Virus record (IMG/VR): IMGVR_UViG_3300048074_000120
Coordinates: 96,001 to 160,000 of that record
Length of the DNA: 64,000 bases
DNA from: a virus
Direction: 5' to 3' (one strand)
Shown here: positions 1-64,000 of the stretch, piece by piece
Layout: each line of letters opens with the position of its first letter
Position numbering within the stretch: position 1 is the first letter of the stretch
Made by a program: the position numbers and the translations under genes
The notes under the pieces: model-generated
What the model was told of the DNA's origin: nothing
Databases searched by the model: none
What the model saw: the letters and a program-made list of their open reading frames with translations, nothing else

Positions 1-183
1 ATAGCCGGCAAAGATACAGCAGCCGTAGTCGATGTTGCCGAGGTCACCCCAGGCGTCCTTCATACCGGCTGAGTAACGGCTCTGATCAGGAACCAATGGC
101 AAAGCCGTCGGCTCAAGGTAGTCTTGGAGAAGAGGCACCTTCGCCAATACATGCGGAGGTGTCGGATTTGCACCTAACTTCAT
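1..183 (-). CDS. 5' part of a putative papain-like cysteine peptidase (runs off left edge); absent from ORF track
   Basis: Hand translation from ATG at 183: MKLGANPTPPHVLAKVPLLQDYLEPTALPLVPDQSRYSAGMKDAWGDLGNIDYGCCIFAGY; W-x-x-LGN-x-x-YG-x-C resembles the catalytic Cys region of C1-like peptidases; starts 4 nt after the previous stop. Confidence 0.45.
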   Translation of the reverse strand, partial: MKLGANPTPPHVLAKVPLLQDYLEPTALPLVPDQSRYSAGMKDAWGDLGNIDYGCCIFAGY

Positions 184-187
184 GGCG

Positions 188-526
188 TCACCTGCAACTC
201 GCTGGTCCGCACTTCTGGGCGTCCGTCGGTGTCTGCGCATTGAATCTACAACTGAGAAAACGCTGAGCGTCTTCTGGCGTCGGAGAGAACCTCGTGTCGG
301 TAATGATGACTCCGCAGAGCCTAACGCACTGAGGTTGGTCTTGCCCGTCCGGGCAGGGGAGTACCGCAAGGTGGGCACACATCTGCTCGCACGTGACAGC
401 TCCGGGGGGCACCGGAGTGGATCCCCCTGTACCCTGAACAGGGCCGGGGGTGGGCTGGGGAGGCGTAATGGGGGCGGTACACGCCCCCACGAACCCCAGC
501 AGCAAAGCTAGGATTGCCCGATTCAT
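188..526 (-). CDS. Cys-rich lipoprotein (o-spanin-like candidate)
   Basis: Signal peptide with lipobox-like VGAC, Pro-rich linker, eight further Cys. Confidence 0.6.
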   Translation of the reverse strand: MNRAILALLLGFVGACTAPITPPQPTPGPVQGTGGSTPVPPGAVTCEQMCAHLAVLPCPDGQDQPQCVRLCGVIITDTRFSPTPEDAQRFLSCRFNAQTPTDAQKCGPASCR

Positions 527-972
527 TGCGCCAAAGATGCTTTCACCCGAGCTTGGTGCTCGAGAATGTCCGCTGCTGCTGCCTTGGCCTGTAGTTTAGC
601 CACATCGTTGCCAATCGTTGTCACCAAGACCACGAAGGCCTCGACGGCTTCGACCACGGCCTGCGTCAGTTTGCCAATATCGATACCATTCCAACTATTG
701 GCGGCAATGGCGGCTTGAAGCGCCCTGTCTTTGGCAGAGAGCGCCGCAGTTAGCTTACCCGATAAATCATCGAATTGTGCCTGGTAAGACTGGCGCTGAT
801 CGGGGGGCAGTGTAGCGATAGCGGCGTTGGCTGCTGCCGTCAGCTGCTGAACATAACCCTGCACCGAGTGCTCAAAAACCAGCACAGTGTCGAGCTGCTT
901 TTGGATGCTGCCGCACCCCGTACTAAGCAGAGTCACGGTGAACAGCAAACCAAGTAACTTCAAAAACCTCAT
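523..972 (-). CDS. Lipoprotein with helical periplasmic domain (spanin-like candidate)
   Basis: MRFLKLLGLLFTVTLLSTGC lipobox; Ala/Gln/Leu helical body; 4-nt overlaps with neighbours. Confidence 0.6.
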   Translation of the reverse strand: MRFLKLLGLLFTVTLLSTGCGSIQKQLDTVLVFEHSVQGYVQQLTAAANAAIATLPPDQRQSYQAQFDDLSGKLTAALSAKDRALQAAIAANSWNGIDIGKLTQAVVEAVEAFVVLVTTIGNDVAKLQAKAAAADILEHQARVKASLAQ

Positions 973-1250
973 GATGCCTTTTGCTCCTCTGCCCCGCTGT
1001 CTTGTTGTACTAGTTGGCCCTTGCGGGACGCGGCGGCCAACTTCTTGAACTCTGCCGGGTGAACTTGATCAAAGACCGCACCGAAAATGACACGCGCCAC
1101 GATGAAAAGCCAATTGCTCGGCACAATGTGGTACCGCGCCAAGTACGTAGTCAACATCAAGCCCAGCGCTGTCAGCTCCGCAGTTACCTCCTTAGGATGA
1201 TTATCGAAGTAAACTTGAATGGCGGTGTTGATCGCAGTGAGAGTGTCCAT
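969..1250 (-). CDS. Small membrane protein, holin candidate
   Basis: Two hydrophobic segments and charged C-tail; start moved to ATG 1250 after AAAGG. Confidence 0.45.
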   Translation of the reverse strand: MDTLTAINTAIQVYFDNHPKEVTAELTALGLMLTTYLARYHIVPSNWLFIVARVIFGAVFDQVHPAEFKKLAAASRKGQLVQQDSGAEEQKAS

Positions 1251-1261
1251 AAGTAAACCTT

Positions 1262-3367
1262 TCAATGATCAGAACGAATGGCGTACCAACCAGTTGACGC
1301 CGGGGTTACTACGTACCTGAACTTGTAGTGCACGGTGATATACCCGGCACTAGGGCCACCAGGGACATACCCATCAGGAATTACATCGTCGTCTCCGCCG
1401 AATATGAAATCTCCAGGCCACGTCATGCTCAGTGTACCAAGGACGGTGCCTGCCGTAATAACGTAGTACAGGTCAAACTCGTCACCCGCCGCGGGGGCAT
1501 AACCGGTAGAAGTATCAATGCTGAAGGTAACAGGCGACGAGGTGCTTAGAGCTGCGCTCGTGTAAATTTGAACATGGTTACCGTGCGTATACGGATTCCA
1601 GCTAACGGTGCGACCACCTTCCCCGACCGAGAAGTTGTGTGACTTGTGCCCATTCAAATTGAATGACTGCCGCCCACCGTTGCAAGTGATACCACCGTCG
1701 CCATCGAGGACACCGCCCACGCTCCAAGACGCGCCGGCAAAACCGCCCCACGCCATGGCGCTGTGTAGATTGCCCGATGCCAGCGCGGCCCGATCAGTAA
1801 CCGCTGACAAGAAGATGGCACTCAAACTCGAGCGATTTGCCGAGAAAGGTGTCACCGCCGGAGAAGGCGCCAACACGGAGAAGTAAGGCAGGCCATTGGA
1901 CGTATCAATCTCGCGATAGCGCCCACCGAGCTGCATCGTCGGCTGAAGCCAGCGCAGACGCACGGGGGATGCAACGCCAGAAATCCCGATCTCAGGAAAA
2001 ACGCCCGTCACCGCACGCAAAATCATGCGGTTCGTCCCAACGGAGGTGTACATCCGATACGTGCCAAGAATCTGCCCGGTGGCGTTATCGGTCACCTCAA
2101 TCAAGTCGGTGTTACGGATTGACTGATTCCCTAGGCCATCGACGACAAAGTCACCAGCGGCCACCTGCACTGTGCACAGTGCGGTTAACGACGTCCCCGC
2201 ATCCGGGTTCAATGAGCCAACCGCCGTCGGAGTAATCTTGGTGGAAACCGAGCTACCACCAATGACTGAATCCCGTATCTCTCGAGGGGTGACGTCGAGC
2301 ACCAGAGGTCCAGATACGAAGTCGTAGGCGCCTTCGTCAGGATCACTTGTACTACGCCAAGGAGACTCTTGGTACAGGCCAACGTCGCCGCCGTAATTCT
2401 GGTTGTAGGCGCCATCCACATTCAGCCGAAGCGGCATTATGCGGTAACAGGCCAAGATGGGATCGGGGTAATACGTGCCCGAGCCAATTTTCCCTAGCGT
2501 GTCCAAGTGTGAGGCAGGAATTTGCGCACGCAGCGCAAGCCCATCTCGAGTGTAAAAGCCGCCTGCCCCTGGGGTATTGTAAGGCAGCGCCGACTCCGTA
2601 ACATCCAGGCGGTACGCCCCATTCAAACCACGCTGGGCCAATGCGGCAACAGAAGCCGGCCAAGCCGCATTCCATGCTAAACTAGCGCCGTGTAGGTACT
2701 TGAAGAGGTACTCGACTTCGGCCGATACCTCTTGCGCACCACGAATCTTGATCGTGGTGAAGGCATCCTGCGGAAGGTCAGCGAGGTTGCTGCGCTCACC
2801 GTAATAGACACGGTAAGTAACCCCAGCCGGGATTGGGACGTTGAAGTTGATCGTCGGCGTGTCGAAGAAGCCCGAGGCCTGCGTGCCAACCAGGTTCGTC
2901 GAACTGATGTTGTTGTTGACGATGGACGAGGCAACGATCTTCGTGCCAGAGGCATCCATCAGCTCGTTATCGTTGCTATCTAAAACGCTAATGAGCAGGT
3001 CACGATTGGCCTGTGTATTGGGGATGCCAAATGTCCCTACAAAGACCTGTCCCGTAATGACAACGCTCGAGACCGGACTTCCCGCCGTTACATCAGAGAT
3101 CCTGGCGCTGATCGCCAAATCCTTCCGCAGGATGTCGTCGATAAGGTCAGTGTTCTCAGCGAGGGCTTTGATGCCGCGGTTGGCAAAGTTGCTGGTAGCA
3201 TCCTCACCAAAGGCAACGGCGTACGTCCCGTCATTGGGGCCGCCTACCTTCTTGCCATCCATAAACGCGGGGGTACCAGTGCCTCCGCTGAGTGAAGGGG
3301 TGTTGAGGTAATCGAAGCCTGCAGGAAGGCCTCCAAAATACGTCGGTACGGACAAGCGGTGAAACAT
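1262..3367 (-). CDS. Virion structural protein (tail/fibre-like), 701 aa
   Basis: Long G/T/S/V-rich beta-type ORF co-oriented with baseplate genes. Confidence 0.6.
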   Translation of the reverse strand: MFHRLSVPTYFGGLPAGFDYLNTPSLSGGTGTPAFMDGKKVGGPNDGTYAVAFGEDATSNFANRGIKALAENTDLIDDILRKDLAISARISDVTAGSPVSSVVITGQVFVGTFGIPNTQANRDLLISVLDSNDNELMDASGTKIVASSIVNNNISSTNLVGTQASGFFDTPTINFNVPIPAGVTYRVYYGERSNLADLPQDAFTTIKIRGAQEVSAEVEYLFKYLHGASLAWNAAWPASVAALAQRGLNGAYRLDVTESALPYNTPGAGGFYTRDGLALRAQIPASHLDTLGKIGSGTYYPDPILACYRIMPLRLNVDGAYNQNYGGDVGLYQESPWRSTSDPDEGAYDFVSGPLVLDVTPREIRDSVIGGSSVSTKITPTAVGSLNPDAGTSLTALCTVQVAAGDFVVDGLGNQSIRNTDLIEVTDNATGQILGTYRMYTSVGTNRMILRAVTGVFPEIGISGVASPVRLRWLQPTMQLGGRYREIDTSNGLPYFSVLAPSPAVTPFSANRSSLSAIFLSAVTDRAALASGNLHSAMAWGGFAGASWSVGGVLDGDGGITCNGGRQSFNLNGHKSHNFSVGEGGRTVSWNPYTHGNHVQIYTSAALSTSSPVTFSIDTSTGYAPAAGDEFDLYYVITAGTVLGTLSMTWPGDFIFGGDDDVIPDGYVPGGPSAGYITVHYKFRYVVTPASTGWYAIRSDH

Positions 3368-3379
3368 CTGGCTAAATCC

Positions 3380-4057
3380 TCACGCGGCTACAGCCGCCAT
3401 CCTGTTGACAGTACGTAATCTATGGCAATTAGCACAAACCAAATCGCACTTTTGAATTTCCTGCAGTACAAAATCCCAAGAGTAACTCCAAAGGGATGCT
3501 ATGCTTTTGAATTTTGTACCTCTTACGTGATCAAAATCCATTGCCACAGATTCGAAACACTCTCCACAATCTAGGCATGGCATGGATTTCAGCTCGTTGA
3601 TCCTTGTCCTGAAGTCCAGCAATCTCTGATTGCTTGTAGATGCACGACGGGATTTTGTCCTAACACGATGACAGTTACAGCAAACGACCTCACAAAGAGC
3701 TATCTCAGCTGCAATTTTGTCAACGGAGTAATTTCTCATCTGTGAAATATTGGCCGATTTACCATTGTCCACATGATCGAATTCCATGCATGGCGCTGGA
3801 AACGAGTGATTACAATCGCTGCATGGGCACAGCTTCAATTCAGCCATTGACTCATTATGCCGCCGTTGCCTACTGGCATAATATTCAGGACTAAGAACTT
3901 GCGGCTTACGCCCCACCAACTTGTACCTAATACGTTTCCTTTTACGCACGCAGGCTCTGCACACTGCCTTACGACGTACAGGATGGTAGCGCCCATCAAG
4001 CTCGAATTCGGCTTCTTGCTTTAGAGCATTACAGCGAATACAGGTAAATTCAGCCAT
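3380..4057 (-). CDS. HNH endonuclease with two tandem HNH domains
   Basis: CSDC..EFDH..CEVVCCNCH followed by CLDC..DFDH..CDLVCANCH; N-terminal CxxC pairs; start moved to ATG 4057; visibly AT-richer than flanks. Confidence 0.85.
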   Translation of the reverse strand: MAEFTCIRCNALKQEAEFELDGRYHPVRRKAVCRACVRKRKRIRYKLVGRKPQVLSPEYYASRQRRHNESMAELKLCPCSDCNHSFPAPCMEFDHVDNGKSANISQMRNYSVDKIAAEIALCEVVCCNCHRVRTKSRRASTSNQRLLDFRTRINELKSMPCLDCGECFESVAMDFDHVRGTKFKSIASLWSYSWDFVLQEIQKCDLVCANCHRLRTVNRMAAVAA

Positions 4058-4061
4058 ATTA

Positions 4062-4691
4062 TCAAAATCGGATCGTCCATTCGCCTTCGAGCTCGAAAGC
4101 GCCAGTCTTTGATAGAGTATCGAAGGTATCGTAGGCGACTCCGGTGTTATTCGGAACACCAATAGGTATCGCCCTTGAGGTAAAGAGCATGATCTCGCTG
4201 AGCGGCACGGTGACAAAAGATGAATAGCTCACCTCAGTCTGCGAGAATACCCGCACAAAAGTCACCTCAGTCGGCGTGCTGTGGATCGGAGGAGCTTGAA
4301 CCGTCCCTAGCCACACATCGCTCGGTGAGTACGGGTCGGTAGGTCCCGTTGTACTCCCTGAGATGCGCACAGGGCGCTCGAGCCGCTGTACGTCAGGATC
4401 GATGTCCGTCTGAAGATTCGACCCCGGATAGGCCACCGACATAGGAGCGACGTTGGCAACGCCGGGGGCAACCTGCCGGCTACCACCTATCCCTAAGCCC
4501 ATGTACTTGATGCGATTGTCCTCCTGCGGAGCATCAGGGCCGTAGGAAGCAAGTGCGATCAGGTTCGCCAGATACTCCCTCCCTAAGTTCAGCCAAATGT
4601 TATGGCCCTCACGCCTGGCCATAATTTTCCCACGCTCGCGCACGGTGAGCTTGAGATTGCTCCGCACTTCGATGAGATCTACTAGCTTCAT
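4062..4691 (-). CDS. Putative tail/baseplate structural protein
   Basis: Co-oriented in structural cluster; ends ...FDTLSKTGAFELEGEWTIRF, a pattern like tail-fibre-base proteins; start at ATG 4691. Confidence 0.55.
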   Translation of the reverse strand: MKLVDLIEVRSNLKLTVRERGKIMARREGHNIWLNLGREYLANLIALASYGPDAPQEDNRIKYMGLGIGGSRQVAPGVANVAPMSVAYPGSNLQTDIDPDVQRLERPVRISGSTTGPTDPYSPSDVWLGTVQAPPIHSTPTEVTFVRVFSQTEVSYSSFVTVPLSEIMLFTSRAIPIGVPNNTGVAYDTFDTLSKTGAFELEGEWTIRF

Positions 4692-4719
4692 TGTACTTCC
4701 AGCAATTCTATCACGCGAT

Positions 4720-7700
4720 CTAGGCTGTTCGTTCAAAGTAGTAGCCACCCTCGGCTATACCGTTGTCAAAAGTAAAGGCAAGTGCCGGTGTCTGCGCAAG
4801 AACAACCTTTATGTACGGCCAATCCACGGTGACGGCGGCTCCAGTGGTTCGGCGCAGGCGCAGCGTCAGCACATCCCCTGCAGTTATCGCTATCGAAGGT
4901 GCGGGAGATGCCTTCTCAACCGATCCATCGAGACCAATGATGACACCAATCGTATCGACGTCGGTGCCATTGAGCACAACAACGTACTCGTAGTCACTCA
5001 CAGGGGTAGTCCCCTGAATCGTATGCTTCAGCATACTCAGGGTCCCAGACTCCTGCGCGGTGTAGCTCCCTGGCAGTGTATAGCCGCCGGGGCCGCTAGG
5101 AATTGACGTTACGCTGGTGTCCTCGAACAGGTAGCAGAGCCGATTGCTCGCATCAAAGGCAAACCCCTCGTCATACTGCACTACGCCACCCGGGTGGTTG
5201 ATGATCCACCAAAATACAACGATATCCTCAGGGCATAGATACATCTTGTCAAAGCCCCACGTAATGTTCGTGTCTGGCGTGGGAAAGACAGGGGGCGCCG
5301 TAGACTGGTCACTATCAGCGTCAAACTGATTACGAACACCATAGGCAGCTGGGCTATAGTCGTCGAAGATCTGAGACGCCCCAAAGTTGGGGAAACACAC
5401 GCCAGCATTCAACTTCAAAAAGCCTCTGGCAGTAAACGTGTCAACTACATTGACCTCCGCCACGTCCATGCTCTTTTGCACAACGAAGACGGGCCGTGTC
5501 CACGTGGGTTTGATGCGCAGAATGAAACTCATCACGAACATGAGCGAACTCAGGCTAAACACCGAGCTATTGACGCGCACCATGAACTTGTGAAACTTCT
5601 CTACCTCAAGGAAGTTCCCCTGTGACAAAAGACCCTGAAACCACCTGGGGTCCTTCACGTAGTCAAGCACCTCAGAACCCTCAACCATCGGGGATAGTTG
5701 CCGAACGATGTCACCCACAACATAGCGGGCCTTCGTCTCTGGATTGACCTCAAGCGAAAGCGCATTGGGATACGTATACGCACGCACGATAGCGGGATTA
5801 GCCACGTCCCGCAGCAGGAGCCTCCCCTGTACCGTAGAGAAGTCAGCACGTATCTCCTCGATAACCCCTTCCTCCTCGGCAAAAGGCAACCCCAACAAGA
5901 TCTGTACCCCCGCTCGCATGTTGAACAGAGTGGGGCCATTCAAGTAGGCGTACCAAAGCCCCTGCACCGCCGACAAATAGTCCAAATCGGCATCGAGCTC
6001 TTTGAGCTGATCCAAGGTGAACTCCGCAGGGATACCAAAGTTAGCCTCAACCGTGGGACGGTTGTCGAGGTACGTCGTCTCGGCCCACATCCTATCGGGA
6101 GGAACACGCCCCTCCCAAACATCGCCGAGGTCTCCCGTGAGCGCGCCTACCGCAAAGCGAATGGTGTTCTGGCCCCTAAATGTCTCAATGAAATAGTCGA
6201 CGTTACGTCGAAGAACAGCCCCGTCGTCTGGCTCCTTGATCTGCTCCTGAAGACAAGGCACATCCAAGACAAGAGGGCCCACCGGGATGTGCACCTTGCG
6301 CTTCACAAAGGCGAGCTGTGACGTCACCCCTGTCAATGACAGGTACTGATACACGTTAGTAAGGTCCACCGCCAACTTGTTGGCGTCCGCCGCGCAGGCA
6401 CCAAGCACGGGGGCAGCCATCAAGGTCAGCCCGCCCGCTGCAGTGTTGATCACTTCCAGCGTGGCGATGTCACCCACGTCCAAAAGGCCCGCGTAGAAGT
6501 TCAGCAACTTACTCGTGACGTAGGAAGGTATGATCCAGTCCGATCCTGGCAGAAGGGGTAGGTCGGACTCCACAATCACCCGCTGATACGGAAGAACATC
6601 CGTCGCGTCATCCACCACACGCAGAATTCGATACGCCACGCCGCCGATTACCAACAAATCGTAGGGCTTGATATCCAACCCCTGCAACGACTGCTCCACT
6701 AGGTAAGTACGAGGGGTCAGACGAGTTCCGCTTGTTCCTGCCGCGGGCAGGTTCATGGCACCCACCGCAAGGTAAGGGAAAGTCGTGGCCGGCCCAACTT
6801 GAAATAAAAACGGAGCTGTGATGCGCACGGACGAGCCGCTGCCAAACACAATGACGTTGTACCTACTATCGACCCACTGCAGCTTTCTCTTCAGGATGCC
6901 CTGTAGAACCTCCGCGGTATACGGATTGGCTAAGGGAAATTCAACGGTAATCGGGTCATGCACAGGTGAACGTATCTGCAAGGAGGTCCCCTGCACCGCT
7001 GTGAAGGCGCCCTCAGCGTCAATACTCCCGTACATCTGGCGCACCGAGGTGAGATCAGGGGCAGGCTCTGGGAGCTTCAAGTCATAATGCAGCCAACGCC
7101 GCTGAAACGTTCGTTGAATGTCACGCAGACTCTTTGAGTAGTCTGCCTGCCAAAGTGTGAGCAACTCCGAGGCAACAACCTGGGCCATCCCCTCCCAGAA
7201 CACTTGAATCCGCTCACGGTCATCAACGAGCTTCCAAAAGTCGCTCAAGTACTGCCACACAAACCCGAGGTCGGGCGTGCAACCCTTGGGGACTTGGCTT
7301 TCCAGCACGTTGGCAATCACATAGGCGGGGGCTCCCAAGTACTTTCCATTGAAAACAACAAGGTCGAACTTGTAGATACCAGGCACGTCTGGGAAGAAAG
7401 TGGGCTTAGCGGTTGTAGCCCCCGACAGGAACCTGTTGCGCAACAGCTTGAAGTGAACCGCGATCAGGTCGTCCTTCAACACGTTGTCGTTCAAACGAAT
7501 GTAGTAGCCAAGGCCATCTATTCCGGTCTCGCGCACGCTCGCAGGCGCCAAGTATGTAACGGGGCTCGTTCCAGGGGCGCTCGTTTGCATGCGCAAAACC
7601 AGCACGTCCCCCGTAACAACAGGGTCTATCGCTGCCGCATCCCCTAGCTCGCTCGAGTAGAACTTATCCGTATACCCGTTGGGGATCGGGGCTGAGACCG

Positions 7701-8634
7701 TAAAGCCGTCAGAACCTTCAACGGCAAATGAGCTGCCTACGGGCGCATCGGTGAGACGCCAGCTGTATGCAATAGAGCCCCCTTCCGGGTCATAGCTGCC
7801 CGTCCCATCGAGCTGCCCCAGCGAGCACATCCTAAGCGCCTGGTCTTTGCCTGCGTCAGAGACAGGAGGCGGCACCTGCAAGATGATGTCTGAGGAAAGG
7901 CACAGCGTAGAGAAACACACAGCGGACGGGTGCTTCTGTGTCCCCACCACGCTAATTGTAGTTCCATCAGGCGCTATCCCGCCGTTAGGGGTACCTGGAA
8001 GAATCGCAACCAGCGTTAGCGGCGTCAGGTAGTCGGTGGTGGACAACGGCTCCGCCATGAAAATGTACGTAGTAGACGTGACGCCATCGACGACAATCTG
8101 AAAGCGATAGAGCTTATTCGTCTCGATAGACCCAGCGGTGCCGGGGATTATTTGAAACGAGCCACCAAGATGAAGCAGCCCACCCTCTAATGAGATCGAA
8201 CCAGAGTAGGCTAGCCCAGCGGCAGAGACGAAAAGCCCAGCGGCAATGCCTGTCGAGTTCGTTGATCCAAAGTAGATGTGGGAGGCAACGACGTCCACAA
8301 AATCCGTTGGAAGCTCACCGAAGATGGCGTCCACCCTGAACGTCCAAGAAGGCGTAACTGCGTAATTGAGCCGCATGAAGGCGTTGGCATTCGTCGGCGC
8401 AACACCGTTACTGATGACGCACAGGTCATTCGATGGCGAGATGCTGAACTGATCTGGGTGGGTTACCTCAATTCTGGGGTCAACCAGAATGGTGTCCATC
8501 CTGCCCGGCTCGCAGTAGCAGTAGATGTCGTAGCCTTCTGGGCACAGCGCCGGAGATGGTGGTGCCTCGCTCGAAGGCAGCAAGAATCCACCCCAGGGCA
8601 GGCCTCCCCAGTTAGTACCCCAGCCGCCGCTCAT
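4720..8634 (-). CDS. Large baseplate wedge-type virion protein with PKD/Ig-like domain, 1304 aa
   Basis: DAGKDQ..LDGTGSYDPEG..YSWRL and PTFFPDVPGIYKFDLVV (PKD-like); GPTLFNMRAGVQILLGLP wedge-like segment. Confidence 0.65.
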   Translation of the reverse strand: MSGGWGTNWGGLPWGGFLLPSSEAPPSPALCPEGYDIYCYCEPGRMDTILVDPRIEVTHPDQFSISPSNDLCVISNGVAPTNANAFMRLNYAVTPSWTFRVDAIFGELPTDFVDVVASHIYFGSTNSTGIAAGLFVSAAGLAYSGSISLEGGLLHLGGSFQIIPGTAGSIETNKLYRFQIVVDGVTSTTYIFMAEPLSTTDYLTPLTLVAILPGTPNGGIAPDGTTISVVGTQKHPSAVCFSTLCLSSDIILQVPPPVSDAGKDQALRMCSLGQLDGTGSYDPEGGSIAYSWRLTDAPVGSSFAVEGSDGFTVSAPIPNGYTDKFYSSELGDAAAIDPVVTGDVLVLRMQTSAPGTSPVTYLAPASVRETGIDGLGYYIRLNDNVLKDDLIAVHFKLLRNRFLSGATTAKPTFFPDVPGIYKFDLVVFNGKYLGAPAYVIANVLESQVPKGCTPDLGFVWQYLSDFWKLVDDRERIQVFWEGMAQVVASELLTLWQADYSKSLRDIQRTFQRRWLHYDLKLPEPAPDLTSVRQMYGSIDAEGAFTAVQGTSLQIRSPVHDPITVEFPLANPYTAEVLQGILKRKLQWVDSRYNVIVFGSGSSVRITAPFLFQVGPATTFPYLAVGAMNLPAAGTSGTRLTPRTYLVEQSLQGLDIKPYDLLVIGGVAYRILRVVDDATDVLPYQRVIVESDLPLLPGSDWIIPSYVTSKLLNFYAGLLDVGDIATLEVINTAAGGLTLMAAPVLGACAADANKLAVDLTNVYQYLSLTGVTSQLAFVKRKVHIPVGPLVLDVPCLQEQIKEPDDGAVLRRNVDYFIETFRGQNTIRFAVGALTGDLGDVWEGRVPPDRMWAETTYLDNRPTVEANFGIPAEFTLDQLKELDADLDYLSAVQGLWYAYLNGPTLFNMRAGVQILLGLPFAEEEGVIEEIRADFSTVQGRLLLRDVANPAIVRAYTYPNALSLEVNPETKARYVVGDIVRQLSPMVEGSEVLDYVKDPRWFQGLLSQGNFLEVEKFHKFMVRVNSSVFSLSSLMFVMSFILRIKPTWTRPVFVVQKSMDVAEVNVVDTFTARGFLKLNAGVCFPNFGASQIFDDYSPAAYGVRNQFDADSDQSTAPPVFPTPDTNITWGFDKMYLCPEDIVVFWWIINHPGGVVQYDEGFAFDASNRLCYLFEDTSVTSIPSGPGGYTLPGSYTAQESGTLSMLKHTIQGTTPVSDYEYVVVLNGTDVDTIGVIIGLDGSVEKASPAPSIAITAGDVLTLRLRRTTGAAVTVDWPYIKVVLAQTPALAFTFDNGIAEGGYYFERTA

Positions 8635-8666
8635 GCTGCACCTTCCCTACTTGATTCAGACATCAG

Positions 8667-9581
8667 TTAGCTTCTCTTCGTAATGAAAAACTGAATCGTC
8701 GTGAGCCAGAATAAATCCAGCTCGGTTGGGGTGGAGCCTGACGGAACCCCCTGTAGGCCAATAAAATGGCCCGAGTGAGAACTGGCAATCACCTTGTGCG
8801 GAAACACCATGGGCCCCGCTCCATCCACGGGGGCAGGATCTGCTCCGCAGAACACAGACTCTCCCGTAGCTAGGTGGGTCAACACCCGCGCGCTATTCAA
8901 GCGAAACAAGCTCATCCTTTTGAGGTACCCGCAGTTGTTACCGTCGGCATTGTCAACAATCACGTCAAACTCTGCCCGGATGTAACACGGCGGGAGGTCT
9001 TCCACAGAGAACGTAGCAAGCCAAGTCGGCGTAGCCGTTGTAGTGTGCGTCTCAAACTGCCACAGCTTGCCCGTGTCGACGTTACGAATGAGCTGACCAA
9101 GAAAGCCATCGGTGTGCCCATCCCCTGCAAACCCAGTGAGCTGCCCACCGAAGTTGAACTCATTGGGCTTCGCCCCAGCTAGCCCCGTTCTGGGGTCTGG
9201 CAGAGGTAATGGAAAAACCTGTGAAGGAGGGACGATCATCCCGTTGAGCTCCTTCACGCAAAAGATTCGAATGTCCACATCAACCGGCGTACCTACGCGG
9301 TTAGGTACATCCCAAACTTTCAGAACCCACCGGTAACAGCCAGGGACGTCCGGCTCGAATGTCGTAGTGGGCGTCGTGTTGTTGTTGTTGAAGGCAAACT
9401 CGTCTTGCACTGAGTATGTGCTGTTGGCATCAACAGCCACTAGATCAATCTGCCAGGATTTGACGCCAGCGTTGTCGACGTTGAACAGCGTTACAACCTC
9501 GCCTGCAACTCCAATCAACGACTCCCCATCCCCACCAATAACTATTCCCTGCGAAAACTTGAGCAATGCGGTTGCAGACAT
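8667..9581 (-). CDS. Virion structural protein with PKD-like strand
   Basis: TTTFEPDVPGCYRWVLKV; position in structural cluster. Confidence 0.55.
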   Translation of the reverse strand: MSATALLKFSQGIVIGGDGESLIGVAGEVVTLFNVDNAGVKSWQIDLVAVDANSTYSVQDEFAFNNNNTTPTTTFEPDVPGCYRWVLKVWDVPNRVGTPVDVDIRIFCVKELNGMIVPPSQVFPLPLPDPRTGLAGAKPNEFNFGGQLTGFAGDGHTDGFLGQLIRNVDTGKLWQFETHTTTATPTWLATFSVEDLPPCYIRAEFDVIVDNADGNNCGYLKRMSLFRLNSARVLTHLATGESVFCGADPAPVDGAGPMVFPHKVIASSHSGHFIGLQGVPSGSTPTELDLFWLTTIQFFITKRS

Positions 9582-9662
9582 AATCCGATTGTACCAGGCT
9601 ACTGGAACACCGACCTAAAGGCCAGCGTTGCCGACTTGTACCAGGGCATTTACACTAGCAGT

Positions 9663-10016
9663 ATGGCAAACCATGGCATACCTCTTACCTTTCAAACACT
9701 AGATCCAGAGGTGGCCCTAAAAGCGATTGAAGGCATCCCAGACGTGCTGTCGCCCAAGAGCGAGAAAGCCGAAGCCCTTTATCGACAGCACAGAATGTGC
9801 CCCAACGGCTGCGGCCCTACCATGGAAAAATCGTTTGGGGGTACGGCGTTTGCCTTCTCCGATCCGAACTGGCTCGTTCCACGCTGCATCATGAAGTGCT
9901 ACAAGTGCGGCTGCTCCATCAACCCCTTCGATGGGATGCTAGTGGAAAAGGGAAATCCGGACATCGCACGCTACGGCGACATTCCCATCATCAACCCGAG
10001 CGGCGATTCACGTTGA
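9663..10016 (+). CDS. Small Zn-ribbon-like hypothetical protein
   Basis: CPNGC and CYKCGC motifs; lone plus-strand ORF; first ATG at 9663. Confidence 0.55.
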   Translation: MANHGIPLTFQTLDPEVALKAIEGIPDVLSPKSEKAEALYRQHRMCPNGCGPTMEKSFGGTAFAFSDPNWLVPRCIMKCYKCGCSINPFDGMLVEKGNPDIARYGDIPIINPSGDSR

Positions 10017-13000
10017 TGACGTCAACTAAGAAGGCGGCAAGCCTGCCTGTATTGAGTGCGTTCTGAGAGCGCTGCGCCCAAATCGTCCTATCGTAGTTGT
10101 AGACCAAAGCGACCAGGTCGATGGGACTCACCACGGATGTAGCTCCCCGCTGATAAGCCTTATTGACCAGGTCGCTCGACTCCAGGTAGTCCGCCGGGAA
10201 CAGCCCCGTAACGTAGTTGGCAAAGTCATTCGACACAACATCGGAGCTTGACCCACCCACGTATTCGAAATCGAATCGAATAAAGTGCGGTATCAAGTGC
10301 CTAGCCAGTGGGTTCGAACAGACCACGCGCTCTGTCTCGGAATGCACGAAGTTCTGCACGTCGCTGGTCAGCGTAGACCTATCGTAGGAGATCTCTAGAT
10401 TCTGCCCACTGAGCTGCGTTGCATTCGAAGGGCTGTCAGAAACTCCCACTTCCAAAATCGACCGAGAGACATGTAGTCGCGGCTTCTCCACGGTAGAGAA
10501 CGCCAAGTTGGGATCATCCGTGGTCAAGTAATAGCCGTCACTGCGGTAGCCCTCAGCCCGAAGCTGCACACCACTATCGATGTTGTAGAGATCGCCCGTG
10601 CCTTCGCTGACGAGCTCCACGTCGAAGTAGTAAAGGCCCGCCGCAGCGGTGTTCCCATTCATCTGCGTGGAGCTACAACGCTGCGTTGATGGACGCCTCA
10701 CCCGCCATTTGACCCTAGACTCCGTCACGCTAAACGGGGAGGACACAACCACCGAGCCACCGCCTAGCGTGTCGGCGTTCACCACCGAGATGGTGTACCC
10801 GTCAGAGTGCCTATTGGCTGAGTCATTCGTCAAATCAACAAGGCCTAGCCCAAGCGCAACGTTGGCCGTGCCTATACCTCGAATGATGACTGAGACATCC
10901 GCCACGAACTCCAAATGGTTGGTCGCCGACAGGCTAGCGATAACTCGACCGACCGCCGTGTTGATCTGGGAAGCTACCTCGCTACGAAGTACATCGGTCA
11001 AGTTCGGAGCCCCCGCATGGCCGAAGGTCACCAACTGATCTGCGCCACCATCAATCGACAAGAGCAGCGTCTTGCGCACCAAGTTGGCCAAGATGGTGGG
11101 CAGTACAAGGCTTCCTGTGATGGGCACATACAGAAGATCCAAGATGTCCCCGGGAATGATGGACTCCATAGAAAACTTGTAGCCGGCAGAGAACACAGCC
11201 CCCGCAGCCGTCACACTGCCATCGCTAGGGAGCGTCGTTGCCGGATACGCCGGAACTTTGACGTAGTCCAGCGTAGGGTCGGGGAAAAACCTAAGCAGAG
11301 CCCCACCCGGTAGCGTCACCGAGAACATGGAAGTCGGCCCAAACTCAACGCTCGTTGGCGACAAGAAGTAGCAACGGGCACCACCCAAGGAACGAGCCCC
11401 TACACGAACATGTCGATTGAGCTCGGGAGCAAACGCTGACCCCACTGCTATGAGCACCGTGTCTGCTAGTGGCACTTGCAAGCTACCGTAAAAGCCAGGC
11501 TGCACCCCATCAACCACCTGAACCACGTCAAGGTTGCCCGCGGTAATTGCCGGGGGCCAATCGGAGGCAGAGGGCACTCGGATGTCACCCACCGTGCATC
11601 GGAAGAAAGTCCCGAGAAGGACAAGCATGGCATCCCCGGTGTTGATCTCCATCAACGGATCTAACGGAACGAACCCAACGTAAGTGTGCCCTTGGTTCGT
11701 CAACGGGACTGCCAGTACTGTGTTGGGGCCAAGGGCTAGCACGGCAGCTGCATTGATCTCAGCAATGACCTGCACCGCCGTCATAGATGACCCGTAAAAA
11801 CCAGTGGCGAAGTTCACCGTAATGGACGTGGGATACCCAGGGGGAGAACTCGGTAGCGAAACAACGAGGCTATGGTCCCCGATCAAGAAGCCACCAATGG
11901 GCTCTGCGACAGAAATAATCCCAAGTCGCGCCGCAGTGGTCTCATACTTCACGCCACGCCCTGGGTTCTCAAAGGCACGACTTTGTATGTCGACAATCTT
12001 GGCGTAAGGAACCACTGATCCGACGGGCTGCCCCGAGGAATCGAGCAACTCAATCTTACTCACGCGGACGAACGGCAACTGCAGGCCCCCTGCCGCATTA
12101 GCCCTAAATATAGTGTACGACAGGTCAATGTTGGTTGACGTCAGCGCTCGATCCAACTTCACGGAATCGAAGGCAGGTAGCGACTTCACCACGTAGTCGT
12201 TGGCATCGGGGCCCTCCAAGATGCGAAGGACATCATTCTCGCTAACGCCTAGCGACAGTAGATCCGTAGTCCCTGCAGTGGTCACCACATCGGAGTTCTG
12301 TATCGTCTGTAGGTCAGTACCAGAGACTCGAGTCTCCTTGGGCTCCAGCAGGTCAATATCAATGACGTCCACCAACCGCCAGCGTGAATCGGTCGCCGGG
12401 GGAACTGCGGGAGCTGGAGAAATCTGAAGCAATGGGTGCGAGCTCAGCACCTGGGTGACCTGCGTTACACGATAATCTCCAGCAGCTATTCCATCGAGAA
12501 TCTGCAGTGTGTACCCGAACTGCTGCGCGTTGACGAGCGCGTTGTAGATGTCATCGCCCACCGAGTAGTTGTCACCAAAGGCGTTGCCTAGCGTCAAATC
12601 ACCCAGCTGCACGGTATCGGCAGAAACAAAAGATAGATGAATACCCTCCGCCGCGGGCGTTGCATCCGTGATGCTGTCGAGCACGAGTGAACTACTATCA
12701 AAGGAACTTCCCCGCACGGACACATCGAAAAGACCACCGATATGAATCTCCCCATCGGGGATCGCCACGGTGCCATTGGCCGTATCTGGGAAGAGCAACC
12801 CGCCAGGGATACCGCTGAGAGTCAACTCCCTCTTTCGAAGCATCCACGGCCTATTCGTGTAAGCCGGCAAAAACACCTGGTCCACCACGTCTACCGTCTG
12901 CGCATCAACGGCTCGCAGGACCTGCAGGTCCCGAATCAATGGAGTGCTTGCAAACGCTTGAATCACCGTCAGGTAAAAGGACCCTGGGGTACTCGAGTCA

Positions 13001-13971
13001 ATCAGCGCCGTAAAGTCTATCCCCACGTCATCCACGGCAAACCTGCGAGTCGTAGGCTTACCAATACCGTCGGAGATGGTTTTGCCATAGATGCCACCGG
13101 CAAGAGGACCCCCGAGCCCGCCCCCAGTCAGGACATCTCGCTGCATCTCCGGATCGCCAAATCCCACCACGGCAAGGCGAGACACATCTGGAAAAGCCTT
13201 TGGGACGCGTGCGCCAATGCCCCGCAACGTCACCATAGAGCGCTCAGTCAACTCCTGCTGCGTGCGACCCACAAAGTCCACTGCCGTCTCCGCGGTGTTG
13301 CCGCTAGAGAACCGCCTTAGGTTCACCACACGTGCAGTGCCCTCGAGGTTGGCGATGTTCGCGAGCTCGTTGGGGCCAATGTTGTAGGCAGTGCCCGGCT
13401 GCTCAGCGATGGTGTTGATGTCGAAGTAGTACAGGCTACCGTCGAGGTTGAGCAGCATCTCATCGACCGTGATGTCCTGCTTGCCATCAGGGAAGAAGTG
13501 CAGACCGCCCTTCGATGTGAAAAAGTTCGCAGGCGTCACTGACACATTGCGCGGCTGCGCAAAGTACACACGGCCAACACCGCGGGCATAGTCCCCAAGT
13601 TGGCGCGTACTAAAGAGGTTAGCTCCGAGCGCGTCCGCCTCCTCTGTCGTGAGAGTTGTAGGATCCTTGAAGCTCAAGCTGTTTCGAACCCTAAACACCT
13701 CACGCACGAACGGGTCAAACAACAGCACGCTGGGCTTTACCAAAAGGTCGATGAGCGCGTCACCCTCTTCCGTCGACATCTCCGGGAAGGCTTGCTTCAA
13801 CCGTGTGCTGAGGAATGTTGCCAGATCGACCGTAAACGGGTCTGTCCCAAGCCTACGCAAGACGGGTTGGATGATTTGAACATCCGCAGGAGAGCCCGAT
13901 GAGACGTCCATGTTCTCATCAAAAGCTCGCAATCGTTCTTGGAGAAATACCTGTAGGTCGAAAACAGCCAT
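9991..13971 (-). CDS. Baseplate J-like/wedge protein, about 1326 aa
   Basis: N-terminus YARGVGRVYFAQP..FFTSKGGLHF..INTIAEQPGTAYNIGPNEL..NLRRFSSGNTAET matches baseplate J pattern; repeated VLxILxGxxAGxYxV modules; start ATG 13971. Confidence 0.75.
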   Translation of the reverse strand: MAVFDLQVFLQERLRAFDENMDVSSGSPADVQIIQPVLRRLGTDPFTVDLATFLSTRLKQAFPEMSTEEGDALIDLLVKPSVLLFDPFVREVFRVRNSLSFKDPTTLTTEEADALGANLFSTRQLGDYARGVGRVYFAQPRNVSVTPANFFTSKGGLHFFPDGKQDITVDEMLLNLDGSLYYFDINTIAEQPGTAYNIGPNELANIANLEGTARVVNLRRFSSGNTAETAVDFVGRTQQELTERSMVTLRGIGARVPKAFPDVSRLAVVGFGDPEMQRDVLTGGGLGGPLAGGIYGKTISDGIGKPTTRRFAVDDVGIDFTALIDSSTPGSFYLTVIQAFASTPLIRDLQVLRAVDAQTVDVVDQVFLPAYTNRPWMLRKRELTLSGIPGGLLFPDTANGTVAIPDGEIHIGGLFDVSVRGSSFDSSSLVLDSITDATPAAEGIHLSFVSADTVQLGDLTLGNAFGDNYSVGDDIYNALVNAQQFGYTLQILDGIAAGDYRVTQVTQVLSSHPLLQISPAPAVPPATDSRWRLVDVIDIDLLEPKETRVSGTDLQTIQNSDVVTTAGTTDLLSLGVSENDVLRILEGPDANDYVVKSLPAFDSVKLDRALTSTNIDLSYTIFRANAAGGLQLPFVRVSKIELLDSSGQPVGSVVPYAKIVDIQSRAFENPGRGVKYETTAARLGIISVAEPIGGFLIGDHSLVVSLPSSPPGYPTSITVNFATGFYGSSMTAVQVIAEINAAAVLALGPNTVLAVPLTNQGHTYVGFVPLDPLMEINTGDAMLVLLGTFFRCTVGDIRVPSASDWPPAITAGNLDVVQVVDGVQPGFYGSLQVPLADTVLIAVGSAFAPELNRHVRVGARSLGGARCYFLSPTSVEFGPTSMFSVTLPGGALLRFFPDPTLDYVKVPAYPATTLPSDGSVTAAGAVFSAGYKFSMESIIPGDILDLLYVPITGSLVLPTILANLVRKTLLLSIDGGADQLVTFGHAGAPNLTDVLRSEVASQINTAVGRVIASLSATNHLEFVADVSVIIRGIGTANVALGLGLVDLTNDSANRHSDGYTISVVNADTLGGGSVVVSSPFSVTESRVKWRVRRPSTQRCSSTQMNGNTAAAGLYYFDVELVSEGTGDLYNIDSGVQLRAEGYRSDGYYLTTDDPNLAFSTVEKPRLHVSRSILEVGVSDSPSNATQLSGQNLEISYDRSTLTSDVQNFVHSETERVVCSNPLARHLIPHFIRFDFEYVGGSSSDVVSNDFANYVTGLFPADYLESSDLVNKAYQRGATSVVSPIDLVALVYNYDRTIWAQRSQNALNTGRLAAFLVDVINVNRRSG

Positions 13972-13995
13972 TGTGCTTACGCCTAGCATAGCACG

Positions 13996-14022
13996 CAAGA
14001 ACACTGCAAATTCGGGAATAAG
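13996..14022 (+). promoter_or_regulatory. Repeated phage promoter motif, copy 1
   Basis: CAAGAACACTGCAAATT-CGGGAATAAG, then AGAAGGAG and ATG 14043. Confidence 0.7.
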
Positions 14023-14042
14023 ATAGATAGAAGGAGAAGACC

Positions 14043-14945
14043 ATGACTACCAAGCTTTTATCGATTGCGTTCGCATTGATTGTTACAGCTTGCAGTGGAC
14101 AAGCCTTCGAGAATTCAGCCGTGTCAGAGCCAGCTGCCGCAGGAACTTCAACCATTGAAAGTACAAGCGCGCCTATGGCTACCGGCGGATCCTCGAGCAT
14201 TGCCACAACCACGCAGGCTACAGGGGGAAACACGTGGGCAACAACAACCTCAAGCACCGGTGGCGAATCGGCCACGGGTGGCACAACCAACCTCATTTCC
14301 GCAACCGGCGGGCGCTCAAGCGTCTCTACAACGGGCGCAACTGGCGGCGCTGGAACAACTGGAGGAATGAAGGCCACAGGCGGATCGCCGGCAACCGGCG
14401 GAACAACTGCCAAAGCCGCCACTGGCGGATCCAACGGATCAGGCGGAAGTACTTTCTCGGCAACCGGCGGGAAGAACTCCACGGGAGGCTCCTCTGCAAC
14501 GGGCCACACCTGCAACCAGCTATACCCGGCTTGCTCGACGGTTTGCGACAAGTCTCAGATCACCAACTGCAAGTACATCAGCGCTGGCGCAACCGATCTC
14601 ATCGACAGCGACTGCAATGCCTTCTGGGACGCCTTCTGCACCGGCTCGGCTGGCACAGGAGGAGCGGCTGGGACTGGCGGATCACCTTCGACGGGTGGCT
14701 CATCGGCAACCGGCGGATCATCTGCCACTGCTGGTGGAAACCTCTCAACCGGCGGGAACCAAGCCACGGGTGGTTCAGCACAGAGTACCACGCTGTCCTG
14801 CGAGGCCGCCTCCGCAGATGTCTGCCACAACACCTGCTATGCAGGGGGCATGGCCTGCGATGGTGATGGGGCTCGATACCAAGTCTGCGCCGACTGCCTA
14901 AAGAACTGCTGCATCCAAAACTGCGGCACACATGCAGGTTGTTGA
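14043..14945 (+). CDS. Myxobacterial-type lipoprotein with Gly/Thr/Ser xTGG repeats and Cys-rich domains
   Basis: Lipobox LIVTAC; more than 15 xTGG units; two Cys clusters. Confidence 0.8.
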   Translation: MTTKLLSIAFALIVTACSGQAFENSAVSEPAAAGTSTIESTSAPMATGGSSSIATTTQATGGNTWATTTSSTGGESATGGTTNLISATGGRSSVSTTGATGGAGTTGGMKATGGSPATGGTTAKAATGGSNGSGGSTFSATGGKNSTGGSSATGHTCNQLYPACSTVCDKSQITNCKYISAGATDLIDSDCNAFWDAFCTGSAGTGGAAGTGGSPSTGGSSATGGSSATAGGNLSTGGNQATGGSAQSTTLSCEAASADVCHNTCYAGGMACDGDGARYQVCADCLKNCCIQNCGTHAGC

Positions 14946-14953
14946 GCGTAGGT

Positions 14954-14988
14954 AGAAGAACTAGCCCAAGGCTGGTTCTTCTTTAGCC
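14954..14988 (+). terminator. Intrinsic terminator with TTAGCC tail
   Basis: AGAAGAACTAGCC-CAA-GGCTGGTTCTTCT-TTAGCC. Confidence 0.7.
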
Positions 14989-14993
14989 ACTTG

Positions 14994-15020
14994 AAAATAC
15001 AGCCAATGTTCGGGCACAAG
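14994..15020 (+). promoter_or_regulatory. Repeated promoter motif, degenerate copy 2
   Basis: AAAATACAGCCAATGTT-CGGGCACAAG, then GGAGG and ATG 15039. Confidence 0.45.
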
Positions 15021-15038
15021 AACACTGGAGGTTTCTGC

Positions 15039-15551
15039 ATGAAACTAGTTAGTTGGGAGTTCAAGGCACTATTGATCGCTATGGTCAAATTAGATAGCGG
15101 AGAACTGCTATGTACAACCCAGGCACTATTGAGCGCACTGGGACTAGACCGCAAGCAACTGGAGTGGGTAATGCAAAAGTACCGTGGCAGGTTCAACCCG
15201 CTTAGACCCGAGAAACTAGGGGCTAACGTGTTGGAGTTCCTTCAACTGAATAGGGACACGCTGGGTATAAGACGCGTCAGAAGTGACATGCTGCTGTGGC
15301 CCCTGAAAGACGCCCTGGCCGTAGCCTTCCATGTCCATACGGACTTGGCATGGGAATTCCATCAGGCAGCCATTGAGCTGGTAGAAAAGAACGCGGCAGA
15401 GCGCAGTGTATCTAGGGAAGAATATGACTCCATGCTCTCAAGAATAGCCCTTCTTGAGCAAACTGTACCCGCGCTGCAAAGCATGGCGTCGCTAGCTGGG
15501 TCGAACCTCAGAGCACAGCGAGACACCAAAGCGCTTAGGGCCATGAACTGA
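15039..15551 (+). CDS. Antirepressor/Bro-N-like DNA-binding protein (tentative)
   Basis: ELLCTTQALLSALG..LLWP..DALAVAF..T.LA.EF pattern plus C-terminal coiled coil; SD GGAGG before ATG 15039. Confidence 0.45.
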   Translation: MKLVSWEFKALLIAMVKLDSGELLCTTQALLSALGLDRKQLEWVMQKYRGRFNPLRPEKLGANVLEFLQLNRDTLGIRRVRSDMLLWPLKDALAVAFHVHTDLAWEFHQAAIELVEKNAAERSVSREEYDSMLSRIALLEQTVPALQSMASLAGSNLRAQRDTKALRAMN

Positions 15552-15560
15552 TATCAACTG

Positions 15561-15600
15561 AAAAGACGGAAGTACGTACCCGTCTTTTCTTTAGCCCCTC
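15561..15600 (+). terminator. Intrinsic terminator with TTAGCCCC tail
   Basis: AAAAGACGG-AAGTACGTAC-CCGTCTTTT-CTTTAGCCCCTC. Confidence 0.75.
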
Positions 15601-15601
15601 G

Positions 15602-15628
15602 AAAGAACAACCTCTTTCACGGCATAAG
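15602..15628 (+). promoter_or_regulatory. Repeated promoter motif, degenerate orphan copy 3 (no plus-strand gene follows)
   Basis: AAAGAACAACCTCTTTC-ACGGCATAAG directly after terminator tail. Confidence 0.35.
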
Positions 15629-15751
15629 AGCTACGAGTTGAAAGCATGTAACGCGTTCATCACTTGAAGAAGCGCCGCGTTGTCTCGAAAGAGAAAGTAG
15701 CCACTCAAGTGGAGGCACGCCGCAAGGCGTGCACCATTTCTTAGCGCCTCA

Positions 15752-16408
15752 TCAAGCTTCGAAGCGCGCCACAGCGGACTTACCCGCTTGCGAGGTGAGC
15801 TCGATGGAAACCAAGATCGCCGTCTCATTCTTGTTGAATCCAGCGGACAGCACCTTGGCTGAAAGCAAACGCTCATCAGGAGGAATCGCCTGATTGCGGC
15901 CCTGCACCTGAACGATCTGACGTGCCGTTGCATCCACGCTCACGATGATGCCAGCAACCACATCTGAGCCTTCGTTGGTCCCTACGCTTTGCCCGAGATG
16001 AACCAAACCGCCTCCGCCTGACTTTGGTGCGAATATATCAGTCCCAGGCGTCGTCAGAAGGAGCTTCAAAAAGAGCTGCATCAACTTCAAGATGCCGCGA
16101 GTCTTACTCGGCGTACGGCCAATACTGAAACGAATGTAGCTCCTTGGGGAAACCAACAGTTTTCGACTGAGCACCGAAATCGAAGTGATAGTTGAATTCA
16201 CCAAAGGCTTCGGAACTTCGGCGAGCAAACGGGTCTTACTGAGCACGACGAAGGAGGGCACAGACACTTGATTCATCAAGACGTCTTCGACCGCGCGAAA
16301 ATCATCCCCGTAGATGTCGAGCGTTCTGACAGGCAGCCTCGGGACAGTCTTGACCTGACTGATCTTCACGAACTCTTGAGGAAATATACATTGAAAATCA
16401 ACTGGCAT
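15752..16408 (-). CDS. Baseplate wedge gp25/GPW-like protein with N-terminal Ig/IPT-like domain
   Basis: C-terminal PDERLLSAKVLSAGFNKNETAILVSIELTSQAG; start moved to ATG 16408. Confidence 0.7.
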   Translation of the reverse strand: MPVDFQCIFPQEFVKISQVKTVPRLPVRTLDIYGDDFRAVEDVLMNQVSVPSFVVLSKTRLLAEVPKPLVNSTITSISVLSRKLLVSPRSYIRFSIGRTPSKTRGILKLMQLFLKLLLTTPGTDIFAPKSGGGGLVHLGQSVGTNEGSDVVAGIIVSVDATARQIVQVQGRNQAIPPDERLLSAKVLSAGFNKNETAILVSIELTSQAGKSAVARFEA

Positions 16409-16412
16409 TTGG

Positions 16413-16910
16413 TTACCCCAGATGCTTCCAACCAATATGCAAAGCATAGTACACTGAGGACAACGCCACGCCATACTTCTTAGCTAAATAAGACAGCGTG
16501 ATTTTTCTCGGAATGTATTCGTCTCTAATTTTCTTCACCACAGCTTCGGTGAGTATAGCATTACCGTGCTGCTCACCATGCACATGAACAGTTCCACTCA
16601 CGTGGCGCCCTTTGGCCACTTTGTCCCGCATATTGTCTAAAGGAGTGCCCTCAAATAGATGACCAGGATTGCAACACGAAGGACGATCGCAATGATGGAG
16701 TACTTGTAATTTCCCTAAGTATCCCTTCTCGCTCAGCCAGGCTACCCGATGCGCACGCATCGACTTGATCTTCGTACTTACACCGAAGACCCCATAGCCA
16801 TCCTTGTCCACTGCCCCTTTCCAAAGCCAACAGCGGGTCTCTAGGATCGGATGTACTGGCCCATTCTTATCGACGTGCGACCAGAATCGAGCTAACGTTC
16901 TCTCGTCCAT
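16413..16910 (-). CDS. HNH homing endonuclease with C-terminal HTH (paralog A)
   Basis: RFWSHVDK..CWLWKG..GYG..RAHRVAW..VLHHCDRPSCCNPGHLFEGT..DN. Confidence 0.9.
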   Translation of the reverse strand: MDERTLARFWSHVDKNGPVHPILETRCWLWKGAVDKDGYGVFGVSTKIKSMRAHRVAWLSEKGYLGKLQVLHHCDRPSCCNPGHLFEGTPLDNMRDKVAKGRHVSGTVHVHGEQHGNAILTEAVVKKIRDEYIPRKITLSYLAKKYGVALSSVYYALHIGWKHLG

Positions 16911-16987
16911 TTTGAAATTGCCTTTCATGGACCTACCCCCGGTCGAGTAGAAGCGACGCGGGGGTTCTTACTGTAACACAACGAGAC

Positions 16988-17028
16988 GCTAAAAAAAGAA
17001 CGGCCCTCCTGGTGAGAGAGGGCCATTC
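16988..17028 (-). terminator. Intrinsic terminator after endolysin, with TTAGC tail
   Basis: Minus strand GAATGGCCCTC-TCTCACCAG-GAGGGCCGTTC-TTTTTTTAGC. Confidence 0.75.
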
Positions 17029-17099
17029 CATCCAAACAACCTGTAACCTGCAACGGACTCAAGTACGCCTGCCAAAGCTAGCTTCTTCGAAAACAAGTG

Positions 17100-17774
17100 T
17101 CAACTGGCGTCGCCGAGCAGAGTGATGTCCCTCACGCAGGACTGGTCAACTGCATTAGGGGCATTGTCCTTTTGAATCTCGGAGAACATGGGCCCAACCA
17201 ACGTTTGAGCCAGTGACCAAGGAACACCGCCCGGAGTTGAAATTTTATCCGGATCAGGTGGAGGCTTACCGTTGTAGTTGTACCTTGGCACCCAGAGCTT
17301 ATGCGTTAGCCACCAGGCAGGTTTATTGAGCATGGCCCACGTTGAGGTACCCCCGTAGATATAGAGCTCCTCATATTTATCCACGAGCAACTGGATGTAT
17401 TGCTCGATCTTGGGGTTCCACGACGGCGTAGGTTCAGTCCAAACGTTTCCTGATTGCTTACGCGTAACGTAACGCTCTACATCGATCGCAGGAATGATGT
17501 AACTGTAGCCAGCGTCCCCATACCCCACAAGCTCCGCGCCTCGAAGGAAAGTCGCAAACTGCTGGTCTACATCGACGTCAGGGCGAAAGAACGTGTAAAG
17601 ACCAAAGGGCTTACCCGTCTTCTGAATAGCAGCGGTGTGCGGCTGCAAGTTCTTTGAAAGGGTATTGCCCTCATTGCACTTGACGATACCGCCCACAATA
17701 CGAGAATCGTCCCACGGAACCAAGGTTGGAGCTTGGTAGCCAGATACGTCACAAACGATGTTGTACTTACTCAT
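17100..17774 (-). CDS. GH25 muramidase (endolysin)
   Basis: DVSGYQ, GGIVKCNEG, PFGLYTF, PAIDVE, LWVPRY, VDQ. Confidence 0.85.
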   Translation of the reverse strand: MSKYNIVCDVSGYQAPTLVPWDDSRIVGGIVKCNEGNTLSKNLQPHTAAIQKTGKPFGLYTFFRPDVDVDQQFATFLRGAELVGYGDAGYSYIIPAIDVERYVTRKQSGNVWTEPTPSWNPKIEQYIQLLVDKYEELYIYGGTSTWAMLNKPAWWLTHKLWVPRYNYNGKPPPDPDKISTPGGVPWSLAQTLVGPMFSEIQKDNAPNAVDQSCVRDITLLGDAS

Positions 17775-17786
17775 CTTAGCTCGCTT

Positions 17787-18509
17787 TCATTGGTTTGCTG
17801 CTGCGCGCTCCTTGTAGGTGCAAGGAACATCCGTAGCACCAGTATAAACGACATCGCTTGAACTATTCAGAGCCTTCGCCCAGTTGTTCGCGATGGTGCA
17901 GCGGAGCTTGGCCTCAGCATCAATGTAGTAGCCATGGCCCTTGTTGATGTGCGGACACTTGCCGGAGCGATAGGCTGCGAGCCAGACGCTCACCGGAGCA
18001 AACTTGTTCCCTGAATCTAAGCACGTATTCTTCCAGTGGCGCAGAATGCCGTAAGCCGCAACAACGTTCGTCGTTGGCTCCCGCAGATCCTTCTCACTCA
18101 TCTTCGCAGGCAACTCTGCACGGAGCTCTTCCCACGCCTTGAAATTGTAGATGGTCCCTCGACCCACCTGCATGGGCCCAACTGAGTTACAAACCGTCTT
18201 GATGACGGGCTTGTACCCATCCGGCCAGAGCCCACTTGGGACCTTTGAGTACTTGTGGGAAAAACCACAATCCCCATCGGGCGCGGGCAGCCGCATCCGA
18301 TTCTCCCTGTAGTTCACCGCAGCCAGGAGCACAAAGTCGTACCCGGGGTCTACTAGATAACCCTCCGTAGCAACCCTTTCGTGTACCTCGAGCATCTGGG
18401 TGATGTCCTTCTCAAAGTCACTCTTCAACTGATCATTACGGGCAACATTTGGTGCCTCACGCAGGATCATTGCCAACACCAAAGAAGCCAATGTGTGTAC
18501 TAACGTCAT
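17787..18509 (-). CDS. Lytic transglycosylase (SLT-like) with N-terminal signal/anchor
   Basis: AAVNYRENR, SVGPMQV, LREPTTNVVAAYGIL, LAAYRSG. Confidence 0.7.
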   Translation of the reverse strand: MTLVHTLASLVLAMILREAPNVARNDQLKSDFEKDITQMLEVHERVATEGYLVDPGYDFVLLAAVNYRENRMRLPAPDGDCGFSHKYSKVPSGLWPDGYKPVIKTVCNSVGPMQVGRGTIYNFKAWEELRAELPAKMSEKDLREPTTNVVAAYGILRHWKNTCLDSGNKFAPVSVWLAAYRSGKCPHINKGHGYYIDAEAKLRCTIANNWAKALNSSSDVVYTGATDVPCTYKERAAANQ

Positions 18510-18521
18510 GACGATTTTCCT

Positions 18522-19181
18522 TCAGCAGGCGTCATCGGGAACTACATCGCGGCAGCACCGAAACCCTGTCTCGTAATAATGCCAAAGCGGGGAATGCGTT
18601 GTAATGGCGTAGGCGCAAGAAGCTCCCTTGGAGGCCCAGTAGCCACCCACCAAACACCAGCCGTAAAGGCCGCTGTCACAGCGCACCCACTCCTCGGCAT
18701 TGCCAACCATGTCGTAGGCCCCTGCGGAGCTTACGCACTTACCAAACGATCCAGATGGAGAACTCTGGTTTAGCTTGACGAGTTCTCGTTCATCGCGTTT
18801 CGCCACCTTCTCGGCGTTGACCTCCTTCCAGCGTGCGCCGGTATTGCACGCCATCGCGTCATACTTGTCCCCATAGGGATACAAAAATCCCTCTGGGCCA
18901 CGGCAGGCCGCCATCCACTCTGTTCTTGTGCACACACGCTTACCAACAGAGAGGCACAGCATCGATGCATCAATCGGGGAGCCATAGACCTCTGGCTCTC
19001 CACTCACAGCCAGCAGCGGGGGCACCCCTGGGGTGTTGGGCCACTCGTAGGCATCGATACAAACGTTGTCCGTCGCACGAACCATTCCTAAAGGGCAATC
19101 CTCCACGCACGGCGCTTTTGCTGTAAACAAAAACACAGCGCTAAAGCAAGTACATGCTCTTTTGCTCAATAGAACCTCCAC
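18522..19181 (-). CDS. Formylglycine-generating-enzyme (FGE/SUMF1) domain protein
   Basis: CIDAYEW, CLSVGKRVCTRTEWMAAC, YPYG, YDMVGNAEEWV, GGYW, GFRCC. Confidence 0.85.
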   Translation of the reverse strand: MEVLLSKRACTCFSAVFLFTAKAPCVEDCPLGMVRATDNVCIDAYEWPNTPGVPPLLAVSGEPEVYGSPIDASMLCLSVGKRVCTRTEWMAACRGPEGFLYPYGDKYDAMACNTGARWKEVNAEKVAKRDERELVKLNQSSPSGSFGKCVSSAGAYDMVGNAEEWVRCDSGLYGWCLVGGYWASKGASCAYAITTHSPLWHYYETGFRCCRDVVPDDAC

Positions 19182-19242
19182 TAGCTCTTATAGCATGAGA
19201 CAAATGCCGAAAATGTAGTCGGCGACTCAATGCTTGAGGGAA

Positions 19243-19704
19243 CTACTTGCTGCGGGGCGGGATTGTACCAACCACCGCCGCCAAACCTTTCTCCACTTCC
19301 TCCTCTACTTCTTCGATTATGCCATGGTCCAACTGCAGGTTATCGAGGCTGGTTCGAATCGACTCAAAGCCGTTGCGGACAGTTGTCGTTAGGCCATTTA
19401 TCGCCTGAATCAATCCCTTTTCCGTCAGTTGCATGTTGTTGATGGATTCAACCATTGCCAGCTGCCTACTCGACAAGTGGGCAATGATTCTCACATGCGG
19501 GTCATCGCTCTGAAGCAAAGCCGACGTCAACCCGGACTGATCTTTGTAACACGCACACTCAGAATTCATGCATGTAGGAGGCGGGGCGGAGTCGCTCATG
19601 CCCCCATTATGCACGAAGGCCGTCAAAGAGCAAAAGCTACGCCCCGGCCCAGTGCTGAGGGGGATGGCACGAGCCAGGGCTGTAGCAGGTCTTTGTACAA
19701 TCAC
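19243..19704 (-). CDS. Coiled-coil hypothetical protein (start may be ATG 19599)
   Basis: Heptad-rich segment; GTG overlaps upstream stop. Confidence 0.55.
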   Translation of the reverse strand: MIVQRPATALARAIPLSTGPGRSFCSLTAFVHNGGMSDSAPPPTCMNSECACYKDQSGLTSALLQSDDPHVRIIAHLSSRQLAMVESINNMQLTEKGLIQAINGLTTTVRNGFESIRTSLDNLQLDHGIIEEVEEEVEKGLAAVVGTIPPRSK

Positions 19705-20132
19705 GCGGAGTCTGGGTCGACAGGGGTATTGACGTCGCGTGAAGGATCGTTCAGCAAGAAGCTCTCGGGCGGGATATTCCGAATCTGCTGAACAGCATTG
19801 AGCATATCACTCTCGATTTTATTGACCCTCTCAAGCTCATTCGGCCTGGTTGTAGTACCCGCCCCAGTGATGCGCTCGATCTGCTGGCTCGCCAGTTCCT
19901 CGTACGTTATCGCTGCAAAAGCTTCTGCAGTTTGACGACCCTGTACTGCGCCAAGGGACTGGTTGATAACCAGCCGAAGCTGGAAGTTCAAGTCCAGCCC
20001 ATTGGACTCTTGCTGGGACTGCTGAGAGGGGCTGGCTACCGACGGCACTAGGTAAGTGTACCAGGCGACGGCGGGTATGGCTGAGAAGATGCCTGTTTGG
20101 TCAACCACCAAATTGCTAGCTTCCCTATACAA
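19701..20132 (-). CDS. Hypothetical protein, start uncertain
   Basis: Protein-like C-terminal 110 aa; only a TTG start; overlaps upstream ORF by 85 nt. Confidence 0.45.
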   Translation of the reverse strand: MYREASNLVVDQTGIFSAIPAVAWYTYLVPSVASPSQQSQQESNGLDLNFQLRLVINQSLGAVQGRQTAEAFAAITYEELASQQIERITGAGTTTRPNELERVNKIESDMLNAVQQIRNIPPESFLLNDPSRDVNTPVDPDSA

Positions 20133-20617
20133 GCCAACTGCACCGCATCCGGTTTCGCCTGCTCAAACGGCGAATACAACCTAATACATTCCTCCGGCCT
20201 AGGTGAGATGCCTGGGGAGACTTGTGCTGCATGTATCCCGCCCTGCAAAATGACACCACTATCAAACAAAGAAAATTCTCCACACAGGGCTACTAACCCT
20301 CGTGTCGGATTCTCTACGGGAATAACTACCCCTGGACGGCTCTTGGCGGCCTCCTCCAAGGAAAGAGACGCAATCGACTCAACCACTTGATCAGCGATAT
20401 GCCCTCGAGCAAGGGTGACAGGAATCACCGAAAGAATCTGCGCCACACTACTTACCTTGACTGAGCTCACGGTGGGATCAGGCAGTTCCACGGCAAAGCT
20501 CGCAATGTAGAAGCCATCCTCCTTCTGCTTAGTTGCCCAGGGCTCTGACGGCTGAACCGCCATCGTGTAAATGCGCTCTTCCCCAGGCTTCCACATGATC
20601 CAAATCGTCTTGATCAT
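20048..20617 (-). CDS. Hypothetical protein
   Basis: ATG 20617 overlaps upstream stop. Confidence 0.5.
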   Translation of the reverse strand: MIKTIWIMWKPGEERIYTMAVQPSEPWATKQKEDGFYIASFAVELPDPTVSSVKVSSVAQILSVIPVTLARGHIADQVVESIASLSLEEAAKSRPGVVIPVENPTRGLVALCGEFSLFDSGVILQGGIHAAQVSPGISPRPEECIRLYSPFEQAKPDAVQLACIGKLAIWWLTKQASSQPYPPSPGTLT

Positions 20618-20823
20618 TCGGTATCTCCAACGTAGAAATTGTCCTCGTCCCTTGGGCACTCCTCTTTCATCAGCACAAGGCAGCGCTTGATGCTGCCAGC
20701 ACCGGTGCCCCAGGACTTTGTGACATGACCGCAATCGCTACAGGTTGCCTTGGTGCAATCTTGCATGCGACCACGGTCATTGGTCTCTTGTGTGAACTCT
20801 ATCTCGCACTCAACCCGGGCCAT
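20614..20823 (-). CDS. Small Cys-containing hypothetical protein
   Basis: MARVECEIEF.. with CSDC; SD AAGGAAG. Confidence 0.6.
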   Translation of the reverse strand: MARVECEIEFTQETNDRGRMQDCTKATCSDCGHVTKSWGTGAGSIKRCLVLMKEECPRDEDNFYVGDTE

Positions 20824-21295
20824 CGGTTTCTTCCTTGAACCAGTCGGGCTGATCTCGACGAAGGATAGCTTCAACCTCCTGCGCCGAATAATCCCGAGTG
20901 GCCACAACCTCACAGCCCCACACCTTGACCTTGGTGAAGAGCTCTCGAAGGATCTCAGTTACTGCTGCAGTAGCCTTGTCCACATCCTCCTTCTTCAGTA
21001 CGGTGTCGTCTCCGTCAGGGCTCCAGTACTCCTCAAAGTCCTCGATGAGAGCCTCCGTTGCCCGTTCCATGGCCTGCTCGGCGCAGTGAGCAATCATCTC
21101 ATCGGTGATCTCACGGGGGTTCATCGCATTGACGGTCAGCGGGCAATCCTCTGCAATCTTGTCGAGGAGTTCTTGCCCATGAAGTGACTCACCGTCGAAG
21201 TACTCAACGATCTCTTCCTCGGGATCTTGCGCGGAAAGAATCTCGCGATCCCGCGCGTCGTAGAACTTAGCATTCGCAAACTTGTCTTCGCACAT
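20810..21295 (-). CDS. Acidic hypothetical protein
   Basis: SD GGAGG before ATG 21295. Confidence 0.65.
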   Translation of the reverse strand: MCEDKFANAKFYDARDREILSAQDPEEEIVEYFDGESLHGQELLDKIAEDCPLTVNAMNPREITDEMIAHCAEQAMERATEALIEDFEEYWSPDGDDTVLKKEDVDKATAAVTEILRELFTKVKVWGCEVVATRDYSAQEVEAILRRDQPDWFKEETDGPG

Positions 21296-21311
21296 AGCTA
21301 CAACCTCCGAC

Positions 21312-22112
21312 TTACCCGTTGTGACAACCGTAGCCAGAACCATAGGCGGCATCAACAGAATCAGAATCTGCTGGTGGTAAGTTCGCTGCATTGATTCCAG
21401 TTGGTTTAGTCACCTGATTTTCAAACTGACGATAGGCCATAGAAGGGACAGGGCCCAGAGAGGCCTCACCGGTGTAATTACCCCTCTGCTTGTAGTCGGT
21501 GACCTCTCCTTTGAGCGTGTGAAAGCGCATCTGGCCAAAGCGCATCCCTGGATAAACGATGGTCGGGTACTGGGCAACAACCTCAAGGGTGTATTGACCG
21601 TCGAAGCCAGTGTCTCCGTAACCAGCGGTGACATGTACTGTCAAGAAGAGTCGACCGATGGAAGACTTGCCGTCCAGCACGGGGACGTAGTCCATCGTCC
21701 AGATGCGCTCAACGGTGTGCATGAGATACCCGATGCCGGGCTTCAAAAGCCAACCCTTAGCAGGATCAATCTCAAACTCCCACACGTTGAGCTTCTTCCT
21801 GGCGTCAAGAACTCTCGACAAATCACGCTGAATATTATCGCCCCGTCTTCTGCTGACGCTGGTCTTAGTGTGATCTGGAAGAATTTGATCTCGGTAATCG
21901 TAGAATGATTGACCCATGCCAGCCATGGGGTCCGAAATACTAACGACATCCGAATAGACAGCAACCCGGTTGCCGAGCGTCAGATCGTAGGAGTTCGAGT
22001 TGACACGGTCAGGGTCCAGTACCCTACCGCCATCCCCATCAATAATGGTGATGCGATTGGCACGGCACTGCTCGAGTATCTCGAGCCCAGTTAGAATTCC
22101 AGCGTTATCCAT
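21312..22112 (-). CDS. dcd: dCTP deaminase (trimeric dUTPase superfamily)
   Basis: VNSNSYDLTLG, GYLMHTVE, DGKSSIGRL..VHVTAGYGDTGFDGQYTLEV, YPGMRFGQM. Confidence 0.9.
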   Translation of the reverse strand: MDNAGILTGLEILEQCRANRITIIDGDGGRVLDPDRVNSNSYDLTLGNRVAVYSDVVSISDPMAGMGQSFYDYRDQILPDHTKTSVSRRRGDNIQRDLSRVLDARKKLNVWEFEIDPAKGWLLKPGIGYLMHTVERIWTMDYVPVLDGKSSIGRLFLTVHVTAGYGDTGFDGQYTLEVVAQYPTIVYPGMRFGQMRFHTLKGEVTDYKQRGNYTGEASLGPVPSMAYRQFENQVTKPTGINAANLPPADSDSVDAAYGSGYGCHNG

Positions 22113-22656
22113 TCTCAGCCACCACATCCGCATTGTTCGGGTTTTGCACCCAATCACGCTTTGAGACTTTTTGCCAAGTTGCCTCGAGGATACTCAGGAA
22201 TGTTCCGCCCTTGACCGCGTGCGCTGACAAGGCCTCCATCTGAAAGAGGATGTTTCGAAACAACCCCTCCATCATCCGTGCGTGGTGCTCAGCTCCTCCA
22301 CGGATGTTTTGCTCGCCCTTGAGCTGGTGGTGCGCGATGGCGCGCATCAAGGGGGTAACAAAGTGCGGCATACGCTCGGCGTTCTTGTCTCGAGGTTGCC
22401 GCATCTCGTACAAGCTAGGCAGCTCCCATCCTGCAATGTTGCAGTAATTGAGCATGTAGATGCCAACGTCTCCTATAGAATCGAACAGCTTCTCCTTGCT
22501 GTCGAGCATCCACGCCTCAGCCACCTCCCCTAGCTCCTCAATGAGGCCGAGCGCCATGCGGTGCGCTTGCTGAACCCCAAAGTTCCTCAGCGACCACTCA
22601 CGCTGCTCCCGCTGAATCTCTGCCAATCGTTGTGCTACCGTCTTGTCCATACTCAA
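22105..22656 (-). CDS. MazG-like nucleotide pyrophosphohydrolase
   Basis: LGLIEELGEVAEA..DSIGDVGIYMLN; C-terminal TWQKVSKRDW. Confidence 0.8.
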   Translation of the reverse strand: MSMDKTVAQRLAEIQREQREWSLRNFGVQQAHRMALGLIEELGEVAEAWMLDSKEKLFDSIGDVGIYMLNYCNIAGWELPSLYEMRQPRDKNAERMPHFVTPLMRAIAHHQLKGEQNIRGGAEHHARMMEGLFRNILFQMEALSAHAVKGGTFLSILEATWQKVSKRDWVQNPNNADVVAENG

Positions 22657-22952
22657 TGTCTCATTCCTGGTGGAAATGATGGAGGGCCTTGAACAGGAAG
22701 TTCATCACCCTCTAGTTGTTCTTTGCTCAACAGCGCAGCCCTCTGGTACACAAGCACCAGGCCGCGGTCAGCCTCCCTGCCCAGCATAGTTTGCATGACG
22801 AACCCCTCGCCAGTGTTGGCGTTCAGGGACTCCTGCAACTTACGGGCAAACTCTACCGAGTTATCCTCGACAATAGCGTCGCACCGATACTCGATGCTCA
22901 CCGGTTGCCCCGTGCTGGAAACCGGATAGCGTCTACTCATCATCGTCTTCAC
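22653..22952 (-). CDS. Hypothetical protein
   Basis: Operon-coupled ORF. Confidence 0.55.
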   Translation of the reverse strand: MKTMMSRRYPVSSTGQPVSIEYRCDAIVEDNSVEFARKLQESLNANTGEGFVMQTMLGREADRGLVLVYQRAALLSKEQLEGDELPVQGPPSFPPGMRH

Positions 22953-23391
22953 TTTCTCGTTCAGCAGCCGGATCTAGCACAACGGTGCGAGCGATTGTAC
23001 TCTCCATTGCCTGCCCTACAACGTCCCAGTAAAGTCGAAGAGCCATACGAATCTGTGCCGGGCTGAACTCTATGGTGTACTTCCTCTTCTCAGCCATGTC
23101 CTCAACGTACGGCCTAAAATTCGTTTGAGCCTCGAGTATCTCGCCAAGCAGGCGGATGAAACGTACCGTCTTCTCCTGCGCACGGACTGCAGTGCCCGTC
23201 TTCGTGAGCTGATCCTGAAGATTTCCCTCAGAGCGCGCCAACTGCTCCTGCAAATCCTTGATGATCTCTCCGGTGCCTCCGTCGGTTGCCACCTCATTCA
23301 GTGCGGCATTGAACTCTGTATTGGCTTGTGGATCTCTGCGCAGAAGACCATGCAGGCGAGGGTACTTCGACAAAATGGGACGTCCAGACAT
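22933..23391 (-). CDS. Coiled-coil hypothetical protein
   Basis: ATG after GGAGG; co-oriented. Confidence 0.65.
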   Translation of the reverse strand: MSGRPILSKYPRLHGLLRRDPQANTEFNAALNEVATDGGTGEIIKDLQEQLARSEGNLQDQLTKTGTAVRAQEKTVRFIRLLGEILEAQTNFRPYVEDMAEKRKYTIEFSPAQIRMALRLYWDVVGQAMESTIARTVVLDPAAERESEDDDE

Positions 23392-23396
23392 GCCGG

Positions 23397-23573
23397 CTAG
23401 CCTCCTTCGCGTCCCTTATCACCGCGCTTCGGCCAGTACTTGCCGACCAGCACGGCCAGGACACAAATGGCGAATACAAGGGCGCACCACCAAAGCCAAA
23501 GCTTGAATGCCCAATGGACGATGAATACCGCGGCGTGGCCTAGCACAATCAGAACCTGAGCTACTTCATGCAT
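23397..23573 (-). CDS. 58-aa membrane protein (absent from ORF track)
   Basis: GGAGG-CAGT-ATG; MHEVAQVLIVLGHAAVFIVHWAFKLWLWWCALVFAICVLAVLVGKYWPKRGDKGREGG fills the gap exactly. Confidence 0.6.
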   Translation of the reverse strand: MHEVAQVLIVLGHAAVFIVHWAFKLWLWWCALVFAICVLAVLVGKYWPKRGDKGREGG

Positions 23574-23628
23574 ACTGCCTCCAAACGAGGGGCTACGCTG
23601 AAGGCGCCCTTTCGAGCGCCCAGCTTTC

Positions 23629-24303
23629 CTACGTCACAAGCGTCATCTGCTTTCCCCACTGCCTTACACAACGTTCGACCTCTTCCCAGCTGCTCACGTG
23701 AACGAGGCCTTCTTGAATTGACATCCCAGGCGATAGCCAGCGCAATGGAACACTGCCTGGCCAAGCTTCTCTGAACTCCAAGCAGTTCTCGGGTTTGTCA
23801 TCGACGAGGAAATCGCCGAGGAAATCGCCGTAGACCAGGTACTTGTGGTCGGTGAAAACCCAACGGCTGCCAAGGTCAGGGCCGAAGTGACTCTCGAGCC
23901 ACTCCATGCGGTCAAAGCACCAGGTGGCGCTGCCCTCCACGGGGGTTGTCACAAAGGCCACATCAAACAAGCTGGCCAAGCGCTTCACGCCTTGTACCGC
24001 CCCGGGGAATGGGAGCAGCATGTTGGCGGAACCGGGAAGACGAAGCACTTCGTAGACCTCGTCCTCCTGCTTGTGCGTGAGCCCCAACTCCTTGGCGACA
24101 TCCCACTTGGTTGGCCTCCAATTGATAGGGATGTCCCGAAACTTGAGGTTCCGAACGGCATTGACCATCAACTGAACGAAGTCAGCTACGACCCCGTCAA
24201 CATCCAGCAATACCCTGGGGCGCCTACTAGTAATGCCCGACGACGTGGGCGTCAGCTTAGAAAGGGAATTCGTCGTCTTTGCCTCTGCGTCTTGGCTCGC
24301 CAT
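23629..24303 (-). CDS. 5'(3')-deoxyribonucleotidase, HAD superfamily (true start probably near 24230)
   Basis: LLDVDGVVADF, PFPGAVQGV, VAFVTTP, WLESHFG, LVDDKPEN. Confidence 0.85.
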   Translation of the reverse strand: MASQDAEAKTTNSLSKLTPTSSGITSRRPRVLLDVDGVVADFVQLMVNAVRNLKFRDIPINWRPTKWDVAKELGLTHKQEDEVYEVLRLPGSANMLLPFPGAVQGVKRLASLFDVAFVTTPVEGSATWCFDRMEWLESHFGPDLGSRWVFTDHKYLVYGDFLGDFLVDDKPENCLEFREAWPGSVPLRWLSPGMSIQEGLVHVSSWEEVERCVRQWGKQMTLVT

Positions 24304-24559
24304 CGGGTAGTTCTCCTGAATCTCCTGGATGCTCCATTACTTGCTCACTGCGTTCAGCTTCCTTGGTTGGCACCAGCGAAAGACAAACATCATCGGTCCA
24401 GTCTAGTCGAACACCTGGGTTCAGCACCAGGTTGAACTGCCCGAAGCGAACTGGGAATACTGCACCGGCAATGGTTCTGTGCTTTGGGTTCACCTTGCTG
24501 GTGATTCGTAACAAGTACGGCGGTGGGCCACGATACGGGGCCTCTGTTGTACTTTTCAT
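24257..24559 (-). CDS. Small protein with SSB-like acidic tail (possible ssDNA-binding protein)
   Basis: Ends GKDDEFPF; beta-rich core IAGAVF..FNLVLN. Confidence 0.45.
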   Translation of the reverse strand: MKSTTEAPYRGPPPYLLRITSKVNPKHRTIAGAVFPVRFGQFNLVLNPGVRLDWTDDVCLSLVPTKEAERSEQVMEHPGDSGELPDGEPRRRGKDDEFPF

Positions 24560-24579
24560 CAAACTGCTCCTTGTTGAAA

Positions 24580-26307
24580 TCAATCGTAGAAAATGTCTGC
24601 TGCTTTCATCTCCTTGTAGCCATCAATGAGCTCCAGCGTACGCAGGCGGCTCAATGCATTGTCGAAGCCACTACTCGTTTGTGAATACCCCGAGTGTTCA
24701 GCGATGTACTCCTTACCGACGGCAAAAGGCCCGCCCGGCATCTTCCCAGCGTCGTAGATGACCGTGAGCAAGGTCCGCTCACACTTGTGCAGCTTGGCGC
24801 ACCAGTACTCGAGTAGAGCTTGCCCCTTGGGGAGCGGCTCAACCTTCCCGGCTACCTGCCTGCCACCAGCCGTGATGGACAGGGCACTTCGGGGGCCCTC
24901 GATCAGGTTTCGCGTGCGAAGAGTCGACAGGCTGTTATCGAAACCGCTGCTCTTGATCGAGTACCCAGTGAGGATGGCCAACTGCGTGTCAGTCGTCGTC
25001 TCGTGCTGCCGTTCCGCTAGAACAGCCAGCATTGCCCGCGGGCAAGCGCTAAGGCCCTTGGAGGCCTCGGTCGAAATTGTGGGCAATTGGTGCTGTTTCT
25101 TCAGTGGCACTTTCAGAGGCACCCTCGGCTCCGAGGTCGTTGGGCCGGGTTTTGCTCGAGCAACTGGAGGCTCACCGCTGGACACGATCGCCTTCACATC
25201 CCACAAGCGGTTGAGGGTTTCCTCGGTTTGTGCCGACGCCGCCCCCAACTTCTCGATGAGAGCATTGAGCTCCTGCAGGTCGACGGCGGGGCGCTCCTTT
25301 TGCTGACGTACCTTCCGCTGTAGATCCTCGAGCTCTTCTCGCGTCTTGACGAGCTCGCGCTCGGTGACCCGCAACGCCGCACGCAGCGTTGCCAGATCGT
25401 CCTTCTTTGCCGCCTCGAGCGTTTCTGCGATGCGACCTCGTAGCTTGTCGATGTCGACGTCAGCCAAGCTCGCCACCTTGCGAGCCGCACTGCCTTTGAG
25501 ATTCTTTGGCGTGGCGCCAGAATCGAAGGTTCTGCTGAACCTGAACTTTAACCGTTCGGTCTTCTTCAGAAAGTGCGGCGACCACACCCAGGCTTCGCCA
25601 TCGGCGAGCCCAGACAGCGTCGGCAGGAGGTCCTCCCCAAACGCGTGATACTTCGTCCAGGCCTTGATCGCTTCGATGTCCTGCGGACCTGTGGTGCGCA
25701 TGACGAAGAGCGTCTCGACCTGCGTCAGCACATCCTTATTCACCACAGCACTTCGTTGCGTTGCGAGCGTAATCCCAATGCCCCGCCCACGGCCGCGCCG
25801 CACGATGTTCTCCCAAGCACGCTTGAGGTGCAACTCGTCGCGCATGGGCCGCTGGGGGATGTAATCATCCGCCTCCTCTAAAAAGAGGTGCAGTGGGTCC
25901 CGGTTCTTGGCGTAGATGCGCCGGGCGAACGCCAGCAGGAAAGCTTTCCTGTCTGCCTCGGAGTCGAACCCTGAAAGGTCCAGAATCGAGGACAGCCGCT
26001 GGGATACGATGACATCCGCAACGAGCTCTCCCGAGCCGCGCGTGAGCGGGACATCCCCATGTTCGCCGCCGAAGATGAAGACGGGCAGGCCCCCGCCGGC
26101 GGATCCATCCCGCCCAGAGCGAAGGCCATACCAAGAACCAACAGGGTCAACGACCACGAATGGAAGCGAGGCCTCGAACATCTCCTCCGCCATGGATCGC
26201 ATGGCATTGGTCTTACCGGCTCCACGTACTGCCAGGAGCCCGAAAGTACTCGTCACCGCGTCGAGCGGCAGTTGCACCGTCTTTGAAATGTTCAGCAATT
26301 GAGACAT
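24580..26307 (-). CDS. HerA/FtsK-like (DUF87-type) P-loop ATPase with C-terminal winged-helix repeats
   Basis: Walker A AVRGAGKT, Walker B LFLEEAD, GRGRGIGITLATQR; coiled coil; duplicated SSGFDNxLSxLRTxxLI. Confidence 0.85.
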   Translation of the reverse strand: MSQLLNISKTVQLPLDAVTSTFGLLAVRGAGKTNAMRSMAEEMFEASLPFVVVDPVGSWYGLRSGRDGSAGGGLPVFIFGGEHGDVPLTRGSGELVADVIVSQRLSSILDLSGFDSEADRKAFLLAFARRIYAKNRDPLHLFLEEADDYIPQRPMRDELHLKRAWENIVRRGRGRGIGITLATQRSAVVNKDVLTQVETLFVMRTTGPQDIEAIKAWTKYHAFGEDLLPTLSGLADGEAWVWSPHFLKKTERLKFRFSRTFDSGATPKNLKGSAARKVASLADVDIDKLRGRIAETLEAAKKDDLATLRAALRVTERELVKTREELEDLQRKVRQQKERPAVDLQELNALIEKLGAASAQTEETLNRLWDVKAIVSSGEPPVARAKPGPTTSEPRVPLKVPLKKQHQLPTISTEASKGLSACPRAMLAVLAERQHETTTDTQLAILTGYSIKSSGFDNSLSTLRTRNLIEGPRSALSITAGGRQVAGKVEPLPKGQALLEYWCAKLHKCERTLLTVIYDAGKMPGGPFAVGKEYIAEHSGYSQTSSGFDNALSRLRTLELIDGYKEMKAADIFYD

Positions 26308-26313
26308 AGGCTC

Positions 26314-27087
26314 CTACAGCGTCTTGGTGTCGAGCCACAAAGCGATCATGAAGGAAACGGACTTATCCGAGCGACTGTGCTCGATACGCCCGATCAACAT
26401 TGGGTCAGGCCGCGGTCGACTGGTGTTTGGAAGAATGCCAATGGAGTCGAAGATCAGGGTCTTCTGGGCCCTATCCAAGTTCTCCAAAATCGCCATGCGT
26501 GCGAGCTTCACCGGAAAGGAGACTTTCTGAAAGCCTTTGGCGACACGCCACTTCTCGATGGATCCTTCCTTGTCGCCAGGCCTCTTCTCGATCTCGTTTT
26601 TGGTCTCAGGGGAAACATACCTGCCTTCACCGAGAGCCGCCCCATCAGGAGAGACCGCGGGCATCGAGCCGCCCCAGGTTACTTTCCGTTCCACAGAGGC
26701 GGGTTCTTCTGCCACCGTGCGCACGGCGATGATCTGCACGGGAAAGTCCGGCACAATGCAATACCCGGCGGCGAGCGCCGCATGAAGCTTCTCGTAGAAG
26801 ACTACATCGGCGGCGGCGTCATCGACCTTGCTCTTGAAGGCAGCTGTGCGCTGATGCATCTCCTTGACCTTGGCAAGCTCAGTCTCTGCCGTGGTCAACG
26901 CCGCTTTTGCTTCAGCGATCTTGCCTAGCGGCCATTGGCCAAGCTGCTCGCGCGAACTTGCCATCTCGGAGGCGTTGCGTGCCACAACAACCAGATCAGT
27001 AGCCACCGGGAGAGGAAGCTCGATGGTGGCCTCTGCCGGTTGAATGATAGTGACCTCGGGAGTCTTTTCGATAGCTGTTTCAGTCAT
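26314..27087 (-). CDS. Hypothetical protein with coiled coil
   Basis: ATG 27087 overlaps upstream stop. Confidence 0.7.
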   Translation of the reverse strand: MTETAIEKTPEVTIIQPAEATIELPLPVATDLVVVARNASEMASSREQLGQWPLGKIAEAKAALTTAETELAKVKEMHQRTAAFKSKVDDAAADVVFYEKLHAALAAGYCIVPDFPVQIIAVRTVAEEPASVERKVTWGGSMPAVSPDGAALGEGRYVSPETKNEIEKRPGDKEGSIEKWRVAKGFQKVSFPVKLARMAILENLDRAQKTLIFDSIGILPNTSRPRPDPMLIGRIEHSRSDKSVSFMIALWLDTKTL

Positions 27088-27353
27088 CGTCGTCTTTTCC
27101 AATCTGCGGGAAGAAACCCGCCCTTTGTGAGCCACTCATCGAGGGCTTCAAAGTTTGCAATGAACTCGAGCATTGGCTCGTAGTCGATATTGTGCGTGCG
27201 TCGAAGCCGCAACCCTGGATCGGCGGCAAGCGCAGCTTCATCTCGATACTTAGCATCGATGACTGCCTCACGAAGACTCGCGAGGGCTTTATCTGGATCC
27301 ATCATGCTCTTTCCTGGCTCCTGCATAGCGCAGTCACCAACCTGAATTGTCAC
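27084..27353 (-). CDS. Hypothetical protein
   Basis: MDPDKAL..LDEWLTKGGFLPADW, a common small phage protein pattern. Confidence 0.65.
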   Translation of the reverse strand: MTIQVGDCAMQEPGKSMMDPDKALASLREAVIDAKYRDEAALAADPGLRLRRTHNIDYEPMLEFIANFEALDEWLTKGGFLPADWKRRR

Positions 27354-27661
27354 CAGCGTTGTGTATCAGCAATCTTCTGAGCTACTCGTTGAACCAACGC
27401 GCCATTGGCCAAGGTTGCTTCAAAAGCTGCGAGCAACACCGATCGAATCCTTGCCTGCTGTTCTGGTTCCTGCAGTATCTCGAGCATCATTGTGTGCACG
27501 TGATTATTTACTGCCCGCACAAGAGCGCTGTTATCCCCTTTCGTTGCTTGCTCCAGCTGCTTCGTCAGCGCCTCAGAGAATATCGAACGCTGCAGCTCAA
27601 CAGGGACAACTTCAGCAATCGCCTTAGAGACGGCTGCCGTCAATGCTTCATGTAACTCCAT
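27350..27661 (-). CDS. Helical hypothetical protein
   Basis: SD GAGG; coupled stops. Confidence 0.65.
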   Translation of the reverse strand: MELHEALTAAVSKAIAEVVPVELQRSIFSEALTKQLEQATKGDNSALVRAVNNHVHTMMLEILQEPEQQARIRSVLLAAFEATLANGALVQRVAQKIADTQRW

Positions 27662-27668
27662 TACAACC

Positions 27669-27933
27669 TCACTTAGTAGTTTGCTGCCCTTGAGGATTCT
27701 CAGACGACTTTTTTGATCGTCTGCGCGGGGGTGCTTTTGTTCTGGGCTTTTGCTTGAAGTGCCCGTCCTCGATCAGCTCCTTGACGAGAGGGGGCGCATG
27801 CTTTGATGCGATTGGCGCTCCGTCTTTTCCCCACCTGATGCTGAAAACTCTGCCTGCCATTTGCCTCCAGGTAAGCCGCCATGCCCATGGTAAGGGTTGG
27901 GTCATCGCTTACAACGAGTTGAATTCGAACCAT
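27669..27933 (-). CDS. One or two small hypothetical proteins (overlapping frames)
   Basis: ORFs 27700-27933 and 27669-27905 each look coding over only part of their length. Confidence 0.4.
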
Positions 27934-27953
27934 GGTTGCCTCAACTATCGTTC

Positions 27954-28181
27954 TTATCCCTGTCTTCTGGCGATCTCGTCAGCCAGTGCTTGCGGGTCGA
28001 TACTGTAATAGTTGAGCAGGAGCCCGTCTACATGTTCCCAAACGGCGGAGAGCTCGAAGTTGGGATTCTGCTCCATCAACCAGTTGAGAAACTCCTTGAT
28101 GGTCTTCATCGGAAGACGCACCGCGTGCACCTTGGCCAATTGGGGAAACATCTCTGCTGAAAGAGCTGGGTTATCAGTCAT
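27954..28181 (-). CDS. Hypothetical protein
   Basis: SD GGAGGAG; coupled. Confidence 0.65.
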   Translation of the reverse strand: MTDNPALSAEMFPQLAKVHAVRLPMKTIKEFLNWLMEQNPNFELSAVWEHVDGLLLNYYSIDPQALADEIARRQG

Positions 28182-28588
28182 ACTCTCCTCCTTACTCCAC
28201 GGAGTTTACGGAGTTTACGGAGTGCCATACATGTCTTGTCACCTGGTGTCACAGCCGTACGACAAACATGAGGACGATCCTTATAAATAGTGCAGCGCAC
28301 CTTTTTTCCTGGAACCCCCTCCAGAAGGGCGCAGGCACACACGGAATCATCGGCTGCATCCACCAGCTCCTTAGTCTTTATTGCACCAGCCGGAACGTAT
28401 GAGCCCGACAGCGTAAGTGCCAGGCGATCAAAAATTGATGGCAAATGCACCAGTGTGCGAAACTTACTGCCTAGAGTTTTCCTAAGCGGAGCTAGTTCAT
28501 CCTGCCTAAGGTCAGCAAACACTATTTGATGTGATAGCGCTAGGCAGCAAGCCCCACATTTACAACAATCGAATTTGCGGTTGGACAT
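28178..28588 (-). CDS. YkgJ-family cysteine-cluster protein (CxxCxxCC)
   Basis: FDCCKCGACC..CALL..CTIYKDRPHVCR. Confidence 0.85.
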   Translation of the reverse strand: MSNRKFDCCKCGACCLALSHQIVFADLRQDELAPLRKTLGSKFRTLVHLPSIFDRLALTLSGSYVPAGAIKTKELVDAADDSVCACALLEGVPGKKVRCTIYKDRPHVCRTAVTPGDKTCMALRKLRKLRGVRRRV

Positions 28589-28979
28589 GCAAATCAATCC
28601 CGAACTGACGGGTCTCGGTCAAGCCCAAACGAACGATGCTCATAGCCACGCAGTTGTGAGAAGAGCGCATAGACGTGTAGAGCATGTTGCCAACGTATGT
28701 GACCAAGACCACCTCATAGCGGTGAGTGTATTTGCCAGGGTTGTCTTCTTTGTAGAGATCGTACTCATCGAGCACGTACTCGGACAGCTTCAGCACGTCA
28801 CCAACGTGAAAGCTTCTGTCGTGGTTTCGGCGAATCTCGTAGGTCTTTGCCAGCCTGCGCACTGCATGGAATTCAGCAGGCCACGTCTTGAGATCATGCG
28901 CCACGTGGATTGTATTTCCGTCCAGCAGTTTGTATGCCAGAGGGGCTTTGAGGTGGAGTAACCACCTTGGATACCGCAT
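28560..28979 (-). CDS. DUF3850 / ASCH-PUA-like protein
   Basis: HDLKTWPAEFHAV..KTYEIRRNHDRSFHVGDVLKLSEY. Confidence 0.8.
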   Translation of the reverse strand: MRYPRWLLHLKAPLAYKLLDGNTIHVAHDLKTWPAEFHAVRRLAKTYEIRRNHDRSFHVGDVLKLSEYVLDEYDLYKEDNPGKYTHRYEVVLVTYVGNMLYTSMRSSHNCVAMSIVRLGLTETRQFGIDLHVQPQIRLL

Positions 28980-29159
28980 CGCTCTCTCCTTCAGTGAAGG
29001 GCTTTCACTTTTTCTTTTTTGAAATTTATAACGATCTGGAGAAGGGATCTCTCAGAGGGTGTTCTCTCTAAAGCTAACTACTGAACAGGGTATTAGTAAA
29101 AGTAGCAATATAACTTTTGAAAATAATTTGGAGAGAGTGCTCGCGAGACAGAAAGCGCA

Positions 29160-29657
29160 CTAATCGGCATCTTCGCTGCCACTTCTTTCCGGAGACCTCT
29201 GGGAAGACCCATTTCCGGAACCACGTTTCTCTGGCCACCGATGGACCAGGGTAAAGGTCACTGGCCACTCTCCCCGGCGGCAGTCTCCACCCTCTTTGTC
29301 GATGTGAGGGACCAAGCTGTACCCCTCTGGCAATGACATGAGACCAATGGACACTGGGTTGGAGAGCCACTTCTCGAGCCGTTGCTCGATAGTTCGGAAC
29401 GGGTGTGGGGTCACAACGACGGTCTTGTCCTCGCCAAGGGCCATATCGACACCGACTTGGACATGCCCATTCTCCTCAATGGGCAGATTGGCCTTCACGG
29501 CTTCTACGGGGGTTGCTTCCTCAGGCACCGGATAGACGATGGTGTGCCTGGTCTTGTCTTCGTACTTCTTGCCTTTCTCAGCGGCATCCTTTTGATCAGT
29601 TGCCTCAAACTCGCCAAGGGGCTCTCTGGTTCTCGCACAAACGACTCTGAACTTCAC
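29160..29657 (-). CDS. Hypothetical protein
   Basis: SD GAGGAG; coupled. Confidence 0.6.
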   Translation of the reverse strand: MKFRVVCARTREPLGEFEATDQKDAAEKGKKYEDKTRHTIVYPVPEEATPVEAVKANLPIEENGHVQVGVDMALGEDKTVVVTPHPFRTIEQRLEKWLSNPVSIGLMSLPEGYSLVPHIDKEGGDCRRGEWPVTFTLVHRWPEKRGSGNGSSQRSPERSGSEDAD

Positions 29658-29920
29658 TTGGTTCTCCTCTCCTGCAGCGTTGCTGCCTTTTCAATCCCGT
29701 TCTCGAGTAATCGCTTCAACTCCTCCGTGGGGCCACTGAGACTCTTGTCCTTGCCATGGACTAGGGCCAGAGCGTCTGCAACAGCAGTCGCCTCGTCCAT
29801 GGTGAGCGTCACGCTGATAAACACCTGCTCGTAGGGAAGTAGATGGCTGATCATGGTTGAAGCTTCTGCATGTACCAGAACTTTGGCATGAAGTCTTCCT
29901 TCCTGTGCAAAGGACCTCAC
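29654..29920 (-). CDS. Hypothetical protein, first gene of leftward block
   Basis: Directly beside the strand switch. Confidence 0.55.
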   Translation of the reverse strand: MRSFAQEGRLHAKVLVHAEASTMISHLLPYEQVFISVTLTMDEATAVADALALVHGKDKSLSGPTEELKRLLENGIEKAATLQERRTK

Positions 29921-29936
29921 TCACGGCCTTATCTCG

Positions 29937-29963
29937 CAATCCAATTCGTTTTGCAGAGATAAG
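29937..29963 (+). promoter_or_regulatory. Repeated promoter motif, copy 4, overlapping a mirror copy on the minus strand
   Basis: CTTATCTCG-CAATCCAATTCGTTTTG-CAGAGATAAG; SD GGAGG, GTG 29986. Confidence 0.7.
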
Positions 29964-29985
29964 AGACGCGTAGGAGGAAAACACA

Positions 29986-30603
29986 GTGCACCACGCTTTA
30001 GACGATATACCGATCAACGCAACAACCAACGATTTACTCAAGAGGGGACGCTTCAACCTACGCCTACTGGCGGAAGAGCTTGGAGTGTTTGTTGATGAGG
30101 AAGCAAAAAGTTCATTCATGCAGTTAGACAACCAAGGGCAAGCTGAAGTTGTTCGCAATGCCTTACTGAAATCCAGGGGTTTGCCCCCTGTGGAACCCGT
30201 GGACATGCGACAGAAGGTAAGTAATGCCGTCCTGGCTAGGGTCACCAAAATGCGCGCCGATTCATCCGATACGTGGCACCTCTACAAAACTCAACAGAAA
30301 GTTGAATCTGTTAGAGGAGAGCTTGTCAGACAGTACGAGGCGCAACTCAACGCTCTTCGTATAGAAAACTATGGAGGCATTGAGCTTAGGGACAGGGCCC
30401 TCCTTCAGCTTCGCACAGAGTCAAACACGACTTGGGAAGAACTGAATCTTGAACGTGTGAGGCACAAAAAGACGAGCGTAGAGTTGGTACAAGCCAATGC
30501 ATTGCTGTCTGAGCTGCGCGCAAGAATCAGACAGCTGGAACTCCAGGTGCAGAAGCGCGAACGAGCTTCGAAAAGAAAGAAGAAGCCAGCTAGGCGCAAA
30601 TAA
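29986..30603 (+). CDS. Coiled-coil hypothetical protein with basic tail
   Basis: SD GGAGG; follows promoter copy 4. Confidence 0.7.
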   Translation: MHHALDDIPINATTNDLLKRGRFNLRLLAEELGVFVDEEAKSSFMQLDNQGQAEVVRNALLKSRGLPPVEPVDMRQKVSNAVLARVTKMRADSSDTWHLYKTQQKVESVRGELVRQYEAQLNALRIENYGGIELRDRALLQLRTESNTTWEELNLERVRHKKTSVELVQANALLSELRARIRQLELQVQKRERASKRKKKPARRK

Positions 30604-30623
30604 CCTCAAATCTCGGGGATAAG
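30597..30623 (+). promoter_or_regulatory. Repeated promoter motif, copy 5
   Basis: CAAATAACCTCAAATCT-CGGGGATAAG, then AAAGGTAGAGGAGG and ATG 30644. Confidence 0.75.
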
Positions 30624-30643
30624 AAAGGTAGAGGAGGAAACAC

Positions 30644-30982
30644 ATGCTCAAAGCCAATTCAAACGTTGCCATCGATGCCGCTGTTTTCAAGAAGGACACC
30701 ATCCCTCCAGCGAATCCCCAGACCCACATAACAACGCTGGCAGAAGGCTATACGCTCAGCTACGAGATGTACATGGCCCTCAGCAGAATCCCCATCGTGT
30801 ATGGGTCAGAGGACAACACAGCACTCATCTCCAAAGCTGACGCTTGGGCAGACATGGTTGTGCTCGGTGCTGCTCTGCGCGAGCAGAGTCTGCAAAAGCA
30901 AATCGAAGAGCAAGTAATACAACTTGAAGACTTAGAGATACAAGTGGCTGAAAGCGGTCTACGGACGCTCGGCACCTTGTAG
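30644..30982 (+). CDS. Hypothetical protein
   Basis: Promoter, SD and terminator all present. Confidence 0.75.
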   Translation: MLKANSNVAIDAAVFKKDTIPPANPQTHITTLAEGYTLSYEMYMALSRIPIVYGSEDNTALISKADAWADMVVLGAALREQSLQKQIEEQVIQLEDLEIQVAESGLRTLGTL

Positions 30983-30994
30983 TTTTACACTTGG

Positions 30995-31021
30995 GAGAGC
31001 CACACGGCTTTTCCTTAGCCC
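30995..31021 (+). terminator. Intrinsic terminator with TTAGCCC tail
   Basis: GAGAGCC-ACAC-GGCTTTT-CCTTAGCCC. Confidence 0.6.
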
Positions 31022-31029
31022 ACCATCAA

Positions 31030-31250
31030 CCATGCCGCGGGTGTAGACTGGTAGTTGCCGACCAGGCGTACAAAGGCCTCGGAGCATTGGTGCTTCCGGG
31101 GCCTTTTGCTTGGAAGCAACCGGCCCGCTGTATCGAAACATTCAGGGTTCAAGGGGATCGAGGCGTAGAATGGAATCTGCTCAACGTGTGGTCCTTTGCT
31201 GCCCCCGTGTGCGAAGAAAGGCCTCGGTTGGAAACGACCGGGGCCTTTCA
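31030..31250 (+). ncRNA. Candidate structured RNA or leader upstream of the sigma gene
   Basis: Two hairpins sharing the arms AAAGGCCTCGG and CCGGGGCCTTT (31072-31107, 31217-31248) plus smaller hairpins; no convincing ORF. Confidence 0.4.
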
Positions 31251-31260
31251 CTAAGTTGCC

Positions 31261-31839
31261 ATGTGCTCGTTGCACCTCAGTACTCCGGAAGAGCTGTTCA
31301 ACAACTACAAACGGCTTGTCGCCCCTATTGTCAGTCACTACTACAAAAAGCTTGGCGCTAGCGCATCGTACGACGAGCTCTACCAGTGGGGGCTGATCGG
31401 CCTTTGGGATGCCAGCAAGCGCTGGGTGGGTGAGATCGGGGGGTTTTCTTCTTACGCCAAGGGGCGCATCAGTGGGCAGATCATTGACGAGTATCGCGTC
31501 AGCACAAGTTACATTCGACGCCTTGGAAATAGCAAACAGCCCAAGTACGTAAATCTCGATGATGATAATGATGAAGAAAGACCCAACCTCCAGCTAGTTG
31601 CGTGTACACAGCCCCTAGAGCAAGTCATCCATACCCATAGGAACCTGCGACGTCTAAGTGCCGCTTTCTACGAATTGACTGGCAAAGAAATCTGTATCCT
31701 TCTTCTTTTCTACTTCGACGGCATAAAACTCCAAGAGATTGCAGAACAACTCGAACTCAGTGAAGCCCGCATCTGCCAGATCAAGACGGCCGCCATCAAG
31801 AAGCTCAAGCAGGCTACTTGCCTCGAGATTGATTTCTAG
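31261..31839 (+). CDS. Sigma-70 family factor, FliA/WhiG-like
   Basis: Region 2 DELYQWGLIGLWDASKRW..FSSYAKGRISGQIIDEYR; region 4 LTGKE..LFYFDGIKLQEIAEQLELSEARICQIKTAAIKKL. Confidence 0.9.
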   Translation: MCSLHLSTPEELFNNYKRLVAPIVSHYYKKLGASASYDELYQWGLIGLWDASKRWVGEIGGFSSYAKGRISGQIIDEYRVSTSYIRRLGNSKQPKYVNLDDDNDEERPNLQLVACTQPLEQVIHTHRNLRRLSAAFYELTGKEICILLLFYFDGIKLQEIAEQLELSEARICQIKTAAIKKLKQATCLEIDF

Positions 31840-31897
31840 CTACCTTGTCCTTGCCAGCTGGGCTCTTCAACCAGTCACCAGCCAGCGGAAGGACAAT

Positions 31898-32485
31898 ATG
31901 GAAACACCTAACAAGATAGCTGAGAACTACCAAGACAGCCCCATTCTCACGCACGGGACACGGCCTCTACTTGAACCCAGCAAGATCGAATGGGCTTCTT
32001 CTATGGACAGCCAAGTTGCTATACAGCTTACACATCTGGAAGCCAGCCACGAAAGAATTATCGAATTTCGTGTGCTCAAATACCACCTTGAAGGGAAAAA
32101 CCCCGAACACGAAGACTTCTATTCAGCAAGTACCCCATACAGAGCCATCGAGCACACTGGTAAGACCCTCGAAGAAGCTATCGGCGCTTTGCTGTTCTCC
32201 TATGCATGTCTATCCCGCGACGGAGCGTTCAATCCCCGCTTGCCATCGGAGCAAGGCGACCCACCTATCCAACATGTTATCCATATCCTGACAGAGAGAT
32301 TGAACTGGCATGTTGAGCGTCGACACCAGCACATGACAGAGGCTAGCATTGAGCCTGCGGGAGCACCTAACGCCCCGTATACAGGAAACCGAGACCAAGC
32401 GTTGTCGGCAACTAAAGACGACAACAAGATCATCGCAGCACTGGCCACAGCCATTGCGGCGCTCGGTCGCGTTGATGAGCTGTAA
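31898..32485 (+). CDS. Hypothetical protein
   Basis: SD AAGGA before ATG 31898. Confidence 0.65.
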   Translation: METPNKIAENYQDSPILTHGTRPLLEPSKIEWASSMDSQVAIQLTHLEASHERIIEFRVLKYHLEGKNPEHEDFYSASTPYRAIEHTGKTLEEAIGALLFSYACLSRDGAFNPRLPSEQGDPPIQHVIHILTERLNWHVERRHQHMTEASIEPAGAPNAPYTGNRDQALSATKDDNKIIAALATAIAALGRVDEL

Positions 32486-32535
32486 TTGAACAAAAGGCAC
32501 TTCCTCCGGTGATAACAACGCTGGAGGAAGTAGCC

Positions 32536-32760
32536 ATGCAGGCAATCAGCAACAGCACGCGTTGGGCATTCAATGTAGCCACACTCAATGACCTTCGCTG
32601 GCAACCAGAAAAGTCGAGTTGGACTCGTGCTTACGAGCAGCGGGTGTATTGGGGGACAGTGGAACTTCATCAAAAGATCGCCAATGGTGAAGGCAACGCC
32701 GTTGACCCAGCAGAGCCAGTGAGCGCACAGATGCTCCGCGAGATAGTCAAAGTCGCGTAA
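32536..32760 (+). CDS. Hypothetical protein
   Basis: SD GGAGG before ATG 32536. Confidence 0.65.
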   Translation: MQAISNSTRWAFNVATLNDLRWQPEKSSWTRAYEQRVYWGTVELHQKIANGEGNAVDPAEPVSAQMLREIVKVA

Positions 32761-32774
32761 TTTTCGGAGATAAG
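32748..32774 (+). promoter_or_regulatory. Repeated promoter motif, copy 6
   Basis: CAAAGTCGCGTAATTTT-CGGAGATAAG. Confidence 0.7.
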
Positions 32775-32793
32775 AGGGATGGAGGTAGCCAAC

Positions 32794-33084
32794 ATGATGA
32801 CAGTTTCCGATTCAAGGAAAACCATCGAGAACGCCATCCATAGTTTGCAGCGGTCTCTCGATGTACTGCTTTTGGCAGACGGCACGGTGATGGACACTCC
32901 CCTTGCCCAAAACGCGGCAACGATCCAAGAAGCAGCAGACGCCATTGCCGACGAAGCCACATTCATCGAACTCACCGAATCCCCTCGGGGCATCCTCTGC
33001 GCGCTGAGGGTGTCTCTCAAGAGAAAGCTGCTGCAGCGAAAGAAGCTGAAGCGCCGAACCATCTTTGTCACCGATCGTGAGTAA
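32794..33084 (+). CDS. Hypothetical protein
   Basis: Promoter copy 6 and SD GGAGG. Confidence 0.7.
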   Translation: MMTVSDSRKTIENAIHSLQRSLDVLLLADGTVMDTPLAQNAATIQEAADAIADEATFIELTESPRGILCALRVSLKRKLLQRKKLKRRTIFVTDRE

Positions 33085-33108
33085 TTTCCCCTCCAATTCG
33101 GGGATAAG
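33082..33108 (+). promoter_or_regulatory. Repeated promoter motif, copy 7
   Basis: TAATTTCCCCTCCAATT-CGGGGATAAG. Confidence 0.7.
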
Positions 33109-33126
33109 AAGAATGGAGGTACTCAC

Positions 33127-33399
33127 ATGTGTAATTCCAGCCAAAGTTGTTCAGCCACAAAGATCTCAGACAAAGCATTAGCCGATGGCATCGATGCAAT
33201 CTCGTCTGAGCTAGCCATGGCGAAGAGCAACATCCCGTTGGTGACGCAGCAGGAGCAGAGGGAAGAATTCATGGCAGCGCTGCACGAGCTCTTGCTCGCC
33301 GTCCAAGACGTCAACGTTGGCATCAATCAAGCCAATGACGCGTACGTTGCGGAGTTCGGGGAAAAAGAGCCCGACACGCTCAACGCGCTACAGCACTAA
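33127..33399 (+). CDS. Helical hypothetical protein
   Basis: Promoter copy 7, SD GGAGG, terminator. Confidence 0.7.
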   Translation: MCNSSQSCSATKISDKALADGIDAISSELAMAKSNIPLVTQQEQREEFMAALHELLLAVQDVNVGINQANDAYVAEFGEKEPDTLNALQH

Positions 33400-33409
33400 G
33401 TGAAAACGA

Positions 33410-33442
33410 GAAAATGGGTCACACCATTTTTTCGTAGCTCCG
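33410..33442 (+). terminator. Intrinsic terminator with TAGCTCCG tail
   Basis: AAAATGG-GTCACA-CCATTTT-TTCGTAGCTCCG. Confidence 0.6.
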
Positions 33443-33469
33443 CAAAGTCGGGTGGTTACAAGGAATAAG
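33443..33469 (+). promoter_or_regulatory. Repeated promoter motif, copy 8
   Basis: CAAAGTCGGGTGGTTAC-AAGGAATAAG, then AAGGGTAGAAGGAG. Confidence 0.65.
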
Positions 33470-33517
33470 AAGGGTAGAAGGAGATGATGCAAGCCAACTG
33501 GCGTGCATCGAAACACC

Positions 33518-33814
33518 ATGAAACAAACCCTACCCATCGCCACAGCAACGTTGATGTCTCTCTCCTGGGAAAAGCCACTCAACTTGGCCACTGGAAAAGG
33601 CTATGGCACCAACGAGTACAGCTCTCGAGATCGATACATCTACCGTAGACGCCCCAGTGCGTCAGCGACGCCGACACGACAGGAAGCTTCGGCATTTGAG
33701 TTCCACAGAGCCCCGTACGGACTTGCCTACAACTACAGGACGTGGACCGATGTTCCTGAGAGTTTGTGGGAGCCTGTTGACGCGTATGGCATGCCCGCAC
33801 GGCGCGCTGGCTAA
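33518..33814 (+). CDS. Hypothetical protein (alternative 54-aa frame from ATG 33484)
   Basis: Follows promoter copy 8; frame choice uncertain. Confidence 0.5.
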   Translation: MKQTLPIATATLMSLSWEKPLNLATGKGYGTNEYSSRDRYIYRRRPSASATPTRQEASAFEFHRAPYGLAYNYRTWTDVPESLWEPVDAYGMPARRAG

Positions 33815-33825
33815 ACATAAAATGA

Positions 33826-33861
33826 ACGGAGGGGTGTACCCTGACAGTACATCCCCTCCGT
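33826..33861. terminator. Strong hairpin between convergent genes
   Basis: ACGGAGGGGTGTAC / GTACATCCCCTCCGT; U-rich tail on the minus strand. Confidence 0.65.
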
Positions 33862-33862
33862 C

Positions 33863-33927
33863 GGTGCAGTTTCAGGAATCGAACCTGAGCCTCATCCGGC
33901 AGGGATTGGGCGTACCACTACAACTCC
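33863..33927 (-). pseudogene. tRNA-like remnant (perfect T-arm, reduced D-arm)
   Basis: TCAGG-TTCGATT-CCTGA T-arm; 5' GGAGTT pairs imperfectly with AACTGC; TAGTGGTA D-loop trace; about 65 nt, no clean anticodon arm or CCA. Confidence 0.4.
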
Positions 33928-34149
33928 TTTTTCTAGCGCAGCCTTGGCAGCGTCCATGGCTTCATCCTTGTTGTCTTTGCTGCCTGCTTCGAGCAGCATC
34001 TGACCGTTCCAGATCGCCCAATTATAACTCGTGCCGTCAAACGTTCCCTCGACCTTGGCGTGTAGCTGCGTACCTTTTACGGAGCCATACCAGCAGTCCA
34101 CATGCTGCCACTCGAGTTTGCGAGGAAATTCAACAACCTTGCCGGACAT
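33892..34149 (-). CDS. Small hypothetical protein
   Basis: Protein-like composition; fills the gap between plus-strand cassettes. Confidence 0.6.
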   Translation of the reverse strand: MSGKVVEFPRKLEWQHVDCWYGSVKGTQLHAKVEGTFDGTSYNWAIWNGQMLLEAGSKDNKDEAMDAAKAALEKGVVVVRPIPAG

Positions 34150-34153
34150 GATC

Positions 34154-34180
34154 TAAAGCCTAGCAGTTTTCAGGCATAAG
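34154..34180 (+). promoter_or_regulatory. Repeated promoter motif, copy 9
   Basis: TAAAGCCTAGCAGTTTT-CAGGCATAAG, then GGAGG. Confidence 0.6.
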
Positions 34181-34184
34181 CACA

Positions 34185-35393
34185 TTGGAGGTCACCCTGT
34201 CAAAGAAAGACCAAAAGGGGCGTGTGCACCGGAAGGAACAGAAGCTGAAAAAGAGCAGAGAAAAGCTGCGACAACGAGCAGCCACAGAACAGCTGCTGCA
34301 CCCACAAAAGTTACCGATGAATGAATCGATGCTTCCAGTTGGGATCCTGTTTTGGTATTTCGTCAGGTGTCTCTGGTTGGGTAAGGAAAACCCAAGGATG
34401 GGTGAATACAAGGATCATATTGAAAAGCTCATCACCAGCAACGACGCCATTGGCAGCGCAGCACAATTTGCGAGTGCTGCTTCCTTCATGATGAAGGAAC
34501 TACACCTAAGCTCAGAGTTTGTGGGAAAACTTGTCACATTTTTACAGCTATCTCTTCGACCAGAGAGCAGCAACATAAAGCAGCATAGTATTTTTGCTGA
34601 CTGGTATGACAATGGTATGCCAGTGATCGAGGTGGGGCACAAGCTTGCGGCGTCATACATGGCCACTCGGATCACAAAGGAGATGACTGCGAAAGCGCAT
34701 TTACCTTTCTCATCTTTCAAGATTCAAGTCCCGGCGGGGCTACTACAACTAACGGATTGCCTAACAGGCAAACCCGCGAACGTGACTGGACTGTACGTAG
34801 GCATTATGCTTGTGATGAGCACAGAACTCCGAGGCAAAGTCGAGGCATTGAGTGCAGAGGAAATTGCGCAGCAGTCTGGGCAACGCCCCTACATGCTATT
34901 AGTCAGCGACACAGGTACCTCGGCATGGCGGTCTTCATTCGATGCGGAAGAGGTGTTTACCTCTGCCGAAGTACCAGATGGAAAGTCTGCCGGACTGGAT
35001 ATGTCGCTGGAAGATCTGGACAAGCGGGCAATGATTTTGGCTGGGAGACTAGCAGCCAGCGTAATACTGCACATCAATGGCGGGGAAGGGTGCTCGAGAG
35101 TCGGCACTGGCCATGAGAACTTCGATAGCACAACGAACAGGCGCAAATCTCCTCTCCCAACGCATAGAAGATTTGTAATCACCAGAGATGTGCAACACGA
35201 TATGCGTGAAGCCATACGAGACTTCATGTCTGGCAACAGAAAAACTCTCAGCGTGCAAACCATGGTTACTGGGCACTGGCGGTGGCAGCCCTTCGGAGCA
35301 GGTAGAACTCAGGTGAAACACATCTTCATTGAGCCATTCTGGAGAGGCCCAGAAGATGCCCCTATCGCACTACGCAGACATAAACTTGAGTAA
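34185..35393 (+). CDS. Hypothetical protein, 402 aa, with conserved-looking C-terminal motif
   Basis: VTGHWRWQPFG..VKHIFIEPFWRGPEDAP; start codon uncertain. Confidence 0.75.
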   Translation: MEVTLSKKDQKGRVHRKEQKLKKSREKLRQRAATEQLLHPQKLPMNESMLPVGILFWYFVRCLWLGKENPRMGEYKDHIEKLITSNDAIGSAAQFASAASFMMKELHLSSEFVGKLVTFLQLSLRPESSNIKQHSIFADWYDNGMPVIEVGHKLAASYMATRITKEMTAKAHLPFSSFKIQVPAGLLQLTDCLTGKPANVTGLYVGIMLVMSTELRGKVEALSAEEIAQQSGQRPYMLLVSDTGTSAWRSSFDAEEVFTSAEVPDGKSAGLDMSLEDLDKRAMILAGRLAASVILHINGGEGCSRVGTGHENFDSTTNRRKSPLPTHRRFVITRDVQHDMREAIRDFMSGNRKTLSVQTMVTGHWRWQPFGAGRTQVKHIFIEPFWRGPEDAPIALRRHKLE

Positions 35394-35407
35394 TTTTCGG
35401 GGATAAG
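35381..35407 (+). promoter_or_regulatory. Repeated promoter motif, copy 10
   Basis: TAAACTTGAGTAATTTT-CGGGGATAAG, then AAAGATAGAAGGAGG. Confidence 0.75.
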
Positions 35408-35434
35408 AAAGATAGAAGGAGGTACAAATCAAGC

Positions 35435-36001
35435 ATGACGCTTGCTGCATTTTACTCAGATCCACACATCGGGCATGCCAACATCATCAAATACTGCGAG
35501 AGGCCTTTCACCGATGTGGAGGAAATGAACCAAACCCTGGTGCAGCGCTACAACGCCAAGATCGATCGCAAGGACGTTGTCCTGTGGCTGGGGGATTGCT
35601 TCTTCAAAGGAGACCCCACCCGTTATCGAGACACCCTCCTGCAAATGAACGGTACCAAAATCCTACTAGTTGGAAACCACGACGGCTCCATGCCGGCTAT
35701 GGCCAACCTTGGTTTTGCCTTGGTGCTGCAGGAAGCAGTACTCAATATTCGAGGGGTCACTTGCAGAGTGAATCACTACCCCTACGAGGCCATACCTGTC
35801 TACGAGAAGCCTGATAAGTTTGCCGCGCTTCGCCCGCGCAAGCATCCAGGAGAGATTCTCATTCACGGACACAACCACGCCAAAGGCCCTGTCAACGGCA
35901 ACCAAATCAACGTGGGCGTGGACGCTTGGGATTTTGGCCCAGCCATGTACTACGAAGTTGCCGACTTAGTAGATCGTATCAAGCAAAGGACAACTACATG
36001 A
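35435..36001 (+). CDS. Calcineurin-like metallophosphoesterase
   Basis: SDPHIGH, LGD, GNHD, HYP, HGHNH. Confidence 0.9.
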   Translation: MTLAAFYSDPHIGHANIIKYCERPFTDVEEMNQTLVQRYNAKIDRKDVVLWLGDCFFKGDPTRYRDTLLQMNGTKILLVGNHDGSMPAMANLGFALVLQEAVLNIRGVTCRVNHYPYEAIPVYEKPDKFAALRPRKHPGEILIHGHNHAKGPVNGNQINVGVDAWDFGPAMYYEVADLVDRIKQRTTT

Positions 36002-36426
36002 GCATCAAAGATTGGCATGTTGGGCAGTCTGTCGTCGTACACTTCCCGCACGCAAACCAAGGTTCTATCCGGCAGCTGGATACAGAAATTGTCAAGCTAG
36101 GTCGGAAATACATCACCGTCAGAGGGGTTCAAGGGGAGTTCGATGCGGACCTTCCCATTCCCCGCTCAGGCCAAGAAGAGCTGTACACGCCCGAGGGGTA
36201 CCAAGAGAAAGTGTACGTAACGAGTGTCTTACTCGAGCTTGACCGCAACAGATCTTTGTCGCGCATCCCAGCTCAAGTACTTATCCCAATAGGAGACTAT
36301 CTAGGGATTGAAAAACCTGAACATCTACAACCCAAGCAGGAGATAAACCATGTTGAAGAAGAACCTAAGCCAAGCAGTACTCATCCTCGCCGTCCTAGTT
36401 ACCGGCGTGCCAGCAAGGGCCAATGA
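35998..36426 (+). CDS. Hypothetical protein
   Basis: ATG 35998 overlaps upstream stop. Confidence 0.6.
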   Translation: MSIKDWHVGQSVVVHFPHANQGSIRQLDTEIVKLGRKYITVRGVQGEFDADLPIPRSGQEELYTPEGYQEKVYVTSVLLELDRNRSLSRIPAQVLIPIGDYLGIEKPEHLQPKQEINHVEEEPKPSSTHPRRPSYRRASKGQ

Positions 36427-36589
36427 CGTAGACAACACCTGCAGAGCCAAGCGGTTCCGCTGCGAGTCCTTCTGCAGTTCCAGCAACAAGGTGGGCTCGA
36501 TGGAGCACCTCAAGTGCAACGAGCAATGTCGAGACGACGAGAGCTTCTGTCGTAAAATAGGCTTTGCTCCAGACAGGAGGTACTACTAG
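36350..36589 (+). CDS. Small secreted Cys-rich protein
   Basis: Signal peptide ending PARA; six Cys; SD AGGAG. Confidence 0.7.
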   Translation: MLKKNLSQAVLILAVLVTGVPARANDVDNTCRAKRFRCESFCSSSNKVGSMEHLKCNEQCRDDESFCRKIGFAPDRRYY

Positions 36590-36591
36590 TC

Positions 36592-36774
36592 ATGAAACGA
36601 CCCGGCAAAAAGACACTGGCACAAAAAATGGCAGAGTCCGCTGCAGCCGGAGTGCAGGTGCAGCCCAAAGACAAGTCCAACTACAAACCGGCACCTCGCC
36701 CCGAGCCGCCCCCTCCTGAGGTTTTCGAAAACAAGCCCTTTGCCAAAATGCTAGTACCCGGTGGTAAGCCATGA
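36592..36774 (+). CDS. Small basic Pro-rich protein
   Basis: Coupled ORF. Confidence 0.55.
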   Translation: MKRPGKKTLAQKMAESAAAGVQVQPKDKSNYKPAPRPEPPPPEVFENKPFAKMLVPGGKP

Positions 36775-37037
36775 TCGCAAGAAGCCCAGTTACTAAGATG
36801 AAGCAGCTGCCCCTGCCCTTCGATACCAAGTTCGTTCCAGGATGGAAGGGAAACAGATACCTGCTGTGCGATGACAACCAATGGCACCTAGTGTTGGAGA
36901 TTAGAGAGGGGGGCGTCGCAGACACCCAATGCTGCGAAGACGTACGACTGAGCGAGCACCCTACGTCGGGCGCGAAGGGCCTTCCTATGTGTGAGACATG
37001 CGTGAACCTTCAGTTTCCGAAGAAGGCCGCCAAATGA
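36771..37037 (+). CDS. Small Zn-finger-like protein
   Basis: CC and CETC motifs; coupled. Confidence 0.6.
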   Translation: MIARSPVTKMKQLPLPFDTKFVPGWKGNRYLLCDDNQWHLVLEIREGGVADTQCCEDVRLSEHPTSGAKGLPMCETCVNLQFPKKAAK

Positions 37038-37654
37038 GCTTCTCTCTCACCAGCAAACCGCACTACCTGTCCATTGACATCGACTACTGGACAGACTCCG
37101 AATTCGGCAAGTTCATTTGGGAATTCGGAAGGTTTCTGCTTGAGAGGCCCAAGGACATCCCCATCACTGCGGTGATGAACCATCAGCAGCTGCTCTGGAA
37201 CGTAAACCGCACAAACGTGCAACGTCTAGTGAATATCGATTTCCACTCGGACCTAGTAAGCAGTGATGTGCAAGAGCTGCATTGTGGTTCCTGGGTCTCC
37301 TACGTGCACTGGCGACGCTGGGGCGAATACATCTGGGTTCGCCCGAAGAAAGACCCGAGCATGGGGTCGTGCAATGGCGAGAACAAGTGGTCTGAAGGCA
37401 CTGATTGGAAAAAGACCACCGAAGTCATTCGCGATCCCAACTACATGCACCTGCGCACGCTTTATCGAAACTGCAAAGGCATCGGCGTCTGCATGAGCCC
37501 GGCCTTCGTCAATCAAGCCATGCGCGCCGCTTTCCTCATGCTCATTGCAGAGAATGGAATCCCCTACCGAGAGGGAGATCCTACAGAACACATCTCTGTG
37601 CCGCGCCGCCCGCCTGGCGCAACAAGAAGAAAGTTCAAGCTCGCCAGTGGCTAA
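37034..37654 (+). CDS. UPF0489/arginase-deacetylase-fold-like protein (tentative)
   Basis: YLSIDIDYW, NHQQLL, LVNIDFHSDL, GSWV, VCMSPAF. Confidence 0.55.
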   Translation: MSFSLTSKPHYLSIDIDYWTDSEFGKFIWEFGRFLLERPKDIPITAVMNHQQLLWNVNRTNVQRLVNIDFHSDLVSSDVQELHCGSWVSYVHWRRWGEYIWVRPKKDPSMGSCNGENKWSEGTDWKKTTEVIRDPNYMHLRTLYRNCKGIGVCMSPAFVNQAMRAAFLMLIAENGIPYREGDPTEHISVPRRPPGATRRKFKLASG

Positions 37655-37655
37655 G

Positions 37656-38135
37656 ATGAAAGACCCAACAGTCGTTAGGTTTTGGGCCAAGGTCAACAAA
37701 CTTGGCCCAGTACATCCAACTCTCAAAACCAGGTGCTGGCTATGGACAGCATCCAAAGATAAAGATGGCTATGGATTTTTCAAATTTGAAGGGAAGCAGC
37801 ACAAGGCGCATAGGGTAGCTTTCAAGCTACGTCACGAGAAATGGCCGAGCCCCAATGCCTTACATAAATGTGATACCCCGAGATGTGTTAGGTGGTCACA
37901 TCTTCAGGAGGGAACCGTACTAGACAACAACGCTGATCGTACAGCAAAGGGAAGAGGGGCAGTTGGCGTGAGGAACGGTGGTGGAGCAAAACTCACGGAC
38001 GCTAGCGTTCGGGAAATTAGGCGACTACACGCCGATGAGGGCTGGTCTTACCGACTGCTCGCGGAACGCTTCGAAGTTCACAAATCCAGAATCGCCAGGG
38101 TAATAACTGGACAAAATTGGAAACACGTAACTTAG
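37656..38135 (+). CDS. HNH homing endonuclease with C-terminal HTH (paralog B)
   Basis: RFWAKVNKLGPVHPTLKTRCWLW..AHRVAF..LHKCDTPRCVRWSHLQEGT..DN. Confidence 0.9.
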   Translation: MKDPTVVRFWAKVNKLGPVHPTLKTRCWLWTASKDKDGYGFFKFEGKQHKAHRVAFKLRHEKWPSPNALHKCDTPRCVRWSHLQEGTVLDNNADRTAKGRGAVGVRNGGGAKLTDASVREIRRLHADEGWSYRLLAERFEVHKSRIARVITGQNWKHVT

Positions 38136-38416
38136 ATACCGCCGCCAAGGTTGGGCATACGCGCGGCTTTGGCGGCCATCCTCTTCTCTTTGATGGCTTT
38201 GACAATATCCCCACTGGCTCCAAGGCCATAGCCGGCGGCAGCCCCTGCCAAAGGATCTACGCCAACCATCTTTGCGACCCCGGCTCCGCCTACAGCGCCC
38301 AGTGCCGGGCCAAGCTCATGCTTCGCGCCCTCCCAGAAGTTTCCCAGAGCCCCTGAGGCACTGAGTTTCTGGAGCTCTTCACGCATGAAACCTGCCGCGT
38401 TTTCCATAGGAGTCAA
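38132..38416 (-). CDS. Glycine-zipper small protein
   Basis: GAVGGAG..AGAAAGYGLG; minus-strand island. Confidence 0.65.
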   Translation of the reverse strand: MTPMENAAGFMREELQKLSASGALGNFWEGAKHELGPALGAVGGAGVAKMVGVDPLAGAAAGYGLGASGDIVKAIKEKRMAAKAARMPNLGGGI

Positions 38417-38448
38417 TCCTACACCACAGCCAAGAAGAAAGGAATTAC

Positions 38449-38931
38449 ATGCTACCAGCCACAGAGACTACTCAAACCAACCTAAGACCCGTTTCCCGCG
38501 TGCACATGCAGGTGGGAAGCTATTACACAGCGGCCGACAGCAGCGTCTGGTGCTGCTTTCAGTACAACAACGGGGCGTATCACTGCATACGCACGCCGGA
38601 CAACGTTGTGGCGCGCTTCGAGGCAGACGGCCGCCTTGAGAACGATGATGGAAGCGCCGAAAGCACACTGCTTGAGCCCTGTCCCATACCCGGGCAAAAG
38701 CCCCTCACCATCTTGAGCAGGCTTGATTCAATCCTTCGTCAAGTGGATGAAATCATGACGATGTGCGAAGGACAGGCCTCGCAGCTAGCTACACTGTCGC
38801 GTAGAATCAATCATCTACGAGGCGTACTTGGCAAGATAGCCAACGGGAAAGTGGCGGGGAATGACGCCGTAACATCCGCGCAAGATGCCCTGCTCTGGCT
38901 TGCTGACAAAGAATCTAATCCATTCGACTAA
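38449..38931 (+). CDS. Hypothetical protein
   Basis: SD AAAGGA; divergent from 38416. Confidence 0.7.
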   Translation: MLPATETTQTNLRPVSRVHMQVGSYYTAADSSVWCCFQYNNGAYHCIRTPDNVVARFEADGRLENDDGSAESTLLEPCPIPGQKPLTILSRLDSILRQVDEIMTMCEGQASQLATLSRRINHLRGVLGKIANGKVAGNDAVTSAQDALLWLADKESNPFD

Positions 38932-38945
38932 CAGGAGGTACCCAT

Positions 38946-39239
38946 ATGAGCCATTGTATCAAGTGCGAAGAGGAAGACAACCTCATCCCGTGCAACGTCT
39001 GCATGGGCTGGCTATGTAGGAAGCATCGCGTGGGTACCGGTAGCGTTCGTGACGGCTATACCTGCATTGAGCACATGCTCGGGCCAACCCCTACCAAGCT
39101 CGCCCGCCCTAAGAACAAGTACGAAGCACTTGCAGATCTCATCGTCCTTGCCATCTTCGTCATCGCTGCTCTAGTGATCTACGGGGCTTTTGAATTCTGC
39201 AGAACCCTGTGGCCACTAATCGAGGTTACCCATCATTAG
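38946..39239 (+). CDS. Zn-finger membrane protein
   Basis: CIKC..CNVC..C..H and a C-terminal TM segment; SD AGGAGG. Confidence 0.7.
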   Translation: MSHCIKCEEEDNLIPCNVCMGWLCRKHRVGTGSVRDGYTCIEHMLGPTPTKLARPKNKYEALADLIVLAIFVIAALVIYGAFEFCRTLWPLIEVTHH

Positions 39240-39241
39240 CC

Positions 39242-39496
39242 ATGGTCGAACGCTACAAACGACAGTGCTCCTGTGGCCAAACCACAGGGCTATTTCAGTG
39301 CGAACGCTGCCGCCAATGGACTTGCGGCAGGCATGGCATCGCAATCAAAGCTGCAGAGCCAATCCGCATGCACTCAGCCCCACCGAAAATGGACAAGGCT
39401 GTATTCATCTCAGCAGTGGTCATGGGCATGTGCCTTGGCGTCATCGTCATGCTTTTGATACAAGCAGGAATCATTATTCACCATGCCCACCAATGA
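39242..39496 (+). CDS. Zn-finger membrane protein with the same architecture as the upstream gene
   Basis: CSCG..CERC..CGRH and a TM segment. Confidence 0.6.
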   Translation: MVERYKRQCSCGQTTGLFQCERCRQWTCGRHGIAIKAAEPIRMHSAPPKMDKAVFISAVVMGMCLGVIVMLLIQAGIIIHHAHQ

Positions 39497-39857
39497 GCTC
39501 CGCTTCGATTGCTGCCGGTGTCTGCGACGAAAGAGCGGAAAGCAAGCCAAGGTAAAAATCACTGGCGTGGGCGGCGTCATCCGCATCGAGTGCGATACGT
39601 GCCACGAGTCCGTACGCCAGAAGATCCTGCGCTACGTGCAGAGCGGGCGCTGGAGACTCGAGACAACCATCATCCGCTACATATGCAAGTACGAAGGTAC
39701 CTGGGATGAATCGCGCGTAATTGATGAGCTCTTTCGCCTGGTGCAGGAGAAGAAGATCGAATGGTTTGGGGCGGAAGACTCATTGTCCAAGCCCCTCAAG
39801 TACCGTTACTTGAAAGGCATCTACACAAATGATAACGCAGTCAACCTCGCGAGCTAA
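39483..39857 (+). CDS. Zn-ribbon hypothetical protein
   Basis: CCRC and CDTC. Confidence 0.6.
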   Translation: MPTNELRFDCCRCLRRKSGKQAKVKITGVGGVIRIECDTCHESVRQKILRYVQSGRWRLETTIIRYICKYEGTWDESRVIDELFRLVQEKKIEWFGAEDSLSKPLKYRYLKGIYTNDNAVNLAS

Positions 39858-39860
39858 CCC

Positions 39861-40094
39861 ATGCCGAGAACGCTAGTTCTACTCGCCACCGCCTGCATCG
39901 ATGACGGAGAGCATTGCTCTTGGTCGTGTCCGTTGTTCTGCAGGGAAGGGGGCGCGCATTGCAAACAGGTGGACCCAGACAAGTTCACTAAGTCTAACCT
40001 TAGAAGGACAGCGCTCATCCTTGATGGCAAGAAAGAGTTGTACTTGCGCACATCACTCTGCAAAACCACGAGCCTGCCCATCCCGGGCTCGTAG
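39861..40094 (+). CDS. Small Cys-containing protein
   Basis: CSWSCP..C; ends RTSLCK; terminator follows. Confidence 0.6.
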   Translation: MPRTLVLLATACIDDGEHCSWSCPLFCREGGAHCKQVDPDKFTKSNLRRTALILDGKKELYLRTSLCKTTSLPIPGS

Positions 40095-40101
40095 TTGACT
40101 G

Positions 40102-40132
40102 GAACGGTGCCTGCGACCGTTTCTTAGCTCCG
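40102..40132 (+). terminator. Intrinsic terminator with TTAGCTCCG tail
   Basis: AACGGT-GCCTGCG-ACCGTT-TCTTAGCTCCG. Confidence 0.6.
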
Positions 40133-40159
40133 CAATCCACCGCAAGAATCGGGGATAAG
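40133..40159 (+). promoter_or_regulatory. Repeated promoter motif, copy 11
   Basis: CAATCCACCGCAAGAAT-CGGGGATAAG, then AAAGGTAGAAGGAG. Confidence 0.75.
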
Positions 40160-40182
40160 AAAGGTAGAAGGAGATGTGTAAC

Positions 40183-40713
40183 ATGAAGCGCAACTACAAG
40201 TTTTTCGTCCTCTGTGCGGTGCTGCTCACTTTGGCCAACTTGAGCTTTAGCGTGTACGCCCGCTCGCTCTCCCTCAAGCCTTCCCTCGTGTGCGAGAACC
40301 TCCAAAAAGCAGGCCTCGTTACCAAGTGCCAAGAAGGAGCCCCTTGGGCCTTCACGGTCACCAGGTACACGGCCCAATGGGAGTTCGAGCCGACCGGTGC
40401 TGAGGTCTTCAAGTGCTACACCGTCACAGACGGCCTTACGCACGTGCCCTGCCTGTTTAGGGGCACCGTGGCTCAGTTTGCCAGCGACGCCGACCTCGAG
40501 GCAGGCCTGGCTCAGATTCGCCAGCAGAACTACCGCAAGCACAGTGTGGCAGATTTGCAGGCAAACGTTACCCGGGCGGACACCACGCTCGAGCAGTACG
40601 ACTTCGAGGTATTGCGTGCAGAGCACCTGCTCGTCATCTTCCCCATCACGGAGAACCTTGGCGACATGCAACGTGCTCTGTTGCAAATGAATGGCAGCTT
40701 CGAAGGGCTGTGA
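40183..40713 (+). CDS. Secreted/periplasmic hypothetical protein
   Basis: N-terminal signal peptide; promoter and SD. Confidence 0.7.
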   Translation: MKRNYKFFVLCAVLLTLANLSFSVYARSLSLKPSLVCENLQKAGLVTKCQEGAPWAFTVTRYTAQWEFEPTGAEVFKCYTVTDGLTHVPCLFRGTVAQFASDADLEAGLAQIRQQNYRKHSVADLQANVTRADTTLEQYDFEVLRAEHLLVIFPITENLGDMQRALLQMNGSFEGL

Positions 40714-40732
40714 CTTGTGCCGAAGGGGCTGC

Positions 40733-41353
40733 CTAGGGCTGCTCTTTCGTAGCGTCGTATCGTCCCAGGTTGGCCATCTTCAGCCTCCTGAGCTCGACGG
40801 CGCGCTCGATGAACATCACGGCCTGCTCCGCCGAGAAGGGCTTGGCAAGGAAGCAGAAGGCCCCTAACTCCCTTGCTTTCATGGTCCCTCCCTCATAGCC
40901 GCTGATCATGATGACCTCAACTGTGGGGTACTCCCTACGTACATATTCGAGGAGCGTATGCCCGTTCTTCGGCATGATCGCATCAGCCATGACCACATCG
41001 ATATCGGGAGTACCCGCCAAAATCTCCATGGCTTGGGTGCTGTTCTCTGCACCAAAAACCGTCATCCCAGAATCCTCGAGGATGCGCACTAGCGCCTTTC
41101 GCACATCCTCGTAATCATCCACCACCAGAACAGTGGCCCCCTTCACGCTCGTGACAACCCGCTTTCGAAGGGGACAGTCTAGTCCGCAGTTCTCACCCTG
41201 GATCAAGCCTTGAACCGTCAGATCATCCCTCAACTTGCCCAAATCCCGTTGCCATTGGTCCCGCAGCACATTGAGCTCTTCAGTCCAAAGTGTCCGGATA
41301 CGGTCTGCGGTCTTGTCGGCTACGGTTTGAGCTAGTTGAAGAAGATCCGTCAC
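40733..41353 (-). CDS. Response-regulator receiver (REC) protein with N-terminal coiled coil
   Basis: VLVVDD, DIDVVMADAIMP (phosphoacceptor D), VIMISGY, AFCFLAKPF. Confidence 0.9.
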   Translation of the reverse strand: MTDLLQLAQTVADKTADRIRTLWTEELNVLRDQWQRDLGKLRDDLTVQGLIQGENCGLDCPLRKRVVTSVKGATVLVVDDYEDVRKALVRILEDSGMTVFGAENSTQAMEILAGTPDIDVVMADAIMPKNGHTLLEYVRREYPTVEVIMISGYEGGTMKARELGAFCFLAKPFSAEQAVMFIERAVELRRLKMANLGRYDATKEQP

Positions 41354-41363
41354 GGCATGTACC

Positions 41364-41399
41364 TCGTATCTAAAATACCAGAGATACGATTTTTAGCCC
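41364..41399 (+). terminator. Hairpin with TTTTTAGCCC tail on the plus strand between two minus-strand genes
   Basis: TCGTATCT-AAAATACCAG-AGATACGA-TTTTTAGCCC. Confidence 0.5.
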
Positions 41400-41400
41400 A

Positions 41401-41877
41401 CTAGACACTGAAGGTGATGCTGCCTCGGAGAATCCTCTTCCACGCCGATCCGATGGCAACATAGACGACGCACTCGTCTGGAACTATCTCTCCATAGTGG
41501 TTCGGTGTGTCGTCATCTATGCTCAAATTCTCGCTACCTTCGTTGAGTACCCAAATGGTGTGGCCCGACCAAAAGGAGTTACGCACGAAGATGAACTTCC
41601 TGCCAGCGGTGGTCGGGGCAAGTGAAACTACATCCTTCACGTGATCGGGGTCGATGGTGTAACTCACATCCCCAAGCTCGAGCACCCTAGACTTACGAGT
41701 AAGCGTATCCCCAGGCACTGGGTCTTCCTGAACGATACATTGATTAACAAGGGTATCCGTTGGGGAACTGATACCAAACTGCATATGCCCCTTGGTGTTC
41801 AATCCGCCATTTGCATTGAGCGCTCCGCCTATAGAAACCCCAGTACCGCAAAGAACTTGACTACGAAAAATTGGCAT
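41401..41877 (-). CDS. Possible virion/fibre-like beta protein
   Basis: Beta-rich; GHTIWVLNEG..IVPDECVVYVAIGSAWK. Confidence 0.55.
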   Translation of the reverse strand: MPIFRSQVLCGTGVSIGGALNANGGLNTKGHMQFGISSPTDTLVNQCIVQEDPVPGDTLTRKSRVLELGDVSYTIDPDHVKDVVSLAPTTAGRKFIFVRNSFWSGHTIWVLNEGSENLSIDDDTPNHYGEIVPDECVVYVAIGSAWKRILRGSITFSV

Positions 41878-41945
41878 CGCGTACTCCTGGCCAATCCTAG
41901 CATGACGCCCCCGTTGATCGGGACCTCTCTAGTCCATCAACTAGG

Positions 41946-41972
41946 CAAATTGCCGGTCATTTCAGGGATAAG
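41946..41972 (+). promoter_or_regulatory. Repeated promoter motif, copy 12
   Basis: CAAATTGCCGGTCATTT-CAGGGATAAG, then AAGGATAGAAGGAGG. Confidence 0.75.
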
Positions 41973-41993
41973 AAGGATAGAAGGAGGACTGCC

Positions 41994-42263
41994 ATGATCG
42001 GAAACATCACGCCGTCAGAACTGAGGTCAATCAACGTCCTCATGTACTTGCAAAGGATCGCTGGCATCGATGTGAGTTTTGAAGAAGCTATTGAAGGCTG
42101 GAGAGCCCTCAGCGCTGCAGCTCAGGAGCAAATCATCACCGCAGTCGAGACAGCAAAGTTCATCAAGACCAGTTACCAAATGGGGAGGCAGCATGGAAAC
42201 AAGACAAGCCAGACTTTACAAGGAACAACTACGGGAGAGCGCCACAGTACAGACCCTAATTGA
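41994..42263 (+). CDS. Hypothetical protein
   Basis: Promoter copy 12 and SD. Confidence 0.7.
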   Translation: MIGNITPSELRSINVLMYLQRIAGIDVSFEEAIEGWRALSAAAQEQIITAVETAKFIKTSYQMGRQHGNKTSQTLQGTTTGERHSTDPN

Positions 42264-42465
42264 GTCTGAACGCGGCACCGCCTCGGCGTCCTTTGGAAAT
42301 GGGCTCGCAGGAGTGACCATCGTGGACAACCATCTACGAAGGAGCCATGCTTTACTAACCATCGAGGGCATCGACAAGCTCATCGAGGAGCTAAAAATTG
42401 CGCGAGCTCATCTCGAGTTCGAAGCACAATTGGCAATGCTGCCTCGATACAAGACGGTCGGGTGA
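42193..42465 (+). CDS. Hypothetical protein
   Basis: SD GGAGG before ATG 42193; terminator follows. Confidence 0.6.
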   Translation: METRQARLYKEQLRESATVQTLIESERGTASASFGNGLAGVTIVDNHLRRSHALLTIEGIDKLIEELKIARAHLEFEAQLAMLPRYKTVG

Positions 42466-42472
42466 GAACAGG

Positions 42473-42513
42473 AAAGGCGCATCCCCTAGGGAACACGCCT
42501 TTTCTTAGCCCCG
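42473..42513 (+). terminator. Intrinsic terminator with TTAGCCCCG tail
   Basis: AAAGGCG..CGCCTTTT-CTTAGCCCCG. Confidence 0.7.
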
Positions 42514-42621
42514 CTTTCGCACCTCCCAGCCGGTAATTGCCACAAAGAAGAGAATGGCCACAGAGAGACAGGTCAACAGCTCTTTCACGATCCTGAGGAT
42601 AGTGTCAACTACCACAATCAT
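42505..42621 (-). CDS. 38-aa membrane peptide (absent from ORF track)
   Basis: MIVVVDTILRIVKELLTCLSVAILFFVAITGWEVRKRG; ATG overlaps upstream stop. Confidence 0.5.
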   Translation of the reverse strand: MIVVVDTILRIVKELLTCLSVAILFFVAITGWEVRKRG

Positions 42622-42842
42622 TCGAGCTTCTCCTCGGACCAAGCTTTTAGTAGCACCTCTTTTGCCAGCTCCACCGGCGCCGCCAGTTCTATGTAACTGT
42701 GGCTGAGATCGTGGGCAGACGCTGCGGCCATACTGGCTACTTTTTCCTGTGAGGTGGGTAACTCCTCCAGGAGTTCGAGCGCCTTGCGCAAGGCTATGGT
42801 GAGCCCCCTAGAGAGTCGGAGTCTTTGAGGCAGTCTTCGCAA
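42618..42842 (-). CDS. Hypothetical protein, start uncertain
   Basis: Helical C-terminal 60 aa. Confidence 0.4.
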   Translation of the reverse strand: MRRLPQRLRLSRGLTIALRKALELLEELPTSQEKVASMAAASAHDLSHSYIELAAPVELAKEVLLKAWSEEKLE

Positions 42843-42897
42843 CTATGGTGAATATCGACTTCATCCTCGCCGCGCAAGCAGTTATCGCAGCGGCAGC

Positions 42898-43128
42898 TCA
42901 CCGCGGCCTTGCTTTCTGCTGACGAGGAACGTTGTGCACGTTTTGGTCGCTCTGAGTAACGAAGACATCTTCTTCGCACATCTTTCGTAGCCTAGCAGCC
43001 ACCCCTTGTAGCCATTCCCCGGTCTTGTTGGCGGTCACATCCCGGATAATCATGAGTCCCTTGCCCCGCCGTTCAAGGAGGTTGGCGCAGGACTCAACGT
43101 CCTTTTTTGCCTCTTCCTCGTAACTCAT
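42898..43128 (-). CDS. Hypothetical protein
   Basis: ATG 43128 coupled to upstream stop. Confidence 0.6.
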   Translation of the reverse strand: MSYEEEAKKDVESCANLLERRGKGLMIIRDVTANKTGEWLQGVAARLRKMCEEDVFVTQSDQNVHNVPRQQKARPR

Positions 43129-43439
43129 AGCGGCACCCTGTGCGCGGTTACACTCAGAAGTCTCTGATCGAAACGCTCGAATAGCATGCACCGAATAGTG
43201 TGCTCCATCGTCGCATCGTCCATCGGGTTACCCTGCATGCGCCGGTCGAGTTCATCGAAGATTTCTTCCACGGTCATGCCGCACTTGTCCAATGCTTCGT
43301 ACATGTCATCGTCGGTGGCGTACGGGGGAAGTCTGTCCTGTACAGCGAGTTCGGTGAGTTGAATCACTTCCCTTCGATGAAACGGTAGCCACGTCCCCTG
43401 CCAGTCGTGTAGTACTTGATTTCTTTCTGCCATCTCCAT
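43125..43439 (-). CDS. Acidic hypothetical protein
   Basis: Coupled ORF. Confidence 0.6.
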   Translation of the reverse strand: MEMAERNQVLHDWQGTWLPFHRREVIQLTELAVQDRLPPYATDDDMYEALDKCGMTVEEIFDELDRRMQGNPMDDATMEHTIRCMLFERFDQRLLSVTAHRVPL

Positions 43440-43641
43440 TCACTCGCTTTCCACAGAACGGGCAACAGTTGAGCTCGATAAAACTGCCAGGCTCCTTTCG
43501 ACTGCTGTGCATCCTGGCTATGAGCTTTGTGGTAAACCTGCCCGTTTTGAATACCAACAACTGCTCGCGCATGATGCCAAGACGATCAGAAGGTCGAACA
43601 CGGGAAAGGACAAGATCCATCCCCGGACAACACTCTTTCAT
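43306..43641 (-). CDS. Zn-ribbon hypothetical protein
   Basis: ECC..CCPFCGK; SD AGGAAGG. Confidence 0.55.
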   Translation of the reverse strand: MKECCPGMDLVLSRVRPSDRLGIMREQLLVFKTGRFTTKLIARMHSSRKEPGSFIELNCCPFCGKRVNGDGRKKSSTTRLAGDVATVSSKGSDSTHRTRCTGQTSPVRHRR

Positions 43642-43963
43642 GAATGCTCCTTCCTAGGTTGATGCCCTCAGTGAGTAGCCTATCTCGGTATTCGTTGTAG
43701 TCCTCACCGGTTTCCGGGTGATGCCAATCTTCCCAACCTGGAATGCCGCTACCGACTACATCCTCCGAGTAGACCACAAGGTAGCTTGCATTGCAGTAAT
43801 CTGGCTTGATGCTGTGCCTGAGTTGAAACAAGTCGTAGTCCGATAGAATCTCAATCAAGCGTATGCCTTCTTCCACCGAACTGACATCGGTGGCGAAGAA
43901 CTCCATGGGGACCCGAGGTATGTGGTGCACCTGCAAGTCCCCTTTCTTGTACTGCTTATCCAT
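43586..43963 (-). CDS. P22 gp17-like protein (superinfection-exclusion gp17 family)
   Basis: HIPRVPMEFF..VSSVEEGIRLIEILSDYDLFQ...IKPDYCNA matches the remembered P22 gp17 pattern WHIPQVPMKPF..VEEG..L..YD.FQ...IKPDYCNA. Confidence 0.75.
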   Translation of the reverse strand: MDKQYKKGDLQVHHIPRVPMEFFATDVSSVEEGIRLIEILSDYDLFQLRHSIKPDYCNASYLVVYSEDVVGSGIPGWEDWHHPETGEDYNEYRDRLLTEGINLGRSIHERVLSGDGSCPFPCSTF

Positions 43964-43972
43964 GCGGTTCCC

Positions 43973-44395
43973 TCACTGACACAGGCTTTTCTTCGCCTGC
44001 CCCCCTGTAGCATCTGGCAGCCAGCCCTTGTCGATGGCGATGTACTTTCGCACACCATCCATCCACCAAACGTGCCAAATGCTAGCGTCTGTTAGCAGTT
44101 TATCTTGAATGCTGTCCCAAGACTCATCATCCCAGAGGCTGCGGATCGCTTCGATGCTCTCTGGTTTCCCGTTCCTAAGCGTTCTTGAAATCCAGTCAAT
44201 GAGCAAGTTGGTGTAGTAGTTGACCTCTTCAGCGGTCACCTCGTCATTGCTTAGGTGCGCGTACGTCACCAGCAAGTTGAGCACTTTTTGAGTGATTACC
44301 GCGGGGCTTAGTCTTCCCTGCTCTGCCGTCACGAACAGCCGATGTATTTCCTCCCGGAGTCCCGGGTCGTCCGTATTCACTGATACTGATGGCAT
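43973..44395 (-). CDS. Hypothetical protein
   Basis: SD AAAGGA. Confidence 0.65.
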   Translation of the reverse strand: MPSVSVNTDDPGLREEIHRLFVTAEQGRLSPAVITQKVLNLLVTYAHLSNDEVTAEEVNYYTNLLIDWISRTLRNGKPESIEAIRSLWDDESWDSIQDKLLTDASIWHVWWMDGVRKYIAIDKGWLPDATGGQAKKSLCQ

Positions 44396-44645
44396 TGGCT
44401 ATCCTTTCTTGCTCCGCCCGAGCAAATGCACGAATGAAAGTGCGGGCCTCTCGAATTGTCTCAAAGCCCTTACTACGTCTCTTATACCGCTTCCAATACA
44501 CAAATGTGGGGCTCAACGAGTTGACGTACCACCACTGGATACCGATCCTGCCGTCGTCATAAATGACGGGCTGCAGGTCTAGCGTGTTTCTTCCGTCTGG
44601 GATTACTTCCGGTTTTCCCGCTTTTCTATACCCTTGTTTGCTCAT
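44244..44645 (-). CDS. Hypothetical protein (3' end overlaps next gene)
   Basis: Aromatic and basic N-terminal 85 aa. Confidence 0.5.
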   Translation of the reverse strand: MSKQGYRKAGKPEVIPDGRNTLDLQPVIYDDGRIGIQWWYVNSLSPTFVYWKRYKRRSKGFETIREARTFIRAFARAEQERIANAISISEYGRPGTPGGNTSAVRDGRAGKTKPRGNHSKSAQLAGDVRAPKQ

Positions 44646-44973
44646 CGTAGTACTCCGGTCCGAGTATGACTTTCCAACGTTTGAGGAGGGTCTCGCCTGG
44701 GAGAAGAACCCTGTATTGCTTGAAGCTCTGGTCCACTAGGTAGAGCTTGTTACGCATCAGGTACTTCATCACGCGGGCGGCCATGAGCTTGGTTTGAAGT
44801 TCTGTCAGAAAGCCGTGGATACACAGAAATTCCGTTACATCAACAACACGCTGTGCGATATCTCGGCGCAGCTTAAGTTCAAGATTTCTCGGGCTTTTCT
44901 TTACCCTTAGCTTTTTCGCTACCGCTTTCGCTTTTTGGGGCGAGTAGTGCTTCTCACTTCTTTTCTTCCTCAT
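44626..44973 (-). CDS. Basic hypothetical protein
   Basis: Co-oriented, Lys/Arg-rich. Confidence 0.55.
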   Translation of the reverse strand: MRKKRSEKHYSPQKAKAVAKKLRVKKSPRNLELKLRRDIAQRVVDVTEFLCIHGFLTELQTKLMAARVMKYLMRNKLYLVDQSFKQYRVLLPGETLLKRWKVILGPEYYDEQTRV

Positions 44974-45139
44974 CGTTGTACTCCTTGATCATGCTTTTGA
45001 AGTTCTTGTGGTCCCTACGGGCTTTGCTGAGAAAACGCACCAGAGCCCAAATACCTATGGCCCCGAACAGGGCTACCCACAGCAGAAAGCTGATAAGGCT
45101 CTCTTGCATGCGGTAGCCCATGTAATCGGTGAAGGTCAT
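44954..45139 (-). CDS. Small single-TM protein
   Basis: LISFLLWVALFGAIGIWALV. Confidence 0.6.
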   Translation of the reverse strand: MTFTDYMGYRMQESLISFLLWVALFGAIGIWALVRFLSKARRDHKNFKSMIKEYNDEEEKK

Positions 45140-45352
45140 TTACCCCGAGTCATCCTCAAGAAGTACATGGCCATTCTCGAGTGCAGTCATGATGCCCTGT
45201 ACAGTGGGCTCTTCGCAGGAAGGGCATTCGTAGCCATCGGCATCAGGCTCAATTCCGTGCGCAGTGGCATTGCAGCTCGTGCAGATGCCTTCCATATTGT
45301 CCTCTCGACGATGGTATTCCTCGAGAGTGATTATTTGCGTGTTGTCAGCCAT
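45140..45352 (-). CDS. Small Zn-ribbon protein
   Basis: CTSC..EPDADGYECPSC. Confidence 0.7.
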   Translation of the reverse strand: MADNTQIITLEEYHRREDNMEGICTSCNATAHGIEPDADGYECPSCEEPTVQGIMTALENGHVLLEDDSG

Positions 45353-45635
45353 TACGTCGACCTTCCTCTTGCAGTATGGCGTCAGTAGCCCACTGCATGT
45401 CATCGCGCAAATGGTTCAAGCGCTCTTGAGCCTTTGCGATCTCAATCTTCTTATCCAGGTTTTGCCGCGCAACTTGCTCGAGGGTATCGGCAACGACCTT
45501 GGCCGCTTTGGTCTTGAGGAAGCTTTTGAGGAAATCACAGGGAGGAGCCAGGATGCCTCTGGCTTGAATCTCCTCGGCAATCTCCTCAAGGACATTTAGG
45601 TCGTCAGCCGCTGTCGTCCTTGGCATCCTTGGCAT
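45345..45635 (-). CDS. Coiled-coil hypothetical protein
   Basis: Co-oriented, helical. Confidence 0.55.
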   Translation of the reverse strand: MPRMPRTTAADDLNVLEEIAEEIQARGILAPPCDFLKSFLKTKAAKVVADTLEQVARQNLDKKIEIAKAQERLNHLRDDMQWATDAILQEEGRRNG

Positions 45636-45924
45636 CCTCTTGCTCCACGGTGTATTCAGCGAGCTTTTCCTCTTCCTGCAGCTTTTGCAGGTGTCGAGCT
45701 ATTGCATTGACTGCCCGTTGTAGCTCCCTGGGGCGCTCGTCTTCTTCGAAGATTCCATCGCCCCGAGGAGAGCTCCAATAGACCACGTCACCACCGATAT
45801 CTGGGCAGTGGACAGAGAAGTATCCATGTCGCAGGCGAAGACAGGCCACATGCTCTTCGCCCACGTAAGCCTCATAGGCCTCCGGGCACGCTATACCCAC
45901 TTGAACTAGTCTGATATTGAGCAC
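45604..45924 (-). CDS. Hypothetical phage protein
   Basis: ACPEAYEA..VACLRLRHGYFSV; SD AGGAG. Confidence 0.7.
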   Translation of the reverse strand: MLNIRLVQVGIACPEAYEAYVGEEHVACLRLRHGYFSVHCPDIGGDVVYWSSPRGDGIFEEDERPRELQRAVNAIARHLQKLQEEEKLAEYTVEQEDAKDAKDDSG

Positions 45925-45930
45925 GGGTCG

Positions 45931-46329
45931 TCACTCCTTGTCGTCAGTGAAGACAGGACCACTGACGTTTGTGTTGGTGGCAATTCGCTTGAGGTCTCCG
46001 AACGCGGTGTCAATAGCTTCCTGCGCCTGGTCGATGTCAAAATCTTCTTCCAGAGCTGATTTGTCACAGATGCCGTGCTTGGCCATGAGCTCAAGCGCCC
46101 ATTGCTTCCATTCAGCAGCCTGCCTGGCTTCGAGCGTCAACTGCTCGAACTCCTCGATATATACTGGTCCTAGGCGACGAATACTCTCGCCAAGGACTGA
46201 GCGTCGAACATCACGCATCATCTGATCCATGTTGCCTCTAGTGGTAATCTTGGCGACAAGATCCAGAGCCTCCTCTGGCAAGTCGCATTCTATGCTGACG
46301 TTTTTGGTGAGTTTGACTCGGTGGGGCAC
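45931..46329 (-). CDS. Hypothetical protein
   Basis: SD AAGGAG. Confidence 0.65.
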   Translation of the reverse strand: MPHRVKLTKNVSIECDLPEEALDLVAKITTRGNMDQMMRDVRRSVLGESIRRLGPVYIEEFEQLTLEARQAAEWKQWALELMAKHGICDKSALEEDFDIDQAQEAIDTAFGDLKRIATNTNVSGPVFTDDKE

Positions 46330-46460
46330 TGCGGCTCCTTCTCAGGCTGTGGCTCCTCAAGTCGAGCGCTACCACAGGTGGCTGGCTTCTTCCCGAGCTC
46401 GCAGGTCCAAGGTTTATTTCTCGCGTAATAGTAGACGCAACCGTCGCACGGGGAGCTCAT
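46290..46460 (-). CDS. Small Cys-rich protein
   Basis: CDGC..C..C; SD GGAGG before ATG 46460. Confidence 0.5.
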   Translation of the reverse strand: MSSPCDGCVYYYARNKPWTCELGKKPATCGSARLEEPQPEKEPQCPTESNSPKTSA

Positions 46461-46696
46461 GCCGCCCTCCTTTGCAGTGCCAAGTGCTCGCAGTGCGGGC
46501 ACAGGGTAAGCCCTGAGCGGATGCTGGCTCTAAGCGAATTGCTCGTGCGTAGCAACAGGTGACTGCCATCGCACAACACCCAAAATGCCGAAAGCCAAGT
46601 GGCCTTCCCGGTTCGCCTTGGCTGAGGTACGGATCCTGCCCGCTTGAGTACAGTGAATTTACCGATAGCTTGTCCCTCCACGATGGTGGGTTTCAT
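46457..46696 (-). CDS. Small Zn-finger protein resembling homing-endonuclease N-terminal domain
   Basis: IGKFTVL..FWVLCDG..CPHC. Confidence 0.55.
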   Translation of the reverse strand: MKPTIVEGQAIGKFTVLKRAGSVPQPRRTGKATWLSAFWVLCDGSHLLLRTSNSLRASIRSGLTLCPHCEHLALQRRAA

Positions 46697-46716
46697 ATAG
46701 TCACATCCTTTATTGA

Positions 46717-47862
46717 TTACGTGCCCTTCTCCCTGAGACCAATGCCCACTGGGAACCGAGGCACTCCTTCGTCAGTGAGCCCAAAGTGGCGCACTGTATA
46801 GGGTTTGCCAATCATGCTGTTTGCGTTTTGCTTCAAAAGAGCTCTGACCTCGTCAGTGCCCCGTGGGGTGACCTCGAAGGTTTTGCCCTTACTCGTCTTG
46901 CAGGTAAAGATGGGTACATTGGCAAACTTGCCCTTGCCTAGGCACCAGCCAGTGATGATGAATTCCCCATCGTCAAAGGACTTCACCTTCAGAAGGTCAG
47001 ACGAGCGGTACCCAATGCGGTACGTGCCTGAGTACGTGCGAACGATGGCCCCTTCGTAGCCTTCTCTCACAAACTGATCGTGCAGAGTCTTTACCATGTG
47101 CACGTTGGCCGCCGCATACGTCTGCACGGGCTTGATGAAATCAGGTAAGCCTTGTTCCTGCTCGTAATCGAACCAAGCCCTGAGGTTTGTACCACGCTCA
47201 GTCCAATCCTCAGCGCCCTGCAGGTCCAAGTGCACAAAGTCATAGACGTGATAGGCGAGTAGCTTGCTCTCCTCCTGCGAACGCTTCACTAGCGAGATGA
47301 TGTTCTGCAGGCTCATGCCGTGAACGTAGATCTCACCGTCGAGCATGTCGCCTTCATCGAGAATCTTTTCGAGCGCTCCGCGGATGTGCTCCACATCGTA
47401 TGGATCACCGCCACGACTGTGAAGCACCACGTGCTTTCCCTCTCTATAGGCAAGGCAGCGCACACCGTCGAACTTAGGCTGCACGGCGACGGGGTACTTG
47501 ACCTTGGCCTGCTTGTCATCGAACTTTGCAGCCAGCATGGGGCGGAGCTTTGGCCCCGTTGCTTCCTCGATATTTACGTAGTACTTCTTCTTGAGCTGCT
47601 TCTTCCACTTGGCGATGGCTTCGAGGCGAGCCTGCTCGACCGCAGTTGTGGCATTTGCACGTCCTACGTTCTTGCGCTCGCACTGAAAGACCGACGTCTG
47701 CAAAGCGCCGCCCTTTTGCCCCCAACGCACCACAACGCCGCTACCCTTATCGAGCCAGACCTCCCACGTGTTGATGGCCCCTGTGGCCGTCTTTGAATAC
47801 AAGGTTGGCAGCGCGTGCTCGCCATCCCACTCGTCAACGCTTTGTTCTGCTGTTTTTGGCAT
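46717..47862 (-). CDS. lig: ATP-dependent DNA ligase with N-terminal WGR-like domain
   Basis: QPKFDGVRC (motif I), LDGEIY, YHVYD, EGAIVR, LLKVKSFDDGEF, OB-fold RFP. Confidence 0.92.
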   Translation of the reverse strand: MPKTAEQSVDEWDGEHALPTLYSKTATGAINTWEVWLDKGSGVVVRWGQKGGALQTSVFQCERKNVGRANATTAVEQARLEAIAKWKKQLKKKYYVNIEEATGPKLRPMLAAKFDDKQAKVKYPVAVQPKFDGVRCLAYREGKHVVLHSRGGDPYDVEHIRGALEKILDEGDMLDGEIYVHGMSLQNIISLVKRSQEESKLLAYHVYDFVHLDLQGAEDWTERGTNLRAWFDYEQEQGLPDFIKPVQTYAAANVHMVKTLHDQFVREGYEGAIVRTYSGTYRIGYRSSDLLKVKSFDDGEFIITGWCLGKGKFANVPIFTCKTSKGKTFEVTPRGTDEVRALLKQNANSMIGKPYTVRHFGLTDEGVPRFPVGIGLREKGT

Positions 47863-48052
47863 TAGCTTGTACTTCCTAATCGTCTACGTCCGTGTTGTTG
47901 TAAATGAATCCATGCCCGTTGCGCACGCACTTGTACTGCGTCCGTTCAGACCCTCGAGCAATCACATACGATTTGGATTTGCATAGAGGGCAGGGCGGCC
48001 GTGGCAGTGCCCATCGAACGACGTGTGCCAATCCCCAGGGCACCCACAGTCT

Positions 48053-48442
48053 CTACAAGCCATCGGGAGCGCTTAGCCCCTGGCAATGATACGAGTACGC
48101 AAGCTCTGAGCGCACCGAGAAAGACCAAATGCGTCCCTCTGAGTCTTCAACCCAAATTACGCGCTCTACTTGATACCGATCTGGGTGTTGCTCTGCGTAC
48201 CAAACAGCGGCATCTAATGCAGTGAATCTTTCCACATGGAGCTTAGGCCCGCTCTCGGCCCAGCAGGTGTACTCACGGGTCTCAGAGGCTTTCACGCGCC
48301 CGTTGTGTGCATGCTCAGCCATGTGGAGGAATCTTTTGGCATCCTCAAGCACCTTGTGAAACAGATGACCGCCAAGGTGGTGACGTACTTGCCACCAAAG
48401 CACGTTCATGTGCATTACAGCGTGTTGTTCGTGTTCATTCAT
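48053..48442 (-). CDS. Hypothetical protein
   Basis: SD GAGG; coupled. Confidence 0.6.
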   Translation of the reverse strand: MNEHEQHAVMHMNVLWWQVRHHLGGHLFHKVLEDAKRFLHMAEHAHNGRVKASETREYTCWAESGPKLHVERFTALDAAVWYAEQHPDRYQVERVIWVEDSEGRIWSFSVRSELAYSYHCQGLSAPDGL

Positions 48443-48885
48443 GTTGGCCTCGTTCCTAAATAGTCGCCCAGGTAGGCTTCGACGTATCGATTCAGCTCAA
48501 TACCCGCCGTTACCCGATCATCATAAGGCCCATGCTCTATATCGGCCTCATCGTAGAACCACCACTTGCCTTCGTGCTCATAGGGGTTTGGTCTGCGTTG
48601 ATGCTCAGCATCGATGGCGAACTTACGAATCCTTCGGGATTCGGCAACTAGCTTGTAGTAGCCGTTGTACCTGCCGACGCGTTCAACCGCAGAGAAGTTC
48701 GACAACCGGTCATTTACCTTGTCCACCAAGAGGTTCATGGCCTCTAGCTCGTGCAGGCCTTGGGCTTCAAGTGTTTCACCAAGCGGTGGAAACATCGTGT
48801 ATGCCCTGAAGGGAGCTGCCCTGTTGTTTGGTGAGTACGTCACATAGATGTCCAGCAGGGACTTCAAGCGGTCATCAAAAGCCAT
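48439..48885 (-). CDS. Hypothetical protein
   Basis: SD AAGGAG; coupled. Confidence 0.65.
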   Translation of the reverse strand: MAFDDRLKSLLDIYVTYSPNNRAAPFRAYTMFPPLGETLEAQGLHELEAMNLLVDKVNDRLSNFSAVERVGRYNGYYKLVAESRRIRKFAIDAEHQRRPNPYEHEGKWWFYDEADIEHGPYDDRVTAGIELNRYVEAYLGDYLGTRPT

Positions 48886-49325
48886 TAGTTGAGCTCCTTG
48901 GTATCTCGCCTCAGGTGGTCACAGCCAAGGCAGGGTTCGCACTCAGCCGCATCACAGACCAACACAGGGTCACTGATGTGTCGAAACTTGACGGGCTGCA
49001 CCGGGTCAATCACGATTCCGTTATCCTCGCACCACTTGGTGTACTTCTCAGAGGGAGGGCCCACAAGCTCGTAGAGCGAGCTCAAAGTACGCACGATACG
49101 TCCCTCCGTGGTCAAAATGCGTGAAGTGATGATCTCTTCTCCAGCGAGTCGTACCTTTGTCGGGTACTGCGTGTCCTCGGCCTCCGGTGGAAGGCACGTG
49201 TTTTCTCCCCCAGTGGCAACAACCTCCCATTTGATGAGCTTGATAGGCACACGCACTGGAGCCACAAGCTTGACTCCTTGCGCGGTAAGTCGTTTGTACT
49301 CAGACTTTGAACGAGCTTTCCTCAT
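48885..49325 (-). CDS. Hypothetical protein
   Basis: Co-oriented; Cys-rich tail. Confidence 0.65.
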   Translation of the reverse strand: MRKARSKSEYKRLTAQGVKLVAPVRVPIKLIKWEVVATGGENTCLPPEAEDTQYPTKVRLAGEEIITSRILTTEGRIVRTLSSLYELVGPPSEKYTKWCEDNGIVIDPVQPVKFRHISDPVLVCDAAECEPCLGCDHLRRDTKELN

Positions 49326-49398
49326 AAATATGCCTGGGTGCCCATACAGGCCTGTTCGATGACCTTAGCAACATGCTCTTTCTCTTGGCTGGTCAACT

Positions 49399-50501
49399 TC
49401 ATTGAGAACTCCTATTCGCGTGGGCGTATTTGGTCTTCCCCAATACGCCTCGAAGTTTCTTGATAGCCCGTTGCTCTAGCTGCCTGGCACGCTCTCGAGA
49501 AAATCCGAGCTTTCGACCTAAGTCTGCCAAGCTCAATGGATCATCGCTCATAAGTCGATGCTCCACGATGATTTTCTCACGAGGGTCCAATAGCTCCAGA
49601 GCCTTGCCAACGATTCCGCTGCACGCTGCAGCTTGCTCCTGCAGTTCGATGCGACGCTCCGGCTCTATCTCGTCAGCAGCCAGCGTATCAAGAAGAGGCG
49701 CCGTTCCAAAAGATCTGGCGTCTAGCGATACGTCGTAGCACTCAAGTCTTTGTAATAACCCCTGTACTTGTTCAGGGGGCATATCCATGCGCCGTGTCAG
49801 CAGCTGCTCGATGGCATCTCGATCTTCTCCCACTATGTTTCGAGCCCTGATGAGCTCTCGACGTAGCTTGTATAGATCCTTGCTACGAACGAGTTCTTTA
49901 CCAAGAATGGTGCGGGACTTCTGGATGTATTTCGAGATTGATGCCTTGATCCACCAGGCTGCGTAAGTGACGAAGCGCAGCCAAAGTTGCCCTCGGCAAT
50001 GAGCGCCTCGATGGGATGCCCGCACTTGGGGAATAGGTAAGCAATCTGCACAACATGATGCAAGTGGCAACGAAGAATAAGGTTTCGTGCAGTGATGTCA
50101 CCGTCAACCTTCCATGCATGCCAGAGTTTGAACTCTTCCTCAGCACTCAGCCGATTACGGATGTCAAAGCGGTAATTACCAGCAACACCCGCCTTGGTGA
50201 TGACCGGTGCGGGCTCGGGCCCAATGGGCTCCAGCGCTGGTTTCTTTATGGTCTCAATCTTACCGATGGGCACAAAGCGCGGCTTGCGCTCGATGCTTTC
50301 TACAACTTGCATTTGCACATTCTCACCCCTGCGTCTTGCGTGGTGCGCTTTCATTGCGTCAGATCGGCTGATTTTGCCGACGTATTTGCACAGAGTCTCC
50401 CTGTGCATCCCGGTGACCTTCATGATGTACTGAAGGGAGTAACCGAGCCTTCTTAGCTCCTGTGCTTGTGCCACCTTCGCTGGGCTGGCGTAGTTAGACA
50501 T
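49399..50501 (-). pseudogene. RpoH/sigma32-like sigma factor with N-terminal HTH, split by an internal deletion and frameshift near 49980
   Basis: Frame 1 ends ..RLSAEEEF..GDITARNLI..PIEALIAEGNFG; frame 2 resumes LRFVTYAAWWIKA..DVSLDA..LDPREKIIVEHRL..LADLGRKLGFSRERARQLEQRAIKKLR; about 13 residues of region 2.2-2.3 missing. Confidence 0.8.
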
Positions 50502-50511
50502 GCCACCGTAA

Positions 50512-50700
50512 CTATGGCTTAGGTAGCTTCTCTAACTCAAGCATAGCCTTCACAACTGGCGGCACTGGCAACTTCACACCATCTCGCCCAACGGCCATGG
50601 GCCCGTCGAGGCCTTCACCATCGTTGTCGGGCTGAATAGTCCCGCTCTCTGGGTAGCATACCTTGCAATTGCCCAAGCCCAAGTTGTGTCTACAGCTCAT
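50512..50700 (-). CDS. Small hypothetical protein
   Basis: SD GAGG; CRH..CKVC. Confidence 0.55.
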   Translation of the reverse strand: MSCRHNLGLGNCKVCYPESGTIQPDNDGEGLDGPMAVGRDGVKLPVPPVVKAMLELEKLPKP

Positions 50701-50707
50701 GGTTACC

Positions 50708-51136
50708 TCATTTATTAGACTTCTCGTAGGCCACAGCTAACTTCATCTCTTGTACGACTGGGCTCACTTGAGCAAGACTTATGTTGAAGTAGGCGCTGTC
50801 AGAGGCGTACGCCGTAGGCCTTGCCTCATAGCCCTCCAATAGGGCTGCTTTGATGAAGGCCCCATTGGATATGTATTTTCTGCTGTGCGGCCACCTGTGC
50901 CGAAGCAGGGGAATCTTGTAATGGCTGTCCTTACCCTCCGTCCAGCTCTCAACCACATGTTTCAAGCTGTAGGAGGAATATTTCGTATTCATGGTCTTTC
51001 GCGGTGTGCAGTAAGCCCGTATCCATTCCCTACAGCACTCCACTTGATCATCTGCTGGGCGTGCAGGGTTTGGTGTAGGGGACTTCTCGGGGATTAGTCC
51101 GGCAAACCATACATCGTCAATGCTTATGCTTTGCAT
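50708..51136 (-). CDS. Hypothetical phage protein
   Basis: SSYSLKHVVE..YISNGAFIKAALLEGY. Confidence 0.7.
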   Translation of the reverse strand: MQSISIDDVWFAGLIPEKSPTPNPARPADDQVECCREWIRAYCTPRKTMNTKYSSYSLKHVVESWTEGKDSHYKIPLLRHRWPHSRKYISNGAFIKAALLEGYEARPTAYASDSAYFNISLAQVSPVVQEMKLAVAYEKSNK

Positions 51137-51159
51137 GACAGCTTTCCCATCATTGCCCC

Positions 51160-51609
51160 CTACCCTTCCTGGCTATTCCAGTAGTTTGGATCCTTCAATT
51201 GTTCTAAGGTCTTAGGGGATATACCCTTGCGAAAAAACGCATAATAGGTTTCTCCCAGATAATCCCCTGTGCGCCTTATCTCTACAGTGCACTTCAGCAG
51301 TTCTGCCTCGATCAATTCCCATATCTTGTAGGAAACACACTCCATGTCATCGCAGTCAGCGATCTCTGTGGTGACAGCATTTATCCTGAATTCAATGGCC
51401 TTACCCCAGTCAACCTTTATGTAGCCGCATCTGAATCGGTAGGTTTTCCAATCCTCAGTTGCGCTGTTGCGGACTAACCGGAGCACTCGTTTGAGTAACG
51501 CTCTCCCTCTTTTGTAGTTCTTTTTACCTTTGTGTATGACCAGCGTGTGGTGCCGCCAGTGCCATGAACCTTCGTTTTCGTAACGAACATCACCCATCCA
51601 ATCAAACAT
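51160..51609 (-). CDS. Hypothetical protein
   Basis: ATG overlaps upstream stop. Confidence 0.6.
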   Translation of the reverse strand: MFDWMGDVRYENEGSWHWRHHTLVIHKGKKNYKRGRALLKRVLRLVRNSATEDWKTYRFRCGYIKVDWGKAIEFRINAVTTEIADCDDMECVSYKIWELIEAELLKCTVEIRRTGDYLGETYYAFFRKGISPKTLEQLKDPNYWNSQEG

Positions 51610-54600
51610 CAGTAGCTTGTCCCTGACGTCACAATGTTGGCGCCAACAGGTATGTCGGGTGTTGCCGGGGAGTCGGCATCATCTGAGGTGAACTCGAAAT
51701 CCTTCTCGTCAGGGATAGTCCCAATGGTGGTCTGTCCCACGAGCTTGGTTCGATTGGTCTTTCGCATGGGCAGGTCCTTGGCCACGAGCTCCCGCGCGCT
51801 CTTGATGAGCGTGCCTGCGTAGCTAGTCCCTTCCATGTCGAGCCCAAAGAACGTGCTGAACTGCCCGCCCAGCAACAGATCGATGGCCCTGTCAGATCCC
51901 TTATTCCTGAAACTCGCCAATAATGCGTCAATCGAAGGCTCGATAGGTGAGACGTAACTGCCAAAGGCTGTCTCTAGTGTAGCCAGGCTGTCTTGCAGCA
52001 GCTGCAGCTGGGTGTTGGCGGTTGCAATCTCAGCCACCGATGGTCTTGCGTTGAGCAGCACAGGGTTGAGAAAGCGGGCCAGATCCCTGAAGAACTGCGT
52101 TTGCTGAGGCGCTGCCGCAAGCCAGCCATCGAGGCCTTCTTTGAGCGTCTGGTAGTTGGCCACCTTGGCGACTCGAATGAGCGCAAAGGGCGGGTTCACG
52201 TTGTCCTTGAACTGGTAGTTCGCTGTGGACTCAATCTCGGGCGTTATCTTGAGCACATTGAGGCTTGCCGACGTGGTCGAATCCACGATGGTAAATTGCC
52301 GGGTGATGGTCTCGATATCCGTTTGGTAGATGAGGATAAGGTCTCTATCTTCGACGCTACTTGGCCAGCTGTTGAAGTGCAGGTACGGCGTTGTGCCATA
52401 GGCCGTGGCGGGCAGGCTCGAGGTGAAAAAGAAGTACTCAGCCCCTAGCGTCCCTGGTTGATTCTCGACACGCACGTGGCTTGCGATCTGCTGCAGGCGG
52501 CTCCCAAAGGAGAGGAACTCTGCCCCGAACTCCACATCGAAGGACACCGTGTTCGTCCCATCCCGCGGCACTGGCAGGGCATTCTCGACGGGCACTTCAA
52601 AGGAGCATGTGGTGCCTACACCTTGCGCGTCCCTCACCGGATAGCGCCCTTGGTTGTTCCCACTTGTGATGTTGAGCACGTCACCGAAGTGAAAGATGAA
52701 GTTAGGGCCAACCTCAATCCCGACGGCACCTGCTGTCACTGAGGAGGTGAACCACACGGTGATGGTCGTATCCGTGTGGCTTGCAATGATGCCCTCGAGG
52801 TTTATGTCAGCGGTTGTATTCGTTGAGAGAATCACCAAGTAGTCGAAGAACCCTATGCCTGATAGGTCGGTGCCTGGGCTCGCCGTAAAAGTGACCGTTG
52901 TACCTCCCGTGATGGTGCCCTCAGCTTGAAGCTTCGAGAGCACCACAATGCTTGCGTCTGTGGTGCTTGAGCGCGCCCTGCCTGAATAGTGCGTGGGCTT
53001 GAACACAGCCGAGGCGGCAATCGTTGAAGTGGATGCATTGAGGTTGCTCGCGATGTCTTTGGCTGCCACCGGACGAGAGCGTGACTCCATGCCGGGGATC
53101 CACCCAAGGGTCGAGGCGCCATTGCTCATGGCCGCGGTGGTATTGAGCAGGCGAATCGATCGGCGCAGCGACAGGCTTTGCTCGGCATCAGTGTCCACCA
53201 AGTTGAGTGAGCGCGCAGCAGGGCCAATCTTGACTTCGATGTCATTGGGCAAGGAGACAGGAGTCACTGGGGCTGAGCCATGGGCATCGACGTAAGTCGC
53301 TGATACGCCAGTAACGGTCCATGTAGTTCCCGCATTGGGCCCCGTCACGATGTCAATCTCATCGCCAATCACCACGCCAAGCCCAGAGAGCGACCCGCCA
53401 AGCAGGGTAAAGCGGGCATTGTTGCCTCCAAGGGAGGCCACAGTAACGAGCGAGTTGAATCTGAGGGGGTAAAAAGCGCGCTTGCAGACGAGCCCTGTGC
53501 CCGCCAATGCTGCATTGATTTCAGCAGCAATGGCGGTTGAACTGCGTGAACCCCCAGTGGTGAGGGTCACGTCAATGGTCAGGGGAGAGGGCGCATTCGG
53601 ATCATCGAACTGAATCCTCAACTTGTTATTCGAGGCAATCTCGGTGTCGAGAATGATGGTGAAGGGCTCTTGGAGCGTCCCGATGATGTTTGCCACATAG
53701 CCCAGTGGCATTGGGTAATCGAGAAAAGACCCACCATCGAGCGTCAGGCGCACGAACTGGTTTGCCTTTGTGATCGCGTAGGGCCCAGGGATGTCGCTCA
53801 CTACAACCGCGGGAGTCGAGAGATTGATGGCATCGCTGTAGGCAGAGCCAATGCCCTGCACGGAAATAAACTCGCCCGGGGCCAGAGCGCTGCCGAATTT
53901 CTTTACAATGGACCGCTGAGTGAGCAGGTCGAGCATGATTTCACGCAGGTTGGTCAGGCGCGTGTTCTCGTCTTGGGCGGCCAGAGTCTCGTAGTGCCCC
54001 TTGAGCACATCGCTCGAGCGGGAGATGACTCCCTGCGCTGTGGCCTGGGGCAAGTTCATGGCGCCAAAGTCCGCCATGGCATTGGCAAGCAGCCTGACCC
54101 GGGCGATGAGGTCTTGGTGCTGGGTCTGCATGCTGGTCACGAGGGCTGGGATTTTCGCCCGAGCCCCGGCGGGGGTGTCCGTGACGCTGGACGTAGTGAC
54201 CACCTCGAGGGTGTCCGGGTCAACGGAGGTAGAGACGCCCTTGATGTTGTCGCCCCCTGCATTGACGAACTGGGTGATGGAGCTCGCGTACCTCTGGTAG
54301 GCAGGGACTTGGAGGATGTCCTGGAAGCCCTCGCTGCGGTTGGCTACAGCGCTTCCTAGGGCCTCGAGAGCAGCATTGGCGTTAGCTAGGGGCGATATGT
54401 CGCTAATGGGGCTGGTGAGCTTGCCTGTAGCCCTTACGGCATCCATGAGCTGGGAGATGGTTTGGGCTTGGGTACTCGCGTAATCAGCGACTCTTGTAGT
54501 CCCCAGCTTGATGCAATAGAAGGGGGCATTGTAATAGAGAACAAAGACCCCCGCAGCTGCCTCCTGCAGCTCATTGAAGGACGTCTTCGTGTCTCTGTTC

Positions 54601-54686
54601 CCGAGAATACCCGTAGGATGGTCCACCGAGGAGCGGACAATCTTACTGACGGCGGCGTTTACTTCTTCTGGGGTGTAGTTAGCCAT
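51609..54686 (-). CDS. Large virion structural protein, 1025 aa
   Basis: Shares GDxIxIxxGxNxG and AAEINAA modules with the baseplate protein at 9991-13971. Confidence 0.65.
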   Translation of the reverse strand: MANYTPEEVNAAVSKIVRSSVDHPTGILGNRDTKTSFNELQEAAAGVFVLYYNAPFYCIKLGTTRVADYASTQAQTISQLMDAVRATGKLTSPISDISPLANANAALEALGSAVANRSEGFQDILQVPAYQRYASSITQFVNAGGDNIKGVSTSVDPDTLEVVTTSSVTDTPAGARAKIPALVTSMQTQHQDLIARVRLLANAMADFGAMNLPQATAQGVISRSSDVLKGHYETLAAQDENTRLTNLREIMLDLLTQRSIVKKFGSALAPGEFISVQGIGSAYSDAINLSTPAVVVSDIPGPYAITKANQFVRLTLDGGSFLDYPMPLGYVANIIGTLQEPFTIILDTEIASNNKLRIQFDDPNAPSPLTIDVTLTTGGSRSSTAIAAEINAALAGTGLVCKRAFYPLRFNSLVTVASLGGNNARFTLLGGSLSGLGVVIGDEIDIVTGPNAGTTWTVTGVSATYVDAHGSAPVTPVSLPNDIEVKIGPAARSLNLVDTDAEQSLSLRRSIRLLNTTAAMSNGASTLGWIPGMESRSRPVAAKDIASNLNASTSTIAASAVFKPTHYSGRARSSTTDASIVVLSKLQAEGTITGGTTVTFTASPGTDLSGIGFFDYLVILSTNTTADINLEGIIASHTDTTITVWFTSSVTAGAVGIEVGPNFIFHFGDVLNITSGNNQGRYPVRDAQGVGTTCSFEVPVENALPVPRDGTNTVSFDVEFGAEFLSFGSRLQQIASHVRVENQPGTLGAEYFFFTSSLPATAYGTTPYLHFNSWPSSVEDRDLILIYQTDIETITRQFTIVDSTTSASLNVLKITPEIESTANYQFKDNVNPPFALIRVAKVANYQTLKEGLDGWLAAAPQQTQFFRDLARFLNPVLLNARPSVAEIATANTQLQLLQDSLATLETAFGSYVSPIEPSIDALLASFRNKGSDRAIDLLLGGQFSTFFGLDMEGTSYAGTLIKSARELVAKDLPMRKTNRTKLVGQTTIGTIPDEKDFEFTSDDADSPATPDIPVGANIVTSGTSY

Positions 54687-54708
54687 GCGTATTATCCTTG
54701 CAGTACAA

Positions 54709-55200
54709 TCAGGCTGTCTTTCGACATCTATTATGCACGATGTGGGCGATTTGCCCTTTTGTAACTCCGTAATGCTTTGCTAAGGAAAGATAGGAACCGT
54801 CCTTCGCCGCATGCTTGACTCTAATCTCAACTACATCGGCGTCTGCCAGCTTCACTTTACCGTGCTTCTCCCCTAAGCTCACCCCGTATGCCTGTCGGCC
54901 CTTATCCAGCATGTCGTGAACATTGTCTGCACGAGTGCCCTCAAACAGGTGCTCTGGTCTAACACAAGAAGTTACATCGCACCTATGAAGACAACACGGC
55001 CTTGGCCACGCGCCATGGGTAATGAGCCAGGCCATGCGGTGCGCAAATTCATAACCTCCATTGACAGTAAATGTGCCATAGCCATGCTTGTTGATGCCAG
55101 CAGTCCATAGCCAACATCGAGTCTTCAATACCGGGTGAATCGGGCCAAACTTATTGACCTTGGCCCAGAATCTCTTCAGTAATTTTTGAGTTAGTATCAT
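54709..55200 (-). CDS. HNH homing endonuclease with C-terminal HTH (paralog C)
   Basis: RFWAKVNKFGPIHPVLKTRCWLW..AHRMAW..LHRCDVTSCVRPEHLFEGT..DN. Confidence 0.9.
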   Translation of the reverse strand: MILTQKLLKRFWAKVNKFGPIHPVLKTRCWLWTAGINKHGYGTFTVNGGYEFAHRMAWLITHGAWPRPCCLHRCDVTSCVRPEHLFEGTRADNVHDMLDKGRQAYGVSLGEKHGKVKLADADVVEIRVKHAAKDGSYLSLAKHYGVTKGQIAHIVHNRCRKTA

Positions 55201-55202
55201 TT

Positions 55203-55298
55203 TTACTTGAGTGGAGTTTGCTGCCACTTGAGCCTTTTAGCCAGGCGCCGTTCGAACTTGCGGGCCTCCCGGCGCTCTTTGCGGGTGAAGGTGGTCAT
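55203..55298 (-). CDS. 31-aa basic peptide (absent from ORF track), paralog of next gene's N-terminus
   Basis: MTTFTRKERREARKFERRLAKRLKWQQTPLK; ATG overlaps upstream TGA. Confidence 0.55.
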   Translation of the reverse strand: MTTFTRKERREARKFERRLAKRLKWQQTPLK

Positions 55299-55483
55299 GG
55301 CAGCTTGGCACCCATGAGGTCCTTTTCCTTCAATCTCCCAGAATCAAGGAGAGCTTTAGCCCACGCCCCATCCACCATAAGGTCTGTGCCAGGGATGTGG
55401 ACGAAGGCCCTTGCTGGATTGCGTGCCAGCCTACGTTCGAGTGCTCTGGCTGCCTTGCGTTCTTTGCGGGTGAACTTAGCCAT
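55295..55483 (-). CDS. 62-aa basic protein
   Basis: MAKFTRKERKAARALERRLARNP.. Confidence 0.65.
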   Translation of the reverse strand: MAKFTRKERKAARALERRLARNPARAFVHIPGTDLMVDGAWAKALLDSGRLKEKDLMGAKLP

Positions 55484-55661
55484 GGCCGCACCTAAGAGAG
55501 ATTACGTCTTTCATTTTGGGGTGCCTCGGAGCCAAAAGTGCTGTTTGGGTGCTGGTTTGTACTTGGTAATGGTCACCGTCATTGTGGCATCCGAGATGTC
55601 CTTGTACTCCCCATGCCGGATGAACGAGGCAGATACCGAAGTTCCTCTCAGCTTGATTCAT
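55476..55661 (-). CDS. Small ORF, frame uncertain
   Basis: Fills gap between co-oriented genes. Confidence 0.3.
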   Translation of the reverse strand: MNQAERNFGICLVHPAWGVQGHLGCHNDGDHYQVQTSTQTALLAPRHPKMKDVISLRCGHG

Positions 55662-55863
55662 GAAGCACCTCAGGGTTGGCTATGTGGGCTTTCAAGTCAC
55701 AGAACTCGTGGCCACAGGGGCATTGAAAACGAGGAAGGTCGAATTTCATCCAGTGCATGAATGCCTCGGCCCCTACGATTGGAGCATCGGGATACTCCTT
55801 GGTCTGTTTGTGGCAGCCGTTGCACTCAATGATGACGTGGTCGATGATGATTTGATTAGCCAT
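55648..55863 (-). CDS. Small Zn-ribbon protein
   Basis: CNGC..CPCG..C; ATG 55863. Confidence 0.6.
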   Translation of the reverse strand: MANQIIIDHVIIECNGCHKQTKEYPDAPIVGAEAFMHWMKFDLPRFQCPCGHEFCDLKAHIANPEVLHESS

Positions 55864-56131
55864 GACGAAGCTTCTTTGCTGAGAGTACGAGCCTAGACTG
55901 CTCCAGGTTGGTTTTGTCGAAGTACTGGTCCTTATCCCACTGTGTCTCGAGTAAACCAAGCTTACGGGCAAGGCCATACCTAGCGAAACGCCCAAGATTG
56001 AGCATACCTTCCAGCGTATCAGGGCTGTTCTCTATGGTCAGGTGTGCCTTCAGATGGAGCTCGAACCTGGTCTCCATGTCGCGGGCAATAGCGTCCTCTT
56101 CAGTCCTTCGACGCCGATTCTTCGCAGTCAC
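55856..56131 (-). CDS. Hypothetical protein
   Basis: Co-oriented, helical. Confidence 0.6.
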   Translation of the reverse strand: MTAKNRRRRTEEDAIARDMETRFELHLKAHLTIENSPDTLEGMLNLGRFARYGLARKLGLLETQWDKDQYFDKTNLEQSRLVLSAKKLRHG

Positions 56132-56265
56132 AGAAAGCCTTCACGGGTAGCGGCCATGGTCATTGTGATAGGCGACCCTCGGTAGAGGATCCCCGCTTGG
56201 GGGCAAGAGCAGCAATGTCCTCAGGGTAAACCTGCCGTGCTAATTTTCCGCGGGCTCTGGCTACT

Positions 56266-56982
56266 TTAGTCAGTGCCTTCAATACTGGCAGGGGCTGGTT
56301 TGAGAATTCTGCATTCGAAGGGTAGATCATCAATATCCTCCGGGGGCATCTCCCTCAACGTCTTTCGCTGATCTGCATCCCAATCAAAGCCATGGAAGTA
56401 CGTCAAGTCCTTCTGGGCTTTGGTGGTGAGAGCTTCCACAAGCGCCCGTGGGCGCATGGCTTGCTCGAGCAAATGCTCAAGGTCTGTGCCAGTTTCAGCA
56501 ACCCGGGTGAACAGCCTCGCCAGGATGTCACTGTCAGTAAGCGCGCGGTGCGCCCCAACTACAGGAACCCCATGGGCCAAAGCCAAAGCCACCAAGTTGC
56601 GGTTAGCAATCTTTCTTGGCCACTTGATGTGGCGCATGGAGCAGATCCAAGGAAGCCTATCCCAGTCAAAGCCCCAGTAGTCTTCCTTCTTCACGAAATC
56701 GTAGTCGAACTGGGCACTATGCGCGACAATGGCATCAGCATTCATCTGCATCTCGTCTAGTACGGCACAGGTTGTACCAAGCGATACTGACTGCTTGAGG
56801 AGCAATGGTGAGATGCCATTGAAGGCAGCGGACTCGTTCTCTACGCCGGGAACAAGGCCTGCATACGTGGCGATGGGAGCATGCTGCTCAATGCTGTAGA
56901 GGATAGCCGCTACCTCAACGATGTGATGGTCCCTCTTGTTCACGCCTGTGGTTTCAGTATCTAGGAGGAGTATGCGTTTCAT
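56266..56982 (-). CDS. DEDDh 3'-5' exonuclease (DnaQ-like)
   Basis: LLDTETTG, VAHSAQFD, AHRALTD. Confidence 0.9.
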   Translation of the reverse strand: MKRILLLDTETTGVNKRDHHIVEVAAILYSIEQHAPIATYAGLVPGVENESAAFNGISPLLLKQSVSLGTTCAVLDEMQMNADAIVAHSAQFDYDFVKKEDYWGFDWDRLPWICSMRHIKWPRKIANRNLVALALAHGVPVVGAHRALTDSDILARLFTRVAETGTDLEHLLEQAMRPRALVEALTTKAQKDLTYFHGFDWDADQRKTLREMPPEDIDDLPFECRILKPAPASIEGTD

Positions 56983-57281
56983 GTTCTTTTCTCTGGTGGG
57001 ATGTTGCCATTGTCCACGGCTTCTTTCACTTGTTTTTCCGCAGCTTCAATGAGGCCAATGCCCGTGATCCAGAAGGGTCGCACGTTATTGACGGCCCAGT
57101 CCTGCAGTTCATCACGTTGCATGTCAGTCAAGTTGTCGAAGTTGTAGCCCTTGACGAACTTTGGAGGACGCTTACCCGTCATAGCCTCGAGCACTTTGCG
57201 GATAGGGTTCTTCGGTATATCAAGGTAGAGCTTGGGTGGGTTCATAAAGGAAAACACCAATTGATTTTCGTTGTGCGGCAC
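56979..57281 (-). CDS. Hypothetical protein (start may be ATG 57245)
   Basis: Coupled ORF. Confidence 0.6.
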   Translation of the reverse strand: MPHNENQLVFSFMNPPKLYLDIPKNPIRKVLEAMTGKRPPKFVKGYNFDNLTDMQRDELQDWAVNNVRPFWITGIGLIEAAEKQVKEAVDNGNIPPEKRT

Positions 57282-57502
57282 GCAGCGCGCTTTTCCTTTG
57301 CTTGCGTAGTCTTCGACGCTCGCTTGAATGCATTCTCCGCCTCCTCGTAAGTGCTGCCCGTTGCGTCCATGTAAATTCGAATGTAGGGATACTCAGGCCG
57401 CATTGTTCTTTCAACTGAGACCGCCTGCTCTGTAGGGGTTCTGCCTTGCAAAAGCTTTCCAAGTGGCCTGCACAAGTTCTTGAAGAATTTTGCAATGGAC
57501 AT
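57242..57502 (-). CDS. Hypothetical protein
   Basis: Co-oriented. Confidence 0.5.
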   Translation of the reverse strand: MSIAKFFKNLCRPLGKLLQGRTPTEQAVSVERTMRPEYPYIRIYMDATGSTYEEAENAFKRASKTTQAKEKRAACRTTKINWCFPL

Positions 57503-57510
57503 CTGAACAC

Positions 57511-57900
57511 CTACTCGCTTCCGTCTCTGCTCTGAAGTCGAATGAACTTCCGTGGGCGTGGGGGTTGAGGCTTGACGTCGTCTTCCACCACACGCCTGCC
57601 CAAGAATACCTCAGCTCGCCTGAATATCTCAGGACGGTTGATGACCTCATCGCAGGTGCGCCAATTTCCCTTCTCAAGGCCCTTGGCGCAGTTCAGCAGG
57701 TCTTGGATGAGCTGTCGTGTTTCATCGGCGCCCCATCCTTCCTTGACAAGCTCAGCGACAGCGCGGGCAAGCTTGATCTCAGAGTCCGAGGTTGTATTCA
57801 TCGTGGGGTTCTTCAAGTGAAGTGCCACGTCGGAGCACTTACCATCCCACCAGGTTTTAGCTGCTTGCAGCACTCGGCGTTGCAGGAGATGCTTTCTCAT
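57511..57900 (-). CDS. Hypothetical protein
   Basis: ATG overlaps upstream stop. Confidence 0.55.
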   Translation of the reverse strand: MRKHLLQRRVLQAAKTWWDGKCSDVALHLKNPTMNTTSDSEIKLARAVAELVKEGWGADETRQLIQDLLNCAKGLEKGNWRTCDEVINRPEIFRRAEVFLGRRVVEDDVKPQPPRPRKFIRLQSRDGSE

Positions 57901-58634
57901 GGATTTCGTCTCACTTCCATGGCCCGAATCACTTCAGGGCACAGGTAAGGGTTCTCGGCACAGGCGGTCACTTCAAGTTCAGCCAGCGCCGCTTCTTTAT
58001 CCTTCTGGTCATTGCCACCATGGCCCCAGCTCGACTCGATGTACTTTCCTATTGGGTGCGAATATTGGTGGTGCCTTGTTCGCACGGCGGCCGAGATGCT
58101 TGCCTCTTGTGTGATGCCATACTTCAGAAAGCTGTGGCAGTGAACATACATGGCGCCTGTGTCCTGCCGTATTCGCTGCGTATCCAAGTGGTATTTATAC
58201 ACGGCGTAAAGCCTGCGCCTTTCGAGCTTCTGAAGGAACTTCTCCCAGCGACGTGTTGCTGAAAGCTTTGAGCAGTGAGCCACACAAATGAGCTCGCTAC
58301 TCCACTCAGTGTCCCACTCGTCATACTCGTAAGAGCATCGATAGCTGTAGGGCTCACTGATGGCCACTTGGAAGGGTTGGCCTGGGGCGATACCCATCTC
58401 CACTGCCCAGTAGAGCCAGCTGTATTGTAGCTCAAGGCGCTCAGCGACAGGGACGTAGTGCGAGCCATAGCCAAGCCCGAGCATCGTCCCTAAATCGTTC
58501 TCAACAGTATCCCACCACTCAGGGGGCGTGCCGATAGCGGGGACCGCGCATAGCCTTGGCACAAGGTCATGACACCCAGATGCATGCAACCAATACCATA
58601 CGCGGACTTCCCCTGGAAAAAACAGATTGTAGAG
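57897..58634 (-). CDS. Hypothetical protein, aromatic-rich, start uncertain
   Basis: Protein-like part lies downstream of the acidic-tail gene; upstream part of the tracked ORF is a shadow frame. Confidence 0.55.
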   Translation of the reverse strand, partial: LYNLFFPGEVRVWYWLHASGCHDLVPRLCAVPAIGTPPEWWDTVENDLGTMLGLGYGSHYVPVAERLELQYSWLYWAVEMGIAPGQPFQVAISEPYSYRCSYEYDEWDTEWSSELICVAHCSKLSATRRWEKFLQKLERRRLYAVYKYHLDTQRIRQDTGAMYVHCHSFLKYGITQEASISAAVRTRHHQYSHPIGKYIESSWGHGGNDQKDKEAALAELEVTACAENPYLCPEVIRAMEVRRNP

Positions 58635-58635
58635 G

Positions 58636-58902
58636 CTACTCTTCTTCCTCGTCTTCCTCCGTATCCTCTTCGTCTTCCTCATCGTCCTCTTCTTCATCGT
58701 AGTCCTCGTCTTCGTCATCAGCGACCTCATCGATGGATACGAGGCTTTCCACGGACACATTCCAGCCGGCGGCTTCAAGGGCTTTGACTTGCGCCGAGCT
58801 TTGCTCCTCAATTTTATCGTCAGAGGCTTCATCATCAACGCTGTCAACGCCCTCGATCTCGAGGATCCGCTGAACCATGTACGTGGCAGAAATTCTTAGC
58901 AT
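58636..58902 (-). CDS. Small protein with long Asp/Glu tail
   Basis: Ends DDEDEDYDEEEDDEEDEEDTEEDEEEE. Confidence 0.7.
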   Translation of the reverse strand: MLRISATYMVQRILEIEGVDSVDDEASDDKIEEQSSAQVKALEAAGWNVSVESLVSIDEVADDEDEDYDEEEDDEEDEEDTEEDEEEE

Positions 58903-58904
58903 GC

Positions 58905-59708
58905 TTAGTCCTTTGGCCTTTGCCTAGTAGTTCCCAGCGTAATGCCAGCGGCTACCCCGGGCTTGTTCTTGTCGCGCTCGTACGCGTACACGTTGCCGTT
59001 CTTGGTGAAGATGCCACATTCGCCGCAGTCAAAAGCTTTTGCGGCAAGTGCGTCTTCCTCTTCGTCGAATGCATCTAGCAAGTCGAGCTTCGTCTTGCTA
59101 TGCACGGACTCTGCCCACTCTCCACAGCGTGGGCAGTATTGGCCGTCAGTAGCCCAGTCTGTTGTGATCGAGGCCTCGAACTGCACGATGGTGCCTGCGT
59201 CGTACCTGCGCTGGATCACAGCCTTAGGCATGTTGCGCAGTTGAGTAGGGGCTGTGCTGTATTGAAGCCTCGAGCGAATGGCTTGCATGCGGTCGTTGTG
59301 CGCCGCCACAAGAAAGTCGTGGTCAATGGAAAGCGTAGCCAGGTGCTCAATGGCCGCATCGATGCCGCGTTCAAGCTCGCCGTCGGTTAGCTCCACTGAT
59401 TTATGTGAGTCTGCGGGTAGATCTCCTTCAGCTAAATTCAAAGCACGCGACAACAGCCACAGCGGCGCCGCAGCTGGTCCAAAGAACTTTGGTCCACTGA
59501 GAAAGACCAAAGCCTTGTCGTAGGCTGCCAGAAGCAGCTTGGTGTATGAGTTTTGGCCAGGCTGAATAGGCCTGGTGCCAACACAAATGGGGAAGCGCGT
59601 GCAGCCGTAAAAGGCGCCGCGACCCACATAACTGCGCTCAACCATGGGCACACCACACTCAGGGCACCTGATGTGGTCTATTGGCTGAGGCCTACGCTTG
59701 TAAGCCAT
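58905..59708 (-). CDS. Protein with topoisomerase C4-type Zn finger and a second Zn ribbon
   Basis: CPECGVPMVER..FYGCTRFPIC..TRPI; CPRC..CGEC. Confidence 0.75.
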   Translation of the reverse strand: MAYKRRPQPIDHIRCPECGVPMVERSYVGRGAFYGCTRFPICVGTRPIQPGQNSYTKLLLAAYDKALVFLSGPKFFGPAAAPLWLLSRALNLAEGDLPADSHKSVELTDGELERGIDAAIEHLATLSIDHDFLVAAHNDRMQAIRSRLQYSTAPTQLRNMPKAVIQRRYDAGTIVQFEASITTDWATDGQYCPRCGEWAESVHSKTKLDLLDAFDEEEDALAAKAFDCGECGIFTKNGNVYAYERDKNKPGVAAGITLGTTRQRPKD

Positions 59709-59721
59709 CTGTTGCTATCAA

Positions 59722-60042
59722 CTAGTGCGTGGACTGTAGCTCGTAGGGGACTACGCCATCGTTCTCTTCAAGCTCGATGGCTCGTTGAACAACCTGCGTT
59801 GGAAGCCCAGAGGGCCAGCTGAGTGCGCCGAGTTGTTCAAGCTCTCGGACTACGCCCAAGAGATCTCTGTACGTGGCCACAGCCCCTTTGTGATCTCCAG
59901 CAAGCTTGAGCTGCATGCCTGTCTGTTGCAGATGTTGTGCCCGCTCAACGAGTACGGATATTTCCTCTAGGCTAGCCCCAAATCGAAGTACCCGTCGTCC
60001 AGAAGTTGCTCGGTTGCCCAACATGCAATCAGTAATAGACAT
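59722..60042 (-). CDS. Helical hypothetical protein, start uncertain
   Basis: Protein-like C-terminal 95 aa. Confidence 0.5.
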   Translation of the reverse strand: MSITDCMLGNRATSGRRVLRFGASLEEISVLVERAQHLQQTGMQLKLAGDHKGAVATYRDLLGVVRELEQLGALSWPSGLPTQVVQRAIELEENDGVVPYELQSTH

Positions 60043-60073
60043 AGAACACCTGAGATGAGTTTGAGAATATTCT

Positions 60074-60250
60074 TCACGATGTGTGCACTCCAGGGAATTT
60101 TGGTAGAGGTGGCGCGCCGGGGATTGCAATCGATGAATCGCCGGGTGGCGGGTATGACGACGTAGGGGGATCGCAGGGGAGGGTGTCTCTGAGTTCTTGC
60201 GTGCCTGCCAATAACTGCCTGTCACTAGAACTAGTATTCCGTGTCTCCAT
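60074..60250 (-). CDS. 58-aa Pro-rich ORF (absent from ORF track)
   Basis: GAGGA SD; METRNTSSSDRQLLAGTQELRDTLPCDPP.. Confidence 0.3.
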   Translation of the reverse strand: METRNTSSSDRQLLAGTQELRDTLPCDPPTSSYPPPGDSSIAIPGAPPLPKFPGVHTS

Positions 60251-60572
60251 CTGATCCTCGAATCACGTAGGCGTCAGCCAACTCCTTTGCTTGTGAAAGC
60301 AAGGTGAGTGTAGCCTCTCGACCCATGCAAAGTTGATAGTTCACAATCACGGCCTTTTGCACGAGGCGTATTGCCGCAAGTTGAACTACTGATGGCTCCA
60401 AGTTCGAACAGAGGAGCTCCATTATCCGTTGTGATAGGTCGAGAGTCCCGTCTTCCCGTACGTCGTCCGCTGCGGATTTGCGCTCCCATTGCGCAGGTTT
60501 CGGATCTACGAGGTCGCCCATTAGTTTCCTTATGCCACAAAAGTCCCCAACTATGCATGCTTGCATGTCCAC
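60231..60572 (-). CDS. Hypothetical protein
   Basis: Helical C-terminal half. Confidence 0.55.
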   Translation of the reverse strand: MDMQACIVGDFCGIRKLMGDLVDPKPAQWERKSAADDVREDGTLDLSQRIMELLCSNLEPSVVQLAAIRLVQKAVIVNYQLCMGREATLTLLSQAKELADAYVIRGSDGDTEY

Positions 60573-60637
60573 TGGATGGGCGTTCCGATCTCTTATGCAT
60601 ACGTACGGGGCGTAGACCTCGAAGTCTATCAGAGTTG

Positions 60638-60664
60638 CAAGCGATTTGAAAAGTCAGGGATAAG
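60638..60664 (+). promoter_or_regulatory. Repeated promoter motif, copy 13
   Basis: CAAGCGATTTGAAAAGT-CAGGGATAAG, then AGAAGGAGG and ATG. Confidence 0.75.
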
Positions 60665-60685
60665 AATTACGAGAAGGAGGCGACA

Positions 60686-60943
60686 ATGATTAGAGTTTTC
60701 GATGTTGATGAGCCAACCACAGAGATAGAACTACATCCGGACACCGTCGTGCGAACGATTGACATCAAGCACTACCTCACGACAGGTATACTTCGCTTCA
60801 TCGGTGAACCAAAGCCAGCTCAACAGGTTGCGCTGAGCGACGCCATGGTGGTTGAGACCGGGTTCGAGGAAGACCACGGCGCCACCGTGGTGATTCGAGT
60901 GGCTTCGAGAGAGGAACGCGGACGCTTAGCGCGCATGCACTGA
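60686..60943 (+). CDS. Hypothetical protein
   Basis: Promoter, SD and terminator all present. Confidence 0.7.
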   Translation: MIRVFDVDEPTTEIELHPDTVVRTIDIKHYLTTGILRFIGEPKPAQQVALSDAMVVETGFEEDHGATVVIRVASREERGRLARMH

Positions 60944-60954
60944 TCGTAAGGATG

Positions 60955-60985
60955 AACTGGCCCTGCCGGTTTTTCCTTAGCCCCT
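60955..60985 (+). terminator. Intrinsic terminator with TTAGCCCC tail
   Basis: AACTGG-CCCTG-CCGGTT-TTTCCTTAGCCCCT. Confidence 0.6.
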
Positions 60986-61012
60986 CAATTGCGCTTCAAA
61001 GTACGGGATAAG
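60986..61012 (+). promoter_or_regulatory. Repeated promoter motif, copy 14
   Basis: CAATTGCGCTTCAAAGT-ACGGGATAAG, then AGAAGGAG and ATG 61033. Confidence 0.7.
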
Positions 61013-61032
61013 TACTTCAGAAGGAGTTCTGT

Positions 61033-62355
61033 ATGAAAGTACTTCAAAGACGCCCGTACCAAGTCAAGGCTGCCAACAGGGCAATGACATCAAGAAAGAA
61101 ACGAGTACTAATCGTATCCCCTGGAGCCTCCGGGAAAACAGTTATTGCAGCCCTAATTGTCAGCAAAGCTAGACGTAGCGGTAAGCGTGTACTGTTGCTA
61201 TCTCATCGCAGGGAAATAGTCAGACAAACCATCAATACGCTAAAAGGCAGACATGCCGTGGGAACTATCCTGACCGGGGAAGCACCAGACGCTAGTGCAC
61301 CAGTACAGGTCGCTTCCATACACACGCTAGTTCGAAGAAAGTTACTGAAAGCAGATGTTGTGATCGTAGATGAAGCGCACAGGGCGGTTACACCGACATA
61401 CAACAGAGTGCTACTTCACTACGAGCAATGCGGTGCCAGAATTATTGGGCTATCTGCCACACCATACCGACTCGATGGTGTGGGTATGAGTGCTCGGTTT
61501 GATATCATGTTTGAGGCGGCAAAGCCCAGCCAGCTACTTGGAAAATACATAATGAAGCCGGTAGTGTACTCGGCTCCACCGGAGCACTTACCAAACTTGG
61601 TTGGCATGAATTACAAAGGGCATGACTATCAGCAGAAGGCTTTAGTCAAACGCGTAAACAAACATGGCCTAGTAGGCGGAATCGTAAAAACGGCCAAGAA
61701 GCACCTTGGCAAGAGAACCACCGTCGTATTTTGTGTTTCAATTCAACACAGTAAATCAGTAGTGTCCAGGCTGGCAAAAGCTGGGTACACAGCCGCCCAC
61801 ATTGATGCAAACACCAAAACAAAAGAACGCGAACGCATACTTGAGGCAGTACGCACCAGGCAGATTCAAATCATCTCTTGTTGCGTGCTGCTAAGCGAAG
61901 GATGGGATCTACCCGATTGTGAAGCAATCGTGATGGCTAGGCCCACCAGAAGTTTAGCTTTATACATACAGATGGCCAACCGCGGAGCTCGCATGAGCAA
62001 GCGGCGCCCCCTGATACTAGACCACGCGTGCAATACCATAACCCATGGTTTTTCTTGGATCGATAGAAACTGGAGCCTCAACGGTAAATCCATCACCACG
62101 CTTGGAAGTAAGATACACGTGGTTGTGTGCCCGCATTGCGGACGTGTAAATGGTTTGTCGGCAAGGAAGTGCGCCAGTTGCGGGCAGCCGTTGCCTAAAC
62201 GTACCAGAACCGCATCAGAGCAAAAGGCACTTGAACTTGTTCGCTACTCAGCAAAAGAGAAAAAGAAACGCAGGAAACTCATAGAAGCCTTCGCGAGAAA
62301 ACGAGGATTTAGCAAGGACTGGATAGAGCAAGTTTACCAACTCTGGCAGATATGA
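61033..62355 (+). CDS. SF2 DEAH-box helicase (RadD/YejH-like) with C-terminal Zn ribbon
   Basis: PGASGKT, IVDEAH, GLSATP, VFCVS..H, LSEGWD, QMANRGAR; CPHC..CASC. Confidence 0.9.
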   Translation: MKVLQRRPYQVKAANRAMTSRKKRVLIVSPGASGKTVIAALIVSKARRSGKRVLLLSHRREIVRQTINTLKGRHAVGTILTGEAPDASAPVQVASIHTLVRRKLLKADVVIVDEAHRAVTPTYNRVLLHYEQCGARIIGLSATPYRLDGVGMSARFDIMFEAAKPSQLLGKYIMKPVVYSAPPEHLPNLVGMNYKGHDYQQKALVKRVNKHGLVGGIVKTAKKHLGKRTTVVFCVSIQHSKSVVSRLAKAGYTAAHIDANTKTKERERILEAVRTRQIQIISCCVLLSEGWDLPDCEAIVMARPTRSLALYIQMANRGARMSKRRPLILDHACNTITHGFSWIDRNWSLNGKSITTLGSKIHVVVCPHCGRVNGLSARKCASCGQPLPKRTRTASEQKALELVRYSAKEKKKRRKLIEAFARKRGFSKDWIEQVYQLWQI

Positions 62356-62356
62356 C

Positions 62357-63253
62357 ATGAAGAAGTACAGAGATTGGTCTAAATTGACTCTGAGGCAAGG
62401 GCACCGTAGTGGCCATCTAGTTGTCATTGATGGAAAACCGAAGCTAGTAAACCCTAACAGTAAGCAGTACAGCTACAAGGTGCTGTGCCTCTGTGAGGGT
62501 TGTGGCAAAGTGGTGGCTTTACGTCCATACAGACTACTAGGGGACAAGTCTGCTCGAAGCTGTGGCTGTAAACGTAAACCCCTAAAGCCGTTGATAGCTA
62601 CTCCGGCAAGATACAAGTTAGTGAGACGTAGACCAGATCTGGGTAGGCATTACGTTGATATAGTTTGTAAGAGGTGCCACAAAGCGTCAACAATCAACCT
62701 TGCGATAGAACAAAAAATGAGGAGGACTCTAGGGGAGTGTCCCCTTTGCTATCAAAAATACATATGCAATGGAGATCTGTATTCCATCAGGGACTTGATG
62801 AAGCTGACTAACCTCAGCAAGCCAGGTGTGATGGGCCGTATCAACGCCGGCGTCAGCATTGCAACTCTTCTCGAGGAAGGGAGAATAAAGAAAGAACACA
62901 AACTTCACATGCGTGATCTGACAGAAGGAAGTCTAACTCCCTCCGGAGCATTTCTGGTGCTGAAAGTAGCAGTAAAGAAAACCAGGCATGCCGTACTGCA
63001 CTTGGTTCAGTGCACCACATGTGGAAGAAGGCACACACTGGATAGTAGATCTCTATCCCGAAGCAGAAAGGGTTGCATAACGTGCGCGCACGGGTTCCAC
63101 GCCCAAGTGGCAGGGGAGCCCTTATCCCTAAGGGAGTTATGCGAACTATTTTCTGTATGGAGGTGCAGACTGCATGGCGTAAAGGATAAGTTGAGCACCA
63201 TCTTGGCCATAAGACGCCAAGAACATGCCACCTTCAAGCCTTGTAAAAGCTAG
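62357..63253 (+). CDS. Multi-Zn-finger basic protein related to homing-endonuclease DNA-binding arms; no nuclease motif seen
   Basis: GHLVVI..CLCEGCG..RSCGC repeats, several CxxC, two short HTH-like segments. Confidence 0.6.
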   Translation: MKKYRDWSKLTLRQGHRSGHLVVIDGKPKLVNPNSKQYSYKVLCLCEGCGKVVALRPYRLLGDKSARSCGCKRKPLKPLIATPARYKLVRRRPDLGRHYVDIVCKRCHKASTINLAIEQKMRRTLGECPLCYQKYICNGDLYSIRDLMKLTNLSKPGVMGRINAGVSIATLLEEGRIKKEHKLHMRDLTEGSLTPSGAFLVLKVAVKKTRHAVLHLVQCTTCGRRHTLDSRSLSRSRKGCITCAHGFHAQVAGEPLSLRELCELFSVWRCRLHGVKDKLSTILAIRRQEHATFKPCKS

Positions 63254-63267
63254 TCAGGGCACCATGG

Positions 63268-63303
63268 GAAGGGCCATTGAGTAATGGCCCTTCTTTTAGC
63301 CCT
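63268..63303 (+). terminator. Bidirectional terminator with TTAGCCCC tail
   Basis: GAAGGGCCATT-GAGT-AATGGCCCTTC-TTTTAGCCCC. Confidence 0.8.
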
Positions 63304-64000
63304 CCATTGCGTGGTTCGAGTACAACGGATCATGCACAGGCAGGCAGTCAACGTCTACGTCGAAGACTCGCAGGTCCTCTGAGTGAAGCGCATCCTCTGA
63401 AACGTTCTTGTGCTTACGTCGCTCTGCGGGGCGCCCAGCATTCATGATCTCTTTCTTAGTCAGCAGGCGAATACGATCACGAACCTTATCGGGATCAAGG
63501 TCAAGCAGCTCACAGATGGAGACGAATCCCGTAATACTCTTGCCGTTCTTGCAGCGCATGGACCACGTGGCTGAGTCAGGCTCCTCGACGAACAACCAAT
63601 GAAAAGCTGATTCTGCCAACTGCTTATTGATCAACTTCGAGCTCGAGCGATAGAGCACCCAGTCGAAGGCCGCGCGGCGCACGATCTCAAGCAGGAGCGC
63701 CCGGCACGCCGAGGCCTCGAGGGAGGCTTTGGCCCGTTTGTCCGTTGCCGTACCGGCCAGAAAGCCAAGATGAGTGACATCGGGCGGCACGGGCAGCTTG
63801 TTGGGAGCCTCCAAAGCGCTCAGCGCCCGCTTGGACAGGCGCCTGCCACGTCCTTTCATGACCAGCCTTGGCGGTAACCGTGTCGCCCGGGCGCGCGCCT
63901 TAGGCGGCGTCTCTCCGAGCATCCCATCGAGAGCGTGCAGCGGGCCGGTCATCGCCGCCAAAAAGCGCGGGATGGCCCAGGTGCTGTCGAGAACCTGGGA
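63296..64000 (-). CDS. Hypothetical protein; frame open to the right edge, so likely 5'-truncated
   Basis: No stop between 63961 and 64000 in this frame; helical core ALLLEIVRRAAFDWVLY..SICELLDLDP. Confidence 0.7.
   Translation of the reverse strand, partial: SQVLDSTWAIPRFLAAMTGPLHALDGMLGETPPKARARATRLPPRLVMKGRGRRLSKRALSALEAPNKLPVPPDVTHLGFLAGTATDKRAKASLEASACRALLLEIVRRAAFDWVLYRSSSKLINKQLAESAFHWLFVEEPDSATWSMRCKNGKSITGFVSICELLDLDPDKVRDRIRLLTKKEIMNAGRPAERRKHKNVSEDALHSEDLRVFDVDVDCLPVHDPLYSNHAMEG

Follow-up and report, generated by a model that had tools for sequence, protein, structure and literature searches.

The consensus promoter of sigma-28 (FliA/SigD/WhiG) is TAAA-N15-GCCGATAA, and that of the Bacillus SigB/SigF type is GTTTAA-N12-14-GGGTAT; for sigma factors of the WhiG/SigB type, the -10 box is of either the GCCGATAA or the GGGTAT form. 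Phage-encoded sigma factors with a promoter class of their own include gp28 and gp33/34 of SPO1, gp55 of T4 and gp36 of phiEco32, which redirect the host core polymerase. In T4-type phages, Arbiol et al. in 2010 are said to have described promoter-early stem-loop (PeSL) cassettes in hyperplastic regions. The SPO1 sigma cascade is mentioned in PMC13401047, and among the phages listed in a review of jumbo phages, none combines sigma factors with a polymerase of the multisubunit type (PMC7824862).

Here we analyse a two-part signal, GCAA followed by 14 free bases and CrGGGATAAG, which heads about two dozen gene cassettes in an uncultivated phage of 189 kb. The whole phage genome (G000) has 188,971 bp, and the window is the 64,000-nt part of it in which the motif was first noticed. 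The blocks, spacing and predicted start given below define, precisely and in testable form, a promoter of ~190-kb phages that make up a large clade not described before.

Occurrence of the motif

In the window, 11 sites match the strict pattern YAA-N14-MRGRNATAAG, every one on the plus strand, compared with a mean of 0.08 and at most 1 in dinucleotide shuffles of the window. The copies at 60986, 14994 and 15602 are each one letter off the strict pattern and are nevertheless strong when scored with a weight matrix covering positions -19 to +11 around the 10-mer (strong, score of at least 21.9; Table 1). An earlier note on this DNA had listed 14 copies and called those at 14994 and 15602 weaker. 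All 14 are present, on the plus strand and between genes, and YAA begins 17 nt before the 10-mer as that note reported, with a 14-nt spacer in all strong copies.

The matrix scan of the whole genome that the note had proposed returned 22 strong copies. Each lies on the plus strand and between rough gene calls, which together occupy 85% of the genome; the next-best site scores 16.2. No strong copy was found on the minus strand in the 188,971 bp scanned, and no score above 12 was obtained with reversed or complemented control sequences. Of the 234 rough gene calls only 61, about one quarter, are on the plus strand, and all 22 strong copies lie on the strand of their downstream gene. Equal frequency within ORFs and on both strands, which the note had named as one possible refutation, is not what the genome displays. 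An A occupies positions -16 and -15 (10-mer coordinates) in 22/22 copies, which were chosen partly by eye.

A Shine-Dalgarno (SD) sequence and the start codon of an ORF of at least 40 amino acids follow within 60 nt at 15 of 23 sites, so that the SD and start codon said to come within 20–30 nt accompany most copies and not all. Directly behind the copy at 15602 of the window and those at 60540, 182266 and 182463 of the genome there is no such ORF. Minus-strand operon starts had been described as lacking the motif except for one mirror copy at 29.93 kb; the mirror copy exists with a spacer one base longer, and scores below 9 with the matrix because of this shift, and weak minus-strand copies also occur at 27962 of the window and 170572 of the genome, both of which G001, the closest relative, retains. 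When a promoter common to minus-strand genes was looked for, only a few TATAC-type boxes emerged. A generic scan for sigma-70 promoters and terminators over 29–43 kb stayed at shuffle level, and Rfam and tRNA scans of the window were empty. An overrepresented palindrome, GCTCGAGC, was considered and set aside; it lies inside genes and is unrelated to the motif.

Table 1. Motif copies and sigma factor genes. Promoter-copy coordinates run from the -35 G to the predicted start; scores are from the weight matrix.
Feature	Position	Strand	Score	Context
Promoter copy	13995..14029	+	29.3	heads ORF 14043-14945; syntenic copy in G001
Promoter copy, AAA for YAA, ACAAG for ATAAG	14993..15027	+	27.6	behind terminator hairpin; heads ORF 15039-15551; syntenic in G001
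Promoter copy	15601..15635	+	23.7	behind terminator hairpin; without ORF, terminator ~100 nt downstream; candidate small RNA
Weak copy, good -10 and SD, poor -35	27946..27980	-	13.7	precedes ORF 27700-27933; G001 counterpart scores 17.3 with better -35
Mirror copy, GCAA-N15-GCGAGATAAG, spacer one base longer	29928..29955	-	<9	precedes minus-strand operon starting near 29920
Promoter copy	29936..29970	+	22.4	heads ORF 29986-30603; overlaps divergent mirror copy
Promoter copy, top score	30596..30630	+	36.2	heads ORF 30644-30982, then terminator ~31000-31020
Promoter copy	32747..32781	+	29.6	heads ORF 32779-33084
Promoter copy	33081..33115	+	30.6	heads ORF 33127-33399
Promoter copy	33442..33476	+	25.8	behind terminator hairpin; heads ORF 33484 or 33603 to 34151
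Promoter copy	34153..34187	+	23.7	heads ORF ending 35393 (start codon uncertain); G001 counterpart
Promoter copy, most sigma-28-like, TAAA-N14-GGGGATAA	35380..35414	+	31.1	heads gene run, first gene metallophosphatase 35435-36001
Promoter copy	40132..40166	+	30.6	behind terminator hairpin; heads ORF 40174-40713
Promoter copy	41945..41979	+	33.4	heads ORF 41994-42263; syntenic in G001
Promoter copy	60637..60671	+	29.4	heads ORF 60686-60943; syntenic in G001
Promoter copy	60985..61019	+	21.9	behind terminator hairpin; heads helicase gene 61033-62355 and ORF 62357-63253
FliA/WhiG-like sigma, 192 aa	31261..31839	+		accessory gene; behind terminators and structured leader
RpoH-like sigma	49399..50070	-		accessory; among 19 relatives only in G001
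Core sigma, 253 aa, WhiG/SigB/F-like	G000 168251-169012	-		outside the window

Promoter anatomy and predicted start

Information profiles of the 22 copies and of 44 distinct orthologous copies have two blocks, at -18 to -14 and at 0 to +10, at constant spacing and with a spacer of ~0 bits. Outside the search matrix, position +15 is a pyrimidine and position +16 a purine at 23/23 sites of this genome and at nearly all sites in seven relatives, whereas the genome-wide frequency of this step is 0.25. The invariant step sits just upstream of the SD sequence and ~8 nt after GATAA, where the earlier note had predicted starts (6–8 nt past GATAA). If it is taken as the -1/+1 step, GATAAG falls at -12 to -7 and GCAA at -35 to -32.

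The predicted +1 is thus the invariant purine 16 nt past the first base of the 10-mer, with the pyrimidine at -1. In this frame GCAA(r) would extend from -35 to -31 and be followed by a 17-bp spacer that is free in sequence, GG would fall at -14/-13, and the putative -10 hexamer would have the usual A at -11. These sequence features support a sigma-70-family architecture and a promoter class dedicated to the phage, in which the A-rich -35 and the GATAA core recall sigma-28. We infer that transcription starts at the copies; transcripts would begin a few bases upstream of the SD sequence and carry very short leaders, and each copy would initiate a small plus-strand transcription unit, mostly an ORFan cassette and often straight behind the terminator hairpin of the previous unit.

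The phage box GGGATAAG resembles -10 boxes of the GCCGATAA and GGGTAT types. The letters nonetheless depart from the sigma-28 consensus in both blocks and in the spacer. T occupies the first position of the -35 in 4 of 22 copies, the consensus being G-C-A-A-a, and GCAAG is found in 34–43 of the 44 orthologous copies. Within the -10, GATAA is present, and the first C position of GCCGATAA is G in 22/22 copies and the second is G or A; the spacer has 14 nt in place of 15. The full TAAA-N15-GCCGATAA consensus is approached to within 2 mismatches by the copy at 35381 alone, and canonical sites are not in excess in this genome (12 near-consensus sites versus 27 in the control). Two of the three features that define a canonical sigma-28 promoter are lacking, with GCAA replacing TAAA and, in all copies, GG replacing CC; the A-rich -35 and the GATAA core remain.

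Conservation across relatives

Relatives were reached in IMG/VR by an exact motif-plus-SD pattern and by polymerase alignment, with 26-kb stretches used for metagenome contigs. Counted by pattern, with a matrix scan alongside, the motif greatly exceeds the control level in 18 of 20 related genomes. A copy between the RNA polymerase gene and a divergent MoxR/VWA operon occurs in 55 of 69 IMG/VR relatives (44 distinct sequences), among which polymerase identity is ~40–91%. These polymerase-side copies keep GCAAG, GG.ATAAGA and TG at +15/+16, and their spacer is without information. The motif is stable across phages of 52–63% G+C and polymerase identity down to ~40%. The closest relative, G001, has at least 16 copies, several of them at the same places as in G000. 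The most distant relative, G011, has no motif copy, and its SDs are preceded, in the corresponding position, by CCTATCAG.

Metagenomes contain more than 500 homologues of the fused polymerase. GenBank phages showed no DNA similarity and gave a single weak hit for the sigma, and IMG/VR scans with the FliA-like sigma or the helicase as single proteins retrieved no relatives. No description of this phage clade or its polymerase was found in the literature searched. As to the host, MAG binning gives only weak hints.

A core sigma factor as the candidate reader

A 253-aa sigma is found in 17 of 19 relatives. Among NCBIfam families it matches SigB/F/G and FliA/WhiG best, both below their cut-offs (SigB/F/G, 39.8 versus 234 bits curated), and Pfam regions 2 and 4 match weakly. 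The profile of the protein aligns to regions 2–4 of solved SigA, over its full length to the 278-residue sigma 6pfv (E 2.5e-15), which we take to be Streptomyces sigma-WhiG, and also to FliA 6pmi. By profile alignment, the core protein is a full-length group-3 sigma with regions 2, 3 and 4 present. The phage's own fused beta-beta' RNA polymerase, likewise core to the clade, has a beta' clamp-helix region that is still collinear with that of bacterial beta'; this region is where sigma mainly docks, and the core sigma may dock there.

The association between this sigma and the motif consists of co-conservation in related, non-independent genomes plus one contrasting lineage, G011, whose core sigma is the most divergent (28% identity) and has an altered region 4.2 helix. 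The region 4.2 helix (VSR[LI]K) and motif density over 73 loci follow only a weak trend, and in G016 and G017 (91% and 88% complete) the motif is present while a core-sigma match is absent. The gene stands directly behind a motif copy in G006 and G008 and two genes behind one in G000, G001 and two further close relatives. General autoregulation from the motif was considered and rejected, since the gene is directly behind a copy in only 4 of 66 distinct relatives.

We infer the reading sigma and the polymerase core that serves it from these patterns. With modest confidence, we favour a clade-specific bipartite promoter of the sigma-70 family, whose reader is most probably the core 253-aa sigma, possibly on the phage's fused beta-beta' polymerase.

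Alternative readings

A host alternative sigma (sigma-28/WhiG-type or SigB/F-type) on host RNA polymerase might read the motif instead, the phage having copied the promoter of a host regulon. The motif does resemble the promoters of group-3 sigmas, both TAAA-N15-GCCGATAA and GTTTAA-N12-14-GGGTAT. However, the clade has its own core group-3 sigma and its own polymerase, the motif holds over the range of G+C and polymerase identity given above, and every copy has GG for the CC of the widely conserved sigma-28 box, which makes a host reader rather unlikely.

That the phage polymerase recognizes the motif alone, or through a specificity factor unlike sigma, is less plausible still. In phiKZ and AR9, specificity is conferred on the multisubunit polymerases by subunits other than sigma (PMC7824862), and the polymerase is core to this clade; but the -35/-10 geometry, the 17-bp spacer and the A at -11 are those of a sigma-70-family holoenzyme, and the core sigma and the preserved docking site are both present.

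The earlier note had proposed the 192-aa FliA-like sigma encoded at 31261 as the reader. Its best family matches are FliA and FliA/WhiG, its gene sits inside a motif-rich block, and the motif and sigma-28 boxes have GATAA in common. This sigma is absent from G001, which retains its motif copies, and occurs in only 2 of 18 other relatives (29–30% identity), against 18 of 20 genomes for the motif; its gene lies within a variable 3.9-kb block that has no counterpart in G001, and the protein has only region 4.2 in common with the core sigma. As general reader, the FliA-like sigma is largely refuted by this phyletic pattern, and we give the proposal very little weight, although in this one phage the protein could read the same promoters in addition to another factor.

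It is highly improbable that the motif is not a promoter but either an SD-tied signal for processing or translation, acting in the RNA, or a boundary at which mobile gene cassettes recombine. In favour, the motif-SD distance is fixed, TTCTTAGCCCC, the terminator tail, comes close to the reverse complement of GGGGATAAGAA, and the cassettes sit in variable regions. Against it, an RNA element would have no use for an upstream block at fixed distance across a free spacer, copies stand behind terminators and at divergent junctions, Rfam gives no match, and the terminator tail lies at variable distance and accompanies only ~1/3 of copies.

Discussion

The analysis moves the focus from the FliA-like sigma beside the promoters to the core 253-aa sigma. 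At its N-terminus this protein has a conserved signal similar to one in putative head-internal proteins, and it may therefore travel in the virion and start infection. A broader proposal, which we put forward tentatively and consider doubtful as yet, is a self-contained phage transcription system, independent of host RNA polymerase and conserved across hundreds of uncultivated ~190-kb phages, in which a single-chain beta-beta' polymerase and one core sigma, perhaps virion-delivered, would serve their own promoter class. If the core sigma does work with the single-chain polymerase, the pair and the promoter would form a minimal bacterial-type transcription system, of interest for how polymerases evolved and as a tool for orthogonal expression. 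With the promoter map, transcription units, candidate small RNAs and cassette boundaries can be annotated across these genomes.

With sigma-28 promoters, the motif shares the bipartite form, the A-rich -35, the GATAA core after G/C bases and, for the reader favoured here, a group-3 sigma; it differs in GCAA for TAAA, in the G after GATAA and in a spacer one base shorter, and it serves phage ORFan cassettes where those promoters serve motility genes. SigB/SigF-type promoters likewise have GGG before an A/T-rich -10, but their -35 is another one, the motif's spacer is longer, and it has GATAAG rather than GGGTAT. As in the promoter classes of phage sigmas, a phage-specific consensus unlike that of the host housekeeping class is repeated upstream of many genes in a phage that encodes its own sigma; unlike the SPO1, T4 and phiEco32 systems, this clade also encodes a bacterial-type fused beta-beta' polymerase. 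The arrangement resembles the T4 PeSL cassettes, in which a stem-loop and then a near-identical promoter precede each small ORFan in variable regions. T4 early promoters, however, are read by host sigma-70, whereas the consensus here is not sigma-70-like and only 7 of the 22 copies stand directly behind a hairpin.

Copies of the element in the window and in the genome

The window covers bases 96001-160000 of a 188,971-bp phage genome recorded in IMG/VR. The element consists of GCAA, 14 free bases and the 10-mer CrGGGATAAG, and positions are counted from the first base of the 10-mer. Inspection of the sequence at each of the 14 coordinates listed in the earlier note confirmed that all of them carry the motif. 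In the window, the strict pattern YAA-N14-MRGRNATAAG matches 11 times, exclusively on the plus strand; the expectation from dinucleotide-shuffled sequence is 0.08. The other three of the 14 copies are each one letter off this pattern. A weight matrix that spans -19 to +11 was constructed from the motif copies and applied to the whole phage genome (G000), which revealed 22 sites with a score of at least 21.9 (next best 16.2); no score exceeded 12 in reversed and complemented control sequences. All 22 strong sites are intergenic and located on the plus strand, and 14 of them lie inside the window. About a quarter, no more, of the G000 genes are encoded on that strand. The mirror copy reported at 29.93 kb is present on the minus strand and faces a plus-strand copy, but its spacer is one base longer. 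Two weak copies on the minus strand, at window 27962 and genome 170572, are conserved in the closest relative (G001) and score better there. The motif observation is real and strong.

Coordinates of the sigma genes, of strong motif sites outside the window and of two further sequence elements
Feature	Coordinates	Strand	Remarks
FliA/WhiG-like sigma, 192 aa	window 31261-31839	plus	
RpoH-like sigma	window 49399-50070	minus	
Core sigma, divergent, 253 aa	genome 168251-169012 (locus L009, 1033-1794)	minus	best families SigB/F/G and FliA/WhiG
Eight strong motif sites outside the window	genome 60540, 60731, 64741, 182266, 182463, 186808, 187024, 187960	plus	matrix scan
CCTATCAG box in G011 (IMGVR_UViG_3300049049_000237), examples	118816, 182728	plus	analysis orientation
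CCTATCAG box in G011, examples	43088, 25948	minus	analysis orientation
Palindrome GCTCGAGC, examples	window 25154, 40587, 41676, 54012		

Anatomy of the predicted promoter

The information profile of the copies contains two blocks, G-C-A-A-a at -18 to -14 and C-r-G-G-G-A-T-A-A-G-A at 0 to +10, which are separated by a spacer that is uninformative and A/T-rich at its end. A pyrimidine at +15 followed by a purine at +16, both outside the matrix, is found at 23 of 23 G000 sites and at 16/16, 18/19, 15/16, 12/12 and 14/14 sites of the related phages G001, G002, G005, G008 and G009, respectively; the genome-wide frequency of this step is 0.25. With +16 as the predicted start, GATAAG would occupy -12 to -7 with an A at -11, the GG would fall at -14/-13 and GCAA at -35 to -32, and the two hexamers would be separated by a 17-bp spacer, which is the standard geometry for sigma-70-family holoenzymes. 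Because the SD lies only a few bases past the predicted start, the leaders would be ~20–25 nt long. At 15 of the 23 sites, an ORF of 40 aa or more with an SD and a start codon follows within 60 nt, and a terminator-like hairpin with a T-tract is located 14–20 nt upstream of the motif in 7 of 22 copies. The assignment of the motif as a promoter is well supported in silico.

Conservation among related phages

An exact search of IMG/VR for the -10 block together with the SD returned one relative, G001 (186,879 bp), which is syntenic with G000 at ~74% nucleotide identity and keeps at least 16 plus-sense motif copies, many at positions matching those in G000. With the fused β-β′ RNA polymerase as a marker, 71 IMG/VR loci were retrieved, and ten whole genomes were also obtained. 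A motif copy can be recognized in the gap that separates the polymerase gene from a divergent MoxR-ATPase/VWA operon in 55 of 69 loci; these copies represent 44 distinct sequences, with polymerase identities of about 40–91%. These orthologous copies keep GCAAG, GG.ATAAGA and the TG at +15/+16, and 13 spacer positions carry no information. The register-corrected pattern has 5–24 matches in 18 of 20 related genomes versus 0–2 for the control, and a matrix scan of the related genomes agrees with this picture. Such a phylogenetic footprint of a two-block recognition site would be difficult to explain other than by a promoter. A 3.9-kb block (window 29900-33800; genome 125.9–129.8 kb) has no equivalent in G001, which has ~0.8 kb in its place. 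The block is a hypervariable cassette array in which ORFans and the gene of the FliA-like sigma are accompanied by five promoter copies.

Candidate readers of the motif

Three sigma genes are recognizable in the G000 genome. The FliA-like sigma, which had been proposed as the reader, does not pass the phyletic test: G001 keeps the motif but lacks a homologue of this sigma, and just 2 of 18 further relatives have a match (29–30% identity). In addition, a terminator and a structured 240-nt leader intervene between its gene and the nearest motif copy. On this evidence, it is the wrong candidate. The RpoH-like sigma was found, among the relatives searched, only in G001.

The core sigma is detected in 17 of 19 relatives; the records of the other two have a completeness of 91% and 88%. 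Its profile aligns to regions 2–4 of solved SigA and, over the full length, to the 278-residue sigma of 6pfv, which we take to be Streptomyces sigma-WhiG. G011, the sole complete genome without the motif, has the most divergent core sigma (28% identity), in which the region 4.2 recognition helix is altered. In this genome, the motif's place ahead of SDs and behind terminators is taken by another box, CCTATCAG, which lies 8–15 nt before the SD, often immediately behind a terminator T-tract, and appears to replace the -10 block specifically in this lineage. The core sigma gene lies directly behind a motif copy in the relatives G006 and G008, and two genes behind one in G000, G001 and two further close relatives; the direct arrangement occurs in only 4 of 66 distinct relatives and is thus not general. 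The phage polymerase, a 2135-aa fused β-β′ protein with more than 500 metagenome homologues (many on 185–200 kb contigs), keeps the β′ clamp-helix region, the main sigma docking site, collinear with bacterial β′ residues 214–356, and is a plausible partner of the core sigma. Taken together, the phyletic pattern, the G011 contrast, the gene placement and the kept clamp helices point to the core sigma as the likeliest reader of the motif, an assignment that we hold with slightly better than even confidence.

Before the polymerase gene itself (genome 60470-60500, locus L025), GCTATACT is located 14–21 nt upstream of the ATG. This TAYNNT box, kept by most of 61 relatives, is a predicted second promoter type that is nearer to housekeeping -10 boxes, which suggests different readers for the polymerase gene and for the motif. 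In a more novel reading, the single-chain polymerase, the sigma and the promoter may constitute a self-contained system. Ahead of region 2, the N-terminus of the core sigma bears a conserved stretch, [DE][FLY]L-x3-5-K-[TEV]-A; should this stretch serve in capsid targeting or as a protease signal, virions may carry the sigma. A 202-aa protein (genome 44790-44891, minus strand, and paralogues) has a weak region 4 match but is probably not a sigma; its multicopy family, which tblastn locates at eight places in G001, is probably homing-endonuclease-like or HTH.

That a host alternative sigma reads the motif instead is unlikely. The CC of GCCGATAA, expected for host sigma-28, is replaced by GG (or GA) in every copy, and canonical sigma-28 sites are not in excess in the genome (12 versus 27 in the control). 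The host housekeeping sigma is disfavoured as well: the T at -7 is missing from GATAAG, GCAA is unlike TTGACA, and the polymerase gene carries a separate, differing TAnnnT-type box. Polymerase homologues with the motif at the orthologous site (L264–L266) reside on contigs binned into Myxococcales, Deltaproteobacteria and Anaerolineales MAGs, names that give a weak hint of the host range. A specificity factor unrelated to sigma, of the kind that phiKZ and AR9 use (PMC7824862), is less probable still. According to that review of jumbo phages, those that encode a multisubunit polymerase have no sigma factors, and vice versa. Action of the motif at the RNA level or in recombination is very improbable.

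Terminators, leaders and other sequence features

The terminators of plus-strand cassettes (window 15738, 40121, 42502, 63294 and others) end in TTTCTTAGCC(C/A)C. This tail is biased in strand (TT[CT]TTAGC, 17 plus versus 5 minus; TTAGCC[CA]C, 18 versus 4), and near relatives share it. When reverse-complemented to GGGGCTAAGAA, it matches the -10 block, GGGGATAAGAA, at every position but the A of -11. The tail may act in termination, mark the boundary of a cassette or be a defunct mirror promoter.

A strong promoter copy at window 15601-15752 (plus strand) heads no ORF, the ATG running straight into a TAA; ~100 nt further on there is a strong terminator hairpin with TTTCTTAGC. The overall fold is only slightly better than that of shuffled sequences (z -1.8). 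The region is a candidate for encoding a small RNA (~105 nt) that might be antisense to the last part of the convergent minus-strand operon. The first gene of the 30614 unit is separated from the FliA-like sigma gene by window 30983-31260 (plus strand), in which a terminator bearing the usual tail is accompanied by two strong, GC-rich hairpins whose arms are nearly identical. The sigma ATG lacks an SD, and the region resembles a leader that is regulated separately and perhaps attenuated.

Plus-strand genes behind the motif (window 14043-14945, 61033-62355 and 62357-63253) score poorly in a codon model trained on long minus-strand genes, and the poor scorers include a clear helicase; their codon usage or strand composition is unlike that of the core genes. 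Genome-wide there are 26 occurrences of the palindrome GCTCGAGC, in many cases as TTGCTCGAGCAA, all of them within genes and on either strand; they may reflect a peptide motif or a site linked to methylation or restriction.

Comparison with known systems

The literature search found no published description of this phage clade, its polymerase or its promoter. The motif falls outside the canonical sigma-28 class because three defining features fail. A phage-specific sigma-dependent promoter class is the safe classification. In function, the motif would resemble the promoter classes of the SPO1, T4 and phiEco32 phage sigmas, and in layout it is similar to the promoter-stem-loop cassettes of T4.
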